Positions 1 through 64,000 of a stretch of DNA of 64,000 bases are shown piece by piece. Both the position numbers and the translations under genes were made by a program. Source of the stretch: a candidate division WOR-3 bacterium (GTDB lineage Bacteria > Hydrothermota > Hydrothermia > LBFQ01). Each line of letters opens with the position of its first letter. Positions within the stretch are counted from its first letter, which is position 1. Where the stretch lies: positions 64,001 to 128,000 of the forward strand of contig JBDRWW010000001.1 in assembly GCA_039802605.1 (NCBI GenBank), in the 5' to 3' direction. The notes beneath the pieces were generated by a model. The model searched no databases. It saw only the letters and a list, made by a program, of their open reading frames with translations, and was not told the origin of the DNA.

Positions 1-179
1 CAATATTCCGGTTCCAAAAACTTCCCAAGGATTTTTACCTCACAAAAGGAAAAATCTTCCGTATTGAGTTTCACGCCTTTCCCATTTATGAGTTTTAAAA
101 GGATTATCCTTGAACCCCTAAACTCCTCATAAACATCAAGAGAAAAATCAACTTGGGGAAACATTAGGGCAAAAAACAT
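1..179 (-). CDS. Hypothetical protein, 5' part only (runs off the window edge)
   Basis: Open frame MFFALMFPQVDFSLDVYEEFRGSRIILLKL... from ATG 179 (alternative ATG 188). C-N5-TAGAAT (187-192) lies 7 nt before ATG 179. Confidence 0.6.
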   Translation of the reverse strand, partial: MFFALMFPQVDFSLDVYEEFRGSRIILLKLINGKGVKLNTEDFSFCEVKILGKFLEPEY

Positions 180-189
180 ACAATACATT

Positions 190-1320
190 CTAAGGGTGTT
201 TTAAGACATCGTAATAAACCCTTTCAACCATGGCGGCAATGTTTTCCCAAGAGTAGTACTTTGCGGTTTCTAAACCGTTTTTTATTAACTTTTCCCTTAA
301 ACCTTCATCCTTCAAAACCCCAAGCAATGCCTTCGCATAATCATCCCTATTCTTAACATCAACCAATACGCCGTTCTCCCCATCCCTTATAACATTAACA
401 TAACCCTCGTTTTTGGCCGCAACTACCGGAACACCCGAAGCCATAGCCTCAATTAAAACCAAACCGAAGGTTTCACCACCTACCGCCGGAGAAGTATAAA
501 CCGTTGCCCCCCTATAAACCTTTGGGAGGTCTTCAAAGGGTATTCTTCCCAAAAAATGAACCCTGTTTTTTAACCCTTCGGGAACCCTTTTCATTAAAAA
601 ACCCCTTAGAGGCCCATCACCCGCAAATATCAAATGTACATTCCCTTTCTCAAAATCTCTTGCGTATAGGATAAAGGTTTCAAGCAATATATCCGGACCT
701 TTCCTCGGCTCCAACCTACCCACAAACAAAACCGCTTTCCCATTAATCTTTGAATAGATTTCATGCTTTTCACCCTCCGGCCTAAACCTTTCGGTATCAA
801 CCCCATTCGGTATTATCTCGTACCTGCCTTTGAAGAAGGGTTCCATTAAACCCTTTGCGGTTTCGGAAACTGCTATCGCAACCCTAATTTTTTTCCATAC
901 GGGCATGAAGAAAAATCTTGCAACCTTATACCAGTTAAACCCAACAAAAGATGTATGGAATGTGCTAACTACGGGGTATGGTGAAAAAAGGGTTGCGGCG
1001 CAGGGGAGGTTGGGGGCCAAGGGTCCATGCGTATGAACAATATCAAAACGTGTTTCCTTTAAAAACCTCCGAACTTTGTAATGTAATAACGGGTCAAAAG
1101 TTAAGGTTATCTGGGATTTGTTCAGAGGTAAAAGGATTACCCTACCAATCCTATGAACATTCTCATTAAACTCCTCATCGCCCTTTCCGTATGAAGTGGT
1201 TAGTATATAAATCTCGTGCCCTCTTTTCCTGAGGTATTTTGAAAGGGAATATATGTGTTCGGAAACACCCCCCGGAAAGGGATAATATGCATCCGATACT
1301 TGAAGGATTTTTAATTTCAA
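190..1320 (-). CDS. Glycosyltransferase family 4 (PimA-like mannosyltransferase)
   Basis: N-terminal GGVSEH, VGRLEPRKG, ETFGLVLIEAMASG GT-B motifs. Confidence 0.85.
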   Translation of the reverse strand: MKLKILQVSDAYYPFPGGVSEHIYSLSKYLRKRGHEIYILTTSYGKGDEEFNENVHRIGRVILLPLNKSQITLTFDPLLHYKVRRFLKETRFDIVHTHGPLAPNLPCAATLFSPYPVVSTFHTSFVGFNWYKVARFFFMPVWKKIRVAIAVSETAKGLMEPFFKGRYEIIPNGVDTERFRPEGEKHEIYSKINGKAVLFVGRLEPRKGPDILLETFILYARDFEKGNVHLIFAGDGPLRGFLMKRVPEGLKNRVHFLGRIPFEDLPKVYRGATVYTSPAVGGETFGLVLIEAMASGVPVVAAKNEGYVNVIRDGENGVLVDVKNRDDYAKALLGVLKDEGLREKLIKNGLETAKYYSWENIAAMVERVYYDVLKHP

Positions 1321-2165
1321 TAAAGGTTTTCGGCCAACCTTTTAAGTCTTTCTATACGCTTTTCTACGGGTGGATGCGTTGAAAAGAGTTCCATTAAGAA
1401 ACCACCGGAGAGAGGATTTACAATAAACATGTGGGACATAAACTCTGGAACCTCTGCTTCAACCGCCTGGGTACCATAAGCCAATTTTTCAAGGGCGGAT
1501 GCTAAGGCCAGAGGATCGTTTATAAACCTAGCACCCGTTTCATCCGCTATGTATTCCCTACTCCTTGATATCGCGAGCTTAATTAGCATAGCCGCTATGG
1601 GTAAGAGTATTATGGCGACCAAAAGGGCCAAAGGATTCCTGTCCCTATCCCTCCCACCAAAGAATATTAACCCCCACCTAAGCATATCGGCTATATAAAC
1701 TATTGCGGCAGCCAGCGTTGCCGCTACGGACATAATGAGTATATCCCGGTTTTTTATATGGGCAATTTCATGTGCTATAACACCTTTTAACTCCCTTCTA
1801 TTCAAAAGCCTCAATATCCCCTCCGTAAATACCACGGCGGCGTTCTTCGGATTCCTACCCGTTGCAAAGGCGTTTGGTTGTGGAATTGGAGCTATGTAAA
1901 TCTTGGGTTTGGGTATCCCGGCGGATACGGCAACCTCTTCAACCAGTGCGTGTAATTCCGGAGCCTCTTCCTCGCTAACCTCCCTAGCACCAACGGAAGC
2001 CGTGGCAATCTTGTCGGAGAAAAACCAAGCTATGAAATTCATCAAAGCGGCCATGAACAGGGCTATTATCATACCATAACTCCCGCCTATTAACTTGCCC
2101 GCATAAACCAACAATACACTTAAAATCGCCAAAAACAAGAATGTTTTTATCGTATTCCCCATCAT
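1317..2165 (-). CDS. htpX: Zinc metalloprotease HtpX (M48)
   Basis: PNAFATGRNP, AHEIAH zinc motif, SRSREYIAD, FSTHPP. Confidence 0.95.
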   Translation of the reverse strand: MMGNTIKTFLFLAILSVLLVYAGKLIGGSYGMIIALFMAALMNFIAWFFSDKIATASVGAREVSEEEAPELHALVEEVAVSAGIPKPKIYIAPIPQPNAFATGRNPKNAAVVFTEGILRLLNRRELKGVIAHEIAHIKNRDILIMSVAATLAAAIVYIADMLRWGLIFFGGRDRDRNPLALLVAIILLPIAAMLIKLAISRSREYIADETGARFINDPLALASALEKLAYGTQAVEAEVPEFMSHMFIVNPLSGGFLMELFSTHPPVEKRIERLKRLAENLY

Positions 2166-2173
2166 AACCGTTA

Positions 2174-2193
2174 ATTTTAAACGGGATTAAAAT
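2174..2193. promoter_or_regulatory. Back-to-back divergent -10 elements for htpX and hisC
   Basis: Minus-strand TAAAAT (2174-2179) is 8 nt before the htpX ATG. Plus-strand TAAAAT (2188-2193) is 7 nt before the hisC ATG. Both have C 6 nt upstream. Confidence 0.7.
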
Positions 2194-2200
2194 CTCCGGT

Positions 2201-3253
2201 ATGGGATTTTTGAGGGAGGATATAAGCTTCTCAACCCCTTTTACGGTTAGCCAAAAACCATATGTTGCAAAGTTGGACCAAAACGAATCCCCTTACGATA
2301 TACCCGAAGAAATAAAGGAGGTTTTACTTGAAGAGATAAAAAGGATGTCTTGGAATAGATACCCACAACCCGCAATTTACGAGGAGGTTAAAGAAAGTTT
2401 TGCCAAGGCCTTGGGAGTTAAACCGGAAAATATAGCCCTAACCTTTGGAGGAGATCAAACGATTCTAAGCGCTTTTTGGATAGCGGGGGGAAAGGGTAAA
2501 AGGTGCATAATATACGAACCCACATATCCTATGATAAGGCATTATGCGGCAGCGACATCAACCGACGCGGATATAAAGGTACTGGGAGAAGAGTTTTTTC
2601 CAAACCCTTCCGATTTTAAAGGCAAGGATTATAACATAATCTTCTTCGTTTCCCCAAACAACCCAACGGGGCATCTAATAAGTAAAGAAGTAATAAAGGA
2701 GGCTTTGGAAACGGGGGCATTGGTGTTTGTGGATGAGGCTTACTATCCGTTTTCCGGAATAACGGTTTGGGATGACTTAAAGGATTATCCGAATTTAATG
2801 GTGGGTAGATCCCTTTCAAAGTCCTTATTGGCCGGTATGAGGATGGGTTATGTTCTGGCTTCAAAAGAAATAATACGGGCGGTTGATTATATGAACTTTG
2901 CACCATACAACCTTACGATCTTTCAATTGGCGATTTTTAAAAGGTTCGGTGATATAATGGGATTTTTAAAGAAGGCCACGAATGAGGTTGTTGAGGAAAG
3001 GGAAAGGGTTTATAAAGCTTTGGAAGGACTCGGATTTAAACCCATAAAGTCTTACGGAAACTTCATAATGTTTAAGGTTAGAGACCACGAAAGGGCATAT
3101 AAGGTATTTGTAGAAGAAGGCATAAGGATAAGGGATGTTTCCGGCCTACCCGGGTTGTCAAACCACCTGAGGGTTACAATTGGCTTAAATGACGAGAACG
3201 ATAAGTTTATAGAAGTTTTAAAGAAATTAGTCCCGCACCTGCTCCCAGAATAA
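2201..3253 (+). CDS. hisC: Histidinol-phosphate aminotransferase family PLP enzyme
   Basis: KLDQNESP, NRYP, SPNNPTG, VDEAY, RSLSK...AGMRMGY. Confidence 0.75.
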   Translation: MGFLREDISFSTPFTVSQKPYVAKLDQNESPYDIPEEIKEVLLEEIKRMSWNRYPQPAIYEEVKESFAKALGVKPENIALTFGGDQTILSAFWIAGGKGKRCIIYEPTYPMIRHYAAATSTDADIKVLGEEFFPNPSDFKGKDYNIIFFVSPNNPTGHLISKEVIKEALETGALVFVDEAYYPFSGITVWDDLKDYPNLMVGRSLSKSLLAGMRMGYVLASKEIIRAVDYMNFAPYNLTIFQLAIFKRFGDIMGFLKKATNEVVEERERVYKALEGLGFKPIKSYGNFIMFKVRDHERAYKVFVEEGIRIRDVSGLPGLSNHLRVTIGLNDENDKFIEVLKKLVPHLLPE

Positions 3254-3884
3254 AGCATAAAAACAAATCCCCAAAACCCCACCTGAGTTTGAGCAAAAAC
3301 GAGAATATTTTCTCCCTTAAAGGGTAAAATACCCAGAAAATTACCAAGGCCATCAACAATTCGGGAAACGTTTTAACAAAAACCAATATCCATAAATGGC
3401 CGGTTATTATGTGCCAAATGGTTTTCTTCTCTTCATATTCATACGAAAAGAGAAAATAAAAGGCCATAAGCATAAGGTGGAAAATTACGGGTAAGGGGTT
3501 AAAGGCGTAATAAAATAGAAGGATGCTAACGGTGATTGGTACTATAAATTCAAACCAAGGATTGCCTTGGAAATGCCTTAAAGAGAGATGCTCTAACGCC
3601 CTTTCGGGCTCCTTTACGGGTATTATAGGAAGGAGTATTAAAGATAGCGAAAAAAATCCGGGTATGTCAAAGTTCCCATTGTAAAATGCCGTTTTGATAT
3701 TCTCAATTAAGACAAAAAGAAGGAGAACGAAGAGATAGGCGAACAATTTCCCCCGCGATAACATCAACAAAACCATCCATAAACCCAATAAAAACACAAA
3801 AAAGCCGTAAAAGGGATATAAACCCTCCCCTAAAAATATTTTCTCCAAGCAAAGGACGATAGCACCAAATAATACCCAAATCAA
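3207..3884 (-). CDS. Hypothetical multi-pass membrane protein
   Basis: 225 aa, mostly hydrophobic segments; starts 1 nt after the SDR stop. Confidence 0.65.
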   Translation of the reverse strand: MIWVLFGAIVLCLEKIFLGEGLYPFYGFFVFLLGLWMVLLMLSRGKLFAYLFVLLLFVLIENIKTAFYNGNFDIPGFFSLSLILLPIIPVKEPERALEHLSLRHFQGNPWFEFIVPITVSILLFYYAFNPLPVIFHLMLMAFYFLFSYEYEEKKTIWHIITGHLWILVFVKTFPELLMALVIFWVFYPLREKIFSFLLKLRWGFGDLFLCFILGAGAGLISLKLL

Positions 3885-3885
3885 A

Positions 3886-4629
3886 TCATTCCTTGGGTTT
3901 TACCCCCACCGACCAACCACCATCTATTGGTATGGCGGCACCGTTCATCCAAGCGGATTCATCGCTTGCGAGATAAACGGCCAAAAATGCCACATCTTCG
4001 GGCCATCCTCCCCTATATGGGAGTTTATCCGTCCTCAAAGTTTCAAAATCCGAAAACAGTTCATGCGAAACACCATCAGGGCATATTACATTTGCCCTTA
4101 TGTTGTATTTTGCGTAATCCCTTGCAACGGTTTTAACAAAAGCGACTATTGCCGCCTTTGTGGCGTTGTATATTGACGAACCCGATGCAACCCCAAAATT
4201 ACCATATACCGCGGCCGTGTGAATATACACACCCCCACCCCACTCCTTAAACAGGGGCAATGTTTCCCTAACGACAAATACATGGGATAGGAAATTACCA
4301 TCCCAAAGCATTTTTATGGTTTCCTCATCAACCTCCTCCACATTTGTAGGTGTCCAATAACCCGCATTTACAAAGACTACATCTATTTTTCCAAGTTTTT
4401 TAACGGCATCCGAAACAAAACCCTTTACCTCGTTCAATTTTGAGGCATCCGCCCTATAAGAATAAACCTCATAACCCTTACCCTTCAAAAACTCCGCAAT
4501 TTCATGGCACTTTTCAGACCTTGAAACTAGGAATAACTTCGCCCCTTCCTTTGCCATTGCGTAAGCCGACGCCCTACCTATACCGCTACCAACACCGACT
4601 ATAATTATCTTCTTATCTTTTAACCTCAT
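3886..4629 (-). CDS. SDR family oxidoreductase
   Basis: GVGSGIG NAD(P)-binding motif, NAG, YNATK catalytic motif, IDGG. Confidence 0.9.
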   Translation of the reverse strand: MRLKDKKIIIVGVGSGIGRASAYAMAKEGAKLFLVSRSEKCHEIAEFLKGKGYEVYSYRADASKLNEVKGFVSDAVKKLGKIDVVFVNAGYWTPTNVEEVDEETIKMLWDGNFLSHVFVVRETLPLFKEWGGGVYIHTAAVYGNFGVASGSSIYNATKAAIVAFVKTVARDYAKYNIRANVICPDGVSHELFSDFETLRTDKLPYRGGWPEDVAFLAVYLASDESAWMNGAAIPIDGGWSVGVKPKE

Positions 4630-4680
4630 TCCGAAATTCTACGGTTGTTAGTATTATTATCAACCATACAATTCCGTGTT

Positions 4681-5613
4681 ATGAAGAAAGTTGCGATAAT
4701 AGGAGCCGGAAATGTTGGAAGCGAAGCCGCAAGATATTTGGCATACAAAGGCATAGCCCATATAGTCCTTTTGGATATAGTTGAGGGTATAGCAAAGGGA
4801 AAGTCGCTTGATCTATTGCACGCGGGGCCAATAGAGTGCGCAACGGTATCCATTGAGGGAACCTCCGATTATGGTCCCATTGAAAACAGCGATGTGGTTA
4901 TTATAACGGCAGGAAAGCCCAGAAAACCGGGTATGTCGAGGGAGGAACTTTTAAAGGTAAATTTTGATATTGTCAGCGGTATAGCGGAAAAGGTTAAGGA
5001 GTATGCCCCCAATTCCGTAGTTATCGTGGTATCAAACCCGCTTGATGCAATGGTATATACCACATATAAGATTACGGGTTTTCCGAGGGAAAGGGTTATG
5101 GGCATGGCAGGCTTGCTGGATTCAGCCAGGTTTGCGGCATTTATAGCCCAAGAAGTTGGAGTTTCACCGGCGGATGTTAGGGCTATGGTTATGGGAACCC
5201 ATGGGGATTTAATGGTTCCTCTTACTAGATTCACCACAATAAACGGTATTCCCGCCACTGAGTTTTTATCGGAGGATAAATTGAAGGAAATCGTTGAAAA
5301 GACGAGGTTTGCCGGTGGAGAAATAGTTAAACTTATGGGTACTAGCGCGTGGTTTGCCCCAGGAGATGCCGCCGCCTTTATGGCGGAAGCCGTATTACTC
5401 GATACCAACAGGGTTTTATCCGCATCCGTGTACTTGACCGGTGAATACGGTATAAACGGGGTATTTGTGGGTGTCCCTGTGGTTTTGGGGTGGGGAGGAG
5501 TTAAGAGGATATTGGAGGTTAAACTTACGGAAGAAGAGATGGAGGCTTTGAAGAAGAGCGCGGACCACATAAAGGAACTACAAGAACAGGTTGATGAGCT
5601 CTTGAAGGGATGA
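4681..5613 (+). CDS. mdh: Malate dehydrogenase (LDH-like)
   Basis: GAGNVG, AGKPRKPGMSR, SNPLD, LDSARF, GTHGD. Start moved to ATG 4681, with TACAAT 8 nt upstream. Confidence 0.95.
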   Translation: MKKVAIIGAGNVGSEAARYLAYKGIAHIVLLDIVEGIAKGKSLDLLHAGPIECATVSIEGTSDYGPIENSDVVIITAGKPRKPGMSREELLKVNFDIVSGIAEKVKEYAPNSVVIVVSNPLDAMVYTTYKITGFPRERVMGMAGLLDSARFAAFIAQEVGVSPADVRAMVMGTHGDLMVPLTRFTTINGIPATEFLSEDKLKEIVEKTRFAGGEIVKLMGTSAWFAPGDAAAFMAEAVLLDTNRVLSASVYLTGEYGINGVFVGVPVVLGWGGVKRILEVKLTEEEMEALKKSADHIKELQEQVDELLKG

Positions 5614-6191
5614 GAAAAGCCTTAATATTTTTTGCCTTTTTAATTTCATGCGGTAAGGGTATAAACTATTCCCAAAGTTTTCCTTATGACAAGGGTTATG
5701 TTTTGTTTGACCAAAACGGGAAAGAGAGGAAGTTGGACGAATTCAAAGGGAAGGTATTGGTGGTTGGATACATATACACGCATTGTCCGGATATATGCCC
5801 ACTTATCACGGATAACATGAGGAAGATATACAAAGAGGTTTCCAAAAACGGTTGGTCTAATAAGGTTGTTTTCCTGAGTATATCCTTTGATCCGAGGAGG
5901 GATAAACCCGAAGTTTTAAATAATTATGCAAAGATATACGGCTTGGATACCGTTAAGAACTGGTTTTTCCTTACGGGGAATCCAAAAACCATAGATTCCT
6001 TAATGAAAGACCTTTCAATAGTGGTGGAGATTGGCCCTATGGAAGTTTCTGAAAGTGGGGATACAATATATTTCATTGTGCATACGGATAGGATACACAT
6101 AGTGGATAAGAGGGGAAAAATTGTTAGTTATTTTAAGGGGAGCGAAGCAAATGTTGATGATGTTATAAAGGCAATAAGGAGGGCAATATGA
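5610..6191 (+). CDS. SCO family copper chaperone, lipoprotein
   Basis: Lipobox-like LISC, YTHCPDICP, DPRRD, conserved C-terminal His. Confidence 0.92.
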   Translation: MRKALIFFAFLISCGKGINYSQSFPYDKGYVLFDQNGKERKLDEFKGKVLVVGYIYTHCPDICPLITDNMRKIYKEVSKNGWSNKVVFLSISFDPRRDKPEVLNNYAKIYGLDTVKNWFFLTGNPKTIDSLMKDLSIVVEIGPMEVSESGDTIYFIVHTDRIHIVDKRGKIVSYFKGSEANVDDVIKAIRRAI

Positions 6192-6559
6192 TTTGGATGC
6201 TTGCGTTTATTGACATAGCGGATATTTGGGCGAGGCCGGGTATTAAGGGGGGAAACTCGGCCGTTTATATGGTCATAAGGAACAACGATACGCTTCCGGA
6301 TACGCTGTATAAAGCTTCATCGGACATAGCGGCAATGGTGGAAATACACAAGACATATAAGGACAAGAAGGGGAAAATGGGTATGGAAAGGGTTGATTAT
6401 GTGGTTATACCTCCAAAGGGAGAATTTAAACTTGAACCCGGGGGGTACCATATTATGCTTATGAAGTTGAAGAAAAACCTGCGAGGGGGTAAAAAGTTTA
6501 ACCTTTCGCTTTATTTCAAGAGGGCCGGGAAAATAGATATAACGGCTGAGGTGAAATAG
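6188..6559 (+). CDS. Copper chaperone PCu(A)C
   Basis: WARP, EIH...MGM, PGGYHIML motifs. Confidence 0.9.
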   Translation: MIWMLAFIDIADIWARPGIKGGNSAVYMVIRNNDTLPDTLYKASSDIAAMVEIHKTYKDKKGKMGMERVDYVVIPPKGEFKLEPGGYHIMLMKLKKNLRGGKKFNLSLYFKRAGKIDITAEVK

Positions 6560-6599
6560 GGGGAGATAAAAATCCGTCAAGCGTATAATATATTCTTGT

Positions 6600-6685
6600 G
6601 GAGGGTTGCGCCGAATTGGTAAGGCAGCGGATTTGAAATCCGCCGGGGCTTAGGCCCCTTGGGGGTTCGAGTCCCCCACCCTCCG
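6600..6685 (+). tRNA. tRNA-Ser(TGA), CCA not encoded
   Basis: GGAGGGT/ACCCTCC acceptor stem, GCGGA-TTTGAAA-TCCGC anticodon arm, long variable arm, GTTCGAGTC. Confidence 0.95.
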
Positions 6686-6691
6686 CTTTAT

Positions 6692-7060
6692 ATGATTTTT
6701 GATTACGGTTCGGAAGGCGGTGGGATTGTAGTTCTGGGTTCTTCGGAAATTGTAAATCAAATAGCCCTAAACATCTCCACGTTTTCCGCACTAATGGTTG
6801 AAAATGTAGATTTACCGGAAAACTACGGGGATTTTGTCAATATGTTAAAAGAAAAATCCCCAAAGTTTGTAATAGGGGATGAAAGCGCTTACGAATACCT
6901 TTTAAGGTATTCACAAGAGGGTGGAATTCCGGCCATCTTTAAACCTCTAAGTGTGGAATACGACCTTGCAAGCGGTGGTTTATTGGTAAAATGCAGGGTT
7001 GGTGAAAGGTTTGCGGCAACTCTATCCGTAAATGGGGATAGAATCGTCATTGCCGTATAA
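6692..7060 (+). CDS. Hypothetical protein
   Basis: First ATG outside the tRNA, 6 nt after the discriminator base; 122 aa of protein-like composition. Confidence 0.65.
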   Translation: MIFDYGSEGGGIVVLGSSEIVNQIALNISTFSALMVENVDLPENYGDFVNMLKEKSPKFVIGDESAYEYLLRYSQEGGIPAIFKPLSVEYDLASGGLLVKCRVGERFAATLSVNGDRIVIAV

Positions 7061-7841
7061 GGAGTTCGTATATCTTTCCGCACATCAGAGGTTTTCCGAG
7101 GCAAAGGGGTTAATACCTGGGCTTGATAAGAAAAAACTCATAGAATGGATAAGGTATCACCTTTTGGGTTCAATGCTTTACGAGGTTTTTCCAGACTTAG
7201 AGGAACTTTCGCTTGACAGGGCTCAAACGGTTATATTTTGGAGAATAATAGGGGAAATCGTTGATATTTTTGCAAACTCGCCGGTTGATGTTGTTGTTTT
7301 CAAAGGGGGACATATAAAGGATTTTTATCCAAACCCTTATTGGAGGATGATCTCGGATTTAGATGTTTATGTTAGGGCGGGGGATATTGATAACTTGGAA
7401 GATTATTTATTGGGTTCGGGTTTTAAAAAGACCTCTACGGGATATTACCAACGCTCGTACAACTACAAAGGTATAATGGTTGAGGTTCATAGCAGGTTTG
7501 CGAGGAGGTTGTATCCAGATGTTATAAATGGGGATTTGGTTTTTAAACATTCCGATAGAGTTAAAGGCTCGGTTTTGTATCCCACTAAGGATTTGGAAAT
7601 AACGATTTTTTATTTCCACGCCTACAAAAGCGCGTATACGACATCTTTTAGGGCTATATGGTGGCTTGACGAGTATTTTTTAAAATCCGCAGGCGCAAAA
7701 CCATTAAACATTCCAAAAATAAAAACCTGCATAAAATGGTTTGAAGGCTTTAATTGGAAAAACCTGGTATGCAAGGACCCCCCAAAGATTTACAGGAGCA
7801 TCTTGGGAATCCCGCACGCCTTGATCCTCAGGCTATTTTAA
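7032..7841 (+). CDS. Nucleotidyltransferase family protein (NTP_transf_5-like)
   Basis: VFKG...YPNPYWRMISDLDVYV and VEVH motifs. Confidence 0.75.
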   Translation: MGIESSLPYKEFVYLSAHQRFSEAKGLIPGLDKKKLIEWIRYHLLGSMLYEVFPDLEELSLDRAQTVIFWRIIGEIVDIFANSPVDVVVFKGGHIKDFYPNPYWRMISDLDVYVRAGDIDNLEDYLLGSGFKKTSTGYYQRSYNYKGIMVEVHSRFARRLYPDVINGDLVFKHSDRVKGSVLYPTKDLEITIFYFHAYKSAYTTSFRAIWWLDEYFLKSAGAKPLNIPKIKTCIKWFEGFNWKNLVCKDPPKIYRSILGIPHALILRLF

Positions 7842-8808
7842 TTAAGCCCATATCCACCGCCTCGTTTAAAACCTTTTCCCATCCCAACTCCTCCAAAACC
7901 GTCCATCTGTGCGGCCTTGTAAAGGATGCCTTTGAAAATACCATTTTTACAAAATCTTCTTTCATCTCAATACTTTCGGGAAATCCGATACCTATAAGAT
8001 ATTTCCTGACCCTTTCCCAATCCTTATAACCGTTTAACTTTAAAAACAGGGGGGTGAAAAAGCCCACCTGTATTCCATGCTTTCCACCAAACCCCAGAAT
8101 ATCAAGGGAATGGCTCATTTTATGCTCCGGGCCACTTGCGGGCCTTGAAGAGCCCGATATTTCCATAGCCCAACCGCTTAAAATCAAACCCCAAGCGAGA
8201 ATCTCCAAGTTCTCAAAGGGATTTAAATCTAAAATTGATAACGCGGAAGATTTTGATATTAGAGATGCCAAAAAACTATAAGGTTCCGATGACTTATCCT
8301 TAAATTTATCCCAATCAATGGAAGCGGAAAGGTTGGAGATTAAATCCCCAGTTCCCGCCAATATACTCCATTCGGGCGCTTCGGAAATTATGGAAATATC
8401 AACTATTACACCGTAAGGCAAGCCTATGAACTCACTTTTGTGATTTTTAACACCAACGGGTGATGCTATGCCATCGCTTGATAGCAATGTGGGTATTGAA
8501 ATAAAGGGCAATCCCAATTCCTTTGATAAAAATTTTCCCCTATCGATTACGGAACCCCCACCTACGGATATTATGCACCTAAGAACATCACCGGCATTAC
8601 CCAGTATCCCTTTAAGAATCTCCCCATATTGCCTTGAAAAACTTTTCCCGTGGAGGATCAAACAGGAGTTTTTACCAAAAATATCCCTTAACCTATAAGC
8701 CCACTCCTCCAAAATCCCAAAGCCCACATCAACTATTTTATAAAATTTTACACCATCCGTAACAATCTCTTTACTCCCAACCTCAAAACCATCCAAAAAG
8801 CCTCCCAT
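7828..8808 (-). CDS. egsA: sn-glycerol-1-phosphate dehydrogenase family (EgsA/AraM-like)
   Basis: GGGSVID, PTLLSSDGIASP, GDLISN, SSRPASGPEHKMSHSLD, HGIQVG. Start codon uncertain. Confidence 0.8.
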   Translation of the reverse strand: MGGFLDGFEVGSKEIVTDGVKFYKIVDVGFGILEEWAYRLRDIFGKNSCLILHGKSFSRQYGEILKGILGNAGDVLRCIISVGGGSVIDRGKFLSKELGLPFISIPTLLSSDGIASPVGVKNHKSEFIGLPYGVIVDISIISEAPEWSILAGTGDLISNLSASIDWDKFKDKSSEPYSFLASLISKSSALSILDLNPFENLEILAWGLILSGWAMEISGSSRPASGPEHKMSHSLDILGFGGKHGIQVGFFTPLFLKLNGYKDWERVRKYLIGIGFPESIEMKEDFVKMVFSKASFTRPHRWTVLEELGWEKVLNEAVDMGLIKIA

Positions 8809-9461
8809 ATTATTCCCCTGTTTAACTTTGATTTTCCCGCCCTCCTTTCAACGAATATTATCGGCATTTCACACACCTTAAAACCCTTAACCCAAAGGTA
8901 AAAGTGTATTTCTATTTGAAAGGCATAACCGTCGGACCTTATCTTGTTCAAATCAATGGATTTTAGACACTCAACCTTTATAGCCTTAAAACCCGAAGTC
9001 AAGTCCTTAATATTTACACCCGTAAAAATCCTCGCATAAAGGTTTGCAAAGTATGATAGTAAAAGCCTGGTTATCGGCCAATTGACTACGCTAACACCCT
9101 TAACATACCTTGAACCTATTACCACATCGCAGTTTTCAAGGTTTTCAACCATTCGCTCAATATCCTTAGGGTCATGGGAAAAATCCGCATCCATTTCAAC
9201 CACAACATCATAACCCCTTTCAATGGCCCATTTGAATCCGGTAATATATGCCGAACCCAAACCCATCTTTTTCGGTCTTTCCAACAAGTGTATCTTTTTA
9301 TCCTTTTCTTGCATGGTTTTTACGATGCCGGCCGTCCCATCGGGTGAGCTATCGTCTATTACCAAAACATCGGGATCCACACTTAAACTACGAACTTCCT
9401 TTAATATAGCGGCTATATTGTCCGCCTCGTTATATGTGGGAATTATTACGAGAACTTTCAC
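8748..9461 (-). CDS. Polyprenol-phosphate mannose synthase (DPM1-like GT2)
   Basis: [39 protein letters not shown]. Confidence 0.9.
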
Positions 9462-10318
9462 CCGTACTTATAAAACCCTTCGCCGGTTTTCCTTCCCAAT
9501 TTACCCGCTTCCACCATCTTTACGAGCAAAGGACAAGGTCTATATTTTGGATCCCTTAGATCGTTGTAAAGGACTAGTAAAATGTTTAAACACACATCCA
9601 AACCTATAAAGTCCGCCAGTTGCAAAGGTCCCATAGGATGGTTCATACCGAGTTTCATAACCGTATCTATGGCTTCCTTGTCCGCCACACCCTCATATAA
9701 AGCCCATATAGCCTCGTTTATCATGGGCATTAAAACCCTGTTTGACACAAAGCCGGGATAATCCTTAACCTCAACGGGAACCTTCTCCAACCTTTTAGCG
9801 AGTTCTATTATTACATTTACCGTTTCATCCGATGTTGAATAACCCCTAACGACCTCCACGAGTTTCATCACGGGTACCGGATTGAAAAAGTGCATTCCGG
9901 CAAAAAGTTCGGGCTTTCCCGTGTAATTCGCCAACCTGGTAATGGAAATTGAGGATGTGTTTGATGTTATTATAACCTCCGGCCTTACGATTTTGGAAAC
10001 ATGCGAAAGTACATCCCTCTTTACGGTTTCCTCCTCGAAAACCGCCTCAACCACAAAATCAACATCCGATAAAAATCCTATATCCGTGGATGTTTGTATG
10101 CGGGAAAGTATTTCACCTATACTATCCTCGGATATTATACCCTTTTTGGCCTGTCTGTGTAGGTTTTTCTCTATGGTTTCCAGGGCATTTTTTAACTGCC
10201 CCTCACCCTTATCAACTAGTTTAACGGAATATCCGTATTGGGCAAATACATGGGCTATACCGTTTCCCATTGTTCCAGCGCCTATTACACCCACGACTTT
10301 TATATTTTCCACATTCAT
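9458..10318 (-). CDS. hbd: 3-hydroxybutyryl-CoA dehydrogenase
   Basis: [30 protein letters not shown]. Confidence 0.92.
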
Positions 10319-10370
10319 AAGGCCGATATTTTACCCTTGAAAGGGTTTTCAGCGGTAAAATACCCAACTT

Positions 10371-11147
10371 ATGTTCTTGCTATACCCATACATTTCCGCC
10401 TACAAGGTTGTTTATACAAAGGGTTGGGATTTAAGGGTAGGGGTTGATATAGTGGGTAATTTTTGGTATTATTCCATTCCAACATACGACCAGTACGGAT
10501 TTGCGGGTTATACCCAAACGGATTTTGGCCAAAGCATAAATTATTACTTCGGTTCAACGGATTTTTCGTATTCAAACGGCAAGTTGGCTTTCAGCGTATT
10601 TTATAATTCTATAAAACAAAACCGGCTAAACGCCTACGATGTTGATATAAATGAGAACTTTTACGGCTATGGGTTGAGTTTGGGTTATACCCCATTTAAG
10701 AACATATCAGTTGGTTTAACCGGGGAGATTTATAACGATAACAGGTTTGTAGGTTTGGAAGCTTTATTCGGATACGGTTATAACTTTTACATTGGGGGGA
10801 ATGTTCTAAGGGGATTAAGCGGTGGTATAGACTACCTTATGTTTTCGTCCGTGGCGTTAAAAGATGAGAGGTTTTCAGAGTTGAAGTTTTACTTAACAAA
10901 CAGGTATAAATCCATGGGAATATTGAGGTATGAGACATTCTTAACGAAAAATTTGCGGGTTAAATTGGGGGCGGGAGCCATATACGAAGACAGCACATAT
11001 AAACCGCTTTTTCTGGTGGGGCAGGAGATGAACCAACTCGACCGGGTCTTGGGAATTGATATAGGGGTTTATCCGAGAAGTGCGGAAATCAGGGGTGGCA
11101 GGGTTGATTGGAATGAAATAATGCTTTACATATGGCTGAAAATCTAG
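10371..11147 (+). CDS. Hypothetical protein, possible outer-membrane beta-barrel
   Basis: Alternating aromatic/Gly beta-strand pattern, C-terminal YIWLKI. Confidence 0.6.
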   Translation: MFLLYPYISAYKVVYTKGWDLRVGVDIVGNFWYYSIPTYDQYGFAGYTQTDFGQSINYYFGSTDFSYSNGKLAFSVFYNSIKQNRLNAYDVDINENFYGYGLSLGYTPFKNISVGLTGEIYNDNRFVGLEALFGYGYNFYIGGNVLRGLSGGIDYLMFSSVALKDERFSELKFYLTNRYKSMGILRYETFLTKNLRVKLGAGAIYEDSTYKPLFLVGQEMNQLDRVLGIDIGVYPRSAEIRGGRVDWNEIMLYIWLKI

Positions 11148-12061
11148 CCCATACACCCGTTTTATTTAAGGAAGCGATAGAACTTTTGGATTTAAAGGAG
11201 GGTTTAATAGTTTTGGATGCAACATTCGGTTTGGGAGGGCATGGATTTGAAATGGCGCAAAGGATAAAACCGGGTATTCTCATAGCCTTAGAAAAAGATC
11301 CGTTCACATACTCCTTGGTATCCCAAAAAATCCCAGCACTATCCAATATAAAACTCTTTAACACGGGCTACGAAAACCTTGACAAAGTGATGTTAAAATT
11401 GGGTTTGAGCTACATTGATAGGGCTTTTTTTGATTTGGGAATTTCATCCGTTTCCCTGGAAAACCGTAGGGGTTTCTCTTTTAAAAAGGACGAGGTTTTA
11501 GACCTGAGGTTTAACCCAAATGAGGGGAAACCCGCTTATGAAGTCTTAAAAGAATTGAATGAAATGGAAGTTGAAAGGATTTTACGGGTTTATGGGGAGG
11601 AGAGAAAGTCAAGGATAATTGCCAAAAAGATCTATAAAATCGCAAGAGAGGTAGATATCATAAGGACTTCACACATTTCAAAGGTTGTGGATTCCGTTTA
11701 TCCCCCACCTTTAAGGTCAAAGGCAAAGGCAAGGGTTTGGCAGGCTTTGAGGATATATGTTAATAACGAACTGGAAAACCTCAGGAAGGGTTTAGCCTTG
11801 GCTTTAAAGTATTTAAAGGTTGGTGGGAGGTTGGTGGTTATAACTTTTCATTCCTTGGAAGACAGGATGTTAAAAAGTCTCAGATATTTCCCTTTTGTGG
11901 AGGATATAACGGGAAAACCGATAACCCCTACGCGAGAAGAGGTTGAGGAGAACCCAAGAAGCAGATCCGCAAAAATGAGGGTTTTCATAAAGGTTGGTGA
12001 GGTGGATCATTACAAACTTTTGAGGGATAGAAGGTTTGCAAACCCCTTTAAGATAAAATGA
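11132..12061 (+). CDS. rsmH: 16S rRNA m4C1402 methyltransferase
   Basis: HTPVL, DATFGLGGH, DLGISS, FHSLEDR, NPRSRSAK. Confidence 0.95.
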   Translation: MAENLAHTPVLFKEAIELLDLKEGLIVLDATFGLGGHGFEMAQRIKPGILIALEKDPFTYSLVSQKIPALSNIKLFNTGYENLDKVMLKLGLSYIDRAFFDLGISSVSLENRRGFSFKKDEVLDLRFNPNEGKPAYEVLKELNEMEVERILRVYGEERKSRIIAKKIYKIAREVDIIRTSHISKVVDSVYPPPLRSKAKARVWQALRIYVNNELENLRKGLALALKYLKVGGRLVVITFHSLEDRMLKSLRYFPFVEDITGKPITPTREEVEENPRSRSAKMRVFIKVGEVDHYKLLRDRRFANPFKIK

Positions 12062-12240
12062 GGGGCATTATTATCCACATCATCATAATTTCCCTTATCC
12101 TCCTCTTAAGCGCCGTTATGAACTCTTACACTATTACCATTTTGAGTAAAAAAATGGCGGTAAAAAGGGATGAGCTCAGGAAAACCTCTTGGGTTGAGGA
12201 TAGCATTAGATTTTTGAGGTTTTCAAAACCTTATGAGTAG
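12058..12240 (+). CDS. Small membrane protein, FtsL-like by position
   Basis: Single TM helix plus short coil; ATGA overlap with rsmH. Confidence 0.5.
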   Translation: MRGIIIHIIIISLILLLSAVMNSYTITILSKKMAVKRDELRKTSWVEDSIRFLRFSKPYE

Positions 12241-13043
12241 ATATAACCGAAAAACCTAAACAAAAGGAAAAAACCTACCAGAGACATTATTAAGCTATCA
12301 ACCCTATCAAACAAACCCCCATGACCGGGCATAATCTTGCCGGAATCTTTAACCCCCTTTTCCCTTTTTAATGCGGATTCGACCAGATCCCCCAATTGTG
12401 CAAATACACCTATATATATTCCGCTTAAGGTGTAAAAGGGAAGCCTGTCAAATCCCCAGAAAGCATACCCCAATATTCCACCAACGATGGCGCTTGTTAA
12501 CAACCCACCCAACAAACCCTCCAAGGTTTTACCGGAACTAATCCTAGTAAATATTTTCCTCCTTCCGGAGAATTTACCGAATAGATATGCACCCGTATCA
12601 AATGACCAATTAACCGCTAATACAAAAAGGCACAATTCAAACGAAAATTCCCTCAAAGTTATAATTATATTTGCGGGCACCAAGATATATACCGCCACGG
12701 CCAAAAGTATCAAGGCCTCTTTAACGCTAAAACCCAAAAGGTAATTTACAATGCCGAATATAAACAGAAGGATAAAGGATAGTATAAATCCACCTTCCCA
12801 AAACGCCAAACCTATGGCAAACAAACCCACAAAAAAACTTAACAGGCTAAACCTATTAACAACCAAACGATATATTTCATAATACAGGATTATTATGGCT
12901 ATGAATATCGCGAGTTTGAAATATATTCCCCCAAGCCAAAAGGCCAAGGCAAAGGGGGGTAGGATTAAGACAACGCCTAAAATTCTCTTAAACAGATCAT
13001 ACAACTTTTCCAAATTTTCTGACCCTCTTTGAAAAATCCTCAA
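12231..13043 (-). CDS. cdsA: Phosphatidate cytidylyltransferase
   Basis: DTGAY.FG, SSGKTLEG, GDLVESALKR..VKDSG..PGHGG..DRVD. Start may be TTG 13013. Confidence 0.93.
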   Translation of the reverse strand: MRIFQRGSENLEKLYDLFKRILGVVLILPPFALAFWLGGIYFKLAIFIAIIILYYEIYRLVVNRFSLLSFFVGLFAIGLAFWEGGFILSFILLFIFGIVNYLLGFSVKEALILLAVAVYILVPANIIITLREFSFELCLFVLAVNWSFDTGAYLFGKFSGRRKIFTRISSGKTLEGLLGGLLTSAIVGGILGYAFWGFDRLPFYTLSGIYIGVFAQLGDLVESALKREKGVKDSGKIMPGHGGLFDRVDSLIMSLVGFFLLFRFFGYIYS

Positions 13044-13686
13044 TGGCCTTTAAAAACTCCTCCTCACGGAAATCCGGCCACAAGACATCCGTTATATACA
13101 GTTCCGCGTATGCGGTATGCCATAGCAGGAAATTGGAAATCCTACGCTCACCGGCCGTCCTTATTAGTAAATCTACATCGGGCAATTCAGGGTCGTATAG
13201 GAAATTCCTAAAAGTTTCCTCATCTACCTCTTTAACGCCGGACCTCAAAACCTTATTTACGGCATCCACTATCTCCTGCCTACCCCCGTATGATAAGGCC
13301 AAGTATAGGTTTAAATCCCTATTGTTCTTCGTCTTTTCCATCGCAAAGTTCAAGGCATCCAAGACCTCATTCCCTAGGCTTTCAAGCCTCCCTATGGCCC
13401 TAACCCTAACCCCCTGCCTGTTTAAATCCTCAACCTCTTTTATCAACAATGTTCTAAGGAGATACATAAGGTATGAAACCTCTTCCTTTGGCCTTTGCCA
13501 ATTTTCCGAGGAAAATGTGTAAAGGGTTAGGTATTTTATTCCAACCCTTTTTGCAACCCTAACAACCGAACGGACGGATTCCACCCCAACCCTATGACCC
13601 ATAACCCTCGGCAAACCCCTGATCTTAGCCCACCTACCATTCCCATCCATTATTATCCCAACATGGTAAGGGATGCTATTCTTCAA
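12997..13686 (-). CDS. uppS: Undecaprenyl diphosphate synthase
   Basis: HVGIIMDGNGRWA, FSSENWQRP, RTAGERRISNFLLW. Confidence 0.96.
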   Translation of the reverse strand: MKNSIPYHVGIIMDGNGRWAKIRGLPRVMGHRVGVESVRSVVRVAKRVGIKYLTLYTFSSENWQRPKEEVSYLMYLLRTLLIKEVEDLNRQGVRVRAIGRLESLGNEVLDALNFAMEKTKNNRDLNLYLALSYGGRQEIVDAVNKVLRSGVKEVDEETFRNFLYDPELPDVDLLIRTAGERRISNFLLWHTAYAELYITDVLWPDFREEEFLKAIEDFSKRVRKFGKVV

Positions 13687-14230
13687 GGATTTCCTTCTCC
13701 TTTTCTTTAAAGGCCTTATCCACCTCCTCTATAAACTTATCCGTAATTTTTTGGATATTTTCCTCACCCCTATATCTATCATCCTCAGTGATTTCCTTAT
13801 TCTTCTCCATCTCCCTAATTTTTTCTATGGCATCCCTGCGGATATTCCTTATGTGAATCTTTGCCTCTTCTGCCATTTGCTTTGCCAGCTTTACCAACTC
13901 TTTCCTCCTCTCCTCGGAAAGGGGAGGGATTTCAATTTTTAGAACTTTACCTTCCTTTTTTGGGGTAAGGTTTAAATTTGCGGCTATTATTGCCCTCTCT
14001 ATTTCGGGCAGGGAGTTGGCATCCCAAGGGTTTATTATAAGAAGCCTACCCTCGGCCGCCGTAATACTCGCTATTTGATTTATGGGTATCAATTGACCGT
14101 AATAATTCACCTTTACCCCCTCCAATATTGCGGGGTTTGCCCTACCAGCCCTCAACTTCTTATACTCCCTTTTTAAATGCTCAACGGCTTCCCTCATCCT
14201 CCTTTCGGCATCCTTAAATACCTCGTTCAT
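13676..14230 (-). CDS. frr: Ribosome recycling factor
   Basis: RAGRANP, PPLSEERR, IRNIRR. Start moved to ATG 14230, with C-N5-TAAAAT 8 nt upstream. Confidence 0.96.
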   Translation of the reverse strand: MNEVFKDAERRMREAVEHLKREYKKLRAGRANPAILEGVKVNYYGQLIPINQIASITAAEGRLLIINPWDANSLPEIERAIIAANLNLTPKKEGKVLKIEIPPLSEERRKELVKLAKQMAEEAKIHIRNIRRDAIEKIREMEKNKEITEDDRYRGEENIQKITDKFIEEVDKAFKEKEKEILEE

Positions 14231-14258
14231 AAGCGTGTATTTTACCCCCGTAAAATTT

Positions 14259-14939
14259 TCAAATACCCCTTTTGCTAACCCAAAAGGAACTAACAACCAA
14301 AACGCATAAAGATGCCAAGAAATTTTTTACCGTATAACCTATATCAACATAAGGTTTAACATTCTCCCCTAGGTACATTTCCGTAATTTTAAATGTTATC
14401 TTTGGTGCGGGTATAAACTTCAAAGCGATTAAGGAGAGTATAACCAAAAGGACGGTTAAAAACCACCTTGCGGGAAGTTCCTTTGTAAAAGATGACATTG
14501 AAAGGGATAGGGATGATATGGTCAAGGTTGTTAAAAGGGATAATATATAGGATACGATTATCCCATTCACCGAATAATCACCTGTACTAATAAAAGGCCG
14601 GGCTGAAAGGTAAAGGAACAGAAAGAAAAGGAGCCAATATAATGAGTTTTCAACAGCCAACAATATCCATTTTGAAAGTAGTATTTTCCACCTATGAACG
14701 GGTAGAGTGTTTAAAAATTCCCTAAGGTTTCCGTTATCCTCATTGAAATAGTGAGCCATTCCGGATATAAAACTCCAAAAGAATATGCCCACACCCGATA
14801 ATAAAACTGGAATAAAACCGGGAAAATTTCTATAATAAGACAGGTATAAGCCTATACCACCTAAGGAAGAAATTATCAAAATGTTGGAAAAAATCCACCA
14901 CTTCGTAATTTTAAAATCCTTCCACAGTAATGCCCTCAT
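14259..14939 (-). CDS. ABC-2 type transporter permease
   Basis: Multi-TM, LNTLPVHRWKILLSK motif, coupled to the ATPase gene. Confidence 0.8.
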   Translation of the reverse strand: MRALLWKDFKITKWWIFSNILIISSLGGIGLYLSYYRNFPGFIPVLLSGVGIFFWSFISGMAHYFNEDNGNLREFLNTLPVHRWKILLSKWILLAVENSLYWLLFFLFLYLSARPFISTGDYSVNGIIVSYILSLLTTLTISSLSLSMSSFTKELPARWFLTVLLVILSLIALKFIPAPKITFKITEMYLGENVKPYVDIGYTVKNFLASLCVLVVSSFWVSKRGI

Positions 14940-15595
14940 GCAAACAACCCCTTGTATATATCCTTAACCTTATCCCTTTCAAATGTTTCTTCAACGAATT
15001 TTCCGTTCTTTAAAAACACGAACCTTGTGGCAAAGTCCGAAAGTTCGTCTATCTGATGGGATGTAAATATAAATGTTCCCTCCCCTTTCCCTTTCATCAT
15101 CCTAACCACCTTTTCCCTTAGCACGAAATCAAGGGAGGATAAGGGTTCATCTATTAAATACAATTTTGCCTTTACGGAAAGCCCTATGGCTATCCTTATA
15201 AGTGTCCTTTCCCCTTTTGAAAATTCGCTATATTTACGCCAAGGGTTTAAATTCAAAAGTCCAAGAAAGTTTTCAAACAGATCCTCGTCTATTTCCCAAA
15301 AACTCCCGACAAATTTCAAAATCTCGTAAATTTTAAAACCTGGATAGAGGTTATCCCTCTCGCTAACATAGGATATAAGCCTCCTACTCTTTGTGGATGG
15401 AATCTTTGTATTATATATAGTAATTTCCCCCTTTTGAAAGGGTTCAATGTTTGCAAGGATTTTTAAAAATGTGGTTTTCCCATAACCGTTTGGGGCCAAA
15501 ATGAAAACCCTTTCACCTTCTTCAACCAAAAAGTCTAAATCCTTTAAAACGGCCTTCCTTCCATAAATCTTTAATAATCCTTCCACCTTTAACAT
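14936..15595 (-). CDS. ABC transporter ATP-binding protein
   Basis: APNGYGKT Walker A, FSKGE signature, LIDEP, TSH. Confidence 0.92.
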   Translation of the reverse strand: MLKVEGLLKIYGRKAVLKDLDFLVEEGERVFILAPNGYGKTTFLKILANIEPFQKGEITIYNTKIPSTKSRRLISYVSERDNLYPGFKIYEILKFVGSFWEIDEDLFENFLGLLNLNPWRKYSEFSKGERTLIRIAIGLSVKAKLYLIDEPLSSLDFVLREKVVRMMKGKGEGTFIFTSHQIDELSDFATRFVFLKNGKFVEETFERDKVKDIYKGLFA

Positions 15596-15654
15596 TAATC
15601 GGGAATTATACCGTTGAAAACGATAAACCCTTCACCCTTATAATATCCGCCTTC

Positions 15655-15738
15655 GGTGGGGTTCCCGAGCGGCCAAAGGGGCCAGGCTGTAAACCTGGTG
15701 GCGTAACGCCTTCGGGGGTTCAAATCCCTCCCCCACCA
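15655..15738 (+). tRNA. tRNA-Tyr(GTA), CCA not encoded
   Basis: GGTGGGG/CCCCACC acceptor, CCAGG-CTGTAAA-CCTGG anticodon arm, variable arm, GTTCAAATC. Confidence 0.95.
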
Positions 15739-15742
15739 CTTT

Positions 15743-16729
15743 TTGGACGAGGTTTTAATTACGGGTGTTGGTGGGTTTATAGGTTCCTTTTTGGCAAAAG
15801 CGCTCCTCAAAAGGGGATACAAGGTAGTGGGCATTGATAACTTTGACCCATATTATCCCAAGGATTACAAACTTTTAAGGCTTGAAATGTTGAAGGGTTT
15901 TACAAACTTTGAGTTTTACGATGTGGATTTCACCGAATACGAAAGCCTTAGAAAGGTGTTTGAAAATAGGAACTTTTCGGGAGTTTTACATATAGGCGCA
16001 AAGGCCGGGGTTAGGGCGAGCATACAAAACCCCGAGGGGTATATAAAGGTGAATACCTTGGGAACATTGAACATATTAAAGGTTATGTTAGAATTCGGAA
16101 TAAGAAAAATCCTTATGGCATCAACATCTTCCATATACGCCGGGCATAACCCCCCATTTGTTGAAAGCATGAAAACGGATACACCCATATCACCCTATGC
16201 GGTAAGCAAGAAGGCCGCAGAAAATTTATTATATACATACCATCACCTTTACGGTATAGATGCTCTTGTTTTGAGGTATTTTACCGTTTATGGACCGGCT
16301 GGGAGGCCTGATATGAGTATTTTTAAGATATTTTACTCGGCTTTTTCGGGTAGCGAATTCCCCCTTTATGGGGATGGTAGTCAAAGGAGGTCCTTTACGT
16401 TCGTAGAGGATGTTGTTGATGGAACCATAAAGGCGTATGAGACGATAAAGGGTTTTGAAGTTATAAACATAGGAAACCCCACGGACGAGGCCTTATTTAA
16501 TGTTATAAACCATGTGGAAAATCTTGTGGGGAATAAGGTGAAAATTCGGTTTTTGGAGTTTAATAGGGCGGATGTTATGGAAACAAAGGCGGATATTACA
16601 AAGGCGAGAAAGCTGTTGAATTGGGAACCAAAAACGGATATTTATACGGGTTTGGAAATAACTTACCATTGGTTTAGGGAAAATTGGGATAGGATTAAAG
16701 AAATTTTTCCGGAAATGCCGAGAATATGA
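15743..16729 (+). CDS. NAD-dependent epimerase (UDP-glucuronate 4-epimerase-like)
   Basis: TGVGGFIG, AKAGVR, YAVSK, RYFTVYGPAGRPDM. Confidence 0.9.
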   Translation: MDEVLITGVGGFIGSFLAKALLKRGYKVVGIDNFDPYYPKDYKLLRLEMLKGFTNFEFYDVDFTEYESLRKVFENRNFSGVLHIGAKAGVRASIQNPEGYIKVNTLGTLNILKVMLEFGIRKILMASTSSIYAGHNPPFVESMKTDTPISPYAVSKKAAENLLYTYHHLYGIDALVLRYFTVYGPAGRPDMSIFKIFYSAFSGSEFPLYGDGSQRRSFTFVEDVVDGTIKAYETIKGFEVINIGNPTDEALFNVINHVENLVGNKVKIRFLEFNRADVMETKADITKARKLLNWEPKTDIYTGLEITYHWFRENWDRIKEIFPEMPRI

Positions 16730-17481
16730 TAAGGGTTATAGGCATCCCATTTGAAACTTCGGAAAACTTTTTAAGGGGTGCGGCTTTGGGACCCTCACAT
16801 ATCAGGTGGCACCTTTGGGGAATAGATAGGTATAGCCCACATTTCAATGCTTTTATGCCCGAATACGAGGATTTGGGGGATATTTGGACGAACTTTGATT
16901 TAAAGGTTGAGGAAAGGTTAAAGGATATAAGGGAAAGGTTAAAGGGTTTGGTTGAAGGAAAGGTTTTATTCCTAGGTGGAGACCATACCATAAGTTTTAT
17001 TACCGTTCCGATTTTGGCAGAAAAATTTGGTGATTTTGCGATTTTACACCTCGACGCGCATTTGGATAGGTGGGACAATTTCGGTGGGAAGTATTCACAT
17101 GCAACGGTTATGAGGAGGCTTGAAGAAATGGGTTTTAAGGTGGGAACATTCGGATATAGGACCGTTGGGGAGGAAGAATACGAACCGGAATTTGGTTATA
17201 AGTTTGGCATTGAAGGCTTGGAAGAATTCGTAAATGGAAATAAGGCAATTTATTTATCCTTTGATTTTGACTTTTTTGATCCATCGTTTTTTCCCGCAGT
17301 TAGCAACCCAGAGCCAATGGGTTTTACATTTAAAGATTTCATTGGGATTTTAAGGAGTTTAAAGGGAAAGGTTATAGGGGCTGAACTCGTGGAGTACTTA
17401 CCAACCTTGGATTACTCCCGCCAATGCGGTACAATAGCCGCCATAGTTTTCAGGGAAGTTTTAACGGTTATGGGTTTATAG
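16726..17481 (+). CDS. speB: Agmatinase / ureohydrolase
   Basis: GGDH, HLDAHLD, SHAT, DFDFFDP. Confidence 0.8.
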   Translation: MIRVIGIPFETSENFLRGAALGPSHIRWHLWGIDRYSPHFNAFMPEYEDLGDIWTNFDLKVEERLKDIRERLKGLVEGKVLFLGGDHTISFITVPILAEKFGDFAILHLDAHLDRWDNFGGKYSHATVMRRLEEMGFKVGTFGYRTVGEEEYEPEFGYKFGIEGLEEFVNGNKAIYLSFDFDFFDPSFFPAVSNPEPMGFTFKDFIGILRSLKGKVIGAELVEYLPTLDYSRQCGTIAAIVFREVLTVMGL

Positions 17482-18204
17482 ATAGGCCAAAAGGGTTTTT
17501 GGAAGACCCTCTTTAAGGATTTTCTCCTTTGTTGCATTTGAATCGTAGGGTATCCTAAACCACTCAAAGGTCATATCCTTTTTGTCAAATATCCCGAATG
17601 TTGCCAGTTTTATCCCGTCCCTTGATTGGCCAACGGAACCTGGATTTATTATATACCTGGCATTATCCAAAAGTTTTAATTTCATATATTCCGCGGATAC
17701 ATATCCCCCATAAATCTTTGCGTTATACCTGCAAAAGTATGAGGGTATATGCGTGTGGCCTAAGAAAATTATTTTTTCACGGGAGGATTTAAAAACCTCT
17801 TCGGCATCCCCGTAATCATATACATAGTGCCATATGGGATTAACCGGGGAAGCGTGTATAAAAAGCATTTCGTCATCCTTGTGGTATGGGGATAAATTTT
17901 TCAAAAATTCTAAATTGTCGGGTTTTATAACCCTTTCGGTCCAAAGGCTGCACTTTAAAGCCACATCTCCAAAATATTCCCTTTCACCTTTATCTATTAA
18001 AGCCTTGTCGTGATTTCCCAAAAGGCACAAGCCGTTTAAATTCTTAACGATTTCTATAACCTCGTTTGGGTTTGGACCGTAATCCACATAATCCCCCAAG
18101 CACACAACTTTATCCCAAACTATGTTATTATCCCTTAAAAAATCAAGAACCGCCTTTAAAGCCTCAAAATTACCGTGAATATCCGACAGTAAAAGGGTTC
18201 TCAT
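17476..18204 (-). CDS. Metallophosphoesterase family protein
   Basis: SDIHGN, LGDYVDYG, GNHD, HASP, GHTH, NPGSVGQ. Confidence 0.9.
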   Translation of the reverse strand: MRTLLLSDIHGNFEALKAVLDFLRDNNIVWDKVVCLGDYVDYGPNPNEVIEIVKNLNGLCLLGNHDKALIDKGEREYFGDVALKCSLWTERVIKPDNLEFLKNLSPYHKDDEMLFIHASPVNPIWHYVYDYGDAEEVFKSSREKIIFLGHTHIPSYFCRYNAKIYGGYVSAEYMKLKLLDNARYIINPGSVGQSRDGIKLATFGIFDKKDMTFEWFRIPYDSNATKEKILKEGLPKTLLAYL

Positions 18205-19982
18205 CAGTACGGTATATCCTGCAATAGTTTATCGACATTATCAACTTCATCAAGTTTTCCCAAACCGAAGTATAAAACCCTCGCCTCTTCCAATGCATCA
18301 CGGGCTTCATATGATTTACCTATTTCTTTGTATGCTATACCCAAGTACTTTAACAAATCCGCCCTCTCGGCGTCCGTAAGGTCTCCCCTGCCGAGTTCCT
18401 TTTTTAATATACTTATAGCCTGTACGGGTTTTCCATCGTAAATTAGGGAAATTGCCAAGAATAGTTTAGCCTTATTTACTTCCTCATAATTTGGATACAA
18501 ATCCACTATCTTACCAAATGTCTGTACCGCATCATCCCACATTTTGTTTTTAAAGTATATCTGGCCTGCGGTAAAGAGGGCTTCGGGTGCCTGTCTGTGC
18601 TTTGGAAATTCGCTCCCCATTTTGTAATAAAACCTCGCCGCCAAAAGTTCCCTTTTCTCGTCCAAAAGTTTCCCTCCCCAGTATATCAAAGCATCCGCCG
18701 CATCATCGCTGTTGGGGAATTCCCGTAAGAAATTCCATAGCTCAACCGTATCCTCCCTCGCTATGACATTATAAACCTGTTGTGCCCTCTGCCTCGCTAT
18801 GGAATAGAGTTCGGAATTCGGGTAATTTATGTATATCTTCCTGAGATAACTTAGGGCTGTTTTATAATCCTTTTGAGAAAAGTATATTTCCGAAAGGGTA
18901 TATAGCGCCCTTGGGGCTTCGGGATGTTGCGGAAACCTTTCAACAAACCATTCAAGCGTTTTTTTAGCCTCGTTTATCTTGTTTTGTCCCAAGTATATCG
19001 TATATGTCCTATACGCGGCCTCTCCGGCCGTTGGTAGGTTTGCATAATCCTGCATTACCTTCTGATAGTTTTGTAATGCCAAATCGTACATCCTCAAAGC
19101 CTCATAATTGAAACCCCTATAATAGTATATCAGTACATCCGTCGGCGGGTGGCCCGTTATCTGGATGTTATCAAATATATTTTTTGCCCCTTCAATATCC
19201 CCAAGGTTAAAGGTTGCTATACCCTCCGCTATTTGGGCGTGGGCCAAAGGAACACCGTTTAAGAATTCTTGGGACTGTTTTGCGTGGGATAAGGCATCGG
19301 AAAACTTTTGAGCGTATAGGTTTGCCCAAGCCGCCCCAACCCTTGAAAGGGATTTTACGAGACCATCTTGACCTTCGTTTATGTTCTTTGCGTATATTGA
19401 TTCCGCCTGTAAAAAGTGCTTACCGTAAAGGTTTGCCTCACCCGCCGCCCATATTACCCAACCCATACCTATGTTCCAAGGCCTGTTGTAATAATCCGAA
19501 AGAAATATACTCCCATAAGACCTTGCACCCTCATCATCGCCGGAATACAACAAGCCGAGAATATAATAAGTTCTAACCACATAGGAAACCTCCGGCGGAA
19601 ACCCAGAGTATTCCACAACCTCCGAGAGGGCATTTACACCCTCTTTAAACAAACCCACCCTAATTAAACCTACCCCGTATTGTGCCATCTTATTGTAGTA
19701 CTCGTCAAGTTCGGATTTACCCGGCCTTCCGGAAGACCAACCTTTTTTCTTGGGTTTTTGGGGGACATTAAAGGAATTTACGAATTTTAGGGAATCCTCA
19801 AACTTCAAGTTGAAAATCTCATTCCAACCGGGAAAGGAAGAGACCAAAGGGCCCATAGGTGGCATGTAGAAGTATAGCGGTCTTTCGTATCCGGTTATCT
19901 GGAATTCGGCCTTTCCGGTTACAACCTCTTCTTCCTCAACCGCTTGATTTCCCTCCTGAAAAATAAAAACCCACAAAAGCAT
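18204..19982 (-). CDS. Tetratricopeptide repeat protein (BamD/CpoB-like repeats)
   Basis: Repeated helical TPRs with 'FP.HP.AP.AL' motifs. Confidence 0.85.
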   Translation of the reverse strand: MLLWVFIFQEGNQAVEEEEVVTGKAEFQITGYERPLYFYMPPMGPLVSSFPGWNEIFNLKFEDSLKFVNSFNVPQKPKKKGWSSGRPGKSELDEYYNKMAQYGVGLIRVGLFKEGVNALSEVVEYSGFPPEVSYVVRTYYILGLLYSGDDEGARSYGSIFLSDYYNRPWNIGMGWVIWAAGEANLYGKHFLQAESIYAKNINEGQDGLVKSLSRVGAAWANLYAQKFSDALSHAKQSQEFLNGVPLAHAQIAEGIATFNLGDIEGAKNIFDNIQITGHPPTDVLIYYYRGFNYEALRMYDLALQNYQKVMQDYANLPTAGEAAYRTYTIYLGQNKINEAKKTLEWFVERFPQHPEAPRALYTLSEIYFSQKDYKTALSYLRKIYINYPNSELYSIARQRAQQVYNVIAREDTVELWNFLREFPNSDDAADALIYWGGKLLDEKRELLAARFYYKMGSEFPKHRQAPEALFTAGQIYFKNKMWDDAVQTFGKIVDLYPNYEEVNKAKLFLAISLIYDGKPVQAISILKKELGRGDLTDAERADLLKYLGIAYKEIGKSYEARDALEEARVLYFGLGKLDEVDNVDKLLQDIPY

Positions 19983-20073
19983 AATTGGGAATTATACTCC
20001 CGGTATATTCCCCATAAATGCCCGTCCCGGACCTTTCAAACCATTTATTTCTCCAACCTTAGAATTTTCACCG

Positions 20074-20784
20074 ATGAACCCGCGTTTTAAAAGGATTCTA
20101 TTGAAGTTAAGCGGTGGAATATTGGCGGGAGAAATGGGTTTTGGCATTGACCCAAAGACTTTAAACAGGTTGGCGGATGAGATAGTTGAGGTTTATAACC
20201 GTGGTGTGGAAGTGGCCATTGTGGTCGGCGGTGGAAATATCCTAAGGGGTACCCAGAGTTCCCATTTGGGAATAGATAGGGTAACGGCCGATTATATGGG
20301 TATGCTTGCGACTATACTAAATGCACTGGCTCTTCAAAGCGTTATTGAGCAAAGGGGTGTTCAAACTAGGGTAATGAGCGCCTTAACGGTTTCACAGGTT
20401 GCGGAACCATATATAAGGAGAAGGGCAATAAGACACCTTGAAAAGGGGAGAATTGTAATATTTGCGGGTGGTACGGGTAATCCCTTCTTTTCGACGGATT
20501 CGGCCGCGGCTTTAAGGGCATCGGAAATAAATGCGGATGTTATATTAAAGGGTACAAGGGTTGATGGGGTATATACCTCCGATCCCGAAAAGGACCCAGA
20601 CGCAAAGAGGTTAGACAAATTAACATATCAGGATTTTATCGTTAACGATTTAAAGGTTTTGGATACATCGGCGATAGACATAGCAAGGCAAAGGGGAATC
20701 CCCATAATAGTGTTTAACATAACAAAGGCCGGGCAATTGATAAGGGTTCTAACGGAAGAAGGCGTTGGCACATATATCGGATGA
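20074..20784 (+). CDS. pyrH: UMP kinase
   Basis: LLKLSG, GGGN, DYMGML, GTGNPFFSTD. Confidence 0.97.
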   Translation: MNPRFKRILLKLSGGILAGEMGFGIDPKTLNRLADEIVEVYNRGVEVAIVVGGGNILRGTQSSHLGIDRVTADYMGMLATILNALALQSVIEQRGVQTRVMSALTVSQVAEPYIRRRAIRHLEKGRIVIFAGGTGNPFFSTDSAAALRASEINADVILKGTRVDGVYTSDPEKDPDAKRLDKLTYQDFIVNDLKVLDTSAIDIARQRGIPIIVFNITKAGQLIRVLTEEGVGTYIG

Positions 20785-21932
20785 TAATACCAATAAGCAC
20801 CTGTGGTTGGTATAGTGCAACCTATGGGGAGGGGTGGGGGTGTTGCATGGATTTCCAGCCGCATTTAATGGATACATGTGGTGGAAAACTGTATATTTTT
20901 TATCATTCCGCATGCGATGGAAAGGGTGTTTATATGAAGTTTTACGATGGTTTTTCTTGGAGCGATTATTTAAAGGTTTCAAACACACACGGGAGCGAAA
21001 GCAACTTTTATTGCTGGGGTGATACGCTGGTTTTAATGTATTACGGGTGGGGTGATTCGGTTATATACAGGGCTATATCCTACGATGGGGGGTTAACTTG
21101 GGCAAAGGAAGTATTTGCCGAAAACCCTTTATACAAAGAGGATGAGCCGTATGTTTATAAAATAGGCGATACGGTTTATTACACATACATTTACGAAATT
21201 GAGGGTAGTAGAATAAGGGTTAAAAGGGAATACCCAAGCGGTTCGGATAGCCTGATATTAAACTTTCCCTTACCCTTCGCGCTACACAACGGGAAGTTAA
21301 TCCACCTTGATACTTTAAGGTTTATAGCCGCAACCGGTTGTAATGGCAACGGTATATTTTTAATAAAAATCCATCCCCGTGGATACGAAATCCTGGAATT
21401 GATGGATACATCTTATTATTCCGCCGACATTGAGGTTTTCGGTGATAGCGTTTTCGTTTTGGGCTCGGGGCCAGGTTTTGTGCGCTTATGCTATTCTTAC
21501 AACAGGGGTGAAACCTTTTTATGTACGGATGTTGCGTTGGTTTCGGGTATAGTATCAAATGTCGAACTCGTATTAACCCCTTATGGAAAGTTTGCCATAT
21601 GGTCGGATAGTTTAACAAAATTCTCAACAAAAATTTACAGGTCTTTGGATAACGAAAATTGGCAACCTTATGATAGCATATATTCAAGCGGAAACGAGAA
21701 ATTCCCCGTTGCCATATGGAACAACGGTTTAAACATTCTTTGGACTAGCGATAGGAACGGGAAATATGAGGTTTATTTTGCGGTATTGGGGGTAAGCGGT
21801 ATGGATGAAAAAATCGGATGTGTTGATGAGGGAAGGTTCTACAATGTTTTGGGTAGGAGGGTTGATAAAAATTACAGGGGTATTGTCTTTGAGGTTAAGT
21901 GTAAATCCGTAAAAAAACATATTCGGCGGTAG
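20781..21932 (+). CDS. Asp-box/BNR repeat protein with T9SS-like C-terminal domain
   Basis: SYDGGLTW, SYNRGETF, SLDNENW repeats; C-terminal FYNVLGRRV. Confidence 0.7.
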   Translation: MIIPISTCGWYSATYGEGWGCCMDFQPHLMDTCGGKLYIFYHSACDGKGVYMKFYDGFSWSDYLKVSNTHGSESNFYCWGDTLVLMYYGWGDSVIYRAISYDGGLTWAKEVFAENPLYKEDEPYVYKIGDTVYYTYIYEIEGSRIRVKREYPSGSDSLILNFPLPFALHNGKLIHLDTLRFIAATGCNGNGIFLIKIHPRGYEILELMDTSYYSADIEVFGDSVFVLGSGPGFVRLCYSYNRGETFLCTDVALVSGIVSNVELVLTPYGKFAIWSDSLTKFSTKIYRSLDNENWQPYDSIYSSGNEKFPVAIWNNGLNILWTSDRNGKYEVYFAVLGVSGMDEKIGCVDEGRFYNVLGRRVDKNYRGIVFEVKCKSVKKHIRR

Positions 21933-21943
21933 AATTTTGGGTT

Positions 21944-23029
21944 ATGAGGTTTAAAGGGTTAAGGGATCAATGGGTTAAAAAATATGACGCTTACATATCT
22001 TGGAAGCCCGAGTTTATACATATATCGGATGTTAGATATATCTCGGGTTTTACGGGTTCAACGGCCATCTTTATGCAAACAAAGAAGAAAAACTATCTAA
22101 TCGTGGATTTCAGGTATAAGGAGCAGTCGAGGAAGGAGGTTTTTGATGGTATTGAAGTTATTGATATACCATACGAGAAAACTTCCTTCGAGGTTCTTGC
22201 CGAAATCCTAAAAAAGCACGGGATAAAAAAGGTGGCGGTTGAGGGATATACCCCCATAGGGTATATAAAGGCGATTAAAAAGTATGTAAAGGGAATTAGG
22301 TTTTACCCCATAGGGGGTTTTATATCGAAGCTCAGGGCGATAAAGACTAAGGAAGAGATCGAGACTATAAAAAGAGCCCAAGAAATAACCGATAAGCTTT
22401 TTGAATGGGTTTTAAACAATGTTAAACCGGGAAAACAAACGGAAAAGGAATTGGCCTTTGAAATGGAGAGATGGGCTAAGACAAACGGGGCGGATGGTAT
22501 GTCCTTTGAACCGATAGTCGCGGGTGGGGAAAGGTCTTCAATGCCACACGCGAGGTCTACGGATAATTTAATACCGGAAAAGGGGGTATTACTGTTGGAT
22601 TTTGGCGTTAGGTATAAGGGTTATTGTTCGGATATGACAAGAACCTTATGGATAGGTAGTAATGTTGATGGAGAATTCTTAAAGGCTTATAGGATAGTTT
22701 TGGAGGCGCAGGAAAGGGCGATAAACTCTCTGAGGTTTAAAGGGACTAGGAAGGCAAAGGATATAGATAAGGTTGCAAGGGATTACATAGATAACACGGA
22801 GTTTAAGGGAACATTTGGGCACGGCCTTGGGCATGGGGTTGGTTTGGATATACACGAATATCCGGCCTTATCGCCCAAATCAAAGGATATTTTGAGAGGT
22901 GGAGAGGTTGTCACGGTTGAACCCGGCATATATGTTGAGGGGAAATTTGGTATAAGGATAGAGGATATGGTTGTTGCGGGTAAGGGCGAAAACTTAACCG
23001 GTTCAACCAAGGAGTTGATAAAACTATGA
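21944..23029 (+). CDS. Xaa-Pro aminopeptidase (M24)
   Basis: PH, DFG..Y.SDMTRT, HGLGHGVG..HEYP, EPGIY, RIED. Confidence 0.93.
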   Translation: MRFKGLRDQWVKKYDAYISWKPEFIHISDVRYISGFTGSTAIFMQTKKKNYLIVDFRYKEQSRKEVFDGIEVIDIPYEKTSFEVLAEILKKHGIKKVAVEGYTPIGYIKAIKKYVKGIRFYPIGGFISKLRAIKTKEEIETIKRAQEITDKLFEWVLNNVKPGKQTEKELAFEMERWAKTNGADGMSFEPIVAGGERSSMPHARSTDNLIPEKGVLLLDFGVRYKGYCSDMTRTLWIGSNVDGEFLKAYRIVLEAQERAINSLRFKGTRKAKDIDKVARDYIDNTEFKGTFGHGLGHGVGLDIHEYPALSPKSKDILRGGEVVTVEPGIYVEGKFGIRIEDMVVAGKGENLTGSTKELIKL

Positions 23030-23871
23030 GGGGGTTTGTGGTTTATAAAAAGGGCCCCCATTTGGGTGTTGAGGTTAACGGCGATGTGTATTTATCAATT
23101 CCAAAGAGTAAGTTAAGGGGGAATGTGTTCGTTGGTGACTTCGTTGAAGGTGAGGTTATAGACGACCAACACTTCCGTATAGATGATGTTGTTGATAGGA
23201 AAAACCTTTTACCGAGGCCCAGGGTTGCAAATGTTGATAAGGTTTTGGTTGTATTTTCATTTAAAAAGCCCGATTTGGACCCCTTACACCTTGACGGTAT
23301 ATTGGCCGTTTTGGAGAAAGAGGATATAGAGCCCTTAATAGTTTTGAACAAAAAGGATTTGGTGGGTGAGGATGAGGCTAAGCATTGGGTGGATATATAT
23401 ACCGGTGCTGGATACGATGTAATAACATCATCGACAATAACCGGGGAAGGTCTTGAAGGGATAAGGGCCAAGATAAAGGGGCAATTGACGGTTTTGGCGG
23501 GTCCCTCCGGGAGTGGAAAGACGAGTATAATAAACTCCTTTATGCCCGATTTAAAGTTAAAGGTTCAAGAGGTTGGAAGGTATGGGAAGGGCAGGCATAC
23601 CACAACGGATATTACATTGGTTAAAAACCCGGATGGAGGTTATATTTGTGATACTCCGGGTTTTGCAAAGTTTTACATTGAGGAATTTGTTGATTACCAT
23701 GAATTGCCAAGGTTATACAGGGAATTTAAACGATTTACCTGTAAGTTTTCGGATTGCACGCATACGGGTGAGCCCGGATGCGGTGTTGTAGGGAATATTC
23801 ATCCGGAAAGGTACAAAACCTATATGATTTTGCTTAACAGATTAAAAAATGTACCTCGTAAGCGAAAATAG
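23026..23871 (+). CDS. rsgA: Ribosome small subunit-dependent GTPase A
   Basis: ANVD, NKKD, GPSGSGKT, GRHTT, DTPG, CKFSDCTH..EPGC. Confidence 0.95.
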   Translation: MRGFVVYKKGPHLGVEVNGDVYLSIPKSKLRGNVFVGDFVEGEVIDDQHFRIDDVVDRKNLLPRPRVANVDKVLVVFSFKKPDLDPLHLDGILAVLEKEDIEPLIVLNKKDLVGEDEAKHWVDIYTGAGYDVITSSTITGEGLEGIRAKIKGQLTVLAGPSGSGKTSIINSFMPDLKLKVQEVGRYGKGRHTTTDITLVKNPDGGYICDTPGFAKFYIEEFVDYHELPRLYREFKRFTCKFSDCTHTGEPGCGVVGNIHPERYKTYMILLNRLKNVPRKRK

Positions 23872-24457
23872 GCTTAAAAGAATGAGGGAGGTTTTATCAA
23901 AGAGGCAGAAAGATTTAAGGGTTTTTGTTGAGGAGGTTAAAAACGAACACAACTTTTCGGCAATTATAAGGACTTGCGATGCAGTGGGGGTTTTGTATAT
24001 ACATTACTTTTACAGGGGGGAGGAATTACCCATAAATAGGGGTATATCCCTGGGTTCAGAGAAATGGGTTTTTTTATGCAGGGAGGATGATCCCATTGGG
24101 GGTTTAAAGAGGCTTAAAAGGGAGGGTTATAAAATTTTTGCGACATACATATCTCCAAAGAGTAAGAGCTTCTTAGATGTTGATTATACCAAACCTTCGG
24201 TTATAGTTTTGGGGAACGAATACTTTGGGGTCTCCAAAGGGGTTTTGGAAGTTGCGGATGAACACATAATGATTCCAATGGTTGGTATGGCCCAAAGTTT
24301 AAATGTATCCGTTGCAAACGCCGTTATACTATATGAGGCCTTTAAACAGAGGTTAAAGGCGGGAATGTACGATAAACCCACATTAAACGAAGAGGAATTT
24401 AACGAGATATTAAAACTCTGGGCCCACGATAGGATTATTAATACCACCGTAGAATAA
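23849..24457 (+). CDS. trmH: tRNA Gm18 2'-O-methyltransferase (SpoU family)
   Basis: HNFSAIIRTCDA, GNE, IPMVGMAQSLNVSVA. Confidence 0.9.
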   Translation: MYLVSENRLKRMREVLSKRQKDLRVFVEEVKNEHNFSAIIRTCDAVGVLYIHYFYRGEELPINRGISLGSEKWVFLCREDDPIGGLKRLKREGYKIFATYISPKSKSFLDVDYTKPSVIVLGNEYFGVSKGVLEVADEHIMIPMVGMAQSLNVSVANAVILYEAFKQRLKAGMYDKPTLNEEEFNEILKLWAHDRIINTTVE

Positions 24458-24463
24458 GGAGTT

Positions 24464-25732
24464 ATGGAAGAGTTTTTAAAGGAACTGAAATGGAGGGGTG
24501 TTTTATACGATTTTACGGAAGGCCTTGAAGAATTGAGGGGTAGTGTGGTTGGGTATATAGGATTTGACCCAACCGCCCCAAGCCTTCATGTGGGTTCATT
24601 ACTCCCGTTAATAACCCTTTCAAGGTTTCAGAGGTTTGGAAATAAACCGATAGCGGTTTTGGGTGGGGGGACGGGTTTAATAGGGGATCCAAGCGGTAAA
24701 ACAAAGGAAAGACCCCTTTTAAGTAAAGAGGAAATAGAAAGGAACATAGAGGGTATAAGAAAGCAGATTGAAAAGTTTTTGGATTTTGAGAGTAAAACCA
24801 ACCCCGCAAAACTCGTTAATAACTACGAGTGGCTTGGAGAATTAAAACTCATAGACTTTTTAAGGGATATAGGTAAGCATTTCACCGTGAATTATATGCT
24901 TCAAAAGGAATCGGTGAAAACGAGGCTTGAAAGGGATGAAGGCCTATCGTTTACGGAATTCTCCTACATGCTATTACAGGCTTATGACTTTTATGTTCTT
25001 TACGAGAGGGAGAACTGCCTTTTACAAATGGGTGGAAGCGATCAATGGGGAAATATAACGGCGGGTATCGAGATGATTAGGAAGTTAAAGGGTAAAAAGG
25101 CTTATGGCTTGGTTTTCCCTCTGATAACGACTTCTTCCGGTGTTAAATTCGGTAAAACCGAGGAGGGAACGGTTTGGCTTGACCCGAACCTAACATCACC
25201 CTTTAAGTTTTACCAGTTTTGGATAAACACCGATGATAGGGATGTTATAAGGTATTTGAAATACTTTACATTTTTGGGTATGGATGATATAAAGGCCTTG
25301 GAGGAATCTTTAAAGGAAAGTCCGGAAAAAAGGGAACCGCACAGGGTTTTGGCGAGGGAGATGACAAGGTTGGTTCACGGTGAAGACGGATTGCTCAGGG
25401 CGGAAAGGGCTACAATGGTCTTATTTGGTGAGGAGATAAGGGATATAACGGCAAGCGAACTGTTGGACATATTCTCCGATGTTCCATCAAAGGAAATACC
25501 AAAGGAAAGGTTTGAAGGTGATGGTTATTCATTTGTTGAACTGTTGGTGGATACGGGAGTTGCGAATTCCAAAGGTGAGGCTAGAAAACTCGTATCCGGC
25601 GGGGGAGCCTATATAAACAACCGTAGGATAAGCGACATTTCCTATAAGGTGGGCTTAAGGGATGCCGTTGAGGGCAAGGTTATAGTTTTGAGAAAGGGGA
25701 AGAAAAACTACTTTTTGGTGAAAATAGTATGA
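24464..25732 (+). CDS. tyrS: Tyrosine--tRNA ligase
   Basis: GFDPTAPSLHVG, GGSDQWGN, KFGKT, S4-like C-terminus. Confidence 0.98.
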   Translation: MEEFLKELKWRGVLYDFTEGLEELRGSVVGYIGFDPTAPSLHVGSLLPLITLSRFQRFGNKPIAVLGGGTGLIGDPSGKTKERPLLSKEEIERNIEGIRKQIEKFLDFESKTNPAKLVNNYEWLGELKLIDFLRDIGKHFTVNYMLQKESVKTRLERDEGLSFTEFSYMLLQAYDFYVLYERENCLLQMGGSDQWGNITAGIEMIRKLKGKKAYGLVFPLITTSSGVKFGKTEEGTVWLDPNLTSPFKFYQFWINTDDRDVIRYLKYFTFLGMDDIKALEESLKESPEKREPHRVLAREMTRLVHGEDGLLRAERATMVLFGEEIRDITASELLDIFSDVPSKEIPKERFEGDGYSFVELLVDTGVANSKGEARKLVSGGGAYINNRRISDISYKVGLRDAVEGKVIVLRKGKKNYFLVKIV

Positions 25733-26820
25733 ATGTAGGGGCGAAAATGAAAGAAAGGTTTAACACCGTGGAAGAAGCCATTGAGGATTTGAGAAAAGGT
25801 AAGGTTATTATCGTTGTGGATGACCCGGAAAGGGAAAACGAGGGGGATTTTGTAGTTGCGGCGGAAAAGGTAACGCCGGAAATAATAAACTTTATGGCAA
25901 AGAAAGGTGGGGGTTTGATATGTGTGGCGATGACGGAGGAGAGGTTTAAAGAGTTAGGTTTGGATATGCCTTTGGAAAACACATCAAACTTTGGAACACC
26001 CTTTGGAATACCCATAGACGCAAGGGATACGGGGAGTGGGGCCTCCGCCTACGATAGGGCTTTAACCGCAAATTGGGTAGCTAACCCCACAAAAACCTCC
26101 AAAGATTTCTTAAAACCGGGGCATTTATACACATTAAAGGCGGTAAAAGGAGGGGTTTTAAAAAGGGCGGGGCATACGGAGGCCAGCGTTGATCTGTGTA
26201 AAATAGCGGGCCTTTACCCCGCCGCCGTAATATGCGAAATTTTAGACGACGATGGGAAAATGGCCAGATTACCCAAACTCTTTAAAATGGCGGATGAATA
26301 CGGTTTAAAAATAATATCCATAGCCCAGATAATTGAATACAGGCTCAAAAACGAAATCCTAGTTGAAAGGGTTTGGAGTGGGAAAACGGAAACCCCTTTT
26401 GGCGAATTTGATACCATCCTTTACAGGGATAAAATGAGTGATGAAATTCATATGGCTTTAATAAAGGGAGAGGTAGGAGAAAACACATATGTCAGGGTTC
26501 AAACCCATTGTGTCGCGGGGAATGTTTTCAGGGCAAGGGTTTGCAATTGCGGGGAAAACCTTGAAAAATCCCTAAGAATAATAAGCGAAAGGGGAGGGGT
26601 CTTCGTGTATATAAGGAAAAGCCAACCCCCACATTATCCATTCCTACACCTTATGGGATTACAAGAGGATAGAGAAACGGTTAAGGAGTACGGAATAGGT
26701 ATGCAGATATTAAAGGATTTGGGCGTTAAATCCCTCTATCTCCTCGTAAGTACGAAGAAAATACTGCCGGCGGTTGAAGGTTTTGGCATAAAGATTTTGG
26801 ATCAAATAGTCCTTGAATAA
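25729..26820 (+). CDS. ribBA: DHBP synthase (RibB) fused to a probably degenerate GTP cyclohydrolase II domain
   Basis: RENEGD, PGH, RAGHTEA intact; C-terminal domain lacks QEGRG and TNN motifs. Confidence 0.85.
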   Translation: MNVGAKMKERFNTVEEAIEDLRKGKVIIVVDDPERENEGDFVVAAEKVTPEIINFMAKKGGGLICVAMTEERFKELGLDMPLENTSNFGTPFGIPIDARDTGSGASAYDRALTANWVANPTKTSKDFLKPGHLYTLKAVKGGVLKRAGHTEASVDLCKIAGLYPAAVICEILDDDGKMARLPKLFKMADEYGLKIISIAQIIEYRLKNEILVERVWSGKTETPFGEFDTILYRDKMSDEIHMALIKGEVGENTYVRVQTHCVAGNVFRARVCNCGENLEKSLRIISERGGVFVYIRKSQPPHYPFLHLMGLQEDRETVKEYGIGMQILKDLGVKSLYLLVSTKKILPAVEGFGIKILDQIVLE

Positions 26821-26821
26821 T

Positions 26822-28162
26822 ATGGGAGAGGACATAAGGGAAATCTTTTACTCGGAAGCCCATAACATAATTTCAACATTGCGCGAAATAGTTGGCAGGG
26901 GGCTTAAAGGGGTTTCGGAAAAGGATATTGATGAGGCTTACAGGTTAATACATACGCTAAAAGGTGCGGCGGGATTTGTGGGTTTAAGCGAACTGATATA
27001 CACTTGCCACAAATGGGAGGAAAGTTTAAACCTCATAAAGAAAACCAAAAGATACGAAGAATTTCTGCCTACGATATCCTCCGCGGTTGAGGAGATAAAC
27101 GATATTTTATATTCGGCATCTTATGAGGATGTGTATTTTATCAGCGCGAGGGATTTACACGAGATTGAGGGGGAATTGTTGGGAATTTTGGAGGATATTT
27201 CAAAGGGAAAGACATCGGATATCTTGAAGAGGTTAAGGGGGATGTATAATCGTATATTTTCCTTACGAACCCGTCCCATAAGCGATATTTATAAGAGGTT
27301 AAGGGTGGGTTTCAACGAGCTGCTATCAAAAACGGGTAAAAAGGCGATTATCCAAACGCTCGGCGGAAACATAACCTTGGAGGTCGATAACTTAAAGAGG
27401 GTTGAGAGTATTTTGGTGCATTTGGTAAGGAATGCCGTGGATCACGGCATTGAGCCCCCCGAGGAGAGAATAAAAAAGGGGAAGGGCGAATTCGGTATAG
27501 TAAAAGTTGAGGCACAACAGGAAGGGTCGTATTTAAAAATATCGGTCTCGGATGACGGAAGGGGTATAGATTTAGAATTTCTGGAAAAAAAGGGGAAGGA
27601 AATGGGTTTGCAATTTTCAAACCCCTTAGATTTGATATTCGTTAAAGGGTTTTCAACAAAGGAGGAGGTCACGGAAATATCGGGAAGGGGTTATGGAATG
27701 GATATAGTACTTGAAGAGGCAAAATCCTTGGGTGGATGGGTAAATGTGAAAACGGAGAAGGATAGGGGCACAACCGTTGAGGTGTATATACTATCCGCCC
27801 TTTGGGGGTCAAGGTATCTGTTTGGAAACCTTAAAGGGTACAATGTGGCGTTAAACTTGGATTATGTTTATAGGGTTGCACTGGTGGAGGATGGGGTTAT
27901 ATCAAGGGGCGAAGAGTTTCTTATAAACATAGAGGGAAACCTAATTCCATTGGTGGGATACGATGGGAAGGCCGATTATGCGGTGATTTTGTTAAAGGAT
28001 AATAAAGCCTTTGCCCTATCGTTTGTGGATATATACGGCATAGGGGTGGGTTCTTTTAAACCCGTTAATTTCCAAAACGACGATTTTGTCGGGTTGGTTA
28101 TAAGCGATGAGGGGGGGGTTTTCGTAATGCCAAACATTATAAAATGGTTTGTCGGAAGATAA
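26822..28162 (+). CDS. cheA: CheA-like histidine kinase (Hpt-HATPase-CheW)
   Basis: HTLKG Hpt, HLVRNAVDHGIE, DDGRG, GFST..ISGRGYGMD. ATG is 1 nt after the ribBA stop (alternative TTG 26813). Confidence 0.88.
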   Translation: MGEDIREIFYSEAHNIISTLREIVGRGLKGVSEKDIDEAYRLIHTLKGAAGFVGLSELIYTCHKWEESLNLIKKTKRYEEFLPTISSAVEEINDILYSASYEDVYFISARDLHEIEGELLGILEDISKGKTSDILKRLRGMYNRIFSLRTRPISDIYKRLRVGFNELLSKTGKKAIIQTLGGNITLEVDNLKRVESILVHLVRNAVDHGIEPPEERIKKGKGEFGIVKVEAQQEGSYLKISVSDDGRGIDLEFLEKKGKEMGLQFSNPLDLIFVKGFSTKEEVTEISGRGYGMDIVLEEAKSLGGWVNVKTEKDRGTTVEVYILSALWGSRYLFGNLKGYNVALNLDYVYRVALVEDGVISRGEEFLINIEGNLIPLVGYDGKADYAVILLKDNKAFALSFVDIYGIGVGSFKPVNFQNDDFVGLVISDEGGVFVMPNIIKWFVGR

Positions 28163-28181
28163 ACGGAATTAGAATACGCAT

Positions 28182-29366
28182 ATGGTGTATAAGGAACTCT
28201 TGGACAAAGGGGATAAGATAATCTTAGTTGTCGTTGACGGTCTTGGGGGATTGCCCGTCGTTGGTAGTTTTACGGAATTGGAACTGGCAAACATACCCAA
28301 TTTGGATTCCTTGGCTAAGAAGTTCCCAGTTGGTGCCCTTGAACCCATAGGGGCCGGAATTACACCGGGGAGTGGGCCCGCACACCTTTCCCTTTTCGGC
28401 TATAACCCCTTGGAGCATAGGATAGGTAGGGGTATATTGGAGGCATTGGGTATAGATTTGGAGGTTAAAAGGGGGGATGTGGCGATAAGGTGCAACTTTG
28501 CCACCGTTAAAAACGGTGTTGTCGTGGATAGGAGGGCTGGCAGGATAACCACAGAGGAAAACAAAAGGATAGTGGAAAAACTAAAAGCGATAAATAGGGT
28601 TGAAGATGTTGAGGTTATTTGGGCCAGTGGAAAGGAACATAGGTTTGTTTTGCTTTTGAGGGGTGAGGGGCTTTCCGAAAGTATTAGGGAAACCGACCCG
28701 GGAAAGGAGGGATTGCCCCCATTTGAACCCGAACCATTAACCGAAGAGGCGGAGAAGACTTCAAGGGTGCTAAAAAATATAGTTGATAGTGCAAGGGATA
28801 TTTTGAAAGATGAGGATAGGGCAAACTTCTTTTTGATGAGGGGATACGCAAAGCTCCCGGAGTTGGAAAGTTTTGAGGAAAAATGGGGACTAAAGGCCTT
28901 TGGGGTTGCATCATATCCCATGTATAGGGGTTTGGCAAAGTTGGTGGGTATGTATGTTCCGGATAATACTCCCGATTTTGAATCGGAGTTAAAGGCCCTT
29001 GAAGAGAACATTAACGGCTATGACTTCTTTTACATACACTATAAAGATGCCGACAAGGCGGGTGAGGATGGGGATTGGAGAAAAAAGGTTGAGGCTTTGG
29101 AAAGGTTTGATATGTTTGTGCCAAGGTTGATTGAATTGGGTGGAATTGTTGCCATAACGGGCGATCACAGTACGCCTGCTTTGTTAAGATCCCATTCATG
29201 GCATTATGTACCCCTGTTGATAACATCCTTAAAGGCGGGGGTTCCAACCGCTTGGAGGTTTTGCGAAAAGGAGGCCTTAAAAGGTTCCTTGGGGATAAGA
29301 AAATCTTACGAACTTATGCCCTTGCTTTTGGCAACGGCTGGAAGGCTAAACAGATTCGGGGCCTAA
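28182..29366 (+). CDS. apgM: BPG-independent phosphoglycerate mutase, ApgM type
   Basis: VDGLGG, TPGSGPAHLSLFGY, DRRAGRI, GDHSTP, HSWH. Confidence 0.92.
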   Translation: MVYKELLDKGDKIILVVVDGLGGLPVVGSFTELELANIPNLDSLAKKFPVGALEPIGAGITPGSGPAHLSLFGYNPLEHRIGRGILEALGIDLEVKRGDVAIRCNFATVKNGVVVDRRAGRITTEENKRIVEKLKAINRVEDVEVIWASGKEHRFVLLLRGEGLSESIRETDPGKEGLPPFEPEPLTEEAEKTSRVLKNIVDSARDILKDEDRANFFLMRGYAKLPELESFEEKWGLKAFGVASYPMYRGLAKLVGMYVPDNTPDFESELKALEENINGYDFFYIHYKDADKAGEDGDWRKKVEALERFDMFVPRLIELGGIVAITGDHSTPALLRSHSWHYVPLLITSLKAGVPTAWRFCEKEALKGSLGIRKSYELMPLLLATAGRLNRFGA

Positions 29367-30320
29367 TCACCATTTAAAAAGTATAGAACCCCAAGTAAAA
29401 CCCGCGCCAAAGGCCACGGCGAGAACTATATCCCCTTCCTTTAACAACCCCTTATCCTCCATTTCGTCCAAGGCAGTCGGTATTGATGCAGCAGAGGTGT
29501 TTCCATACTCATCAATATTTACATAAACCTTTTCCTTCGGTAGTTTTAACCTCTCCCTAGTGGCCTCAATAATCCTTAAATTCGCCTGGTGCGGTACAAG
29601 CCAGTCTATTTTGTCCGGGGTTATACCCGCCTTTTCCAAAGCCTTTACCGCCGCTTCACCCATCTGAACAACCGCATTTCTAAAAACCTCCCTACCCCTC
29701 ATTCTAACCCCCCAACTCCCAACGGGATAGGCCGTACCGACTTCTATTTTTAAAAGTTCCGCCAAAAACCCATCCCCGCTTATAAAGGTTGATAGTATTC
29801 CCCTATCGCTTTCGTCCTTTGTTAAAACCGCCGCACCCCCTGCATCTCCAAATAAAACCGCCGTAGCCCTATCATCCCAATCTATGAACTTACTTCCACT
29901 TTCAACCCCAACAACGAGAATATACCTATAATCCCCCGTTTCCAATAATCCCCTTGCTATTTCAACCCCGTATATAAATCCCGGACATGCGGCGCTTATA
30001 TCAAAACACGGTTTATTTTTTATACCCAACTTTGCGGAGAGTATGCATGCGGTTGATGGGGTTAGGGAATCGGGTGAAGATGTGGCAACTATTATTAAAT
30101 CCAGATCTTCGGGCTTAACCCCTGCCTTCTTCAAAGCCTTTAACGATGCCCTATAGGCGATTTCCGATGTGGTTATTTCGGGTGGTGATATGTGTCTTTT
30201 CTTTATTCCACTCCTTTCCGTAATCCATTCATCGCTTGTATCCATAAATTTCTCAAAGTCTTTGTTGGTTAAATACCCCTCAGGTGCATAAGAACCTATA
30301 CCCAAAAATCTAACCATCAC
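29367..30320 (-). CDS. fabH: Beta-ketoacyl-ACP synthase III
   Basis: DTSDEWI, AACPG, HQAN, GNTSAAS, FGAG. Confidence 0.96.
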   Translation of the reverse strand: MMVRFLGIGSYAPEGYLTNKDFEKFMDTSDEWITERSGIKKRHISPPEITTSEIAYRASLKALKKAGVKPEDLDLIIVATSSPDSLTPSTACILSAKLGIKNKPCFDISAACPGFIYGVEIARGLLETGDYRYILVVGVESGSKFIDWDDRATAVLFGDAGGAAVLTKDESDRGILSTFISGDGFLAELLKIEVGTAYPVGSWGVRMRGREVFRNAVVQMGEAAVKALEKAGITPDKIDWLVPHQANLRIIEATRERLKLPKEKVYVNIDEYGNTSAASIPTALDEMEDKGLLKEGDIVLAVAFGAGFTWGSILFKW

Positions 30321-30826
30321 TTTTCCAACTCGGTAATATACGGCAAATATCTAAACTTTTCCGCCGCGTCAAGGCCATAACCCACCAAAAAAACCGGGGG
30401 AACTACAAAACCCACATAATCCGCCTTGAAATCCACCAACCTCTTTTCGGGTTTGTCAAGTAAAACAACGGTTTTTAAACTCGCCGGATTCCTCCTTTTG
30501 AGTAAAGAATATATATAACTCAGGGTCAAACCCGTATCGAGTATATCTTCAACTATCAGTACATGCTCGTGTTCTATGGGGTTATCAAGGTCTTTTAGTA
30601 TTTTAACCTGTCCGGTTGTTTCCGTGAATTTCCCATAACTTGAAACCGCCAAAAAATCCACCCTTGAAGGTATTTTAAGTTTTCTCATAAGGTCGGCCAA
30701 GAACACAAAGGCACCCTTTAAAACCCCTATCAAAACCACCTCTTTACCCTCATAATCCTTTGAAATTTCATCGGCCAATTCCGCAACCCTTTTTTGTATT
30801 TGTTCCTCGGTTATCATAAACGCCAT
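30317..30826 (-). CDS. hpt: Hypoxanthine phosphoribosyltransferase
   Basis: VLKGAF, VEDILDTGLT, VGYGLD. Confidence 0.96.
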   Translation of the reverse strand: MAFMITEEQIQKRVAELADEISKDYEGKEVVLIGVLKGAFVFLADLMRKLKIPSRVDFLAVSSYGKFTETTGQVKILKDLDNPIEHEHVLIVEDILDTGLTLSYIYSLLKRRNPASLKTVVLLDKPEKRLVDFKADYVGFVVPPVFLVGYGLDAAEKFRYLPYITELEK

Positions 30827-30894
30827 AGTTGGGAATTTTACCCCCGTAATGTTTCTTAAAGGTAAATCCAGCCGACCAAATCAACGCTAGGTTT

Positions 30895-31815
30895 TCAAGT
30901 AAGGTTTATTTTCCTTATCCTTTCATCCAAAAACTCCCAAAATCCCCCATCAACCACGGGTTTAATCTTCAAAAAACCGACCCTTTTGTCCCCCCCTATC
31001 CTATAAAAATCCTTCTCCGTGCATACAGGTATAGCCCTTAAATCTTCGGCTTTTTTTATTATTTTTTCAACCCCTTTTATCCACCAATGATCCGGAAATA
31101 TCCTATACCCTACAACTTCGGCACCCGAGATTTTTAAAGCGTTTATGAAGCTAAAAGGATCTGCTATACCACAAAAGGGGAAAACCCTCAAACCCCTTAA
31201 ATCCAAAACCCCACCGTTATACTCCACACCTTCAACCTTATACCTCATAACGAAAGAGGGTTTTTCAAGGTTCGGGGGTTTAAAGGGTTTTTCTTCAAGT
31301 TTTAGGTTGAAAACCAAAACATCCGCATACTTTATGGCATCGTTGGGTTCCCTCAAAGGTCCAAAGGGCAATGTGCTCGCTTTTAAATCCGCAGGTCTCA
31401 AAAGTAAGATGTTTATGTGCGCCCTGAGTTTAAAATACTGAAAAGCATCGTCAAATATTACCAGATTTGCCCCTAAATCCCCAGCAATTTCAACACCTTT
31501 AAACCTGTCCTTTGATGCTATTACGGGCCTTCCGGTTTTTATAAAAATCATATAGCCCTCATCCCCTAAGTATTCCGGAGATGGGTATTCCAAGGAATTA
31601 TAAACACCCTTGTATTTCCTCCCATATCCGAGGGTTATAACCGCCGAATTTTCAAACCTCTTGGCGATTTCTATAACAAGGGGTGTTTTCCCTGTTCCCC
31701 CAGTCCTCAAATTCCCCACATTTATTGAAAGTATCTTTGGGGTTCTGGGCTTTGAAAACCCCCTTAAAAGTTTAACGATCCAAGCATAAGGGTTAATCGC
31801 ATCAAAAATCGTCAT
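30895..31815 (-). CDS. lpxK: Tetraacyldisaccharide 4'-kinase
   Basis: VGNL..GGTGKTP, GDE, DDAFQ, GPLRE, FPDH, TEKD. Confidence 0.93.
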   Translation of the reverse strand: MTIFDAINPYAWIVKLLRGFSKPRTPKILSINVGNLRTGGTGKTPLVIEIAKRFENSAVITLGYGRKYKGVYNSLEYPSPEYLGDEGYMIFIKTGRPVIASKDRFKGVEIAGDLGANLVIFDDAFQYFKLRAHINILLLRPADLKASTLPFGPLREPNDAIKYADVLVFNLKLEEKPFKPPNLEKPSFVMRYKVEGVEYNGGVLDLRGLRVFPFCGIADPFSFINALKISGAEVVGYRIFPDHWWIKGVEKIIKKAEDLRAIPVCTEKDFYRIGGDKRVGFLKIKPVVDGGFWEFLDERIRKINLT

Positions 31816-33599
31816 TTAACAACCAAAGCCCTTGTACTTTTTCCCCTCTTTGCAATATAAACTCCCCTCTTCAAATCCTGCGAACACCCTTTACCCTTAA
31901 ATATCCTCTTCCCCGAAATGCTGAAAATCTCATATTCCCCACCAAAGCACACCCTTTTACCCTTTATTTCCGGTTTAAAGATTACGGGAGTATTCACCAT
32001 CTCTTTAACCGCCGTCGTAGGATACATGGGTATCTTTATGTAAGAGGGATAGTTTGGAGAATGGTATATCTTGTTTGTAGCCACTAACTTAAAGGTATCG
32101 TCCCTAACAAAGGGGCCTCCGTTGTTTGGATTTGCCTCAAATCTCGGATAATTTGCGGATGATATTATAACCATTATCCTATGCCCCGGCATAAAGGCCC
32201 AAGCGGTTGCCCATACCTTAACCTCAACGGAATCAATACTTCCGGGGTTTAACAAAACCTCCCTATCAAACCCATACCTATACCTCGCCTTTATTATCCC
32301 ATCGGATACGAGTATGGCCTTTCCATCCGGATAAACATCCGCTATTCTAACCGCAAAATCGGTATCGTACCTGTCGCTTTCTATATATAACTTCGCTATT
32401 ATGTTCCCTATAACCACAACCGTATCGGTTAAAACATCGCTTTGGAAGACCAAAACATCGCTCCTTGAAAGCAACGGCCTCTGATCCTTTGGCCCAGTTC
32501 CTCCCGGTAAAGACATCTCGTTGCCCCCTATCGTGGGCGTTGGGTCGTTTGGATCATAAACATAAACGGAAAAGCTATCCGATGAGGGTTTGTAAAGCCT
32601 TAAAGTTCCATCCCCATGCAGATACCAATTTCTGTAATACAACCCCCTAGGTGGAAATGTATCCGCGTACGCCCATTCGTTTATACCAATTATGTAAAAC
32701 TTAACCGGTGGTTCGTCCATTATTCCGTTATTAACCCCCTTAAGCCAATAATCGTACCACCTTCCAAGGGCATCGTTTAAATCGCCAAAGGATAGTGATG
32801 CGTTTGATGGGAATGTTAAATCCCCTTGCGTGGTTTGTCCGAATGTCAAATGTCCCCAAGGGCCTATTATTATCTTCTGGTTTCCCCTTGCCAAAGGCCC
32901 CCCGTTATATTGCAGGTTTATAAAGGCATTTATCTGGCTCTCCGAGAATATATCAAACCATCCGGCAAAGTGAAACATAGGGACGTTAACCGATGAAACC
33001 CTTTCGTCAAGGTTCATAATAGCCCAACTACTATCGTAATTTGGGTGATTTGCCACGGTATCTATAAGGTATCCTACGCCCAAGCCGTTTAGCCAGTTCT
33101 CAACGAGATTTTTTCTAAATTCTCCCCCATAAAAAGCCGCATAATGATATACACTATGGGCTCCAACCAATGGAACCGCGCATTTATAAGCCGGGTGTAA
33201 TGTTCCGGCTAACAGGTATTGGGTTATACCCATAGCGGAAAACCAAGAACCGCAAACCTTACCGGAAGACCAGCTCTGGGATATTATCCAATTAACCGCA
33301 TCGTATCCGTCCTGCAAATCGCCCCAACCGTCCGCGCGGAAAACGGAAGGCTCCCCTTCACTGCCCTGAAAACCCCTTAAACTCTGAATCACTAAGGCAT
33401 AACCCTTAACATCGGTTATGTAAGGGATAAAATAGTTTAAACCGACATCCGTCCGTCCATATGGGGTTCTGACAAGAATTGTATGGAGTCTCCCGGTATA
33501 AAATGTCGGTTTATATACATCGGTTGCCAACCTTATGCCATCCCTCATAGGAACCATATAAAACTCATGCGAATAAGTTGGCAAAACAATCCAAAGCAT
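31812..33599 (-). CDS. CocE/NonD family hydrolase with T9SS-like C-terminal domain
   Basis: PMRDGIRLATD, RTPY, GWFD, GPWGH, YDPNDP; tail YEIFSISGK...GVYI. Confidence 0.9.
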   Translation of the reverse strand: MLWIVLPTYSHEFYMVPMRDGIRLATDVYKPTFYTGRLHTILVRTPYGRTDVGLNYFIPYITDVKGYALVIQSLRGFQGSEGEPSVFRADGWGDLQDGYDAVNWIISQSWSSGKVCGSWFSAMGITQYLLAGTLHPAYKCAVPLVGAHSVYHYAAFYGGEFRKNLVENWLNGLGVGYLIDTVANHPNYDSSWAIMNLDERVSSVNVPMFHFAGWFDIFSESQINAFINLQYNGGPLARGNQKIIIGPWGHLTFGQTTQGDLTFPSNASLSFGDLNDALGRWYDYWLKGVNNGIMDEPPVKFYIIGINEWAYADTFPPRGLYYRNWYLHGDGTLRLYKPSSDSFSVYVYDPNDPTPTIGGNEMSLPGGTGPKDQRPLLSRSDVLVFQSDVLTDTVVVIGNIIAKLYIESDRYDTDFAVRIADVYPDGKAILVSDGIIKARYRYGFDREVLLNPGSIDSVEVKVWATAWAFMPGHRIMVIISSANYPRFEANPNNGGPFVRDDTFKLVATNKIYHSPNYPSYIKIPMYPTTAVKEMVNTPVIFKPEIKGKRVCFGGEYEIFSISGKRIFKGKGCSQDLKRGVYIAKRGKSTRALVVK

Positions 33600-33650
33600 A
33601 TATGGGATTTTAAAGTTGAAACTTTTTCGCCATTACAATATTCGTTTTGT

Positions 33651-34760
33651 ATGGTTCCGGAAAAATTGGAAGATTTTAGGGAATACGTAAGGGAAATAGC
33701 GGAGAAATATGCTAAACCCTGGTCCATGATCGTTGATAAAGAGGACAGATTTGCAAAGGAAAGCGTGGAAGCCGTGTTTAAAGCAAACTTATCGGGCGTG
33801 ATAATTCCAAAAGAGTATGGGGGTTTGGGCTTATCAACAAAACATTATGTGGTACTTATAGAGGAATTGACGAGGGTTTGCCCTTCAACGGCCGTAACCT
33901 TTGCGGTAACCTCCGGACTCTCCGCGGGTTTCTTGATAAATTTCGCATCGGAAGGATTAAAAAGGGAGTATTTACCAAAGGTTGCAAGCGGGGAGTATAT
34001 AGGGGCTTTTGGTTTAACGGAACCTTGCTGCGGTTCGGATGCGGGAAGTATAAGAACCAAGGCGGAAGAGGTTGAAGGGGGTTTTAGGATTTATGGACAA
34101 AAAATATTTATAACAAATGCATCCGTTGCGAAATTCGTTATAACCATGGCAAAAAGCGATCCCGAAAAGGGGAAAAACGGTATAACCGCCTTTTTGGTTG
34201 ATACCGACAGCTATGGATTTTCGGTTATTAAGAACGAGGATAAGCTCGGGTGGAGGGGTTCGGTAACATCCGCAATATCTTATGATGGGGTTTTTGTCCC
34301 CTATGAAAAGATCATAGGGAAAAGGGGTGAGGGTTTTAAGTACGCATTGGCCTCTTTGGATGCCGGAAGGATAGGGATAGCCGCAATGGGTTTGGGAACC
34401 ATAAAAAGGGCATTGGAAATTTCCTTGGAATATGTTAAGGGAAATCGCCTAATCAACAACGAGTCCTTTTCTTTCAGGTTGTCAGATCTCCATTGGATGT
34501 ATGAAACCGCAAGGGAATACACATTTAAGGCGGCGGAATTAAAGGATAGGGGTGAAAACTTTACAAGGGAAGCGGCAACGGCCAAATTGGTGGCTTCGGA
34601 ATTCGCCATGAAGGCTGTTAATATAATGTTGGATATTTTGGGACCGGATGGTGTTGTTTGGGGGGAGGCGGAAAGGTTGTTCAGGGATACAAAGATTTTG
34701 GAAATAGGTGAGGGAACGAGTGAGGTTCAAAGGCTCGTAATTTCCCGATCCCTTTTGTGA
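33651..34760 (+). CDS. Acyl-CoA dehydrogenase
   Basis: FGLTEP..GSD, GQKIFITN, GRIGIAA, IGEGTSEVQR. Start moved to ATG 33651 to avoid head-to-head overlap with the CocE gene. Confidence 0.92.
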   Translation: MVPEKLEDFREYVREIAEKYAKPWSMIVDKEDRFAKESVEAVFKANLSGVIIPKEYGGLGLSTKHYVVLIEELTRVCPSTAVTFAVTSGLSAGFLINFASEGLKREYLPKVASGEYIGAFGLTEPCCGSDAGSIRTKAEEVEGGFRIYGQKIFITNASVAKFVITMAKSDPEKGKNGITAFLVDTDSYGFSVIKNEDKLGWRGSVTSAISYDGVFVPYEKIIGKRGEGFKYALASLDAGRIGIAAMGLGTIKRALEISLEYVKGNRLINNESFSFRLSDLHWMYETAREYTFKAAELKDRGENFTREAATAKLVASEFAMKAVNIMLDILGPDGVVWGEAERLFRDTKILEIGEGTSEVQRLVISRSLL

Positions 34761-35632
34761 TACCCGTAATCGTAGGCCCAACGGGTAGCGGTAAAACCGA
34801 ATTGGCAATTGATTTGGCGAGGAATTACGGTTTCATCGTTATAAACGCGGACAGCAGAAAGGTTTATAAATATCTTGATATAGGCACGGCAAAACCATCA
34901 AAAGAACAAAGAAAATTTTACCGTTTAATTGATATTCTGGAACCCTGTGAAGAATTCTCGGCTTATAAATGGGCGGAATTGGCGGAAGGGGAAATTGAAA
35001 ATTTGTTAAAAGAAGGCAAGAGGGTTATAATTGAAGGGGCAAGCGTTTTGTATTTAAAGGCCTTGTTTGAGGGTTTTTTTGAACATCCGCAAATACCAAA
35101 GGAAATAAGGGAACAGGCCAAAAGGCTCGCCGAATCGGGCGAAGGTTATAAAATACTTTTGGAAAGGGATGAGGAAACGGCAAAAAAAATTCATCCAAAC
35201 GATAAATACAGGATAAGTAGGGCCTTGGAAGTTTTGCTGGCAACGGGAAAACCGATATCCGCATTGAGAAAAGGGGGTAAAAGGCCGAAGTTTAAACCAA
35301 TTTATTTTTTAATAGACATAACGAGGGAAATACTTTACAGGAGGATAGAGGAAAGGGCTAAGGAAATGTTTGATAAGGGCTTGATTGATGAAACCAAGGA
35401 AATTTTAAAAAAATACCCGTGTTTTAAGGAATGGGGGAAAAAGGTTGTTGCGTACAAACAGGCCTTGGAGTTTTTAGAGGGCAAATACGATTATGAGACC
35501 GCAATTAGAAAGAAGGCAAAAGCGGATAAAGATTTGGCGAGGAGGCAGTTGAGGTTTATGAAAACCCTAAAACCCATAATAAAAATCCCTTTCAATCGTA
35601 AAGAACTTCTTCTATCGTTCCTCCACCTATAA
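34757..35632 (+). CDS. miaA: tRNA dimethylallyltransferase
   Basis: GPTGSGKT, ADSRKVY..LDIGTAKP, IHPND..RI.RALEV. Confidence 0.95.
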   Translation: MIPVIVGPTGSGKTELAIDLARNYGFIVINADSRKVYKYLDIGTAKPSKEQRKFYRLIDILEPCEEFSAYKWAELAEGEIENLLKEGKRVIIEGASVLYLKALFEGFFEHPQIPKEIREQAKRLAESGEGYKILLERDEETAKKIHPNDKYRISRALEVLLATGKPISALRKGGKRPKFKPIYFLIDITREILYRRIEERAKEMFDKGLIDETKEILKKYPCFKEWGKKVVAYKQALEFLEGKYDYETAIRKKAKADKDLARRQLRFMKTLKPIIKIPFNRKELLLSFLHL

Positions 35633-36641
35633 GGTAATCGCCGATATAAAAAGCCACCCCCTGACCGGGGGTTGGGGCAAATTGGGGTTCTTGAAACTCA
35701 ATTAATGCATAATCCTCCAAAACCCTTACATTTGCCCTTTTCGTTGATATACCCGCCCTAACTTGAACATCCGATACGAACTCATTTCCGGGAAAATAAT
35801 GCCAATTTAAATCCGATGCCTTTATCCCCTTGGCCATAACGCCTTCAAGGTCATCAAGGATTATATCCCCGTTCTTAAAGGCCTTAACATAAACCCTTTT
35901 ACCAATGGCCACATTCAAACCCTTTCTCTGGCCTATGGTGTAATAAAAAGTTCCCTTGTGGGTTCCCACAACTTTTCCTTTATATATAAACTTACCCGGC
36001 TTTGCTTTTAACCCCCTTTCAATCAAAAAATTCCTGTAATCCCCATCGACAAAACATAAATCCTGAGATTCCGGCTTTTTGGCCGTAGGTAACCCCACTT
36101 CAAGTGCAAGTTTTCTAACCTCCTCCTTTGTCATATCACCTAAGGGGAATATAAGCCTTGGTATCCAATCCTTTGGTATCCGGAACATAAAATAGGATTG
36201 ATCCTTTTTCCTATCCCTACCCCTCATCATGAGTTCAACGCCTTCATAAGAGCCCTTCTTTATATAATGACCGGTTGCCACAAATTCCGCCCCTATTTTA
36301 TCGGCAAAATCAAACAAGGCCTTAATTTTGTAATCCCTATTACAAAAAAGACAAGGGTTAGGAGTTCTATTATTTGCGTATTCGCTTACAAAATAGCCTA
36401 TAATATCCCTTTTAAAGCCTTCCGAGTAGTCCAATTCGTGGAATTCTATACCCAATTTTATCGCCACCCTTTTTGCCAATTGTGCGGAACCTATACTGCA
36501 ACAGGCGTAAGGGTTTTTCGCCTCTTTATATAACAACACCGTAGCACCCACCACATCATAACCGCATTCCTTCAATAAATAAGCCGCTACGGAACTATCA
36601 ACACCCCCCGACAAACCGACTACAACCTTACCCCTCATCAA
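35592..36641 (-). CDS. mnmA: tRNA 2-thiouridylase
   Basis: SGGVDSS, TPNPC..CN, ATGHY, KDQSYF, ESQDLCF, TIGQRKG. Confidence 0.97.
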   Translation of the reverse strand: MMRGKVVVGLSGGVDSSVAAYLLKECGYDVVGATVLLYKEAKNPYACCSIGSAQLAKRVAIKLGIEFHELDYSEGFKRDIIGYFVSEYANNRTPNPCLFCNRDYKIKALFDFADKIGAEFVATGHYIKKGSYEGVELMMRGRDRKKDQSYFMFRIPKDWIPRLIFPLGDMTKEEVRKLALEVGLPTAKKPESQDLCFVDGDYRNFLIERGLKAKPGKFIYKGKVVGTHKGTFYYTIGQRKGLNVAIGKRVYVKAFKNGDIILDDLEGVMAKGIKASDLNWHYFPGNEFVSDVQVRAGISTKRANVRVLEDYALIEFQEPQFAPTPGQGVAFYIGDYLIGGGTIEEVLYD

Positions 36642-38508
36642 CCCCTTCCTTGCCTGAATACTTGGGTCTCGTATGCTTATATGTTAGCAAAAGGGGTATA
36701 AACGCCTCTTTTATCCTCTCCAAATCCCCCCTTGAAAGCGGCACCCAATCCAACTGGCCATCCTTTAACTTGTCCTCAAAAACCCTATTTAAAATTTCCC
36801 TTATTTCCGACTCCTTCGTGACACTTCTTGAAGCCGCCTCAACGGAATCCGCCAGCATGACTATTGCCTCCTCTGGGGTTTTGGGTTTTGGACCGGGATA
36901 CCTAAATTGATCCTCGGAATATGGGAGCTTAGAAGCCTTTGCCTTCAAATAGAATGGCAATAATAGTGATGTTCCGTGATGCGATGCGATTATATTTATA
37001 ACCTCTTCGGGCAAATTGTGTTTTCTTGCCAGCTCTATTCCTTTTTTCACATGGGAAATTATTATCCTCGCGCTGTTTACGGGGTCGAGTTTATCATGCG
37101 GATTTTCGTCCCCAATCTGGTTTTCTATAAAATACTCTGGGTTAAATATCTTTCCTATATCGTGATAATAACCGCCAACTTTCGCCAATAAGGGATTGGC
37201 GCCCACAACCCTCGCGGCCGCTTCGGCCAAATGTCCCACGGCTATTGAATGGGCAAATGTACCCGGCGCCTTTTCGGATAATTCCTTTAACAATGGGTGG
37301 TCAAAGGATGACAATTCCAAAAGGGAGTATTCCGTAGTTTTGTGGAAAATCTGTTCAATATTGGGTAAGAAAAGGATATGGGCACTGGTAGAAACAAAAG
37401 AAGAGAGCGAAACCCATAATAACAGCTCCTTGAGGTTCTCAAATTCAAAGTAATTTACCTCTATAAACGGGGAGGAAACAAGGGCAGAAATCGTTCCGGC
37501 TATAAACATTAAAAGGATAATGTATATGTTTTGTATCCTCCTTTTAAAAACCTTTACACCCATTGAAGAAACGATGGCCATTGAGCCTATGTATAGGGGT
37601 ATGGTTAGCCCAAAATCGTAATTAACCCCCATAACAACCGCAAGGATCATGGTTAAACCTATCCCCAAGGTGGGTGTATCCAAGGAAGAGACCGATAGGG
37701 CTATTAATGGCGATAGCGTAAAGAAGGGGGAAAGGTTTGTAAAATGATGGATAAGCGTTTCAAGCAAAAATACCAAAGAGAATACGAATACCGAAGCGGA
37801 GGACGGAACATCCCACCTCCTAAGGTAAAAGCCTATGAATATAAATATCCCAAGTATAAAACATAGAATCGCAAAGGCTATTCTTTTGGGTTTTATGCTC
37901 GTTTCTTTATAAGCCTTTAAAATCCGCAAGGTGGTATCATTAACTATTTCACCGCGCGAAACCAAAACCTCACCCGGATTTATAACAAACTCTATTTTAC
38001 CTATGTTCTTCAACTGTAAATTTACATACTCACGGGTTAGGGAAGAATCGTAAACTATTGTCGGAAATATGAACATACAAAGGGTATCATCCCCCTCACA
38101 TATATCCTTCATTGAAGGGAAATTGGCCCCGAGGGCCGGCACATACTCTCCATTCTCGTATATCAATATTTGTCCGTTAAATTTTGGTTCTATTATACCC
38201 CTCTGCATAATCGCCAAAGCCTTTGTCCTAAATCTTTCGGTATTAGGTATAAACTTTGAGAGACTTTCGGATAATATCCTCAAAGAATCGTAAAATTCTA
38301 TCCTTCTATACACCAGAGGGGAAGAGTTGATGATTTCTAAGGAGTCTTGCCTTAGCCTTTCGGGAGATTTTTCAACGACGATTTTCCTGTTGGCTATAAT
38401 GGTTCTCTTTACAACATCCCCTATTTCGTAATTCAAACCGTCTTTGTAAAAGAAGCCACCCAAAGTTATTACGAGGGATATTATAAGGGCTTTAACTATC
38501 CTACTCAC
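36628..38508 (-). CDS. 7TM-HD phosphohydrolase (PgpH/YqfF-like)
   Basis: Extracellular domain, TM block, APGTFAHS, YHDIGK, HHGT, MLADSVEA. Confidence 0.9.
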   Translation of the reverse strand: MSRIVKALIISLVITLGGFFYKDGLNYEIGDVVKRTIIANRKIVVEKSPERLRQDSLEIINSSPLVYRRIEFYDSLRILSESLSKFIPNTERFRTKALAIMQRGIIEPKFNGQILIYENGEYVPALGANFPSMKDICEGDDTLCMFIFPTIVYDSSLTREYVNLQLKNIGKIEFVINPGEVLVSRGEIVNDTTLRILKAYKETSIKPKRIAFAILCFILGIFIFIGFYLRRWDVPSSASVFVFSLVFLLETLIHHFTNLSPFFTLSPLIALSVSSLDTPTLGIGLTMILAVVMGVNYDFGLTIPLYIGSMAIVSSMGVKVFKRRIQNIYIILLMFIAGTISALVSSPFIEVNYFEFENLKELLLWVSLSSFVSTSAHILFLPNIEQIFHKTTEYSLLELSSFDHPLLKELSEKAPGTFAHSIAVGHLAEAAARVVGANPLLAKVGGYYHDIGKIFNPEYFIENQIGDENPHDKLDPVNSARIIISHVKKGIELARKHNLPEEVINIIASHHGTSLLLPFYLKAKASKLPYSEDQFRYPGPKPKTPEEAIVMLADSVEAASRSVTKESEIREILNRVFEDKLKDGQLDWVPLSRGDLERIKEAFIPLLLTYKHTRPKYSGKEGVDEG

Positions 38509-39407
38509 AAGCCGTGTTTTTCATAGGCCTCTATAATCTTTTTGACTATTCTATGCCTTGAAACATCTTCTTTTTCAAAATATACAAAACCTATACCCTC
38601 AATGCCTTGGAGTATATTTAAAGCCTCCGACAAACCGGATTTCTCGTTCTTGGGGAGGTCAATCTGGGTAATATCTCCGGTTATAACAACCTTTGACCTG
38701 GGACCTATGCGCGTTAAGAACATTTTCATCTGAACGGCCTTCGTATTTTGCGCTTCATCCAAAATTATAAAAGCATCGGAAAGGGTTCTACCCCTCATAT
38801 ACGCCAATGGGGCAATTTCCACTATCCTCGCATCCATCATGCGGCGCACCTTATCGTAAGGAACCATTGAAAATAGGGCATCGTATAGGGGTATGAGGTA
38901 AGGATAAACCTTTTCTTCATAAGTTCCCGGCAAATAACCCAAACTCTCACCTGCTTCAACGGCCGGACGGGTTAGTATAATCCTCTCAATCTTTCCCTCC
39001 CTCAAATACTTTACGGCCATAGCCACCGCCAAGAAGGTCTTACCCGTACCCGCGGGACCTATGGCAAACACTATATCGTTTTCCTCAATGGCCTTTATGT
39101 AATACTTTTGCCTTTCGGTTAAGGGTTTTATCTTCTTTTTGAATGTGATTATTACATCGTCGTCGGAAGCTATTCCATCATCCAAACCGCCGCTTTCCGC
39201 AAGTTCGGCATCGGAGCCCTCTATCATCTTCATAATCTTATCCTTTACCATTTCCACATCGCTTTCCGAACCCCTAAGCCTCAGCTCCGAACCCTTTGCT
39301 ATTATCTTGACGGACGGATACATCTTTTTTAATTCCTTTAAACGCTCGTCATACGCACCAAAAACCTCTAAAATTTTATCTTCCGGTACGATTATCCTTA
39401 TTTCCAT
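38505..39407 (-). CDS. phoH: PhoH family ATPase
   Basis: GPAGTGKT, RPAVEAGE.LG.LPG, AYMRGRTL, DEAQN; AGGAGG Shine-Dalgarno upstream. Confidence 0.95.
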   Translation of the reverse strand: MEIRIIVPEDKILEVFGAYDERLKELKKMYPSVKIIAKGSELRLRGSESDVEMVKDKIMKMIEGSDAELAESGGLDDGIASDDDVIITFKKKIKPLTERQKYYIKAIEENDIVFAIGPAGTGKTFLAVAMAVKYLREGKIERIILTRPAVEAGESLGYLPGTYEEKVYPYLIPLYDALFSMVPYDKVRRMMDARIVEIAPLAYMRGRTLSDAFIILDEAQNTKAVQMKMFLTRIGPRSKVVITGDITQIDLPKNEKSGLSEALNILQGIEGIGFVYFEKEDVSRHRIVKKIIEAYEKHGL

Positions 39408-39493
39408 ATCTTCCCCTTCCTCCTAAGGGTGAAAATTATAAAGTTGAAAAACATCACTAGGTTAAAATTCTCACAGGTGTAGAATTTCCGTTT

Positions 39494-39895
39494 ATGGAAA
39501 GGACCCTTTTAATGATAAAACCCGACGCGGTGGAGAAAAAATTGATAGGCAGAATAATATGGTTATTGGAGGAAAACGGGTTTAAAATTCTACAAATAAG
39601 GAGTAAGAATTTTTCAAGGGATGAAGCGGAAAGGTTTTACGAAGTTCATAAGGGCAAGCCTTTTTTTAACAGTTTGGTGGATTACATTACGAGCGGTATG
39701 GTTGTTGGTATAATGCTTGAGAGAGAAAATGCCGTGGAAAAACTTAGGGAATTGGTGGGGGCTACGGATCCAAAGAATGCAAGGCTTGGAACCATAAGGG
39801 CTATGTTTGGCGAAAACATAGAGAGGAATGCCGTTCACGCTTCGGATACGCCTCAAAACGCGGAAAGGGAACTGAAATTCTTTTTTGAGATATGA
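39494..39895 (+). CDS. ndk: Nucleoside diphosphate kinase
   Basis: IKPDAV, GTIR, NAVHASD. Confidence 0.97.
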   Translation: MERTLLMIKPDAVEKKLIGRIIWLLEENGFKILQIRSKNFSRDEAERFYEVHKGKPFFNSLVDYITSGMVVGIMLERENAVEKLRELVGATDPKNARLGTIRAMFGENIERNAVHASDTPQNAERELKFFFEI

Positions 39896-41433
39896 GCATA
39901 GAGGAAAAGTTAAGGCAATTAAAGGAGTTAAGGGAAAAGGCCCTTAAAGGGGGAGGGGAAGAGAAGATAAAAAAACAGCATGAAAAGGGTAAATTAACCG
40001 CAAGGGAGCGTATAGATTATCTGCTGGACGACGGATCTTTTATGGAAATAGGGATGTTTATAACCCATAGGAATCCGGATCTTGGAGAAAAATACTTGGG
40101 GGATGGGGTTGTGGCCGGCTTTGGAACCATAGATGGAAGGCCTGTTGCCGTTTTCGCGCATGACTTTACCGTTATAGGTGGCACGGTTTCGGAGGCAAAC
40201 GCCAAGAAAATCGTTCAAATTATGGATACGGCTTTGAGAGTCGGAATACCGGTTATAGGTCTAAACGATTCGGGGGGAGCGAGGATACAAGACGGCGTGG
40301 CCTCCTTAGGGGGATATGCGGAAATATTTTTGAGGAATGTCATGGCTTCCGGGGTAATACCCCAAATATCCGCTATACTGGGACCATGTGCCGGGGGAGC
40401 CGTTTATAGTCCCGCCATAACGGATTTTATCTTTATGAGAAGGGGGGTAAGTTATATGTATATCACAGGCCCGGATGTGGTGAAAGCCGTAACTCACGAG
40501 GATGTTACGCATGAAACCCTTGGGGGAGCGGATATACACGCCGAAAAGTCTGGTGTAGCCCACTTCGTTTATGATACGGAAACCGAAATATTTGAGGGTA
40601 TTAGAAAACTATTGTCTTATATCCCTTCAAATAATACCGAAGAACCCCCTTATATTGATACCGATGACCCTGAGGACAGGGAAGACGAGGAATTGAACTA
40701 TATAGTCCCCACCGATCCATATCAAGCCTATGATATGAAGGAGGTTATAAAAAGGATCGTTGATAACGGCGAATTTTTTGAGGTTCATGAAAACTTTGCA
40801 CCAAACATAATAGTGGGGTTTGCGAGATTGGGGGGATATAGCGTTGGAATAGTTGCCCAACAGCCGTTGCATTTGGCGGGAGCCATAGACATCAACGCAT
40901 CCATAAAGGCCGCGAGGTTTGTTAGGTTTTGCGATGCATTTAACATACCGATAATAACCTTTGAAGATGTGCCCGGATTTTTACCCGGAACCGAACAGGA
41001 ACACGGTGGAATAATAAGGCATGGTGCCAAATTGCTCTTTGCATATGCCGAGGCTACGGTTCCAAAAATAACCGTTGTAACGAGGAAATCCTACGGCGGG
41101 GCGTATTGCGTGTTGGCATCCAAACAGATAAGGGCGGATTTTAATTTTGCATGGCCTATGGCAGAATTTGCCGTTATGGGTCCGGAAGGGGCGGTAAAGA
41201 TAATATACCGTAAAGAAATAGAAGGAAGCGAAAACCCCGAAGAAATTATAGAAAAACTCACCAAACGGTATAGGGAAAAATTCACAAACCCCTATTATGT
41301 CGCCTCGCTTGGATACATAGACGATGTAATAGAACCATCAAAAACAAGGCCTATACTAATAAAGGCGCTTAAATTAACCCGGAACAAGAGGCAAACCTTA
41401 CCGCCAAAGAAACACGATAATATACCCCTTTGA
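39892..41433 (+). CDS. Acyl-CoA carboxylase carboxyltransferase (PccB/MmdA-like)
   Basis: GKLTARER, DSGGARIQ, GPCAGGAVYSPA, DVPGFLPG, KKHDNIPL. Confidence 0.93.
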   Translation: MSIEEKLRQLKELREKALKGGGEEKIKKQHEKGKLTARERIDYLLDDGSFMEIGMFITHRNPDLGEKYLGDGVVAGFGTIDGRPVAVFAHDFTVIGGTVSEANAKKIVQIMDTALRVGIPVIGLNDSGGARIQDGVASLGGYAEIFLRNVMASGVIPQISAILGPCAGGAVYSPAITDFIFMRRGVSYMYITGPDVVKAVTHEDVTHETLGGADIHAEKSGVAHFVYDTETEIFEGIRKLLSYIPSNNTEEPPYIDTDDPEDREDEELNYIVPTDPYQAYDMKEVIKRIVDNGEFFEVHENFAPNIIVGFARLGGYSVGIVAQQPLHLAGAIDINASIKAARFVRFCDAFNIPIITFEDVPGFLPGTEQEHGGIIRHGAKLLFAYAEATVPKITVVTRKSYGGAYCVLASKQIRADFNFAWPMAEFAVMGPEGAVKIIYRKEIEGSENPEEIIEKLTKRYREKFTNPYYVASLGYIDDVIEPSKTRPILIKALKLTRNKRQTLPPKKHDNIPL

Positions 41434-42566
41434 AAAACCGAATAATACTCCTTTCGGCTTTGCTACTCTGTACATTTGGAGTTTTAAATCTGCTTCCCAG
41501 TGTGGATTTGGTTATAAGGCAGACCCTTTACATACTCTTTTCCCTCGGGATATTTTTATTCGTTCGCGGAATTAATATTAGGGTAATTTTGGAATTTTCA
41601 AGGGTTTTGTACATTATAACCCTTGTATTACTCATTCTCGTACTCTTTGTGGGTACGGGTTCAGGGGGTGTTAATAGGTGGATAAACTTGGGAATAATAA
41701 ACTTTCAACCATCGGAATTGGCAAAAGTTTCCATACCTCTATTCCTCCTTACCTTGGAGGGAGACATAAAGAAACTAATCGCCGGTCTTGTTCCGGCCTT
41801 TCTTATACTCATAGAACCGGATCTTGCCACATCAACGGTTATAGTATTTTTAACCTGGATTGTTGTATTCATAACCACAAGAAATTTACCCTTTGTGATA
41901 TACTTGGCATCCATACCCTTAGCGACCATTTTTTCATTTTCAAAAATTCCCTTCGGAATATTCCTGGGTGCTATTTCCTTATCTTTTATGCTCCTAAGGG
42001 TTAAGTTTGAATGGTTGGTCGGTGCCATTTTATCCCTTATATTTGTGGGACTTATAACACCCGTAATATGGGAAAGGGGTTTAAAGGATTATCAGAGGAA
42101 ACGGATACTCGCCATTATAAACCCTTCGGAACATACTGAAAAGCTCTGGCAAACATATCAATCAAGAATAGCCTTAGCAAATGCTGGACCTTTTGGGAAA
42201 GGTATATACGGGGCCACACAAAAACTTTACGGATATTTACCCGCTTCGCATACAGATTTTGCCTTTTCCTCATTTGTTGAAACATACGGATTTGTAGGGG
42301 GATTTATTGTACTATCACTAACCGCTATAATGGTTTTTAGTATTCTATCTACGGCTTTTTCCGAAGATGTAATTTTAAGGAATATATCGGTAGTCGTTGG
42401 ATCCTTCTTTACATACCAATCGTTTGCAAACATGATGTCGGTTTTTGGGGTATTTCCCGTCGCCGGAATACCATACCCGTTTTTAAGTTTTGGGGGAAGT
42501 CATATAATATCCGAGTGGTTATTTTTGGCCGTTTTGTTTTCCGCTTATACATGGAAAACTTCGTAA
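41430..42566 (+). CDS. rodA: SEDS family protein (RodA/FtsW)
   Basis: RWI.LG..FQPSELAK, EPDL, YQRKRI, LPASHTDF, G.PYPFLSFGGS. Confidence 0.85.
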   Translation: MKNRIILLSALLLCTFGVLNLLPSVDLVIRQTLYILFSLGIFLFVRGINIRVILEFSRVLYIITLVLLILVLFVGTGSGGVNRWINLGIINFQPSELAKVSIPLFLLTLEGDIKKLIAGLVPAFLILIEPDLATSTVIVFLTWIVVFITTRNLPFVIYLASIPLATIFSFSKIPFGIFLGAISLSFMLLRVKFEWLVGAILSLIFVGLITPVIWERGLKDYQRKRILAIINPSEHTEKLWQTYQSRIALANAGPFGKGIYGATQKLYGYLPASHTDFAFSSFVETYGFVGGFIVLSLTAIMVFSILSTAFSEDVILRNISVVVGSFFTYQSFANMMSVFGVFPVAGIPYPFLSFGGSHIISEWLFLAVLFSAYTWKTS

Positions 42567-42654
42567 AAATTGCTGGGAAGGGCAATCTTAAAGGCTTTAG
42601 TAAAGGGAAACCTTAGGGAAAGGAACTACAAATGGAACTCCCGGAACGGATAAA

Positions 42655-42985
42655 AAGGTTCTTGTGCGAAGGGGGTAAATCCAAAGGCTATTAAAAGATA
42701 AACGAAATATGTTCAACAAATTCAATGGCGGGTAGCTAATAAACCCTCAACCATTGCTTTAAGGGTTAAGGCAACGAAAAGGTTCTACATCTTATGAAAA
42801 CCCCTTACTTATTCCAAGGAAGGAAAAAAGAGGTTATAATTGTACCCTTTGTCAGGTCAAACCTCGAAGGGAATCTCGTATTTTTGGAAAATTTGAGGAG
42901 GTTGGATGTCTCTATAACCCGTGCAAAGATGAAACTTGTTTTGTACCTGTTGAAAATTTATAAGATAAGCCTTATAATATCTTAA
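42655..42985 (+). pseudogene. Collapsed remnant of an IGHMBP2/DNA2-NAM7-like SF1 helicase
   Basis: Fragments in different frames: ICSTNSMAGS (42707-42736), [15 protein letters not shown] (42741-), [17 protein letters not shown]...[16 protein letters not shown] (42794-42985). Confidence 0.7.
42950..42978 (+). promoter_or_regulatory. Canonical sigma70 promoter TTGAAA-N17-TATAAT
   Basis: TTGAAA at 42950-42955, TATAAT at 42973-42978, ATG 7 nt later at 42986. Confidence 0.7.
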
Positions 42986-44924
42986 ATGGTAGAAGAAGGA
43001 TATAGAAGTTGATGACAATTATTATTTTCCAGATGAAGCGTTTTTAAAAATAAAAAATTCCATAGAAAAATACCGGAGTTTCATCGTATTTTCATATTGG
43101 GGAGATAAAATTTATCAAAAAGTTTTATATGCATTAAAAACGATTTCCCCAAAGATAACCTTATATGAACCGCCGGCTGGAGACTTAAAAGATGCAAATC
43201 TTTCTCTAAACACATTTTTATGGAGGAGAAAGAGATACATACTTATAAATTTCGATGAGTATGAGAAATATAAAAACTTAACGGACTTTATGATAATGGG
43301 AAGGAGAAAAGGCTACAATTTTATCGGTATTAGTAGCTTTGGTGGTGATAAGGAATTGCTATACGAAAATATATTCAGGTCCTATGGTATATCGCCAAAG
43401 GATATATTTGACGAGGAGATTAATTTGATAGATTTTTACGATTACAACTTTATACTGGATAAAGGTGTTGAGGGATTACTAAAATGGGAAAACAGATGGA
43501 ACAATATGGATATTGAAAGTAAAATGCTTTTGAATATAATAAAGGTTTTTGTTGATAAAGATTTAACTTTAGACAATTATGGTATCCCCATAATATGGTT
43601 GGAAAAGGTTTTCCAAAAAAAGGGGGCAAATTTTGAGAAGGCATTAAAAGATTTAAAAATATTTGAATTCGTTAAAATACAAAACGGTTTAATATACCCA
43701 AACATGTTATCCCTTCAAATCATTCCGGTAGGGGATATGGATATAAGGTTCTTTTTGGGTATTGACGATGTATTAAATTTAAAAATTTTAAGGAATTTGG
43801 TGAGTGGCGAGAAATACGATTTGGACCCGCGAAAAATAGTAAATATAAATACATTGAATTCATCCGAAAGGATAGAATTTTTGATGATCCTTTTAGATTT
43901 TAACACAAATAAATATCTATGGGATTTAGATATCTCTATGCTAAGCTCCGCAGAAATTTATGCGGATGAACTTAAAAGGTTTATCAATCGCGTTGATACG
44001 GATATAAAACATAAAATACTATATTCTTTGGGAAAGTTTTATACCGTTAAAGGTTTTGAAATAGAACCATTAAACAATCTTGCAAAGGCAATAGAATTTC
44101 TGGGAAATAGTTTCAACATAGCCTGCTCCCAAGGGTTTTCATTTTCGGCGGGTAAATATTTCTTGGACTATATACAAGCGCTTATAAACCTTTCGTATAT
44201 TGAAGAACCCCATGAGGTTTTGGAAAAAGCCCACAATCTGATCACCAAATACGAGAACATTATACCCCCAGATCTTGAAAACGAGTTTAAATATGTTAAG
44301 ATAAATACAGAATTGCACTTATACTACCATATGGGATATAAAGAGGGATTAAAGGGGTTATTAAGGGATTTTGAGGTATTAATGAAAAAAATTCCTCAAA
44401 ATAGCAAAATAAAAACAAAAGTTTTAACATCCTTGGGAATACTATATATGCTTTTGGAGGAATTTCCCATAGCAAATACATATTTTGAAGAGGCGGAAAA
44501 ATTACAAAATAACAGGTATGCTTTTTTGCGCTTACACATTTGGAGACTTTATAATCTTCTAAACTATGCCGATATAAACCTTGTTATTGAAGATATAAAA
44601 AAGCACTTGGAACCCGAGATAATGGAGAATGCACCCATAACATATGGCATATATTTGTTCCTTTTGGGTCGCGCACATTATAAGATGTTCTTGAAAGAAA
44701 GGACAAATAAATTAAAACACGAGGCAATAAGTATCTTAACCTCCGCCGTAAGGTTTCTCAACGGTTTAAGCCTATTTAAATCCCTTGCTTGGGAACTTAT
44801 GGGAGATATATATAAAGTTATCGGGGATTACGGTTTATCCCAACAGTTTTATATGCTTTCAAACGACTATTTTGAAAAATCTCTGGTTAATAAAATAAAG
44901 TTGAGAAAGAAAATACCTCTATAA
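42986..44924 (+). CDS. AT-rich hypothetical protein with TPR-like C-terminus; apparent frameshift near the 5' end
   Basis: The 43290 frame is open from 42993 with no start codon for 99 codons. The promoter-linked ATG 42986 is in another frame (MVEEGYRS*). Confidence 0.65.
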
Positions 44925-44925
44925 A

Positions 44926-44998
44926 AGCCACCGGGCGGACTCGAACCGCCGACCTGCGGTTTACGAAACCGCCGCTCTGCCGACTGAGCTACGGTGGC
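44926..44998 (-). tRNA. tRNA-Thr(CGT), CCA not encoded
   Basis: GCCACCG/CGGTGGC acceptor, GCGGT-TTCGTAA-ACCGC anticodon arm, GTTCGAGTC. Confidence 0.95.
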
Positions 44999-45008
44999 GT
45001 GAGTAAAT

Positions 45009-45071
45009 ATTATAAGGTTGAAAGTTTTGAAAGCAATCTACTTTCCAAAACAAACTTCACGGGGGTATAAT
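45009..45071. promoter_or_regulatory. Divergent promoters for tRNA-Thr and nuoN
   Basis: Minus-strand TATAAT at 45009-45014 and plus-strand TATAAT at 45066-45071 (8 nt before ATG), both with C 6 nt upstream. Confidence 0.7.
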
Positions 45072-45079
45072 ACCCGCTT

Positions 45080-46486
45080 ATGAGTATTACAAAGGATATT
45101 TTTCTAATACAGCCCGAAATCGTTTTATCCGTGGGTATTCTCTTATCTTTGATTATCGATATACTCGCGACTAGGTCGGTTAAATGGTTTGTATCCCTGT
45201 TTTCCGTGATAGTACTTGTTATAACCGGATTTTATGTGTTAACAAACTTTTACAACGAGGGTGAAGCCTTTAAGATGCTCTCCATAACTTCTTTAAGCCG
45301 AACCTTTGATGTTGTTATTATTTTGGGAGCCATTATTACAAGCCTTTTGGCATGGGATAGGGAAGGGGAACACCAATTCTTGCTTTTATCCGCCACCCTC
45401 GGCGCTATGATTTTGGTAAAAGCGATTAACTTTATATCCTTTATTTTAGCCCTTGAACTCTTTTCATTTGCCATCGTAGGACAAATAGCGCTATCAAAGG
45501 ATGAACTGGGGATTGAGGCGGCTTTAAAGTTTTTCATTCTATCGGTCATAGCTTCAACTTTTATAGTTATGGGTGTTGCATTGCTTTACACCATATTTGG
45601 GACATTTGACTTTAAAAAGATATTTTTAGAGACAACCTTTAAACCCGTTTTTCAAGCAAAACCTTTAATATTCATATCCGCATTCGTGTTAGTATTGGTG
45701 GGTTTGGCCTTTAAACTCGCAGCGGTGCCTTTCCACTTTTGGACACCGGAAGTTTTTAGAGGGGCACACTCTTCGGTGGGTGGATTTATAGCAACGGTAT
45801 CAAAGGCTTCGGCCTTTGGTTTCCTTGTTAATTTCTTATATATAATTTTTGGAAATGTCCCTTACCTTTGGGGTGAGCTTTTAATTTGGTTGGGAGCCAT
45901 TACGATGTTTGTCGGTAATTTGGCCGCCTTGGCGGAAAACGATATAAAGAGGATGCTGGGGTATTCAACCATAGCACATGCCGGGTATATTATGGTTGCC
46001 TTTGGTGTGGGGACCGATACGGCCATTGGAGCCGCCATATTTTACCTTTTGGTTTATACCCTTATGACTTTGGGTGCCTTTGCGGTTGTAAACTCCATAG
46101 GTGAAAATAACACATCTTTGGAACATTATAAAGGCATATCAAAGAACCACGGTCTTCAAGCCTTTTTGCTTTTGATATTTCTCGTTTCCCTTGCCGGAAT
46201 ACCCCCAACCGCCGGCTTTGTGGGGAAGTTCTATCTGTTTATGGAAGTCGTTAAATCCGGGGAATACGCCTTGGCGATATGGGCGTTTTTAAACGGCGTA
46301 ATTTCCACGTTCTATTATGTTAGACCTATATTCTACTCGTACGGCTTTGAACCCAAGTACGAATTCAAAAGCGTATTAACACCGACCATAGCAGCGGTGT
46401 TTATAATTGGCTTCATAGGGGTTATATATCTTGGACTTGCACCAAGCGGAATACTTGAATTCATTTCAAGCGCGTTTACACACTGA
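45080..46486 (+). CDS. nuoN: NADH-quinone oxidoreductase subunit N
   Basis: EAALKFF, FKLAAVPFHFWTP, KRMLGYSTIAHAGY, SLAGIPPTAGF.GK. Confidence 0.93.
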   Translation: MSITKDIFLIQPEIVLSVGILLSLIIDILATRSVKWFVSLFSVIVLVITGFYVLTNFYNEGEAFKMLSITSLSRTFDVVIILGAIITSLLAWDREGEHQFLLLSATLGAMILVKAINFISFILALELFSFAIVGQIALSKDELGIEAALKFFILSVIASTFIVMGVALLYTIFGTFDFKKIFLETTFKPVFQAKPLIFISAFVLVLVGLAFKLAAVPFHFWTPEVFRGAHSSVGGFIATVSKASAFGFLVNFLYIIFGNVPYLWGELLIWLGAITMFVGNLAALAENDIKRMLGYSTIAHAGYIMVAFGVGTDTAIGAAIFYLLVYTLMTLGAFAVVNSIGENNTSLEHYKGISKNHGLQAFLLLIFLVSLAGIPPTAGFVGKFYLFMEVVKSGEYALAIWAFLNGVISTFYYVRPIFYSYGFEPKYEFKSVLTPTIAAVFIIGFIGVIYLGLAPSGILEFISSAFTH

Positions 46487-47160
46487 TGTGGGAGTTTGAA
46501 TCCCTTAGGATCTGGGTCCTATACGACCCGGATAAAATGGGTGTTGAAGAGTTTTATGATAAAGTTGTATCTTTGGGGGATCTCGTGGGTGCAATTCTGG
46601 TGGGCACGAGTTTCCTTGAAGGGGATATTTGTCCAAAGGTAAAGGCGCTAAAGGATTTATCAAAATTCCCCGTTATCCTATTCCCGGGTTCCCATTATCA
46701 GATATGCCCTTATTACGATTATGTCCTATTTCTATCCCTGATATCTGGTAGGAATCCCGAGTATTTAATAGGAGAGCATGTAAAGGCGTCCCCAATGATA
46801 AAGAGGTATAACTTGAAGGTTATACCAACGGCGTATTTGCTAATCGATGGTGGGGTATATACTTCAACCGAATTTATAACCAATACAAAACCCTTACCCA
46901 GAAATAAGTACGATTTAATCCTTTCCCATTGCTTGGCGGCAAAATACTTGGGTTTTTCGGCTATTTATTTGGAAGCGGGTTCTGGGGCGATCCTAAGCGT
47001 TCCGTATGAGGTGGTGAAGATTGTTAAGGAGGAGGTGGGTTTACCTTTAATCGTGGGTGGTGGTATAAGGTTAAAAAAGCAAATAGAAAACTATTTCAAA
47101 AGCGGCGCGGATATAGTTGTGGTGGGAACCGCCATTGAGGATGATGATAGGGAAATTTGA
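46486..47160 (+). CDS. Geranylgeranylglyceryl phosphate synthase family (group II-like)
   Basis: DPDK, FPGS, LSLISGRNPEYLIG, YLEAGSGA, VGGGIR, VVVGT. Confidence 0.9.
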   Translation: MWEFESLRIWVLYDPDKMGVEEFYDKVVSLGDLVGAILVGTSFLEGDICPKVKALKDLSKFPVILFPGSHYQICPYYDYVLFLSLISGRNPEYLIGEHVKASPMIKRYNLKVIPTAYLLIDGGVYTSTEFITNTKPLPRNKYDLILSHCLAAKYLGFSAIYLEAGSGAILSVPYEVVKIVKEEVGLPLIVGGGIRLKKQIENYFKSGADIVVVGTAIEDDDREI

Positions 47161-47452
47161 ACGTTTTTTGGGGGCAATCTGTTATCTACCCTTCTTATTT
47201 GTTATTCCCCTATTTTTGAATCCAAGCCATTTTTTGGTTTTTCATATAAAACAGGGTTTCCTCCTTTCGTTTCTATGGATGATATGGTTATACATTTATC
47301 ATTTTATCCCTATAATCGGCTGGTACATAATAGGCCCATTCGGTTTTATATTCCTCGTTTTTCTAACGGTTTTTGGAATGGTTAAAGCCTTTAACGGCGA
47401 TATGGAACCTTTGCCCTTTGTGGGGATATGGGTTGAAAAATTGAGATTATGA
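47141..47452 (+). CDS. Small membrane protein (DUF4870-like)
   Basis: GAICY.PFL..IP, FHIKQG, GMVKAFNG..PLPFVG. Confidence 0.7.
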   Translation: MMIGKFERFLGAICYLPFLFVIPLFLNPSHFLVFHIKQGFLLSFLWMIWLYIYHFIPIIGWYIIGPFGFIFLVFLTVFGMVKAFNGDMEPLPFVGIWVEKLRL

Positions 47453-48741
47453 AGTACATATGTTCGGTTTGCGGGTATATGTCGTTAAAACCCCTTGGTA
47501 GGTGTCCAAATTGTGGGGAATGGGATACATTCGTTGAGGAGGGGAAAAGGGAAAAGGGGGGGAAGTTAAAGGTTATCAAATTAAAGGATGTAAAGATAAA
47601 GGAGAACCTTAGAATAGATACGGGTATAGAAGGGGTTAATAGGGTTTTGGGTGGGGGTTTGGTTAAAGGTAGCGCCGTGCTATTGGGTGGAAGCCCCGGA
47701 GTGGGGAAATCAACATTGTTCTTGCAAATTGCAAATAACCTAAACGCTTACGGTTATAAGGTTCTACTGGTTTCGGCTGAGGAATCGGTTCATCAGGTAA
47801 AGCAAAGGGCGGAAAGGCTAAAGATAAATTTGGATGTGGAAATTACCGAGGAAACCAATATTGATTATGTGTTAAACGGGGCGGAAGGCTACGATGTTAT
47901 CTTTGTGGATTCTATTCAGGCGGTTTATACATCCGACCTTAACTCACCCCCGGGTTCAATATCGCAGGTTAGGTTTTGTGCGGATAAGCTTTTTAAGTTT
48001 GCCAAAACAACAAATACAACGGTTTTGCTATCGGGACATATAACGAAAAGTGGGGTTATAGCCGGTCCCAAAACATTGGAACATTTGGTAGATGTGGTTT
48101 TATACCTTGAAGGGGAAAAGGGTAATATGTTGAGGATTTTGAGGGCGGAGAAAAACAGGTTTGGACCCACGGATGAGATATCTTTTTTTGTAATGGAGGA
48201 GGCTGGTTTGCTTTCAATTGAAGATCCTTCAAGGTATTTCTATACACCATCGGACATCCCCAAGATAGGGGTCGCATATACTATAACCCTAAAAGGTAGT
48301 ATTCCAATGGTTTTGGAAGTTCAAGCCTTGGTACATAATACCTTTTACCCGGTTCCCCTAAGGCACTCCGTGGGTTATGATCCTAAAAGGTTAGCCATAG
48401 TTTTGGCCTTGTTGGAAAAACTGTTAAACTATAAGTTTGCAAAAACCGATGTTTATATCAACATAGGCGGGGGAATTAAAACGGATGACTCTTTCATAGA
48501 CATGGCCGTTTGCTCATCTATAATATCCTCGCTTAGAAACATACCATTGGACAATGCCGGTATATTCATAGGTGAGATCTCGCTAACCGGGGAGTTTAAA
48601 TCCCCAATAAACCTTGAAGTTAGGGAAAACGAGGGGAAAAGGGTCGGCTTTAAGAGGATTTATTCGGCCAAACCGGGAAGGATACTTGAATGGTTTGAGG
48701 TTAAGAACTTAAAGGATTTGAATTCCGTTATATCCCCATAA
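47449..48741 (+). CDS. radA: DNA repair protein RadA/Sms
   Basis: C4 zinc finger, GSPGVGKST, DSIQ, GPKTLEHLVD, KNRFG. Confidence 0.97.
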   Translation: MKYICSVCGYMSLKPLGRCPNCGEWDTFVEEGKREKGGKLKVIKLKDVKIKENLRIDTGIEGVNRVLGGGLVKGSAVLLGGSPGVGKSTLFLQIANNLNAYGYKVLLVSAEESVHQVKQRAERLKINLDVEITEETNIDYVLNGAEGYDVIFVDSIQAVYTSDLNSPPGSISQVRFCADKLFKFAKTTNTTVLLSGHITKSGVIAGPKTLEHLVDVVLYLEGEKGNMLRILRAEKNRFGPTDEISFFVMEEAGLLSIEDPSRYFYTPSDIPKIGVAYTITLKGSIPMVLEVQALVHNTFYPVPLRHSVGYDPKRLAIVLALLEKLLNYKFAKTDVYINIGGGIKTDDSFIDMAVCSSIISSLRNIPLDNAGIFIGEISLTGEFKSPINLEVRENEGKRVGFKRIYSAKPGRILEWFEVKNLKDLNSVISP

Positions 48742-49327
48742 CTGCATAGTACAGTATGTTTATGCCCATCTTTATCGCCTTTTCCCTTATATCCTGGGGA
48801 TCTCCATACCTATCCGTCCAACCGTCGGAAACATTGGAATTCCAAGTGTACAGCACCGCAAGCCTACCCCTGATAAATATTCCATAAGCCTTTGGAGGAC
48901 CCGGATAATGTTCATGAACCTTGGGAAGAGGTATATCGTAAAATATACGGAATATGGGATGATCCGGGGGGATTTCCACGAGTTCGTACTCCGGGAAAAC
49001 CCTTTTTATTTCCCTCCTAAAAGCGCTATCAAGCCCGTAATCGTCATCTACATAAAGAAAGCCTCCATTTTCAAGGTATTTTCTTAAATTCTTAATTTCC
49101 TCATCGGAAAACCTTATACCGTCATGACCCGTAATAAAAAGCATAACATATTCGTATATTTCAGGTGAGGAGAGTTTTATGGAATAGGCGTTCGTGTCAA
49201 AAATAGGGGATACCCGGGAGTTGAACTCCTTGGTTATGTTGGGTAAAATCTCGGGATCGTTATACCAATCACCACCGCCCCCGTATTCAACCCTTGCTAT
49301 CTTTAATAATGAGATTAGAATAATCAT
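48728..49327 (-). CDS. DUF4159 domain protein
   Basis: YGGGGDWY, TGH, GGFLYVDDDYG, HPIF, LPKVHEH. Confidence 0.8.
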   Translation of the reverse strand: MIILISLLKIARVEYGGGGDWYNDPEILPNITKEFNSRVSPIFDTNAYSIKLSSPEIYEYVMLFITGHDGIRFSDEEIKNLRKYLENGGFLYVDDDYGLDSAFRREIKRVFPEYELVEIPPDHPIFRIFYDIPLPKVHEHYPGPPKAYGIFIRGRLAVLYTWNSNVSDGWTDRYGDPQDIREKAIKMGINILYYAVMGI

Positions 49328-50130
49328 TCCAACTCTTTTAAGGCTTTTTCGTAGAGTTCATCGGTTAATACGCCACTATGCCATTTGTAGTCGTTTTCCA
49401 TAAACGAAATCCCTTTGCCTTTAACCGTATGCGCTATTATAAACTGGGGTTTATCCTGTGTTTTCGCCCATGTGAAAACCTTGTATAACTCTTCCATATT
49501 GTGGCCATCAACCTCTTTTACCACCCATTTAAAAGCCTCAACCTTCTCCCTTATGGGCTCCGGGTCGTTTATCTCATTAACATTTCCCTCTATTTGTAGG
49601 TGGTTGTAATCAAGTATAAAGGTTAGGTTGTTTAAGCGGTAATTTCCGGCCATCATAATTGCTTCCCAAGTTTGACCTTCCTGTAATTCCGCATCGCTTA
49701 TAACCGTCCAAACCCTTGAAGGTTTATTACTCAACTTTAACCCAAGCGCCATACCGACCGAAATGGATGTCCCCTGAGATAACGAGCCGGTTGAGGCCTC
49801 CGCCCAAGGCGTTCTCCTCCTTGAAGGGTGTCCCTGTAAAATGCCATTAACATTTCTAAACTTTTTCAGTTCTTCCCTGTCTATCCAACCCAATAGGGAC
49901 CATATGGAGTATAGGGTTGCGCATCCATGCCCCTTCGATAACACAAACCTATCCCTATCCTCCCAAAAGGGATCCTCCCTTTTTATGTTCATTACCTTAA
50001 AGAACAAAACCAAACCTACCTCAACCCAAGATAGCGCACCCCCTTGATGCCCCGATTGCGCCCTATAAGTCATCTCAATTATATCCCTACGAACGATTTT
50101 TGCGTATTCCTTCAATTTCTCAAAATCCAT
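49324..50130 (-). CDS. Transketolase N-terminal (TPP-binding) subunit
   Basis: SGH.GG.LS, RDRFVLSKGH, LQGHP, STGSL.QG, HTVKGKG. Confidence 0.92.
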   Translation of the reverse strand: MDFEKLKEYAKIVRRDIIEMTYRAQSGHQGGALSWVEVGLVLFFKVMNIKREDPFWEDRDRFVLSKGHGCATLYSIWSLLGWIDREELKKFRNVNGILQGHPSRRRTPWAEASTGSLSQGTSISVGMALGLKLSNKPSRVWTVISDAELQEGQTWEAIMMAGNYRLNNLTFILDYNHLQIEGNVNEINDPEPIREKVEAFKWVVKEVDGHNMEELYKVFTWAKTQDKPQFIIAHTVKGKGISFMENDYKWHSGVLTDELYEKALKELE

Positions 50131-50171
50131 AACTTTGTAGTATAAAGTTGAGGACCTTATAATATTTGCCC

Positions 50172-51161
50172 GTGAAGATCCTGATAAGACTTCCCAACTG
50201 GTTGGGGGATTTCGTTATGTCCTTTGCCTTTTTAAAAAAGGTTAAGGAAGCCTTTGAAGGTTATGATATATTCGCAATTTCAAAACCACAATTTTCACCT
50301 CTATTAAACTTTGTGGGAAGGTTTAATGTTTTTCACTTTTCCAAGGAAATGTACAAAGGGTTTAAGGGCTTGTTTGATTTTTCGCTTTCAATAAGGGGGG
50401 ATTACCAATACTATTTTTCACTTCCCGATTCCCTATCGTCCGCACTAATGGGTTTTTTATCGGGAGCCAAAAGGAGAATAGGATATTCTTCGGAGTTTAG
50501 GGATCTTCTTTTAACGGATGTTCTTAAAAAACCCAAAGTATTACACAGGGTTGAAGAGTATGCCTACCTTTTGAAGGATTTTTTAAAAGAGCCTTTAAAG
50601 GATCTGGATACATCAATAAGCGTTGAACCGGATTTGGAAATACAAAGCCTTAAAGGTTTGAAGGTTGCGATAAACATAAATTCCGAGGCCCAAAGCAGGA
50701 GGATGTCCGTAGAGAAGTGGGCAAGGGTTGTTAATCTCCTCATCAAACGGGTGGATCCATATATAATCCTAACGGGTACAAAGAAAGATACCGAAAGGGT
50801 TAAAAAACTTATAGGTATGATAGATAACGATAAAAAAGTTATCAACCTTTGCGGAAAAACGGATATTTTGGGTTTGGCAAGGGTGTTAAAGGCCGTGGAT
50901 ATAACCATAACCGTTGATTCCGGACCAGCCCACCTCTCAAATTCCGTAGGGACACCAACATTGGTACTGTTCGGCGCAGGAAATGAAAAGAACACATCAC
51001 CGTATTTAAAGAAAGACCTAAAAATATTGCGCTTAAAAAACTTAGAATGTGCCCCGTGTTTAAAAAACAGGTGCAAATATGGGGAACCCATTTGTCTCAA
51101 CCGTTTGGATGAGGGGATAATCGTTGAGGATGCCTTAGCCCTGCTTCAAAAATACCCATAA
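50172..51161 (+). CDS. waaF: LPS heptosyltransferase II (GT9)
   Basis: RLPNWLGD, VDSGPAH, LFG, C.PC...C. Start GTG 50172 has TATAAT 8 nt upstream. Confidence 0.85.
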   Translation: MKILIRLPNWLGDFVMSFAFLKKVKEAFEGYDIFAISKPQFSPLLNFVGRFNVFHFSKEMYKGFKGLFDFSLSIRGDYQYYFSLPDSLSSALMGFLSGAKRRIGYSSEFRDLLLTDVLKKPKVLHRVEEYAYLLKDFLKEPLKDLDTSISVEPDLEIQSLKGLKVAININSEAQSRRMSVEKWARVVNLLIKRVDPYIILTGTKKDTERVKKLIGMIDNDKKVINLCGKTDILGLARVLKAVDITITVDSGPAHLSNSVGTPTLVLFGAGNEKNTSPYLKKDLKILRLKNLECAPCLKNRCKYGEPICLNRLDEGIIVEDALALLQKYP

Positions 51162-52392
51162 AGAAGTATAAACACAGGTTTAAGGCCGTAGTATCAAAAT
51201 TAACCTCAAATATACCTACTAAGGAAAACACCACCCAAACCGAGGCCAAAATAAGGGCGAATATTGAACCGGTTCTGATGTACAATACGGCGTATTTAAG
51301 GATAAAGTAAATGGTTATGATCAATATTAAAGCAAGCCCTATTACACCGGTTTCCGCAAGGGAATTAATATAGACACTGTGGAGGTGTGCGGTGTTATCT
51401 ATAATACCTTTCTCAAAATAAGGTTTTAAATACCCGGAGATTTGGGAGTAGCCCACGCCAAATATTGGATCGCCCTTCCAAATGTTTATACCTATTTCCC
51501 AATATTCCGTGCGTTTTGAAAAAGACCATATTAACTTTGGGGAAAAGGCACTTTTGAAGTAAAAGGCAAAAATTATAGGGAAGGTTGAAAGCAAAACATA
51601 AGGAAAACTCCTAATAAGACCCAACCTTAAAAAGAAAACAAAGGATAGGGCTAAGAGGGTAAAGTATATGTAAAGGTAAGAGTTTGTTAGGATTAAAGCG
51701 TAGAGTGAGGGTATAAACGCCAAGATGAAAAAAGGTGAATAATACAAAGATAGACAAAAAAACATTATGCTTGAAAACGAAAACAGGGATGCGGTATGAT
51801 GCTTATGTCCGTAAAATCCCACAAAATCATGGGTTATATGCCTGTATAAAGGGTTAACGGTAATCTCCCCCATCCTTTTCCACCCCTTTCCGGGCTTTTC
51901 ATCCGTTGCGATTTTATCGCCGAATTTAAATGAAATATTTTTAATCTTTACAAAATCTCCACTTATATACACCTTTTTAGTTTTTTTGAACCCAACTTCG
52001 CAAGTTTTTTCCACACATTGATATTCCGTTAGTCTAATATTTAAAATTCCGAAATTCTTTGATAAAAAACCCAATATGGCGAGGGATGTGGATGATACGG
52101 CAAAGGCATATATAACGACTTTTGGATTACCTTTAAATCCTGAAAATAAGGGATAACCCATCTTATCGTATATATCCTTTATATCAACCGGTATTATGCG
52201 GTTAAATACGAGGGTTATAAACCTCCAAAGATAAAGGATTATTATTAAAAGGAAATCCTTTGGGGGTTTTTCTTTGTTAAAAACCATCAAGAATAAAGCC
52301 AAGGTTAAAGGTACATAGGATGCGGAAATTGAAAACGGGAGTACCAAAGCCATTAAAATTGCCAAAAGGTTATATACCTTTTCCCCTTTCAT
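51097..52392 (-). CDS. O-antigen ligase family membrane protein
   Basis: Multi-TM, R..YW..G...PIFGVG, AHLHSVY...LAETG..G. Start probably ATG 52392. Confidence 0.8.
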   Translation of the reverse strand: MKGEKVYNLLAILMALVLPFSISASYVPLTLALFLMVFNKEKPPKDFLLIIILYLWRFITLVFNRIIPVDIKDIYDKMGYPLFSGFKGNPKVVIYAFAVSSTSLAILGFLSKNFGILNIRLTEYQCVEKTCEVGFKKTKKVYISGDFVKIKNISFKFGDKIATDEKPGKGWKRMGEITVNPLYRHITHDFVGFYGHKHHTASLFSFSSIMFFCLSLYYSPFFILAFIPSLYALILTNSYLYIYFTLLALSFVFFLRLGLIRSFPYVLLSTFPIIFAFYFKSAFSPKLIWSFSKRTEYWEIGINIWKGDPIFGVGYSQISGYLKPYFEKGIIDNTAHLHSVYINSLAETGVIGLALILIITIYFILKYAVLYIRTGSIFALILASVWVVFSLVGIFEVNFDTTALNLCLYFFMGIFEAGLRHPQRLSPHPNG

Positions 52393-53104
52393 AAAGTAAG
52401 GCGTATTTTTGAACATGATACCAGGCTTGCGAAAGTGAAAATATAAGCCCTTCCACACCGTCAAGGATTGCGAGGTTTAGAATGTAATACTTTAAAAAAA
52501 CCATGGGAAAGCGAAAAAATATTTGAAAATATCCCGATTTTTTTGAACTACCGGAAAATAAGGCGGCATATTGTGTGTTCTTCTGCCAATGGTGTAAAAG
52601 GCTCTTATAAGGGTAGTGTATCATCGGATTTTTTAAGGTTAAAACTTTTCCCTCAACCACGAGTTTTTCGTGAACCGGAACATCCGTTATTTTAACCTTT
52701 TCCTTTTTGGCAAGTCTCAAAAGCTTCGTGGGTCTCATCCTTTGAACCCTTCCCATATAAACATTTACCCTCTTTATGTAAAACCCATCGGCCTTGTTTT
52801 CAAGAACAACCCTAGATATTTCCTTTCCCAATTCCGGGGTTATCCTTTCGTCCGCATCAAGGAACAAAACCCAAGGATACGATGCCACCTTTAAAGCCTT
52901 AAACCTCTGGTACGAATAACCCTTCCAAGGGCTTACAAAAGCCTTTGCATTCCTTTTCTTGGCAACTTTTAAGGTTTCATCCCATGAGAAACTGTCAAAA
53001 ATTATAACCTCAAAGGGTATATCTAAGTATTTTAAACTTTCGAACAAATCCGGGATATTTTCACCTTCATCTTTCGTTAGGACTATTACGCTTAACAACC
53101 GCAT
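52370..53104 (-). CDS. Glycosyltransferase family 2 (WaaE/KdtX-like)
   Basis: DSFSWDET, QR..AL, WVLFLDADE, VHE. Promoter spacing suggests TTG 53098 as the start. Confidence 0.87.
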   Translation of the reverse strand: MRLLSVIVLTKDEGENIPDLFESLKYLDIPFEVIIFDSFSWDETLKVAKKRNAKAFVSPWKGYSYQRFKALKVASYPWVLFLDADERITPELGKEISRVVLENKADGFYIKRVNVYMGRVQRMRPTKLLRLAKKEKVKITDVPVHEKLVVEGKVLTLKNPMIHYPYKSLLHHWQKNTQYAALFSGSSKKSGYFQIFFRFPMVFLKYYILNLAILDGVEGLIFSLSQAWYHVQKYALLYERGKGI

Positions 53105-53137
53105 ATTTTAATAGCGAAACGGCCGTATTATAACTTC

Positions 53138-54037
53138 TTGAAACTTTCGGAAATCGTAAAGGAACTCCTTTATGGGGAGGATGGGTATTACACAAAATAT
53201 GTCTCAATTGGTAAAAGGGGGGACTTTTTCACCGCCCCGCATACATCCCCACTTTTTGGATATACAGTGGGGAGATTTTTAAAAAGGGAGGGTGTTAAGT
53301 TTTTTGTGGAGATCGGTGGTGGTGAAGGTTATATGATGGAGGATATACTAAACTTTACGGATTTGGAAGGTGTAATATACGAAATAAGTCCGAAGTTGAA
53401 AAAAATTCAAGGAGAGAGGTTAAAGAAATTTGGTAAAAGGTTTAAGCATATTGAAAAACTTCTAAATGCGGATGCTTACGTTTTAAACGAGGTAATTGAC
53501 GCCCTACCCTTTAACAGGTTTGTGTTTAAGGGCGGAAGGTGGTGGGAATATGAATACATTGATGGGGAATGGGTATTGATGGAAGGAGAACCAGAGGATT
53601 TTGGAATTGAACCTCCTGAGGGGTTTATTTACGATGAAACGGAGAATTTGGAAAGTTTTTTAAAGCAGATTTTTGAAAACACCAAAAGGATTTTGATATT
53701 CGATTACGGTTATGAGGAAGAGGAATTCCCAATTTTGGCACCGGAAGGCACACTTTCGGGATATAAAGAACACAAAGTTTATTACGGTTTTGATGCGTTA
53801 AAAGGGGGTATGGATATAACCCATTTCGTGAATTTCACAAGGATTAAAAGGATAGCGGAAAAGTATAATTTTAAAGTTAAAATAGACCTCCCACAAACGG
53901 AATTTTTGCTCAAATTTGGAATACTGGACATCTTTTATGAAATTGAAGAACACGAGAAAGCGAAGTTATCCGGAGGTTTAAAAACCCTACTGTTCTCCTT
54001 TAAGAACCACAGGGCTTTGTATCTAACATCTTTATAA
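53138..54037 (+). CDS. SAM-dependent methyltransferase, MidA/NDUFAF7 family
   Basis: LY...GYY, GDFFTAP, EIGGGEG, NEVIDALP, FDYG, DITHFVNF. Confidence 0.85.
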   Translation: MKLSEIVKELLYGEDGYYTKYVSIGKRGDFFTAPHTSPLFGYTVGRFLKREGVKFFVEIGGGEGYMMEDILNFTDLEGVIYEISPKLKKIQGERLKKFGKRFKHIEKLLNADAYVLNEVIDALPFNRFVFKGGRWWEYEYIDGEWVLMEGEPEDFGIEPPEGFIYDETENLESFLKQIFENTKRILIFDYGYEEEEFPILAPEGTLSGYKEHKVYYGFDALKGGMDITHFVNFTRIKRIAEKYNFKVKIDLPQTEFLLKFGILDIFYEIEEHEKAKLSGGLKTLLFSFKNHRALYLTSL

Positions 54038-54044
54038 TGCATAC

Positions 54045-55142
54045 TTGAAACTGGGGATATTGGCGTTATTTTTTGATGATGCCCCCAGAGGTATAGGAAA
54101 ATCCACGGGTTTTTTAATAAGGGAGTTCTCACACCTTGAAGGGGATTATGAAATACTTTCGCCCTTAACACCAAATGGAGCAAATTCCGAGAAGTTTAAA
54201 AGGGTATCTCTGGCTTTGGCACCCGCAAGGGGTAGATGGGGAAATGTAAAGAGATTTTTTTGGCAAAACTTCCTCTTAAAATTTCGCAATTACAGAAATG
54301 TATTATCAACATCTTATGAGAGCTCCCTATTGTATTTTGGGAATCAGGCCTTTATCATTCACGATGTTATAAACTTGAAGTTTAGGGATTTCCGTTATCC
54401 ACCCCTAATAAAGTACTATTACAATTTTCAAGCACCTTTGGTTATAAAATTTGGGGCAAAAATTGTGGTTCCGAGCAATGTCGTAAAGGGGGAAATATTG
54501 GAAATTTACAATGTAAAGGAGGAGGATGTAGGGGTTGTTTATTGGGGAATTGATAGGGATATGTATAGGTTTGTTGAGGATAAAGAAGTCTTAAAAAAAT
54601 ATTCCCTTGAACCTTATGGATATATCCTTTATGTGGGCGATGTTATCCATAGAAAGAACATACAACTTATAATAAAAGCCCTACAATTTGTAAAGGATAA
54701 GGTTTTGGTGATAGTGGGAACCCAATTTAAAAAGGTTAAAAACGAATTGGAGGGATTGGCAAATTCCTTAAATGTATACCAAAGGGTGAAATTTTTGGGT
54801 TATGTACCCGATAAGGAACTCATCGCTTTATATTCGCAAGCCTTTGCCTTCGTATATCCATCATTTATCGAGGGTTTTGGAATGCCACCCCTTGAAGCCG
54901 CCTCCTGTGGAACACCTGTTATAGTTTCCGATATTCCCGTTTTTAGAGAACTATATTCGGGATATTTTCTGTTTGTGGATCCGCATAACCCCGAGGATTT
55001 AGCCGAAAAGTTAAAGGGATTGGAAGATGAAGACATAAGAAAGAACATCAAAAAAGGTTATGAAGAACTACTCAAAAAATATACATGGAAAAATTCCGCA
55101 AAAACTTTGCATAACATCCTACAAAATTGGGGATTATTATGA
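54045..55142 (+). CDS. Glycosyltransferase family 4 (MtfB/WbdB-like)
   Basis: IHD, RKN, FVYPS..EGFGMPPLEA..CGTPVI.SD. Confidence 0.9.
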   Translation: MKLGILALFFDDAPRGIGKSTGFLIREFSHLEGDYEILSPLTPNGANSEKFKRVSLALAPARGRWGNVKRFFWQNFLLKFRNYRNVLSTSYESSLLYFGNQAFIIHDVINLKFRDFRYPPLIKYYYNFQAPLVIKFGAKIVVPSNVVKGEILEIYNVKEEDVGVVYWGIDRDMYRFVEDKEVLKKYSLEPYGYILYVGDVIHRKNIQLIIKALQFVKDKVLVIVGTQFKKVKNELEGLANSLNVYQRVKFLGYVPDKELIALYSQAFAFVYPSFIEGFGMPPLEAASCGTPVIVSDIPVFRELYSGYFLFVDPHNPEDLAEKLKGLEDEDIRKNIKKGYEELLKKYTWKNSAKTLHNILQNWGLL

Positions 55143-56179
55143 AAAAGGCTTTAATACTCGCACCCAATAGGTGGGATGGAACCCTTGAAGTGGGTATATT
55201 CAAGTTTGCAAAATTTTTAAAGAACTTGGGATTCGAGATTAGGAGTATAAACCTTGAAGGTTTTAGGTATTTACCGTCTAAAACCTTCGGATGGATATTC
55301 CCCAAAAATTTGGGGAAACAATATAAAATTTTTTGGAACTTAACCCATTATTTAAATTCCTTTAAGGTTTGGGAGAATTGGGATATTTTAATGTGCGATG
55401 CGAGTCATATGTTGTTTTTTGCGAATAGAATAAAGGCAAGGACTAAAATATACCGTTTAAACGATTATTTGGAGGGATTTGGACTCCCATCGTTTTTTGT
55501 AGATGAGGAAAAACGGTTTATAGAGTTATCCCATGCGGTTATTTCCGCCCATTCAACCCTTTCTTACAAGGTTCCGGATAAGGAAAAATTCTTTTTACTA
55601 CCAAACCCCATAGACCTGGAACTTTTTCCGTTAGAAGGTGTAGAAGAACCCCCGGATTTAAAAAACATCCCAAAACCCCGTATTATATATGTTGGGGCGG
55701 TTTATCAATGGTTTGATTGGGAAGCGGTTATATATTGCGCAAAGGAACTAAAAAACCTTTCCTTTGTGATCATTGGCCCATATACGAATATACCAAAGGA
55801 TATTCCCAAGAATGTTTTTATACTCGGGAAGAGGCCTCATACACGGATATACGAATACCTATACCATTGCGATATCGGTTTTATACCCTTCAAGTTATCC
55901 CCCTTGATAACCCATATGGATTATCCCAATAAGGTTTTGGAATATTTTGCAATGGGTTTGCCCGTGGTTAGCATCCATTGGGAGAGCTTTTCCAAAAACT
56001 TCCCGGAGGTTATGTTTTACAAGGAGTATAAGGAAATCCCGCAACTGTTAAAGGAGGCTTTAAAAAGGGGAAAGGATTACGCTTTGAGGGAAAAGGTTTT
56101 GGAGTTTTCATCGGATAAGATTTTTTCCAAATTCAAGGAGATAATTTTAGAATTAACCCACGGAAAAATTACACGGTAG
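55139..56179 (+). CDS. Glycosyltransferase (TuaH/GumK-like GT-B)
   Basis: [13 protein letters not shown]...[25 protein letters not shown] overlap with the upstream gene. Confidence 0.8.
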
Positions 56180-56193
56180 TAAAATCACCGCTT

Positions 56194-57462
56194 ATGTTGG
56201 ATTTGAAATATTTGAGGGAGAAAAGGGATGTCCTTGAAGATGCTTTAAGAAAAAGGGGTTATTCCCTTGATATATTAAAGGAAATAGACGAGGTTGATAA
56301 TATCCGAAGGGAAATAATAACAAAGGCCAACAATTTGAGGGCGAGGAAAAACCAGATATCTAAGGAAATAGCGGTAAGAAAAAAATCCGGTGAAAGTTTG
56401 GATGACCTTTTGGAAGAGGCGAAAAGGATAGACGAAGAATTAAAGGATTTAGAGGAAAAGGAAAGGGAAATGGACAAACGGTTTTGGGAGTTGTGGGCTT
56501 ATATACCCAATATTCCCCACGAATCCGTTCCTGTCGGTAAGGATTCCGAAGACAATGTTGTTGTAAGGGAGTGGGGGAAGCCGAAGGAGTTTGATTTTGA
56601 GCCCAAACCCCATTGGGAGATAGGTGAAATGTTGGGGATTTTGGACTTTGAATCCGCCGCAAAAATTTCGGGTTCAAGGTTTGCAACATATAAGGGGCTG
56701 GGTGCAATCCTTGAAAGGGCTTTAATAAACTTTTTCTTGGATACCCACAGAAGAAACGGTTATATTGAGGTATTTCCCCCTATACTCGTTAAACCCGAAT
56801 CCCTTTTCGCATCGGGGCACCTACCAAAGTTTGAAGAAGAAATGTATTATATGGAAAGGGATAATATGTACCTCATACCCACGGCCGAAGCATCCTTGGC
56901 AAACTTACATAGGGATGAGGTTATACCGGAAGAAAAATTACCTTTATACTATGTTTCCTATACCCCTTGCTTCCGGAGAGAAGCGGGTTCGTACGGAAAG
57001 GATGTCAGGGGAATTATAAGGGTTCATCAGTTTAACAAAGTTGAACTTTTCAAATATACAAAGCCCGAAGAATCTTATAAGGAACACGAAAAGATGGTTA
57101 GGGATGCGGAAAATATACTCCAAATGTTGGGTATTCCATATAGGGTTGTTTTGTTGTGTACGGGTGATATGGGATTTGCGGCAGCCAAGACCTACGATAT
57201 AGAGGTTTGGGCGCCGGGGGTTAGAAGGTGGCTTGAAGCCTCATCGGTATCAAATGTTGAGGATTTTCAGGCAAGGAGGGCGAATATAAGGTTAAAGAGA
57301 AGGGACGGGAAGAAGGAATATGTTCATATGCTAAACGGTTCGGGATTGGCAACCCCTAGGGTGTTTATAGCAATATTAGAAAACTACCAACAAAGGGATG
57401 GAAGCGTTGTGATACCAGAAGTTTTGAGGGAGTATGTTGGAGTTGATGTTATAAGGCCATGA
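56194..57462 (+). CDS. serS: Serine--tRNA ligase
   Basis: Coiled-coil arm, [32 protein letters not shown]. Confidence 0.98.
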
Positions 57463-58271
57463 GGGTTTATATATCCGCGGATATGGAGGGGATATGTGGG
57501 GTTTCGGGTTATGAAGATGTTAATCCATCCTCCCCAAGGTTTGAAAGGGCGTTAAAACTCATGGAATGGGAAGTGGGAAAGGTTTGCGAAATCCTTTTTG
57601 ACAACGGTGTAAAGGATATAACGGTTAATGATGCCCATTGGAATATGAACAATTTACGGATAGAAAACTTGCCAAAGGGGGTAAAACTGATATCGGGTTC
57701 CCCAAAATCCCTATCAATGATGGAAGGAATAGATGGTGGGTACGATTTTTGCATATTTATCGGTTATCACTCCTCATCAACAACACTATACGGGCACTTG
57801 GCTCACACTTACAGTTCAAGAACCGTAAAAAGCATAAGGATAAACGGAGAAGTATGTTCAGAAGCGTATATAAACTCTTTAATATCCGGAAGTTTTGGTG
57901 TTCCCCTTGCCCTCATAAGCGGTGATAAAAAATTAGCGGAGGATGAAAGGGAAAGGTTGAAAGGGGTGGAGTTTGTTATAACAAAAGAGGGTTTGGGTTT
58001 TAACCCTTCAATATTATACCACCCAGAAAAAGTTTTAAAGGACTACGAGGAAAAGATTGGGAAAATATTAAAGGGAAACGGTTATTTACCAAATATGCCC
58101 GAAAGTTTTCTCGTTGAAGTTGAGTTTAAGGATATAAGGATGGCGGATGTGGTGGGTATAAACCCTTATGTTAAAAGGCTTGATGCCTATAAGGTATCAT
58201 TTGAAGAAAGGGATTTTATAAGGGCTTTCAAGTTTTTGAGGAGCTTAATAGTTATGGCCTCCACCGTATAA
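57459..58271 (+). CDS. D-aminopeptidase, peptidase M55 (DppA-like)
   Basis: [28 protein letters not shown]. Confidence 0.92.
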
Positions 58272-59583
58272 CCTCTACACCCGGGTAATAGTGTTGAACT
58301 ATATCAACATAATTATACCCCTTTAAAGCCATACCTATTGCACCCATTTGGCACATACCAACCCCATGCCCCCAACCCATACCCCTAAGTACAAACCTAT
58401 CGTCTTTTTGGTAAATCTTAAAAGCGCTTGAAGGCAAAAACGGTTTTCCAAAAACCCGCCTTATAAAGTATTCCCCCTTTAAGTTTATATCCCCGTTATC
58501 CGTTAAAACCTTCATCTCATATATCCTACCGGAATATCCCCTCTTTATACCATCAAAACCGAGGATTTTTTTAATTTCAAAAAACCTTCCCAAGGATGCC
58601 AAAAGATCACCTTCGCTATATTCGATCTCCCACCTGTAAAGGTTTTCTATGCCCGGAAAGTTCAGATTGCAAAATGCATTCCATTGATTTAAGAAATTTT
58701 CAAACCCTTCTTCCGAAGATATATCCTTCAAACCGTTTCCCTCACCATCGTAAAGGTTCATGTTATAAGGCTTATCATCCCCACCCCACACGACCGAAAA
58801 CCTCTCCATAACGCCACCGCAACATTTGGAATACCTCGCCTCTATTGGCTCACCGTTAAAGGTTATGATTTCCCCATCCGTCTCTTCCGCTACATTTAAT
58901 GTTTCATGTGAAACCCTTTCAATGCCCAAATAAACCTGACAGTGATCCTCGGAGCATATATCATAAGGCTCATTTGGATGGTGGGAACCCGCCGTTCTAA
59001 AAAGGTTCGTCCTGGCCGCAAGGGCCTGTGCCTTTAAAGCCTCATAAGGTGCCTTTGGTATCATTTCGGAACCTATAACGGATGCTATGTAATTCTTAAT
59101 ATCAACTATATTTACGGCTTTAACCTTATCACCCCAAGCGTATATATCAAAATCCCCTACAAAATTCAAATCCCTTTTATTTTGCCAATGAAAACCCCTC
59201 CCAACCCACAGGTTTTTTATGGTTATAATTCCAGCGTTTTTTATCCTCAGAGGTGAATCAACAACCCATTCCCCTTTATCGGTCTTAACCCTCAAATTTC
59301 CACCCCAACCCTCAACCCAAACCCTAAACTCACCCTTTATATTTCTTGCCAATTCGTATGCATAAGATATATCATCCACGATATCAACTAGCTCCCATCT
59401 AAACTTAAAAATCTTACCGAAAACCTTTCCGATTTGGGAATGTTTAAAAACGGCGAACTTGATCTTTAAAGTCTTATCGCTATCCGAAAAAACCTCTAAT
59501 CCATCGTATTTTCTACCACCAAGTATTATATCTCCGGAAAGTACAAGTTTATCGTCTTCCGGTAATCCGACTCTTATTAACAT
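58252..59583 (-). CDS. SpoIID/LytB domain lytic transglycosylase
   Basis: SEM...EALKAQALAART, CQVY.G, CGG, GWGHGVGMCQ.GA. Confidence 0.9.
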   Translation of the reverse strand: MLIRVGLPEDDKLVLSGDIILGGRKYDGLEVFSDSDKTLKIKFAVFKHSQIGKVFGKIFKFRWELVDIVDDISYAYELARNIKGEFRVWVEGWGGNLRVKTDKGEWVVDSPLRIKNAGIITIKNLWVGRGFHWQNKRDLNFVGDFDIYAWGDKVKAVNIVDIKNYIASVIGSEMIPKAPYEALKAQALAARTNLFRTAGSHHPNEPYDICSEDHCQVYLGIERVSHETLNVAEETDGEIITFNGEPIEARYSKCCGGVMERFSVVWGGDDKPYNMNLYDGEGNGLKDISSEEGFENFLNQWNAFCNLNFPGIENLYRWEIEYSEGDLLASLGRFFEIKKILGFDGIKRGYSGRIYEMKVLTDNGDINLKGEYFIRRVFGKPFLPSSAFKIYQKDDRFVLRGMGWGHGVGMCQMGAIGMALKGYNYVDIVQHYYPGVEVIRWRP

Positions 59584-60740
59584 CTGAAAGCCTCTATTCC
59601 GGTAATCGCCTCGCCGAGTATAAGTGTATGTATCTCGTATGTGCCTTCATATGTTTCAACGGCTTCCAAATTGGCCAAATGCCTCATTGAATGGTATTCC
59701 GCCAATGTTCCGTTTGCACCTAGTATTGCCCTTGCCCTCCTGGCCACCTCTATTGCCGTTCTTACATTATTCCTCTTTGCCAAAGATACATGCCTAAAAT
59801 TCGCCCTGCCACTATCCATAAGTTCCGCCAACCTCCAAGCGATCAATTGGGCCTCCGTTATTTCGGTGAGCATATCGGCCAACTTCTCCTGAATGAGTTG
59901 AAAGGATGCTATGGGTTTCCCAAAGGCAATCCTCGTTTTGGCATAATTAACGGCTTCTTCAAATGTTGCCATTGCGCTACCAACGGCACCCCATGCTATT
60001 CCATACCTAGCCTGAGTTAAACAACTCAGAGGGGCTTTTAACCCCTCCGCCTTTGGTAGTACATTCTCTTCGGGTACAAAAACATCGTTGAATATCAACT
60101 CCGAGGTTATGGATGCCCTCAAAGAAATCTTTGTCTTTAATTCCTGTGTTGCAAAACCCTCAAAACCCCTTTCAACGAGAAAACCCCTTATAACCCCTTT
60201 TTCATCCTTTGCCCAAACAACGGCGACATCTGCTATTGAACCGTTGGTTATCCACATCTTTGCACCGTTAAGGATATAACCGCCTTTTACCTTTTTTGCA
60301 TGGGTTTTCATAGAACCCGGATCGGAACCCGAATCCGGCTCGGTTAATCCAAAACAACCAACCATATCGCCGGATATGAGTTTGGGCAAAAACCTTTTTT
60401 TCTGCTCATCACTGCCGTATGTTAATATTGGATAAATTACCAAAGAATTCTGAACGGATACAAAACTCCTTATTCCAGAGTCCGCATATTCAAGTTCCCG
60501 GGCAACCAAACCGTATATCCTCTTACTCAGATTTAATCCCCCATATTCTTCGGGTGCGTTAATGCCAAGCAATCCCAACTCTGCAAACCTCTTCACAAGA
60601 TGCATCGGAAAAATCCCCTTTAACCACCAATCCCCTATATAGGGTAGGATTTCTTTTTTAACAAATTCCCTAACCATATCCCTTATCTGCCTTTCTTCCT
60701 CGTTTAAATCCTCATCCAGAAGGTAGAAATCCGCCAACAT
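59577..60740 (-). CDS. gcdH: Acyl-CoA dehydrogenase, glutaryl-CoA dehydrogenase-like
   Basis: DSGIRSFVSVQ.SL, GCFGLTEPDSGSDP, ARYGIAWG, KRNNV, TYEGT. Second ATG (60740) fits the promoter spacing. Confidence 0.8.
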   Translation of the reverse strand: MLADFYLLDEDLNEEERQIRDMVREFVKKEILPYIGDWWLKGIFPMHLVKRFAELGLLGINAPEEYGGLNLSKRIYGLVARELEYADSGIRSFVSVQNSLVIYPILTYGSDEQKKRFLPKLISGDMVGCFGLTEPDSGSDPGSMKTHAKKVKGGYILNGAKMWITNGSIADVAVVWAKDEKGVIRGFLVERGFEGFATQELKTKISLRASITSELIFNDVFVPEENVLPKAEGLKAPLSCLTQARYGIAWGAVGSAMATFEEAVNYAKTRIAFGKPIASFQLIQEKLADMLTEITEAQLIAWRLAELMDSGRANFRHVSLAKRNNVRTAIEVARRARAILGANGTLAEYHSMRHLANLEAVETYEGTYEIHTLILGEAITGIEAFRC

Positions 60741-60752
60741 AAGCATTTAATT

Positions 60753-61214
60753 CTAAGGTTGGTTTAAAACGAACCCCAAAAGGGAATTTAAAATCCTATT
60801 AACCGCCTCAAACTTTGATTTTACCCTATCCCCAAAAACCTCTATCCTTTTCAAGGTATAATTGTTGTCGTCTTGGTAGATGCAAAAATACAAATAACCA
60901 TGGCCGTTAAACTCACCCGTAGTTGATATTCCTATATCCGAATTTGACAACCTTTTTACATTTTTAGCCATCTCGTATGCAACTTCCGGCGAATAAACGG
61001 AAAAATACCTTATGGTTTCATGTGAAACACCCAAAACCCCCTCCTTCATCTCCGTTTGATACACCACCAGTCCTAAAACAAAATATCCGGAAGAACCCGG
61101 TATGGATGTTAATGCGCTTGACAACTCACCACCCGTACACGACTCCGCTACCGAAACTTTTATCTTTTTCCTTAAAAGCAGGTTTCTTAAACACAGTAGT
61201 TTATAATTCTTCAA
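60753..61214 (-). CDS. pncC: CinA C-terminal domain / NMN amidohydrolase
   Basis: AESCTGG, PGSS.YF, STTG. Confidence 0.8.
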   Translation of the reverse strand: MKNYKLLCLRNLLLRKKIKVSVAESCTGGELSSALTSIPGSSGYFVLGLVVYQTEMKEGVLGVSHETIRYFSVYSPEVAYEMAKNVKRLSNSDIGISTTGEFNGHGYLYFCIYQDDNNYTLKRIEVFGDRVKSKFEAVNRILNSLLGFVLNQP

Positions 61215-62904
61215 GGTCTTTAAACCTTCCTAGGATATGCAATCTTATCGGATTCCTCAACTTTTCAAGGGCTTGGGTTTCCAGCTGCCTAACCCTCTCA
61301 CGGGTTAAACCCAACTCCTGCCCAACCTCTTCCAAAGTTCTGGGTTTTTTACCATCAAGTCCAAACCTCAACTCTATAACCTTCCTCTCCCTCGGGGATA
61401 ACATATTTAAAGCTTTCCTCAGCCTTTCCCTTAGGCTTTCAATCTTCAACTCTTCCTCGGCTGATAATGTCTTTTCATCGTATATTATTTCCCCAAGAGA
61501 TGTGTCCTCGTCTTTACCAACCGGTTTATCCATTGATATAGGCTCCTTTGCAACGCTTAAAGCCCTCTCCACTTTACTAATGGGCATTTCAAGGTATTCG
61601 GCGAGTTCTTCAATTGAAGGGGGTCTTCCCTTTTCCTGCAACAGTACCTTTTGTGCCTTGTTTATCTTTGTTATGGTTTCAATCATGTGTATAGGTATCC
61701 TAATAGTCCTTGAATGGTCCGCTACGGCCCTCGTTATGGCTTGCCTTATCCACCAAGTCGCATAAGTTGAAAACTTAAACCCCTTTTTCCAATCATACTT
61801 ATCAATAGCCTTTAAAAGCCCCAGATTACCCTCTTGTATCAAGTCACCAAAGTCCAAACCCCTATTCATATACCTCTTAGCCTCACTTATGACAAGTCTA
61901 ACATTACCTTCCGCCAAGGTATTCCTCGCAAACTCATATTTTTTGTACAGTTTGATAAGTTTATCAGCCGTCTCCTTCGCCTCGGAATATGATTGGTTTA
62001 GTTCCTTTTCAAGCCTTTCAATCCTTGATTTTATACTCTTCTCAAGCGCCTCGTATTCCCATAAAAAGTTCTCCGCACCTATATCTTTAAACACCTCCTT
62101 TTCGTTTTCCAACCTGCTGAGTTCATCGTATAAGGATTTTAACTTATCCACCTTCTTAATATACTCGTTATATATTTCCACGATTTTTGGGAAAACCGGA
62201 CCCATTTCCATAATTTTGTCAAGTATTTCTCTGTAAGCCGTTTCGGATTCTATTTTCTCCTCTTCCGACAACTTATCCCTTTCCAAGAGGTACCTCCTGG
62301 CCATAGGCCACCTTGCTACGAGGTATTCCATACCCTTTGATAACCTCTTTCTTTCTTTTTGGTTTTTTACCCTATTCGTCCAATAACCCGGATCAACCTG
62401 GAATATTTCTTCCGCTTGTACTAAACCCTTTTGGGCAAACTGTACAAGATTCATAAATCTACTCAAACCAAAATATGTTTGCAATAAGGTTTTTGTTATT
62501 TCCGTTCTCGTGGTATCAATCGTTCGAGCCAATTCCAATTCCTCGTTCCTAGATAAAAGCCTCATCTCTGCCACTTCTTTTAAATATATCCTTACCGGGT
62601 CATCCTTGTACTCCTTATCAAGCCTTTCCTCTTCCGCCTGAATTATACTCTCAACCTCCTGCTTCCTCTTCGTCTTCTTCTTCTTGTATGTAGAACTCGT
62701 CAAATCCTTCTCAAACTCTATTCCCTTCTCCATCAGGGCTATCATTACCTGCTCCAAGATTTCGTCATTTTGAACCACATCGGCGGGTAATCTTTTCAGA
62801 AGATCGTCAAATGTAAATACCCCTCCCTTTTCCCTAGCCTCCTCTACGATCTTTTCTATGGCATCCATTATTTCCCTCTTTCTATCCTTAACCTTCCTTG
62901 CCAT
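61201..62904 (-). CDS. rpoD: RNA polymerase primary sigma factor
   Basis: Region 1.1, DDPVRIYLKE, DLIQEGNLGL, FSTYATWWIRQAI, TRERVRQ. Confidence 0.97.
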   Translation of the reverse strand: MARKVKDRKREIMDAIEKIVEEAREKGGVFTFDDLLKRLPADVVQNDEILEQVMIALMEKGIEFEKDLTSSTYKKKKTKRKQEVESIIQAEEERLDKEYKDDPVRIYLKEVAEMRLLSRNEELELARTIDTTRTEITKTLLQTYFGLSRFMNLVQFAQKGLVQAEEIFQVDPGYWTNRVKNQKERKRLSKGMEYLVARWPMARRYLLERDKLSEEEKIESETAYREILDKIMEMGPVFPKIVEIYNEYIKKVDKLKSLYDELSRLENEKEVFKDIGAENFLWEYEALEKSIKSRIERLEKELNQSYSEAKETADKLIKLYKKYEFARNTLAEGNVRLVISEAKRYMNRGLDFGDLIQEGNLGLLKAIDKYDWKKGFKFSTYATWWIRQAITRAVADHSRTIRIPIHMIETITKINKAQKVLLQEKGRPPSIEELAEYLEMPISKVERALSVAKEPISMDKPVGKDEDTSLGEIIYDEKTLSAEEELKIESLRERLRKALNMLSPRERKVIELRFGLDGKKPRTLEEVGQELGLTRERVRQLETQALEKLRNPIRLHILGRFKDLEEL

Positions 62905-64000
62905 TATACACCCACCTCCTTTTTAATATTATAAACCTCCAAAAGCGACCTAATATCCCCCTTAGCCCTCTTAACCCTATCTTCTACTTCAATTTGCGTT
63001 AAAATCCTCCTCAAAACCTTAAAAACTTCCTCCCTTTCCATATTTAAAGAATAAACAGAGGAGGCTTCCTCCGATTTTAGTGTTTCAAAAAATTCCGCAA
63101 AATCTTTACCGGAATTTATGTAAGTTTCCAACCTATGCTGCAAAGAGGTTTTAGTGGTTAAACGGTTTAATATATCCATAACCTCCCCTTTGAAACCATA
63201 AGCATACCCAAGAATTAAAATTTTGTCCAAATTTGCCAAAGAAGAACCGGATTTCTTTGTTATCTCCCTTACGGATGACTCCCCTATATTCACCTTTGTA
63301 CCAACCCACTTTTCCAGTTCGCTTAGGTAAAATGTGGCCAAATTTTCATCCGAATTTTTGAGCAAAGAAATGAAATTTTTGGCTTTGTTTAATTTTTCCG
63401 AGAATTTAATGGGATCTGCGGGCTTTTCACCGAGAATAAATTTAAAAGCCGTAATTGGCTCGGGTAGTTTTTTATAATACTGCAAATAATCCGCGGGGTC
63501 CAAACCGTTTTCCAATAATATTACATACACATCTATACCCGCTTTTGCGAGGGCAAATATGGATTTTTCTGCGGATTTCATCCCAGCATCGTCGTTATCG
63601 GGGATAATAACCACTTTTTTCGCAAACCTATAGATTCTTTTGGCGTGCTCCTCGCTCAAATGGGTGCCCATAATACCCACGGTATTTTTATACCCTTCCT
63701 GGTGCATCAGAATAACATCCATATACCCTTCAACCAAATATAAAAAACCATCTTTTCTCGCAAAGGGTTTTGCCCTATCAAAGCCGAATAAAACTTCGGA
63801 TTTTTTGAATATTTTAGTATCCGGGCCGTTTAGGTATTTTGGTTCTCCACCTTCCACAACCCTACCGGCAAAGGAAACCACATTACCGGTAATATCCTTT
63901 ATCGGGAAAATTATTCTACCGTAAAACCTGTCAAATATCTCTTTACCCGTGTTTATAGCGACGCCGCTTGAAAGAATGTCCTCGGAAGAAAAGCCCTTCT
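62904..64000 (-). CDS. dnaG: DNA primase, 3' part (5' end beyond the window)
   Basis: Frame open to the window edge: DRFYGRIIFPI, FAGR, PKYLNGP, VEGYMDV, DND.AG, DP. Confidence 0.96.
   Translation of the reverse strand, partial: KGFSSEDILSSGVAINTGKEIFDRFYGRIIFPIKDITGNVVSFAGRVVEGGEPKYLNGPDTKIFKKSEVLFGFDRAKPFARKDGFLYLVEGYMDVILMHQEGYKNTVGIMGTHLSEEHAKRIYRFAKKVVIIPDNDDAGMKSAEKSIFALAKAGIDVYVILLENGLDPADYLQYYKKLPEPITAFKFILGEKPADPIKFSEKLNKAKNFISLLKNSDENLATFYLSELEKWVGTKVNIGESSVREITKKSGSSLANLDKILILGYAYGFKGEVMDILNRLTTKTSLQHRLETYINSGKDFAEFFETLKSEEASSVYSLNMEREEVFKVLRRILTQIEVEDRVKRAKGDIRSLLEVYNIKKEVGV

Follow-up and report, generated by a model that had tools for sequence, protein, structure and literature searches.

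The spacer is usually seen as a loosely constrained part of primary-sigma promoters. In a 64,000-nucleotide window from a candidate division WOR-3 bacterium (contig JBDRWW010000001.1, positions 64,001 to 128,000; coordinates below are those of the window), a C recurs six bases upstream of the -10-like hexamers at gene heads. Is this C a promoter element in its own right, and what reads it?

A fixed C upstream of the -10 hexamer

The initial annotation had listed 29 such C positions, and every one proved correct on its strand, exactly 6 nt upstream of the hexamer (29/29; 15 plus, 14 minus). The hexamer is TAnAAT at 27 of these sites, TATTAT at 53120 and TATACT at 50150. Both of the exceptions it had named were also confirmed, with G at 50152 before the waaF hexamer (TATAAT, 50158-50163) and, at 42973, an islet promoter of the form TTGAAA-N17-TATAAT with A six bases upstream. 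We refer to the C as -18, a numbering that presumes a hexamer at -12 to -7 and predicted start sites. The candidate promoters are as follows.

187..198 (-), C-N5-TAGAAT, GT4 glycosyltransferase gene promoter; hexamer-to-ATG 7 nt
2174..2185 (-), C-N5-TAAAAT, htpX promoter; divergent, overlapping the 2182 promoter
2182..2193 (+), C-N5-TAAAAT, hisC-like aminotransferase gene promoter
4636..4647 (-), C-N5-TAGAAT, SDR oxidoreductase gene promoter
4661..4672 (+), C-N5-TACAAT, mdh promoter
6578..6589 (+), C-N5-TATAAT, tRNA-Ser promoter; hexamer-to-tRNA start 10 nt
10328..10339 (-), C-N5-TAAAAT, 3-hydroxybutyryl-CoA dehydrogenase gene promoter
10350..10361 (+), C-N5-TAAAAT, promoter of rsmH-containing unit
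14239..14250 (-), C-N5-TAAAAT, frr promoter
15605..15616 (-), C-N5-TATAAT, ABC ATPase gene promoter
15633..15644 (+), C-N5-TATAAT, tRNA-Tyr promoter
19991..20002 (-), C-N5-TATAAT, TPR protein gene promoter
20054..20065 (+), C-N5-TAGAAT, pyrH promoter
21924..21935 (+), C-N5-TAGAAT, Xaa-Pro peptidase gene promoter; overlaps the end of the upstream gene
24444..24455 (+), C-N5-TAGAAT, tyrS promoter; within the end of the upstream gene
28164..28175 (+), C-N5-TAGAAT, apgM promoter
30835..30846 (-), C-N5-TAAAAT, hpt-fabH promoter
33607..33618 (-), C-N5-TAAAAT, CocE/NonD hydrolase gene promoter
33628..33639 (+), C-N5-TACAAT, acyl-CoA dehydrogenase gene promoter
39435..39446 (-), C-N5-TATAAT, phoH promoter; leadered, SD-like AGGAGG downstream
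39474..39485 (+), C-N5-TAGAAT, ndk promoter
42950..42978 (+), exception TTGAAA-N17-TATAAT, A six bases before hexamer; putative gene head
45009..45020 (-), C-N5-TATAAT, tRNA-Thr promoter
45060..45071 (+), C-N5-TATAAT, nuoN-like gene promoter
50139..50150 (-), C-N5-TATACT, transketolase N-subunit gene promoter
50152..50163 (+), exception G-N5-TATAAT, waaF; CCT at -15..-13 retained
53105..53116 (-), C-N5-TAAAAT, glycosyltransferase gene promoter, TTG start
53120..53131 (+), C-N5-TATTAT candidate; hexamer not TAnAAT, register less certain
54027..54038 (+), C-N5-TATAAT, glycosyltransferase gene promoter, TTG start
56174..56185 (+), C-N5-TAAAAT, serS promoter
60750..60761 (-), C-N5-TAGAAT, acyl-CoA dehydrogenase gene promoter

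These sites had been picked by eye, a caveat that is answered by a mechanical search blind to the C (TAnAAT with an ATG 6 to 11 nt downstream, the ATG being in frame and among the first 60 codons of an ORF no shorter than 100 aa). In the window the search returned 21 sites, all with C (21/21). Across the genome, C stands at -18 of 450 of 490 gene-head boxes lying 6 to 11 nt before an ATG (92%, 1.72 bits). The check that had been proposed, a comparison with intragenic boxes, gave C six bases upstream of 632 of the 3,406 TAnAAT words deep within genes (18.6%; Fisher p ~1e-231). Picking by eye is therefore ruled out, and the upstream C signal is real and strong.

The C is tied to the hexamer and not to the ATG, since its frequency is 80 to 96% at every hexamer-to-ATG distance from 6 to 11. 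It is present in all tRNA/tmRNA promoters (42/42) and in that of the RNase P RNA gene (rnpB), and heads with GTG (38/46) or TTG starts (25/38) also carry it. TAnAAT with C was found at 42 of 47 ARAGORN genes, and four of the other five lie within a tRNA cluster. In orthologous promoter pairs (n = 58), -18 is 95% identical and -19, -17 and -16 only 26 to 41%. Among 390 divergent gene heads, 292 have TAnAAT 6 to 11 nt before the start codon, 274 show the leaderless C form and 41 have no TAnAAT nearby; C is absent at about 8% of heads. Relaxed hexamers before an ATG (TAnnnT, not TAnAAT) carry C in only 7/21, 19/58 and 5/62 cases, suggesting that most of them are not promoters.

Spacer composition, -35 box and leaderless architecture

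The five bases between C and hexamer had been described as varying freely, which the 490 sites contradict, as C occupies -15 in 64% and -14 in 49%, T occupies -13 in 64%, and -17 is seldom T (6%). At -18 itself, T accounts for 3% and A for 4%, and the AT bias upstream is restricted to -21 to -19 and -26 to -24. The 42 tRNA/tmRNA promoters have C at -15 in 90% and T at -13 in 88%, and A at -6 reaches 100% in tRNA promoters. The full form, taken from the strongest promoters (those of tRNAs), reads AAA (-26 to -24), W-tract (-21 to -19), C (-18), V, V, C (-15), Y (-14), T (-13), TAWAAT, A, Y, C, C, R. That the motif is not the TG extended -10 was borne out, with TG at -15/-14 in 5/450 C sites and 2/40 non-C sites.

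The -35 box is, as first described, largely missing, with 25 of 490 sites having TTG and at least a 5/6 match at spacers of 16 to 18, against a background of 0 to 8 matches per spacing at other spacings. The proposal that the C substitutes for the -35 box stands at the level of the lineage only. A trade-off promoter by promoter was ruled out, as all promoters with a good -35 box also carry the C (25/25) and TTG is not richer at non-C sites (4/40 versus 51/450 C sites). The substitution also fits the two leadered exceptions seen, the islet promoter and the 16S promoter (TTGACA-N17-CATAAT, read by eye).

The box-to-ATG distance peaks at 7 to 9 nt, and SD-like words precede 4 of the 490 heads from the C-blind search versus 399 of 1,079 other ORFs. 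As the -10 box lies 7 to 9 nt before most first-in-unit starts and these have no Shine-Dalgarno sequence, most first-in-unit mRNAs are predicted to be leaderless or nearly so. Nine public RNA runs were found; four of them, over window positions 2000-21900, yielded 2 and 1 raw reads, otherwise only short contigs, with no pile-up of ends.

Distribution among WOR-3 relatives

The C-18 motif is found in 12/12 genomes of one WOR-3 family, and its enrichment is absent from 190 other WOR-3 genomes. Within the family it persists at 41 to 56% GC, in 13/14 sites of other species of the first genus and 81/91 of the second genus; in the latter (56% GC) the flanking tracts are weak and the C is still kept. 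In the sister family, C-18 occurs in 8/80 and C-15 in 84%. The comparison shows that the order (the C-18 family and its sister) has largely dropped the -35 box and uses C-15, to which one family adds C-18. Overall, the description as a lineage-specific promoter element was upheld, the C being tied to the hexamer, present at non-coding RNA genes, kept between orthologues and confined to one family. A scan with the tRNA-promoter consensus for a phage using the motif gave 20 single-match loci, none with at least three heads mostly carrying C.

Changes in RNA polymerase

The window encodes the likely reader of the -10 box.

61201..62904 (-), rpoD, primary sigma, 567 aa

RpoD (P0001) aligns with RpoD structures through STYATWWIRQAITR, its -10 recognition region 2.3-2.4 is intact, and a sigma model with fold search confirmed its identity. 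The remaining sigma genes are one ECF and one encoding a 288-aa protein without the WW pair. The initial annotation had named sigma R451 and the beta' zipper as contacts of the spacer near -18 in E. coli. R451 is not the novelty, since the equivalents of R451, H455 and E458 are unchanged, as is region 4.2; the zipper does carry a family-specific Arg-to-Lys change. The zipper motif is NYKT in 12/12 family genomes and NYRT in 18/18 other genomes of the class, and the Arg is present in 144/147 diverse RpoC representatives. According to Table 2 of Bae et al. (PMC4593229), it is present in 829/834 and touches the -17 phosphate (literature statements here and below refer to excerpts of the cited papers).

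Family-specific columns number 10 within RpoD 375-530, and the RpoC zipper/zinc region has 9 of its own. In RpoD, E390 and V443 are family-specific and H at 446 is common to the sister family. The beta' zinc-binding domain region has a family-specific E at about position 81. Because kin share many residues by descent, these residue correlations count as one evolutionary event. Zipper Lys as a sufficient cause was rejected, as a Mycoplasmatales genome has the Lys and C-18 in only 7/96; two Calescibacterium-like loci also have it, with C at neither of 2 promoter candidates, a number too small to weigh.

The alpha-CTD is altered in 12/12 family genomes, with R265 replaced by K, S299 by D, G296 by S and K298 by D/E. 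G296 and S299 are kept in 0/7 of the sister family; R265, G296 and K298 are kept in 22/22 of other families. Comparison shows the order to have lost the UP-element-binding residues. With this DNA-binding motif gone from the alpha-CTD of free-living bacteria, no UP-element function is predicted in the order. The Pfam match is missing in 12/12, and replacement by another domain was ruled out by alignment and by an alpha-CTD-like fold (best Z 7.4, rmsd 3.4, 73 aligned; single-sequence model, pLDDT 69).

What reads the C

In our view the housekeeping promoter of this family is probably a lineage-specific form of extended -10, recognised directly by the RpoD holoenzyme. With distal contacts lost, specificity and closed-complex stability would come from two C:G pairs, one at -15 and one at -18. 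The sigma 2.4-3.0 linker/3.0 helix, together with the beta' zipper, may read these pairs base-specifically in the DNA duplex. Speculatively, sigma H446 might pair with C-15, and the zipper Lys plus its neighbours with C-18. The scarcity of T at -18 favours reading of the base rather than of shape; as a counterpoint, the Arg-to-Lys change is conservative and the established zipper contact is to the backbone and not to a base. A more far-reaching version, which we hold only tentatively, makes C-18 a new base-specific core element that arose by stepwise rewiring, with alpha-CTD binding and the -35 box lost and the C-15 and then the C-18 contact gained. Here C-18 would be read by core polymerase (the beta' zipper region), not by sigma, giving a compact promoter of ~25 bp whose housekeeping specificity comes from the core enzyme.

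GcrA, RbpA and CarD are examples of polymerase-binding factors, and a family-specific factor of this kind, riding the holoenzyme at nearly all promoters and docked on the alpha-CTD or the sigma NCR, might read the C instead. None of the sigma residues established as facing -14 to -17 has changed. Despite its alterations, the alpha-CTD remains highly conserved in the family (41/80 columns invariant), suggesting that it keeps some role. A class-wide insert, YWTxRxKN, lies in the sigma NCR beside the site matching E. coli R157, a residue that contacts -16/-17. We consider such a factor unlikely, however, as a single base is little for a separate factor to read; no CarD-sized gene was found in 41 genomes of the class, where matches fell only in Mfd/RecG-sized frames. 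Unlikelier still is indirect read-out, in which C-18 marks the junction of a phased A-tract/W-tract and a GC-rich block, and R451 and the zipper sense bend or groove width through the backbone. The AT-tract that PMC7229825 places at -17 to -23 does look similar to the tracts found here at -26 to -24 and -21 to -19, and in E. coli -18 alters DNA bending and works via R451 (PMC3130263). Published shape elements are loose, whereas one base is here 92 to 100% fixed while its neighbours vary and T is excluded, and the second genus keeps the C despite its weak tracts.

In a symmetric bidirectional promoter with starts 18 bp apart, the C would be the complement of the antisense transcript's initiating G. 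The geometry fits, one strand's -18 being the other's +1 (PMC10268837), and the universal A at -6 of tRNA promoters would create TAnnnT on the opposite strand. Such promoters prefer T, not C, and the forward +1 does not show the mirror G (4%). This origin is very improbable, and we treat it as ruled out by the independence of the C from the -6 base (A 268/291, T 142/155, C 26/27, G 14/17). Least credible is an effect of translation, methylation or composition, as the C follows the hexamer and not the ATG, occurs at non-coding RNA genes and far exceeds its 18.6% background; the varying flanks leave no constant 4-6 bp target of the methylation type. A lineage-specific extended -10 read by the holoenzyme remains our preferred reading.

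Comparison with known promoters

A close architecture is that of Deinococcus deserti (de Groot et al. 2014, PMC4007540), with a TATAAT-like box right before the start, no widespread -35 box and leaders of 0-5 nt in most mRNAs. The excerpted text reports no fixed spacer base there, whereas the WOR-3 promoter adds C-18 and C-15, has a stricter box (TAnAAT) and places the ATG 7-9 nt away. The extended -10 TG (-15/-14), which sigma region 3.0 recognises (Bae et al. 2015, PMC4593229), also consists of duplex bases immediately above the -10 that are able to take the place of the -35 box, but WOR-3 prefers CC/CY at -15/-14 and its best-conserved base lies 3 nt further upstream, at -18. The Z-element (Yuzenkova et al. 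2011, PMC3173786) is also a spacer element reaching -18, allowing -35-free transcription via zipper Y34/R35. It is a loose 5-mer, AACCT at -22 to -18 of T7A1, in which single changes have less than 2-fold effects; WOR-3 instead has one near-invariant base, A/T at -21 to -19 before C-18, and Lys for the zipper Arg. The commonest WOR-3 spacer is AACCT at -17 to -13, five bases downstream of the Z-element position, which is probably a coincidence.

In E. coli, the -18T/AT-tract and sigma70 R451 (Singh et al. 2011, PMC3130263; PMC7229825) also make -18 matter when the -35 box is poor, but T or A is weakly preferred there, via DNA shape, and the WOR-3 C is near-invariant. A core promoter survey of 49 bacteria (Kuo et al. 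2025, PMC12641261) describes an AT-tract followed by a GC-rich block beside the -10; its excerpted text gives a G-rich block and no fixed spacer C, and names Bacteroides and Alphaproteobacteria as deviations. No description of such a fixed-C motif was found in the literature searched.

Significance

A short fixed-C promoter thus appears to start most genes and tRNAs in one uncultured WOR-3 family. One spacer base matches those of the -10 box in conservation, and sister lineages do without it, which makes a natural experiment. The discussion of the Z-element paper (PMC3173786) left undecided whether the zipper reads bases or DNA shape, and the short list of matching polymerase changes makes that question testable with recombinant enzyme. 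In these uncultured genomes the motif also serves as a precise guide to the placing of start codons and operon heads. The altered polymerase parts are those that normally hold upstream DNA, which points to a putative, undescribed mode of promoter recognition.

A fixed C upstream of the -10 box

In the window, bases 64001 to 128000 of contig C1, the initial annotation had placed a C six bases upstream of the -10-like hexamer (C-18) at 29 positions, and had named two promoters without it, waaF and the islet promoter at 42973. All 29 positions were recovered (27 before TAnAAT, one before TATTAT, and one before TATACT), and both exceptions held on recheck. The numbering assumes that the hexamer spans -12 to -7; starts on the ATG would put the C at about -20. 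Public RNA runs yielded no start sites. Because selection by eye had to be removed, a mechanical site set was built from every TAnAAT with an ATG 6 to 11 nt downstream, this ATG being one of the first 60 in-frame codons of an ORF with a length of 100 aa or more. Across the source genome (1.65 Mb, 41% GC), C-18 was present at 450 of 490 such gene-head boxes, and at 21/21 of those within the window, versus 632 of 3,406 TAnAAT hexamers deep inside genes (Fisher p of about 1e-231). The distance from hexamer to ATG peaked at 7 to 9 nt (75, 174, and 142 sites, respectively), and the C-18 share was 80 to 96% at every distance from 6 to 11 nt, indicating that the C keeps its place relative to the hexamer, whatever the position of the start codon.

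As an independent set, the promoters of tRNA and tmRNA genes detected by ARAGORN were inspected. The C was found in all 42 genes with a TAnAAT 5 to 25 nt upstream; four of the remaining five lie within a tRNA cluster and one has no box. The RNase P RNA gene is also present, and its promoter carries the C. On all contigs, tRNA genes are nearly all single, with their own promoter 8 to 15 nt upstream, and the tRNA-Ser and tRNA-Tyr genes of the window end 1 to 3 nt ahead of TTG-started ORFs. Among 390 ORFs with a divergent upstream neighbor, 274 had a leaderless C form and 18 a leaderless non-C form; 39 had a C form elsewhere nearby, 18 a non-C box only, and 41 no TAnAAT. Orthologous promoter pairs (58 with a box on both sides, of 68 found) were identical at -18 in 95%, with identities of 41% at -19, 40% at -17, and 29% at -16.

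Apart from these promoters, the window contains two genes related to the archaeal-type ether lipid pair, geranylgeranylglyceryl-phosphate synthase and glycerol-1-phosphate dehydrogenase, which is known from FCB bacteria:
46486-47160, geranylgeranylglyceryl-phosphate synthase family gene
7828-8808, glycerol-1-phosphate dehydrogenase-like gene (match below the curated cut-off)

Anatomy of the promoter

Over the 490 sites, positions -26 to -24 are A-rich (50 to 58% A) and -21 to -19 are A/T, followed by C-18 (92%), a -17 position where T is rare, C-15 (64%), C-14 (49%), and T-13 (64%). Given these preferred bases, the element exceeds one base, and the earlier statement that the five bases between the C and the hexamer vary freely was wrong. 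The tRNA promoters are sharper, with A at -26 to -24 in 79, 86, and 71%, C-18 in 100%, C-15 in 90%, Y-14 in 97%, T-13 in 88%, the box TAWAAT, and A-6 in 100%. Downstream of the box, the 490 sites read W, C, C, C, R, a block that stays in place genome-wide (positions 1 to 6 after the hexamer) at whatever ATG distance; the purine at position 5 could reflect either a discriminator contact or a start site lying unusually near the box. At distances of 7 to 9 nt, a T directly precedes the ATG in 75 to 85% of cases genome-wide.

The promoters had also been described as largely lacking a -35 box and as distinct from the TG extended -10, and both descriptions agree with the mechanical set. Only 25/490 sites have a good -35 (TTG and a match of 5/6 or better) with a spacer of 16 to 18, versus 0 to 8 sites for each of the other spacings, and just 5 of the 450 C sites have TG at -15/-14. 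C-18 is present in all 25 sites with a good -35, and TTG is no commoner in non-C sites (4/40) than in C sites (51/450). The 16S promoter, read by eye (contig C3, locus L004, about 1407 to 1435), is TTGACA-N17-CATAAT with G at -18, and the rRNA operon appears to be on the ancestral promoter type. Shine-Dalgarno-like words precede the start in 4/490 of these heads versus 399/1,079 other ORFs, suggesting that the messages are leaderless or have leaders of 1 to 3 nt.

Distribution across WOR-3

The source genome and 200 other genomes of the phylum were scanned with C-N5-TANAAT-N7-9-ATG, using the reversed pattern as a control. The source genome and 10 others of its family (12 genomes in all) gave 365 to 569 matches, versus 7 to 59 for the control, and the incomplete eleventh relative agrees (408 C-form versus 199 non-C matches). 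The control-subtracted C share, computed for 30 of the 201 genomes, was 0.91 to 1.0 in those 11 family genomes, 0 to 0.33 in the seven genomes of the sister family, which together with the family forms the order, and 0.20 to 0.41 in 12 further genomes chosen for low background. In the tables of the 190 non-family genomes, read by eye, the non-C form exceeds the C form throughout. Fetched DNA showed the C in 81/91 sites of the second genus of the family (56% GC) and in 13/14 sites of other species of its first genus. C-18 is real and family-wide.

In the sister family, the larger of its genera (28% GC) has C-18 in only 8/80 sites. These promoters show an extended box of their own, R-C-T-T-TAAAAT-TTT, with C-15 in 84% of the 80 sites (loci L105 to L118, L121, and L123; genomes G013 to G015, G017, and G018), and no -35 peak was found in them. 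Two other families have TTG at -35, in small samples of 13 and 12 sites.

RNA polymerase of the family

The genes of the primary sigma factor and the alpha subunit are as follows:
window 61201-62904, minus strand, rpoD
locus L272:1024-2049 (source genome, contig C3), minus strand, rpoA

In RpoD, region 2.3-2.4 and the equivalents of R451, H455, E458, and region 4.2 are unchanged. Columns 375 to 530 were compared over 30 sequences, with E. coli positions assigned from the offset to the WW pair. Ten columns are family specific, E390 and V443 among them, and H446 is the only one common to the family and sister family alone (18/18, versus Q or N in the 12 others). In region 2.1, all 11 family RpoD proteins examined have E where E. 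coli has I390, and they retain the universal Y394, which is F elsewhere in the class; a YWTxRxKN insert in the nonconserved region is class-wide. A second, group-3-like sigma of 288 aa lacks the WW pair of region 2.3 (L003; contig C13, 8898-9614), and second sigmas of similar size were found through the class.

The beta' zipper reads NYKT in 12/12 family genomes versus NYRT in 18/18 others, and its Arg is kept in 144/147 diverse RpoC representatives. According to the accessible text of Bae et al. 2015 (PMC4593229), Arg occupies this position in 829/834 sequences and is placed at the -17 nontemplate phosphate; the part available of Yuzenkova et al. (PMC3173786) describes the Tyr-Arg pair as required for spacer-dependent, -35-independent transcription. 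At the RpoC N terminus (L039), the family has a specific E in the beta' zinc-binding domain, at a site near position 81 of E. coli where 144/147 representatives have K or R. A 13-residue insert ahead of the zipper is common to the family and two other families. Genes resembling rpsH-rplF-rplR-rpsE, named by eye from translations, directly follow rpoBC (contig C6, 63977-77010), which indicates rearrangement relative to the usual ribosomal protein operons.

All 41 genomes encode a full-length alpha subunit, whose C-terminal Pfam domain gives no match in the 12 family genomes, a weak one in the seven sister genomes, and a strong one in the 22 others. By alignment and predicted fold (model residues 31-105 on E. 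coli 251-324), the family domain is still an alpha-CTD. Residues R265, G296, K298, and S299 reportedly bind UP-element DNA. All 12 family genomes carry R265K, G296S, K298D/E, and S299D; in the sister family, G296 and S299 are kept in 0/7 and R265 in 1/7, whereas R265, G296, and K298 are retained in 22/22 genomes outside the order. The binding motif is lost across the order (NxGKKS to GxSEDD), and the domain is well conserved within the family (loci L256 to L285). UP elements are bound by alpha-CTD, as stated in the accessible text of PMC2613000.

How C-18 may be read

C-18 is probably read by the RNA polymerase holoenzyme. The order would have given up distal contacts, namely, the -35 at most promoters and the UP element, and specificity would have shifted to C:G pairs that lie directly ahead of a nearly perfect -10 box, C-15 being gained first and C-18 later. 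The enzyme parts known to lie beside -15 to -18, namely, the zipper and the sigma 2.4-3.0 stretch, both carry changes that match. However, Arg to Lys in the zipper is conservative, one Mycoplasmatales genome has the Lys without C-18, and two Calescibacterium-like loci have the Lys, with the C in 0/2 promoter candidates. Moreover, since only one family has C-18, all polymerase correlations represent a single event.

Reading by an accessory factor seems unlikely; a search of the 41 genomes for a CarD-sized gene found none. That C-18 acts through DNA shape is quite improbable, given that the exclusion of T and the free neighbors favor base reading. An origin of the C in bidirectional promoters fits in geometry (accessible text of PMC10268837), but this idea cannot hold, since the C shows no dependence on the -6 base.

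Relation to known promoters

The family promoter lacks the defining feature of the TGn extended -10, Z-element, -18T/AT-tract, and -35/-10 classes. Its working mode, extended -10 and leaderless, resembles that of Deinococcus deserti promoters in the accessible text of PMC4007540. A full-text literature search, in which "-18" cannot be matched as a term and few subscription papers are covered, returned no description of a fixed C at this spacer place and no paper linking WOR-3, promoter, and leaderless; neither "promoter" nor "leaderless" occurs in the accessible text of the WOR-3 genome paper PMC12542636. C-18 is apparently undescribed, although its novelty would be lower if the survey of 49 species by Kuo et al. 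2025 (PMC12641261) shows a similar C in its figures or supplement. The family promoter is a new form of the extended -10, leaderless type, accompanied by specific changes in the polymerase, its probable reader.
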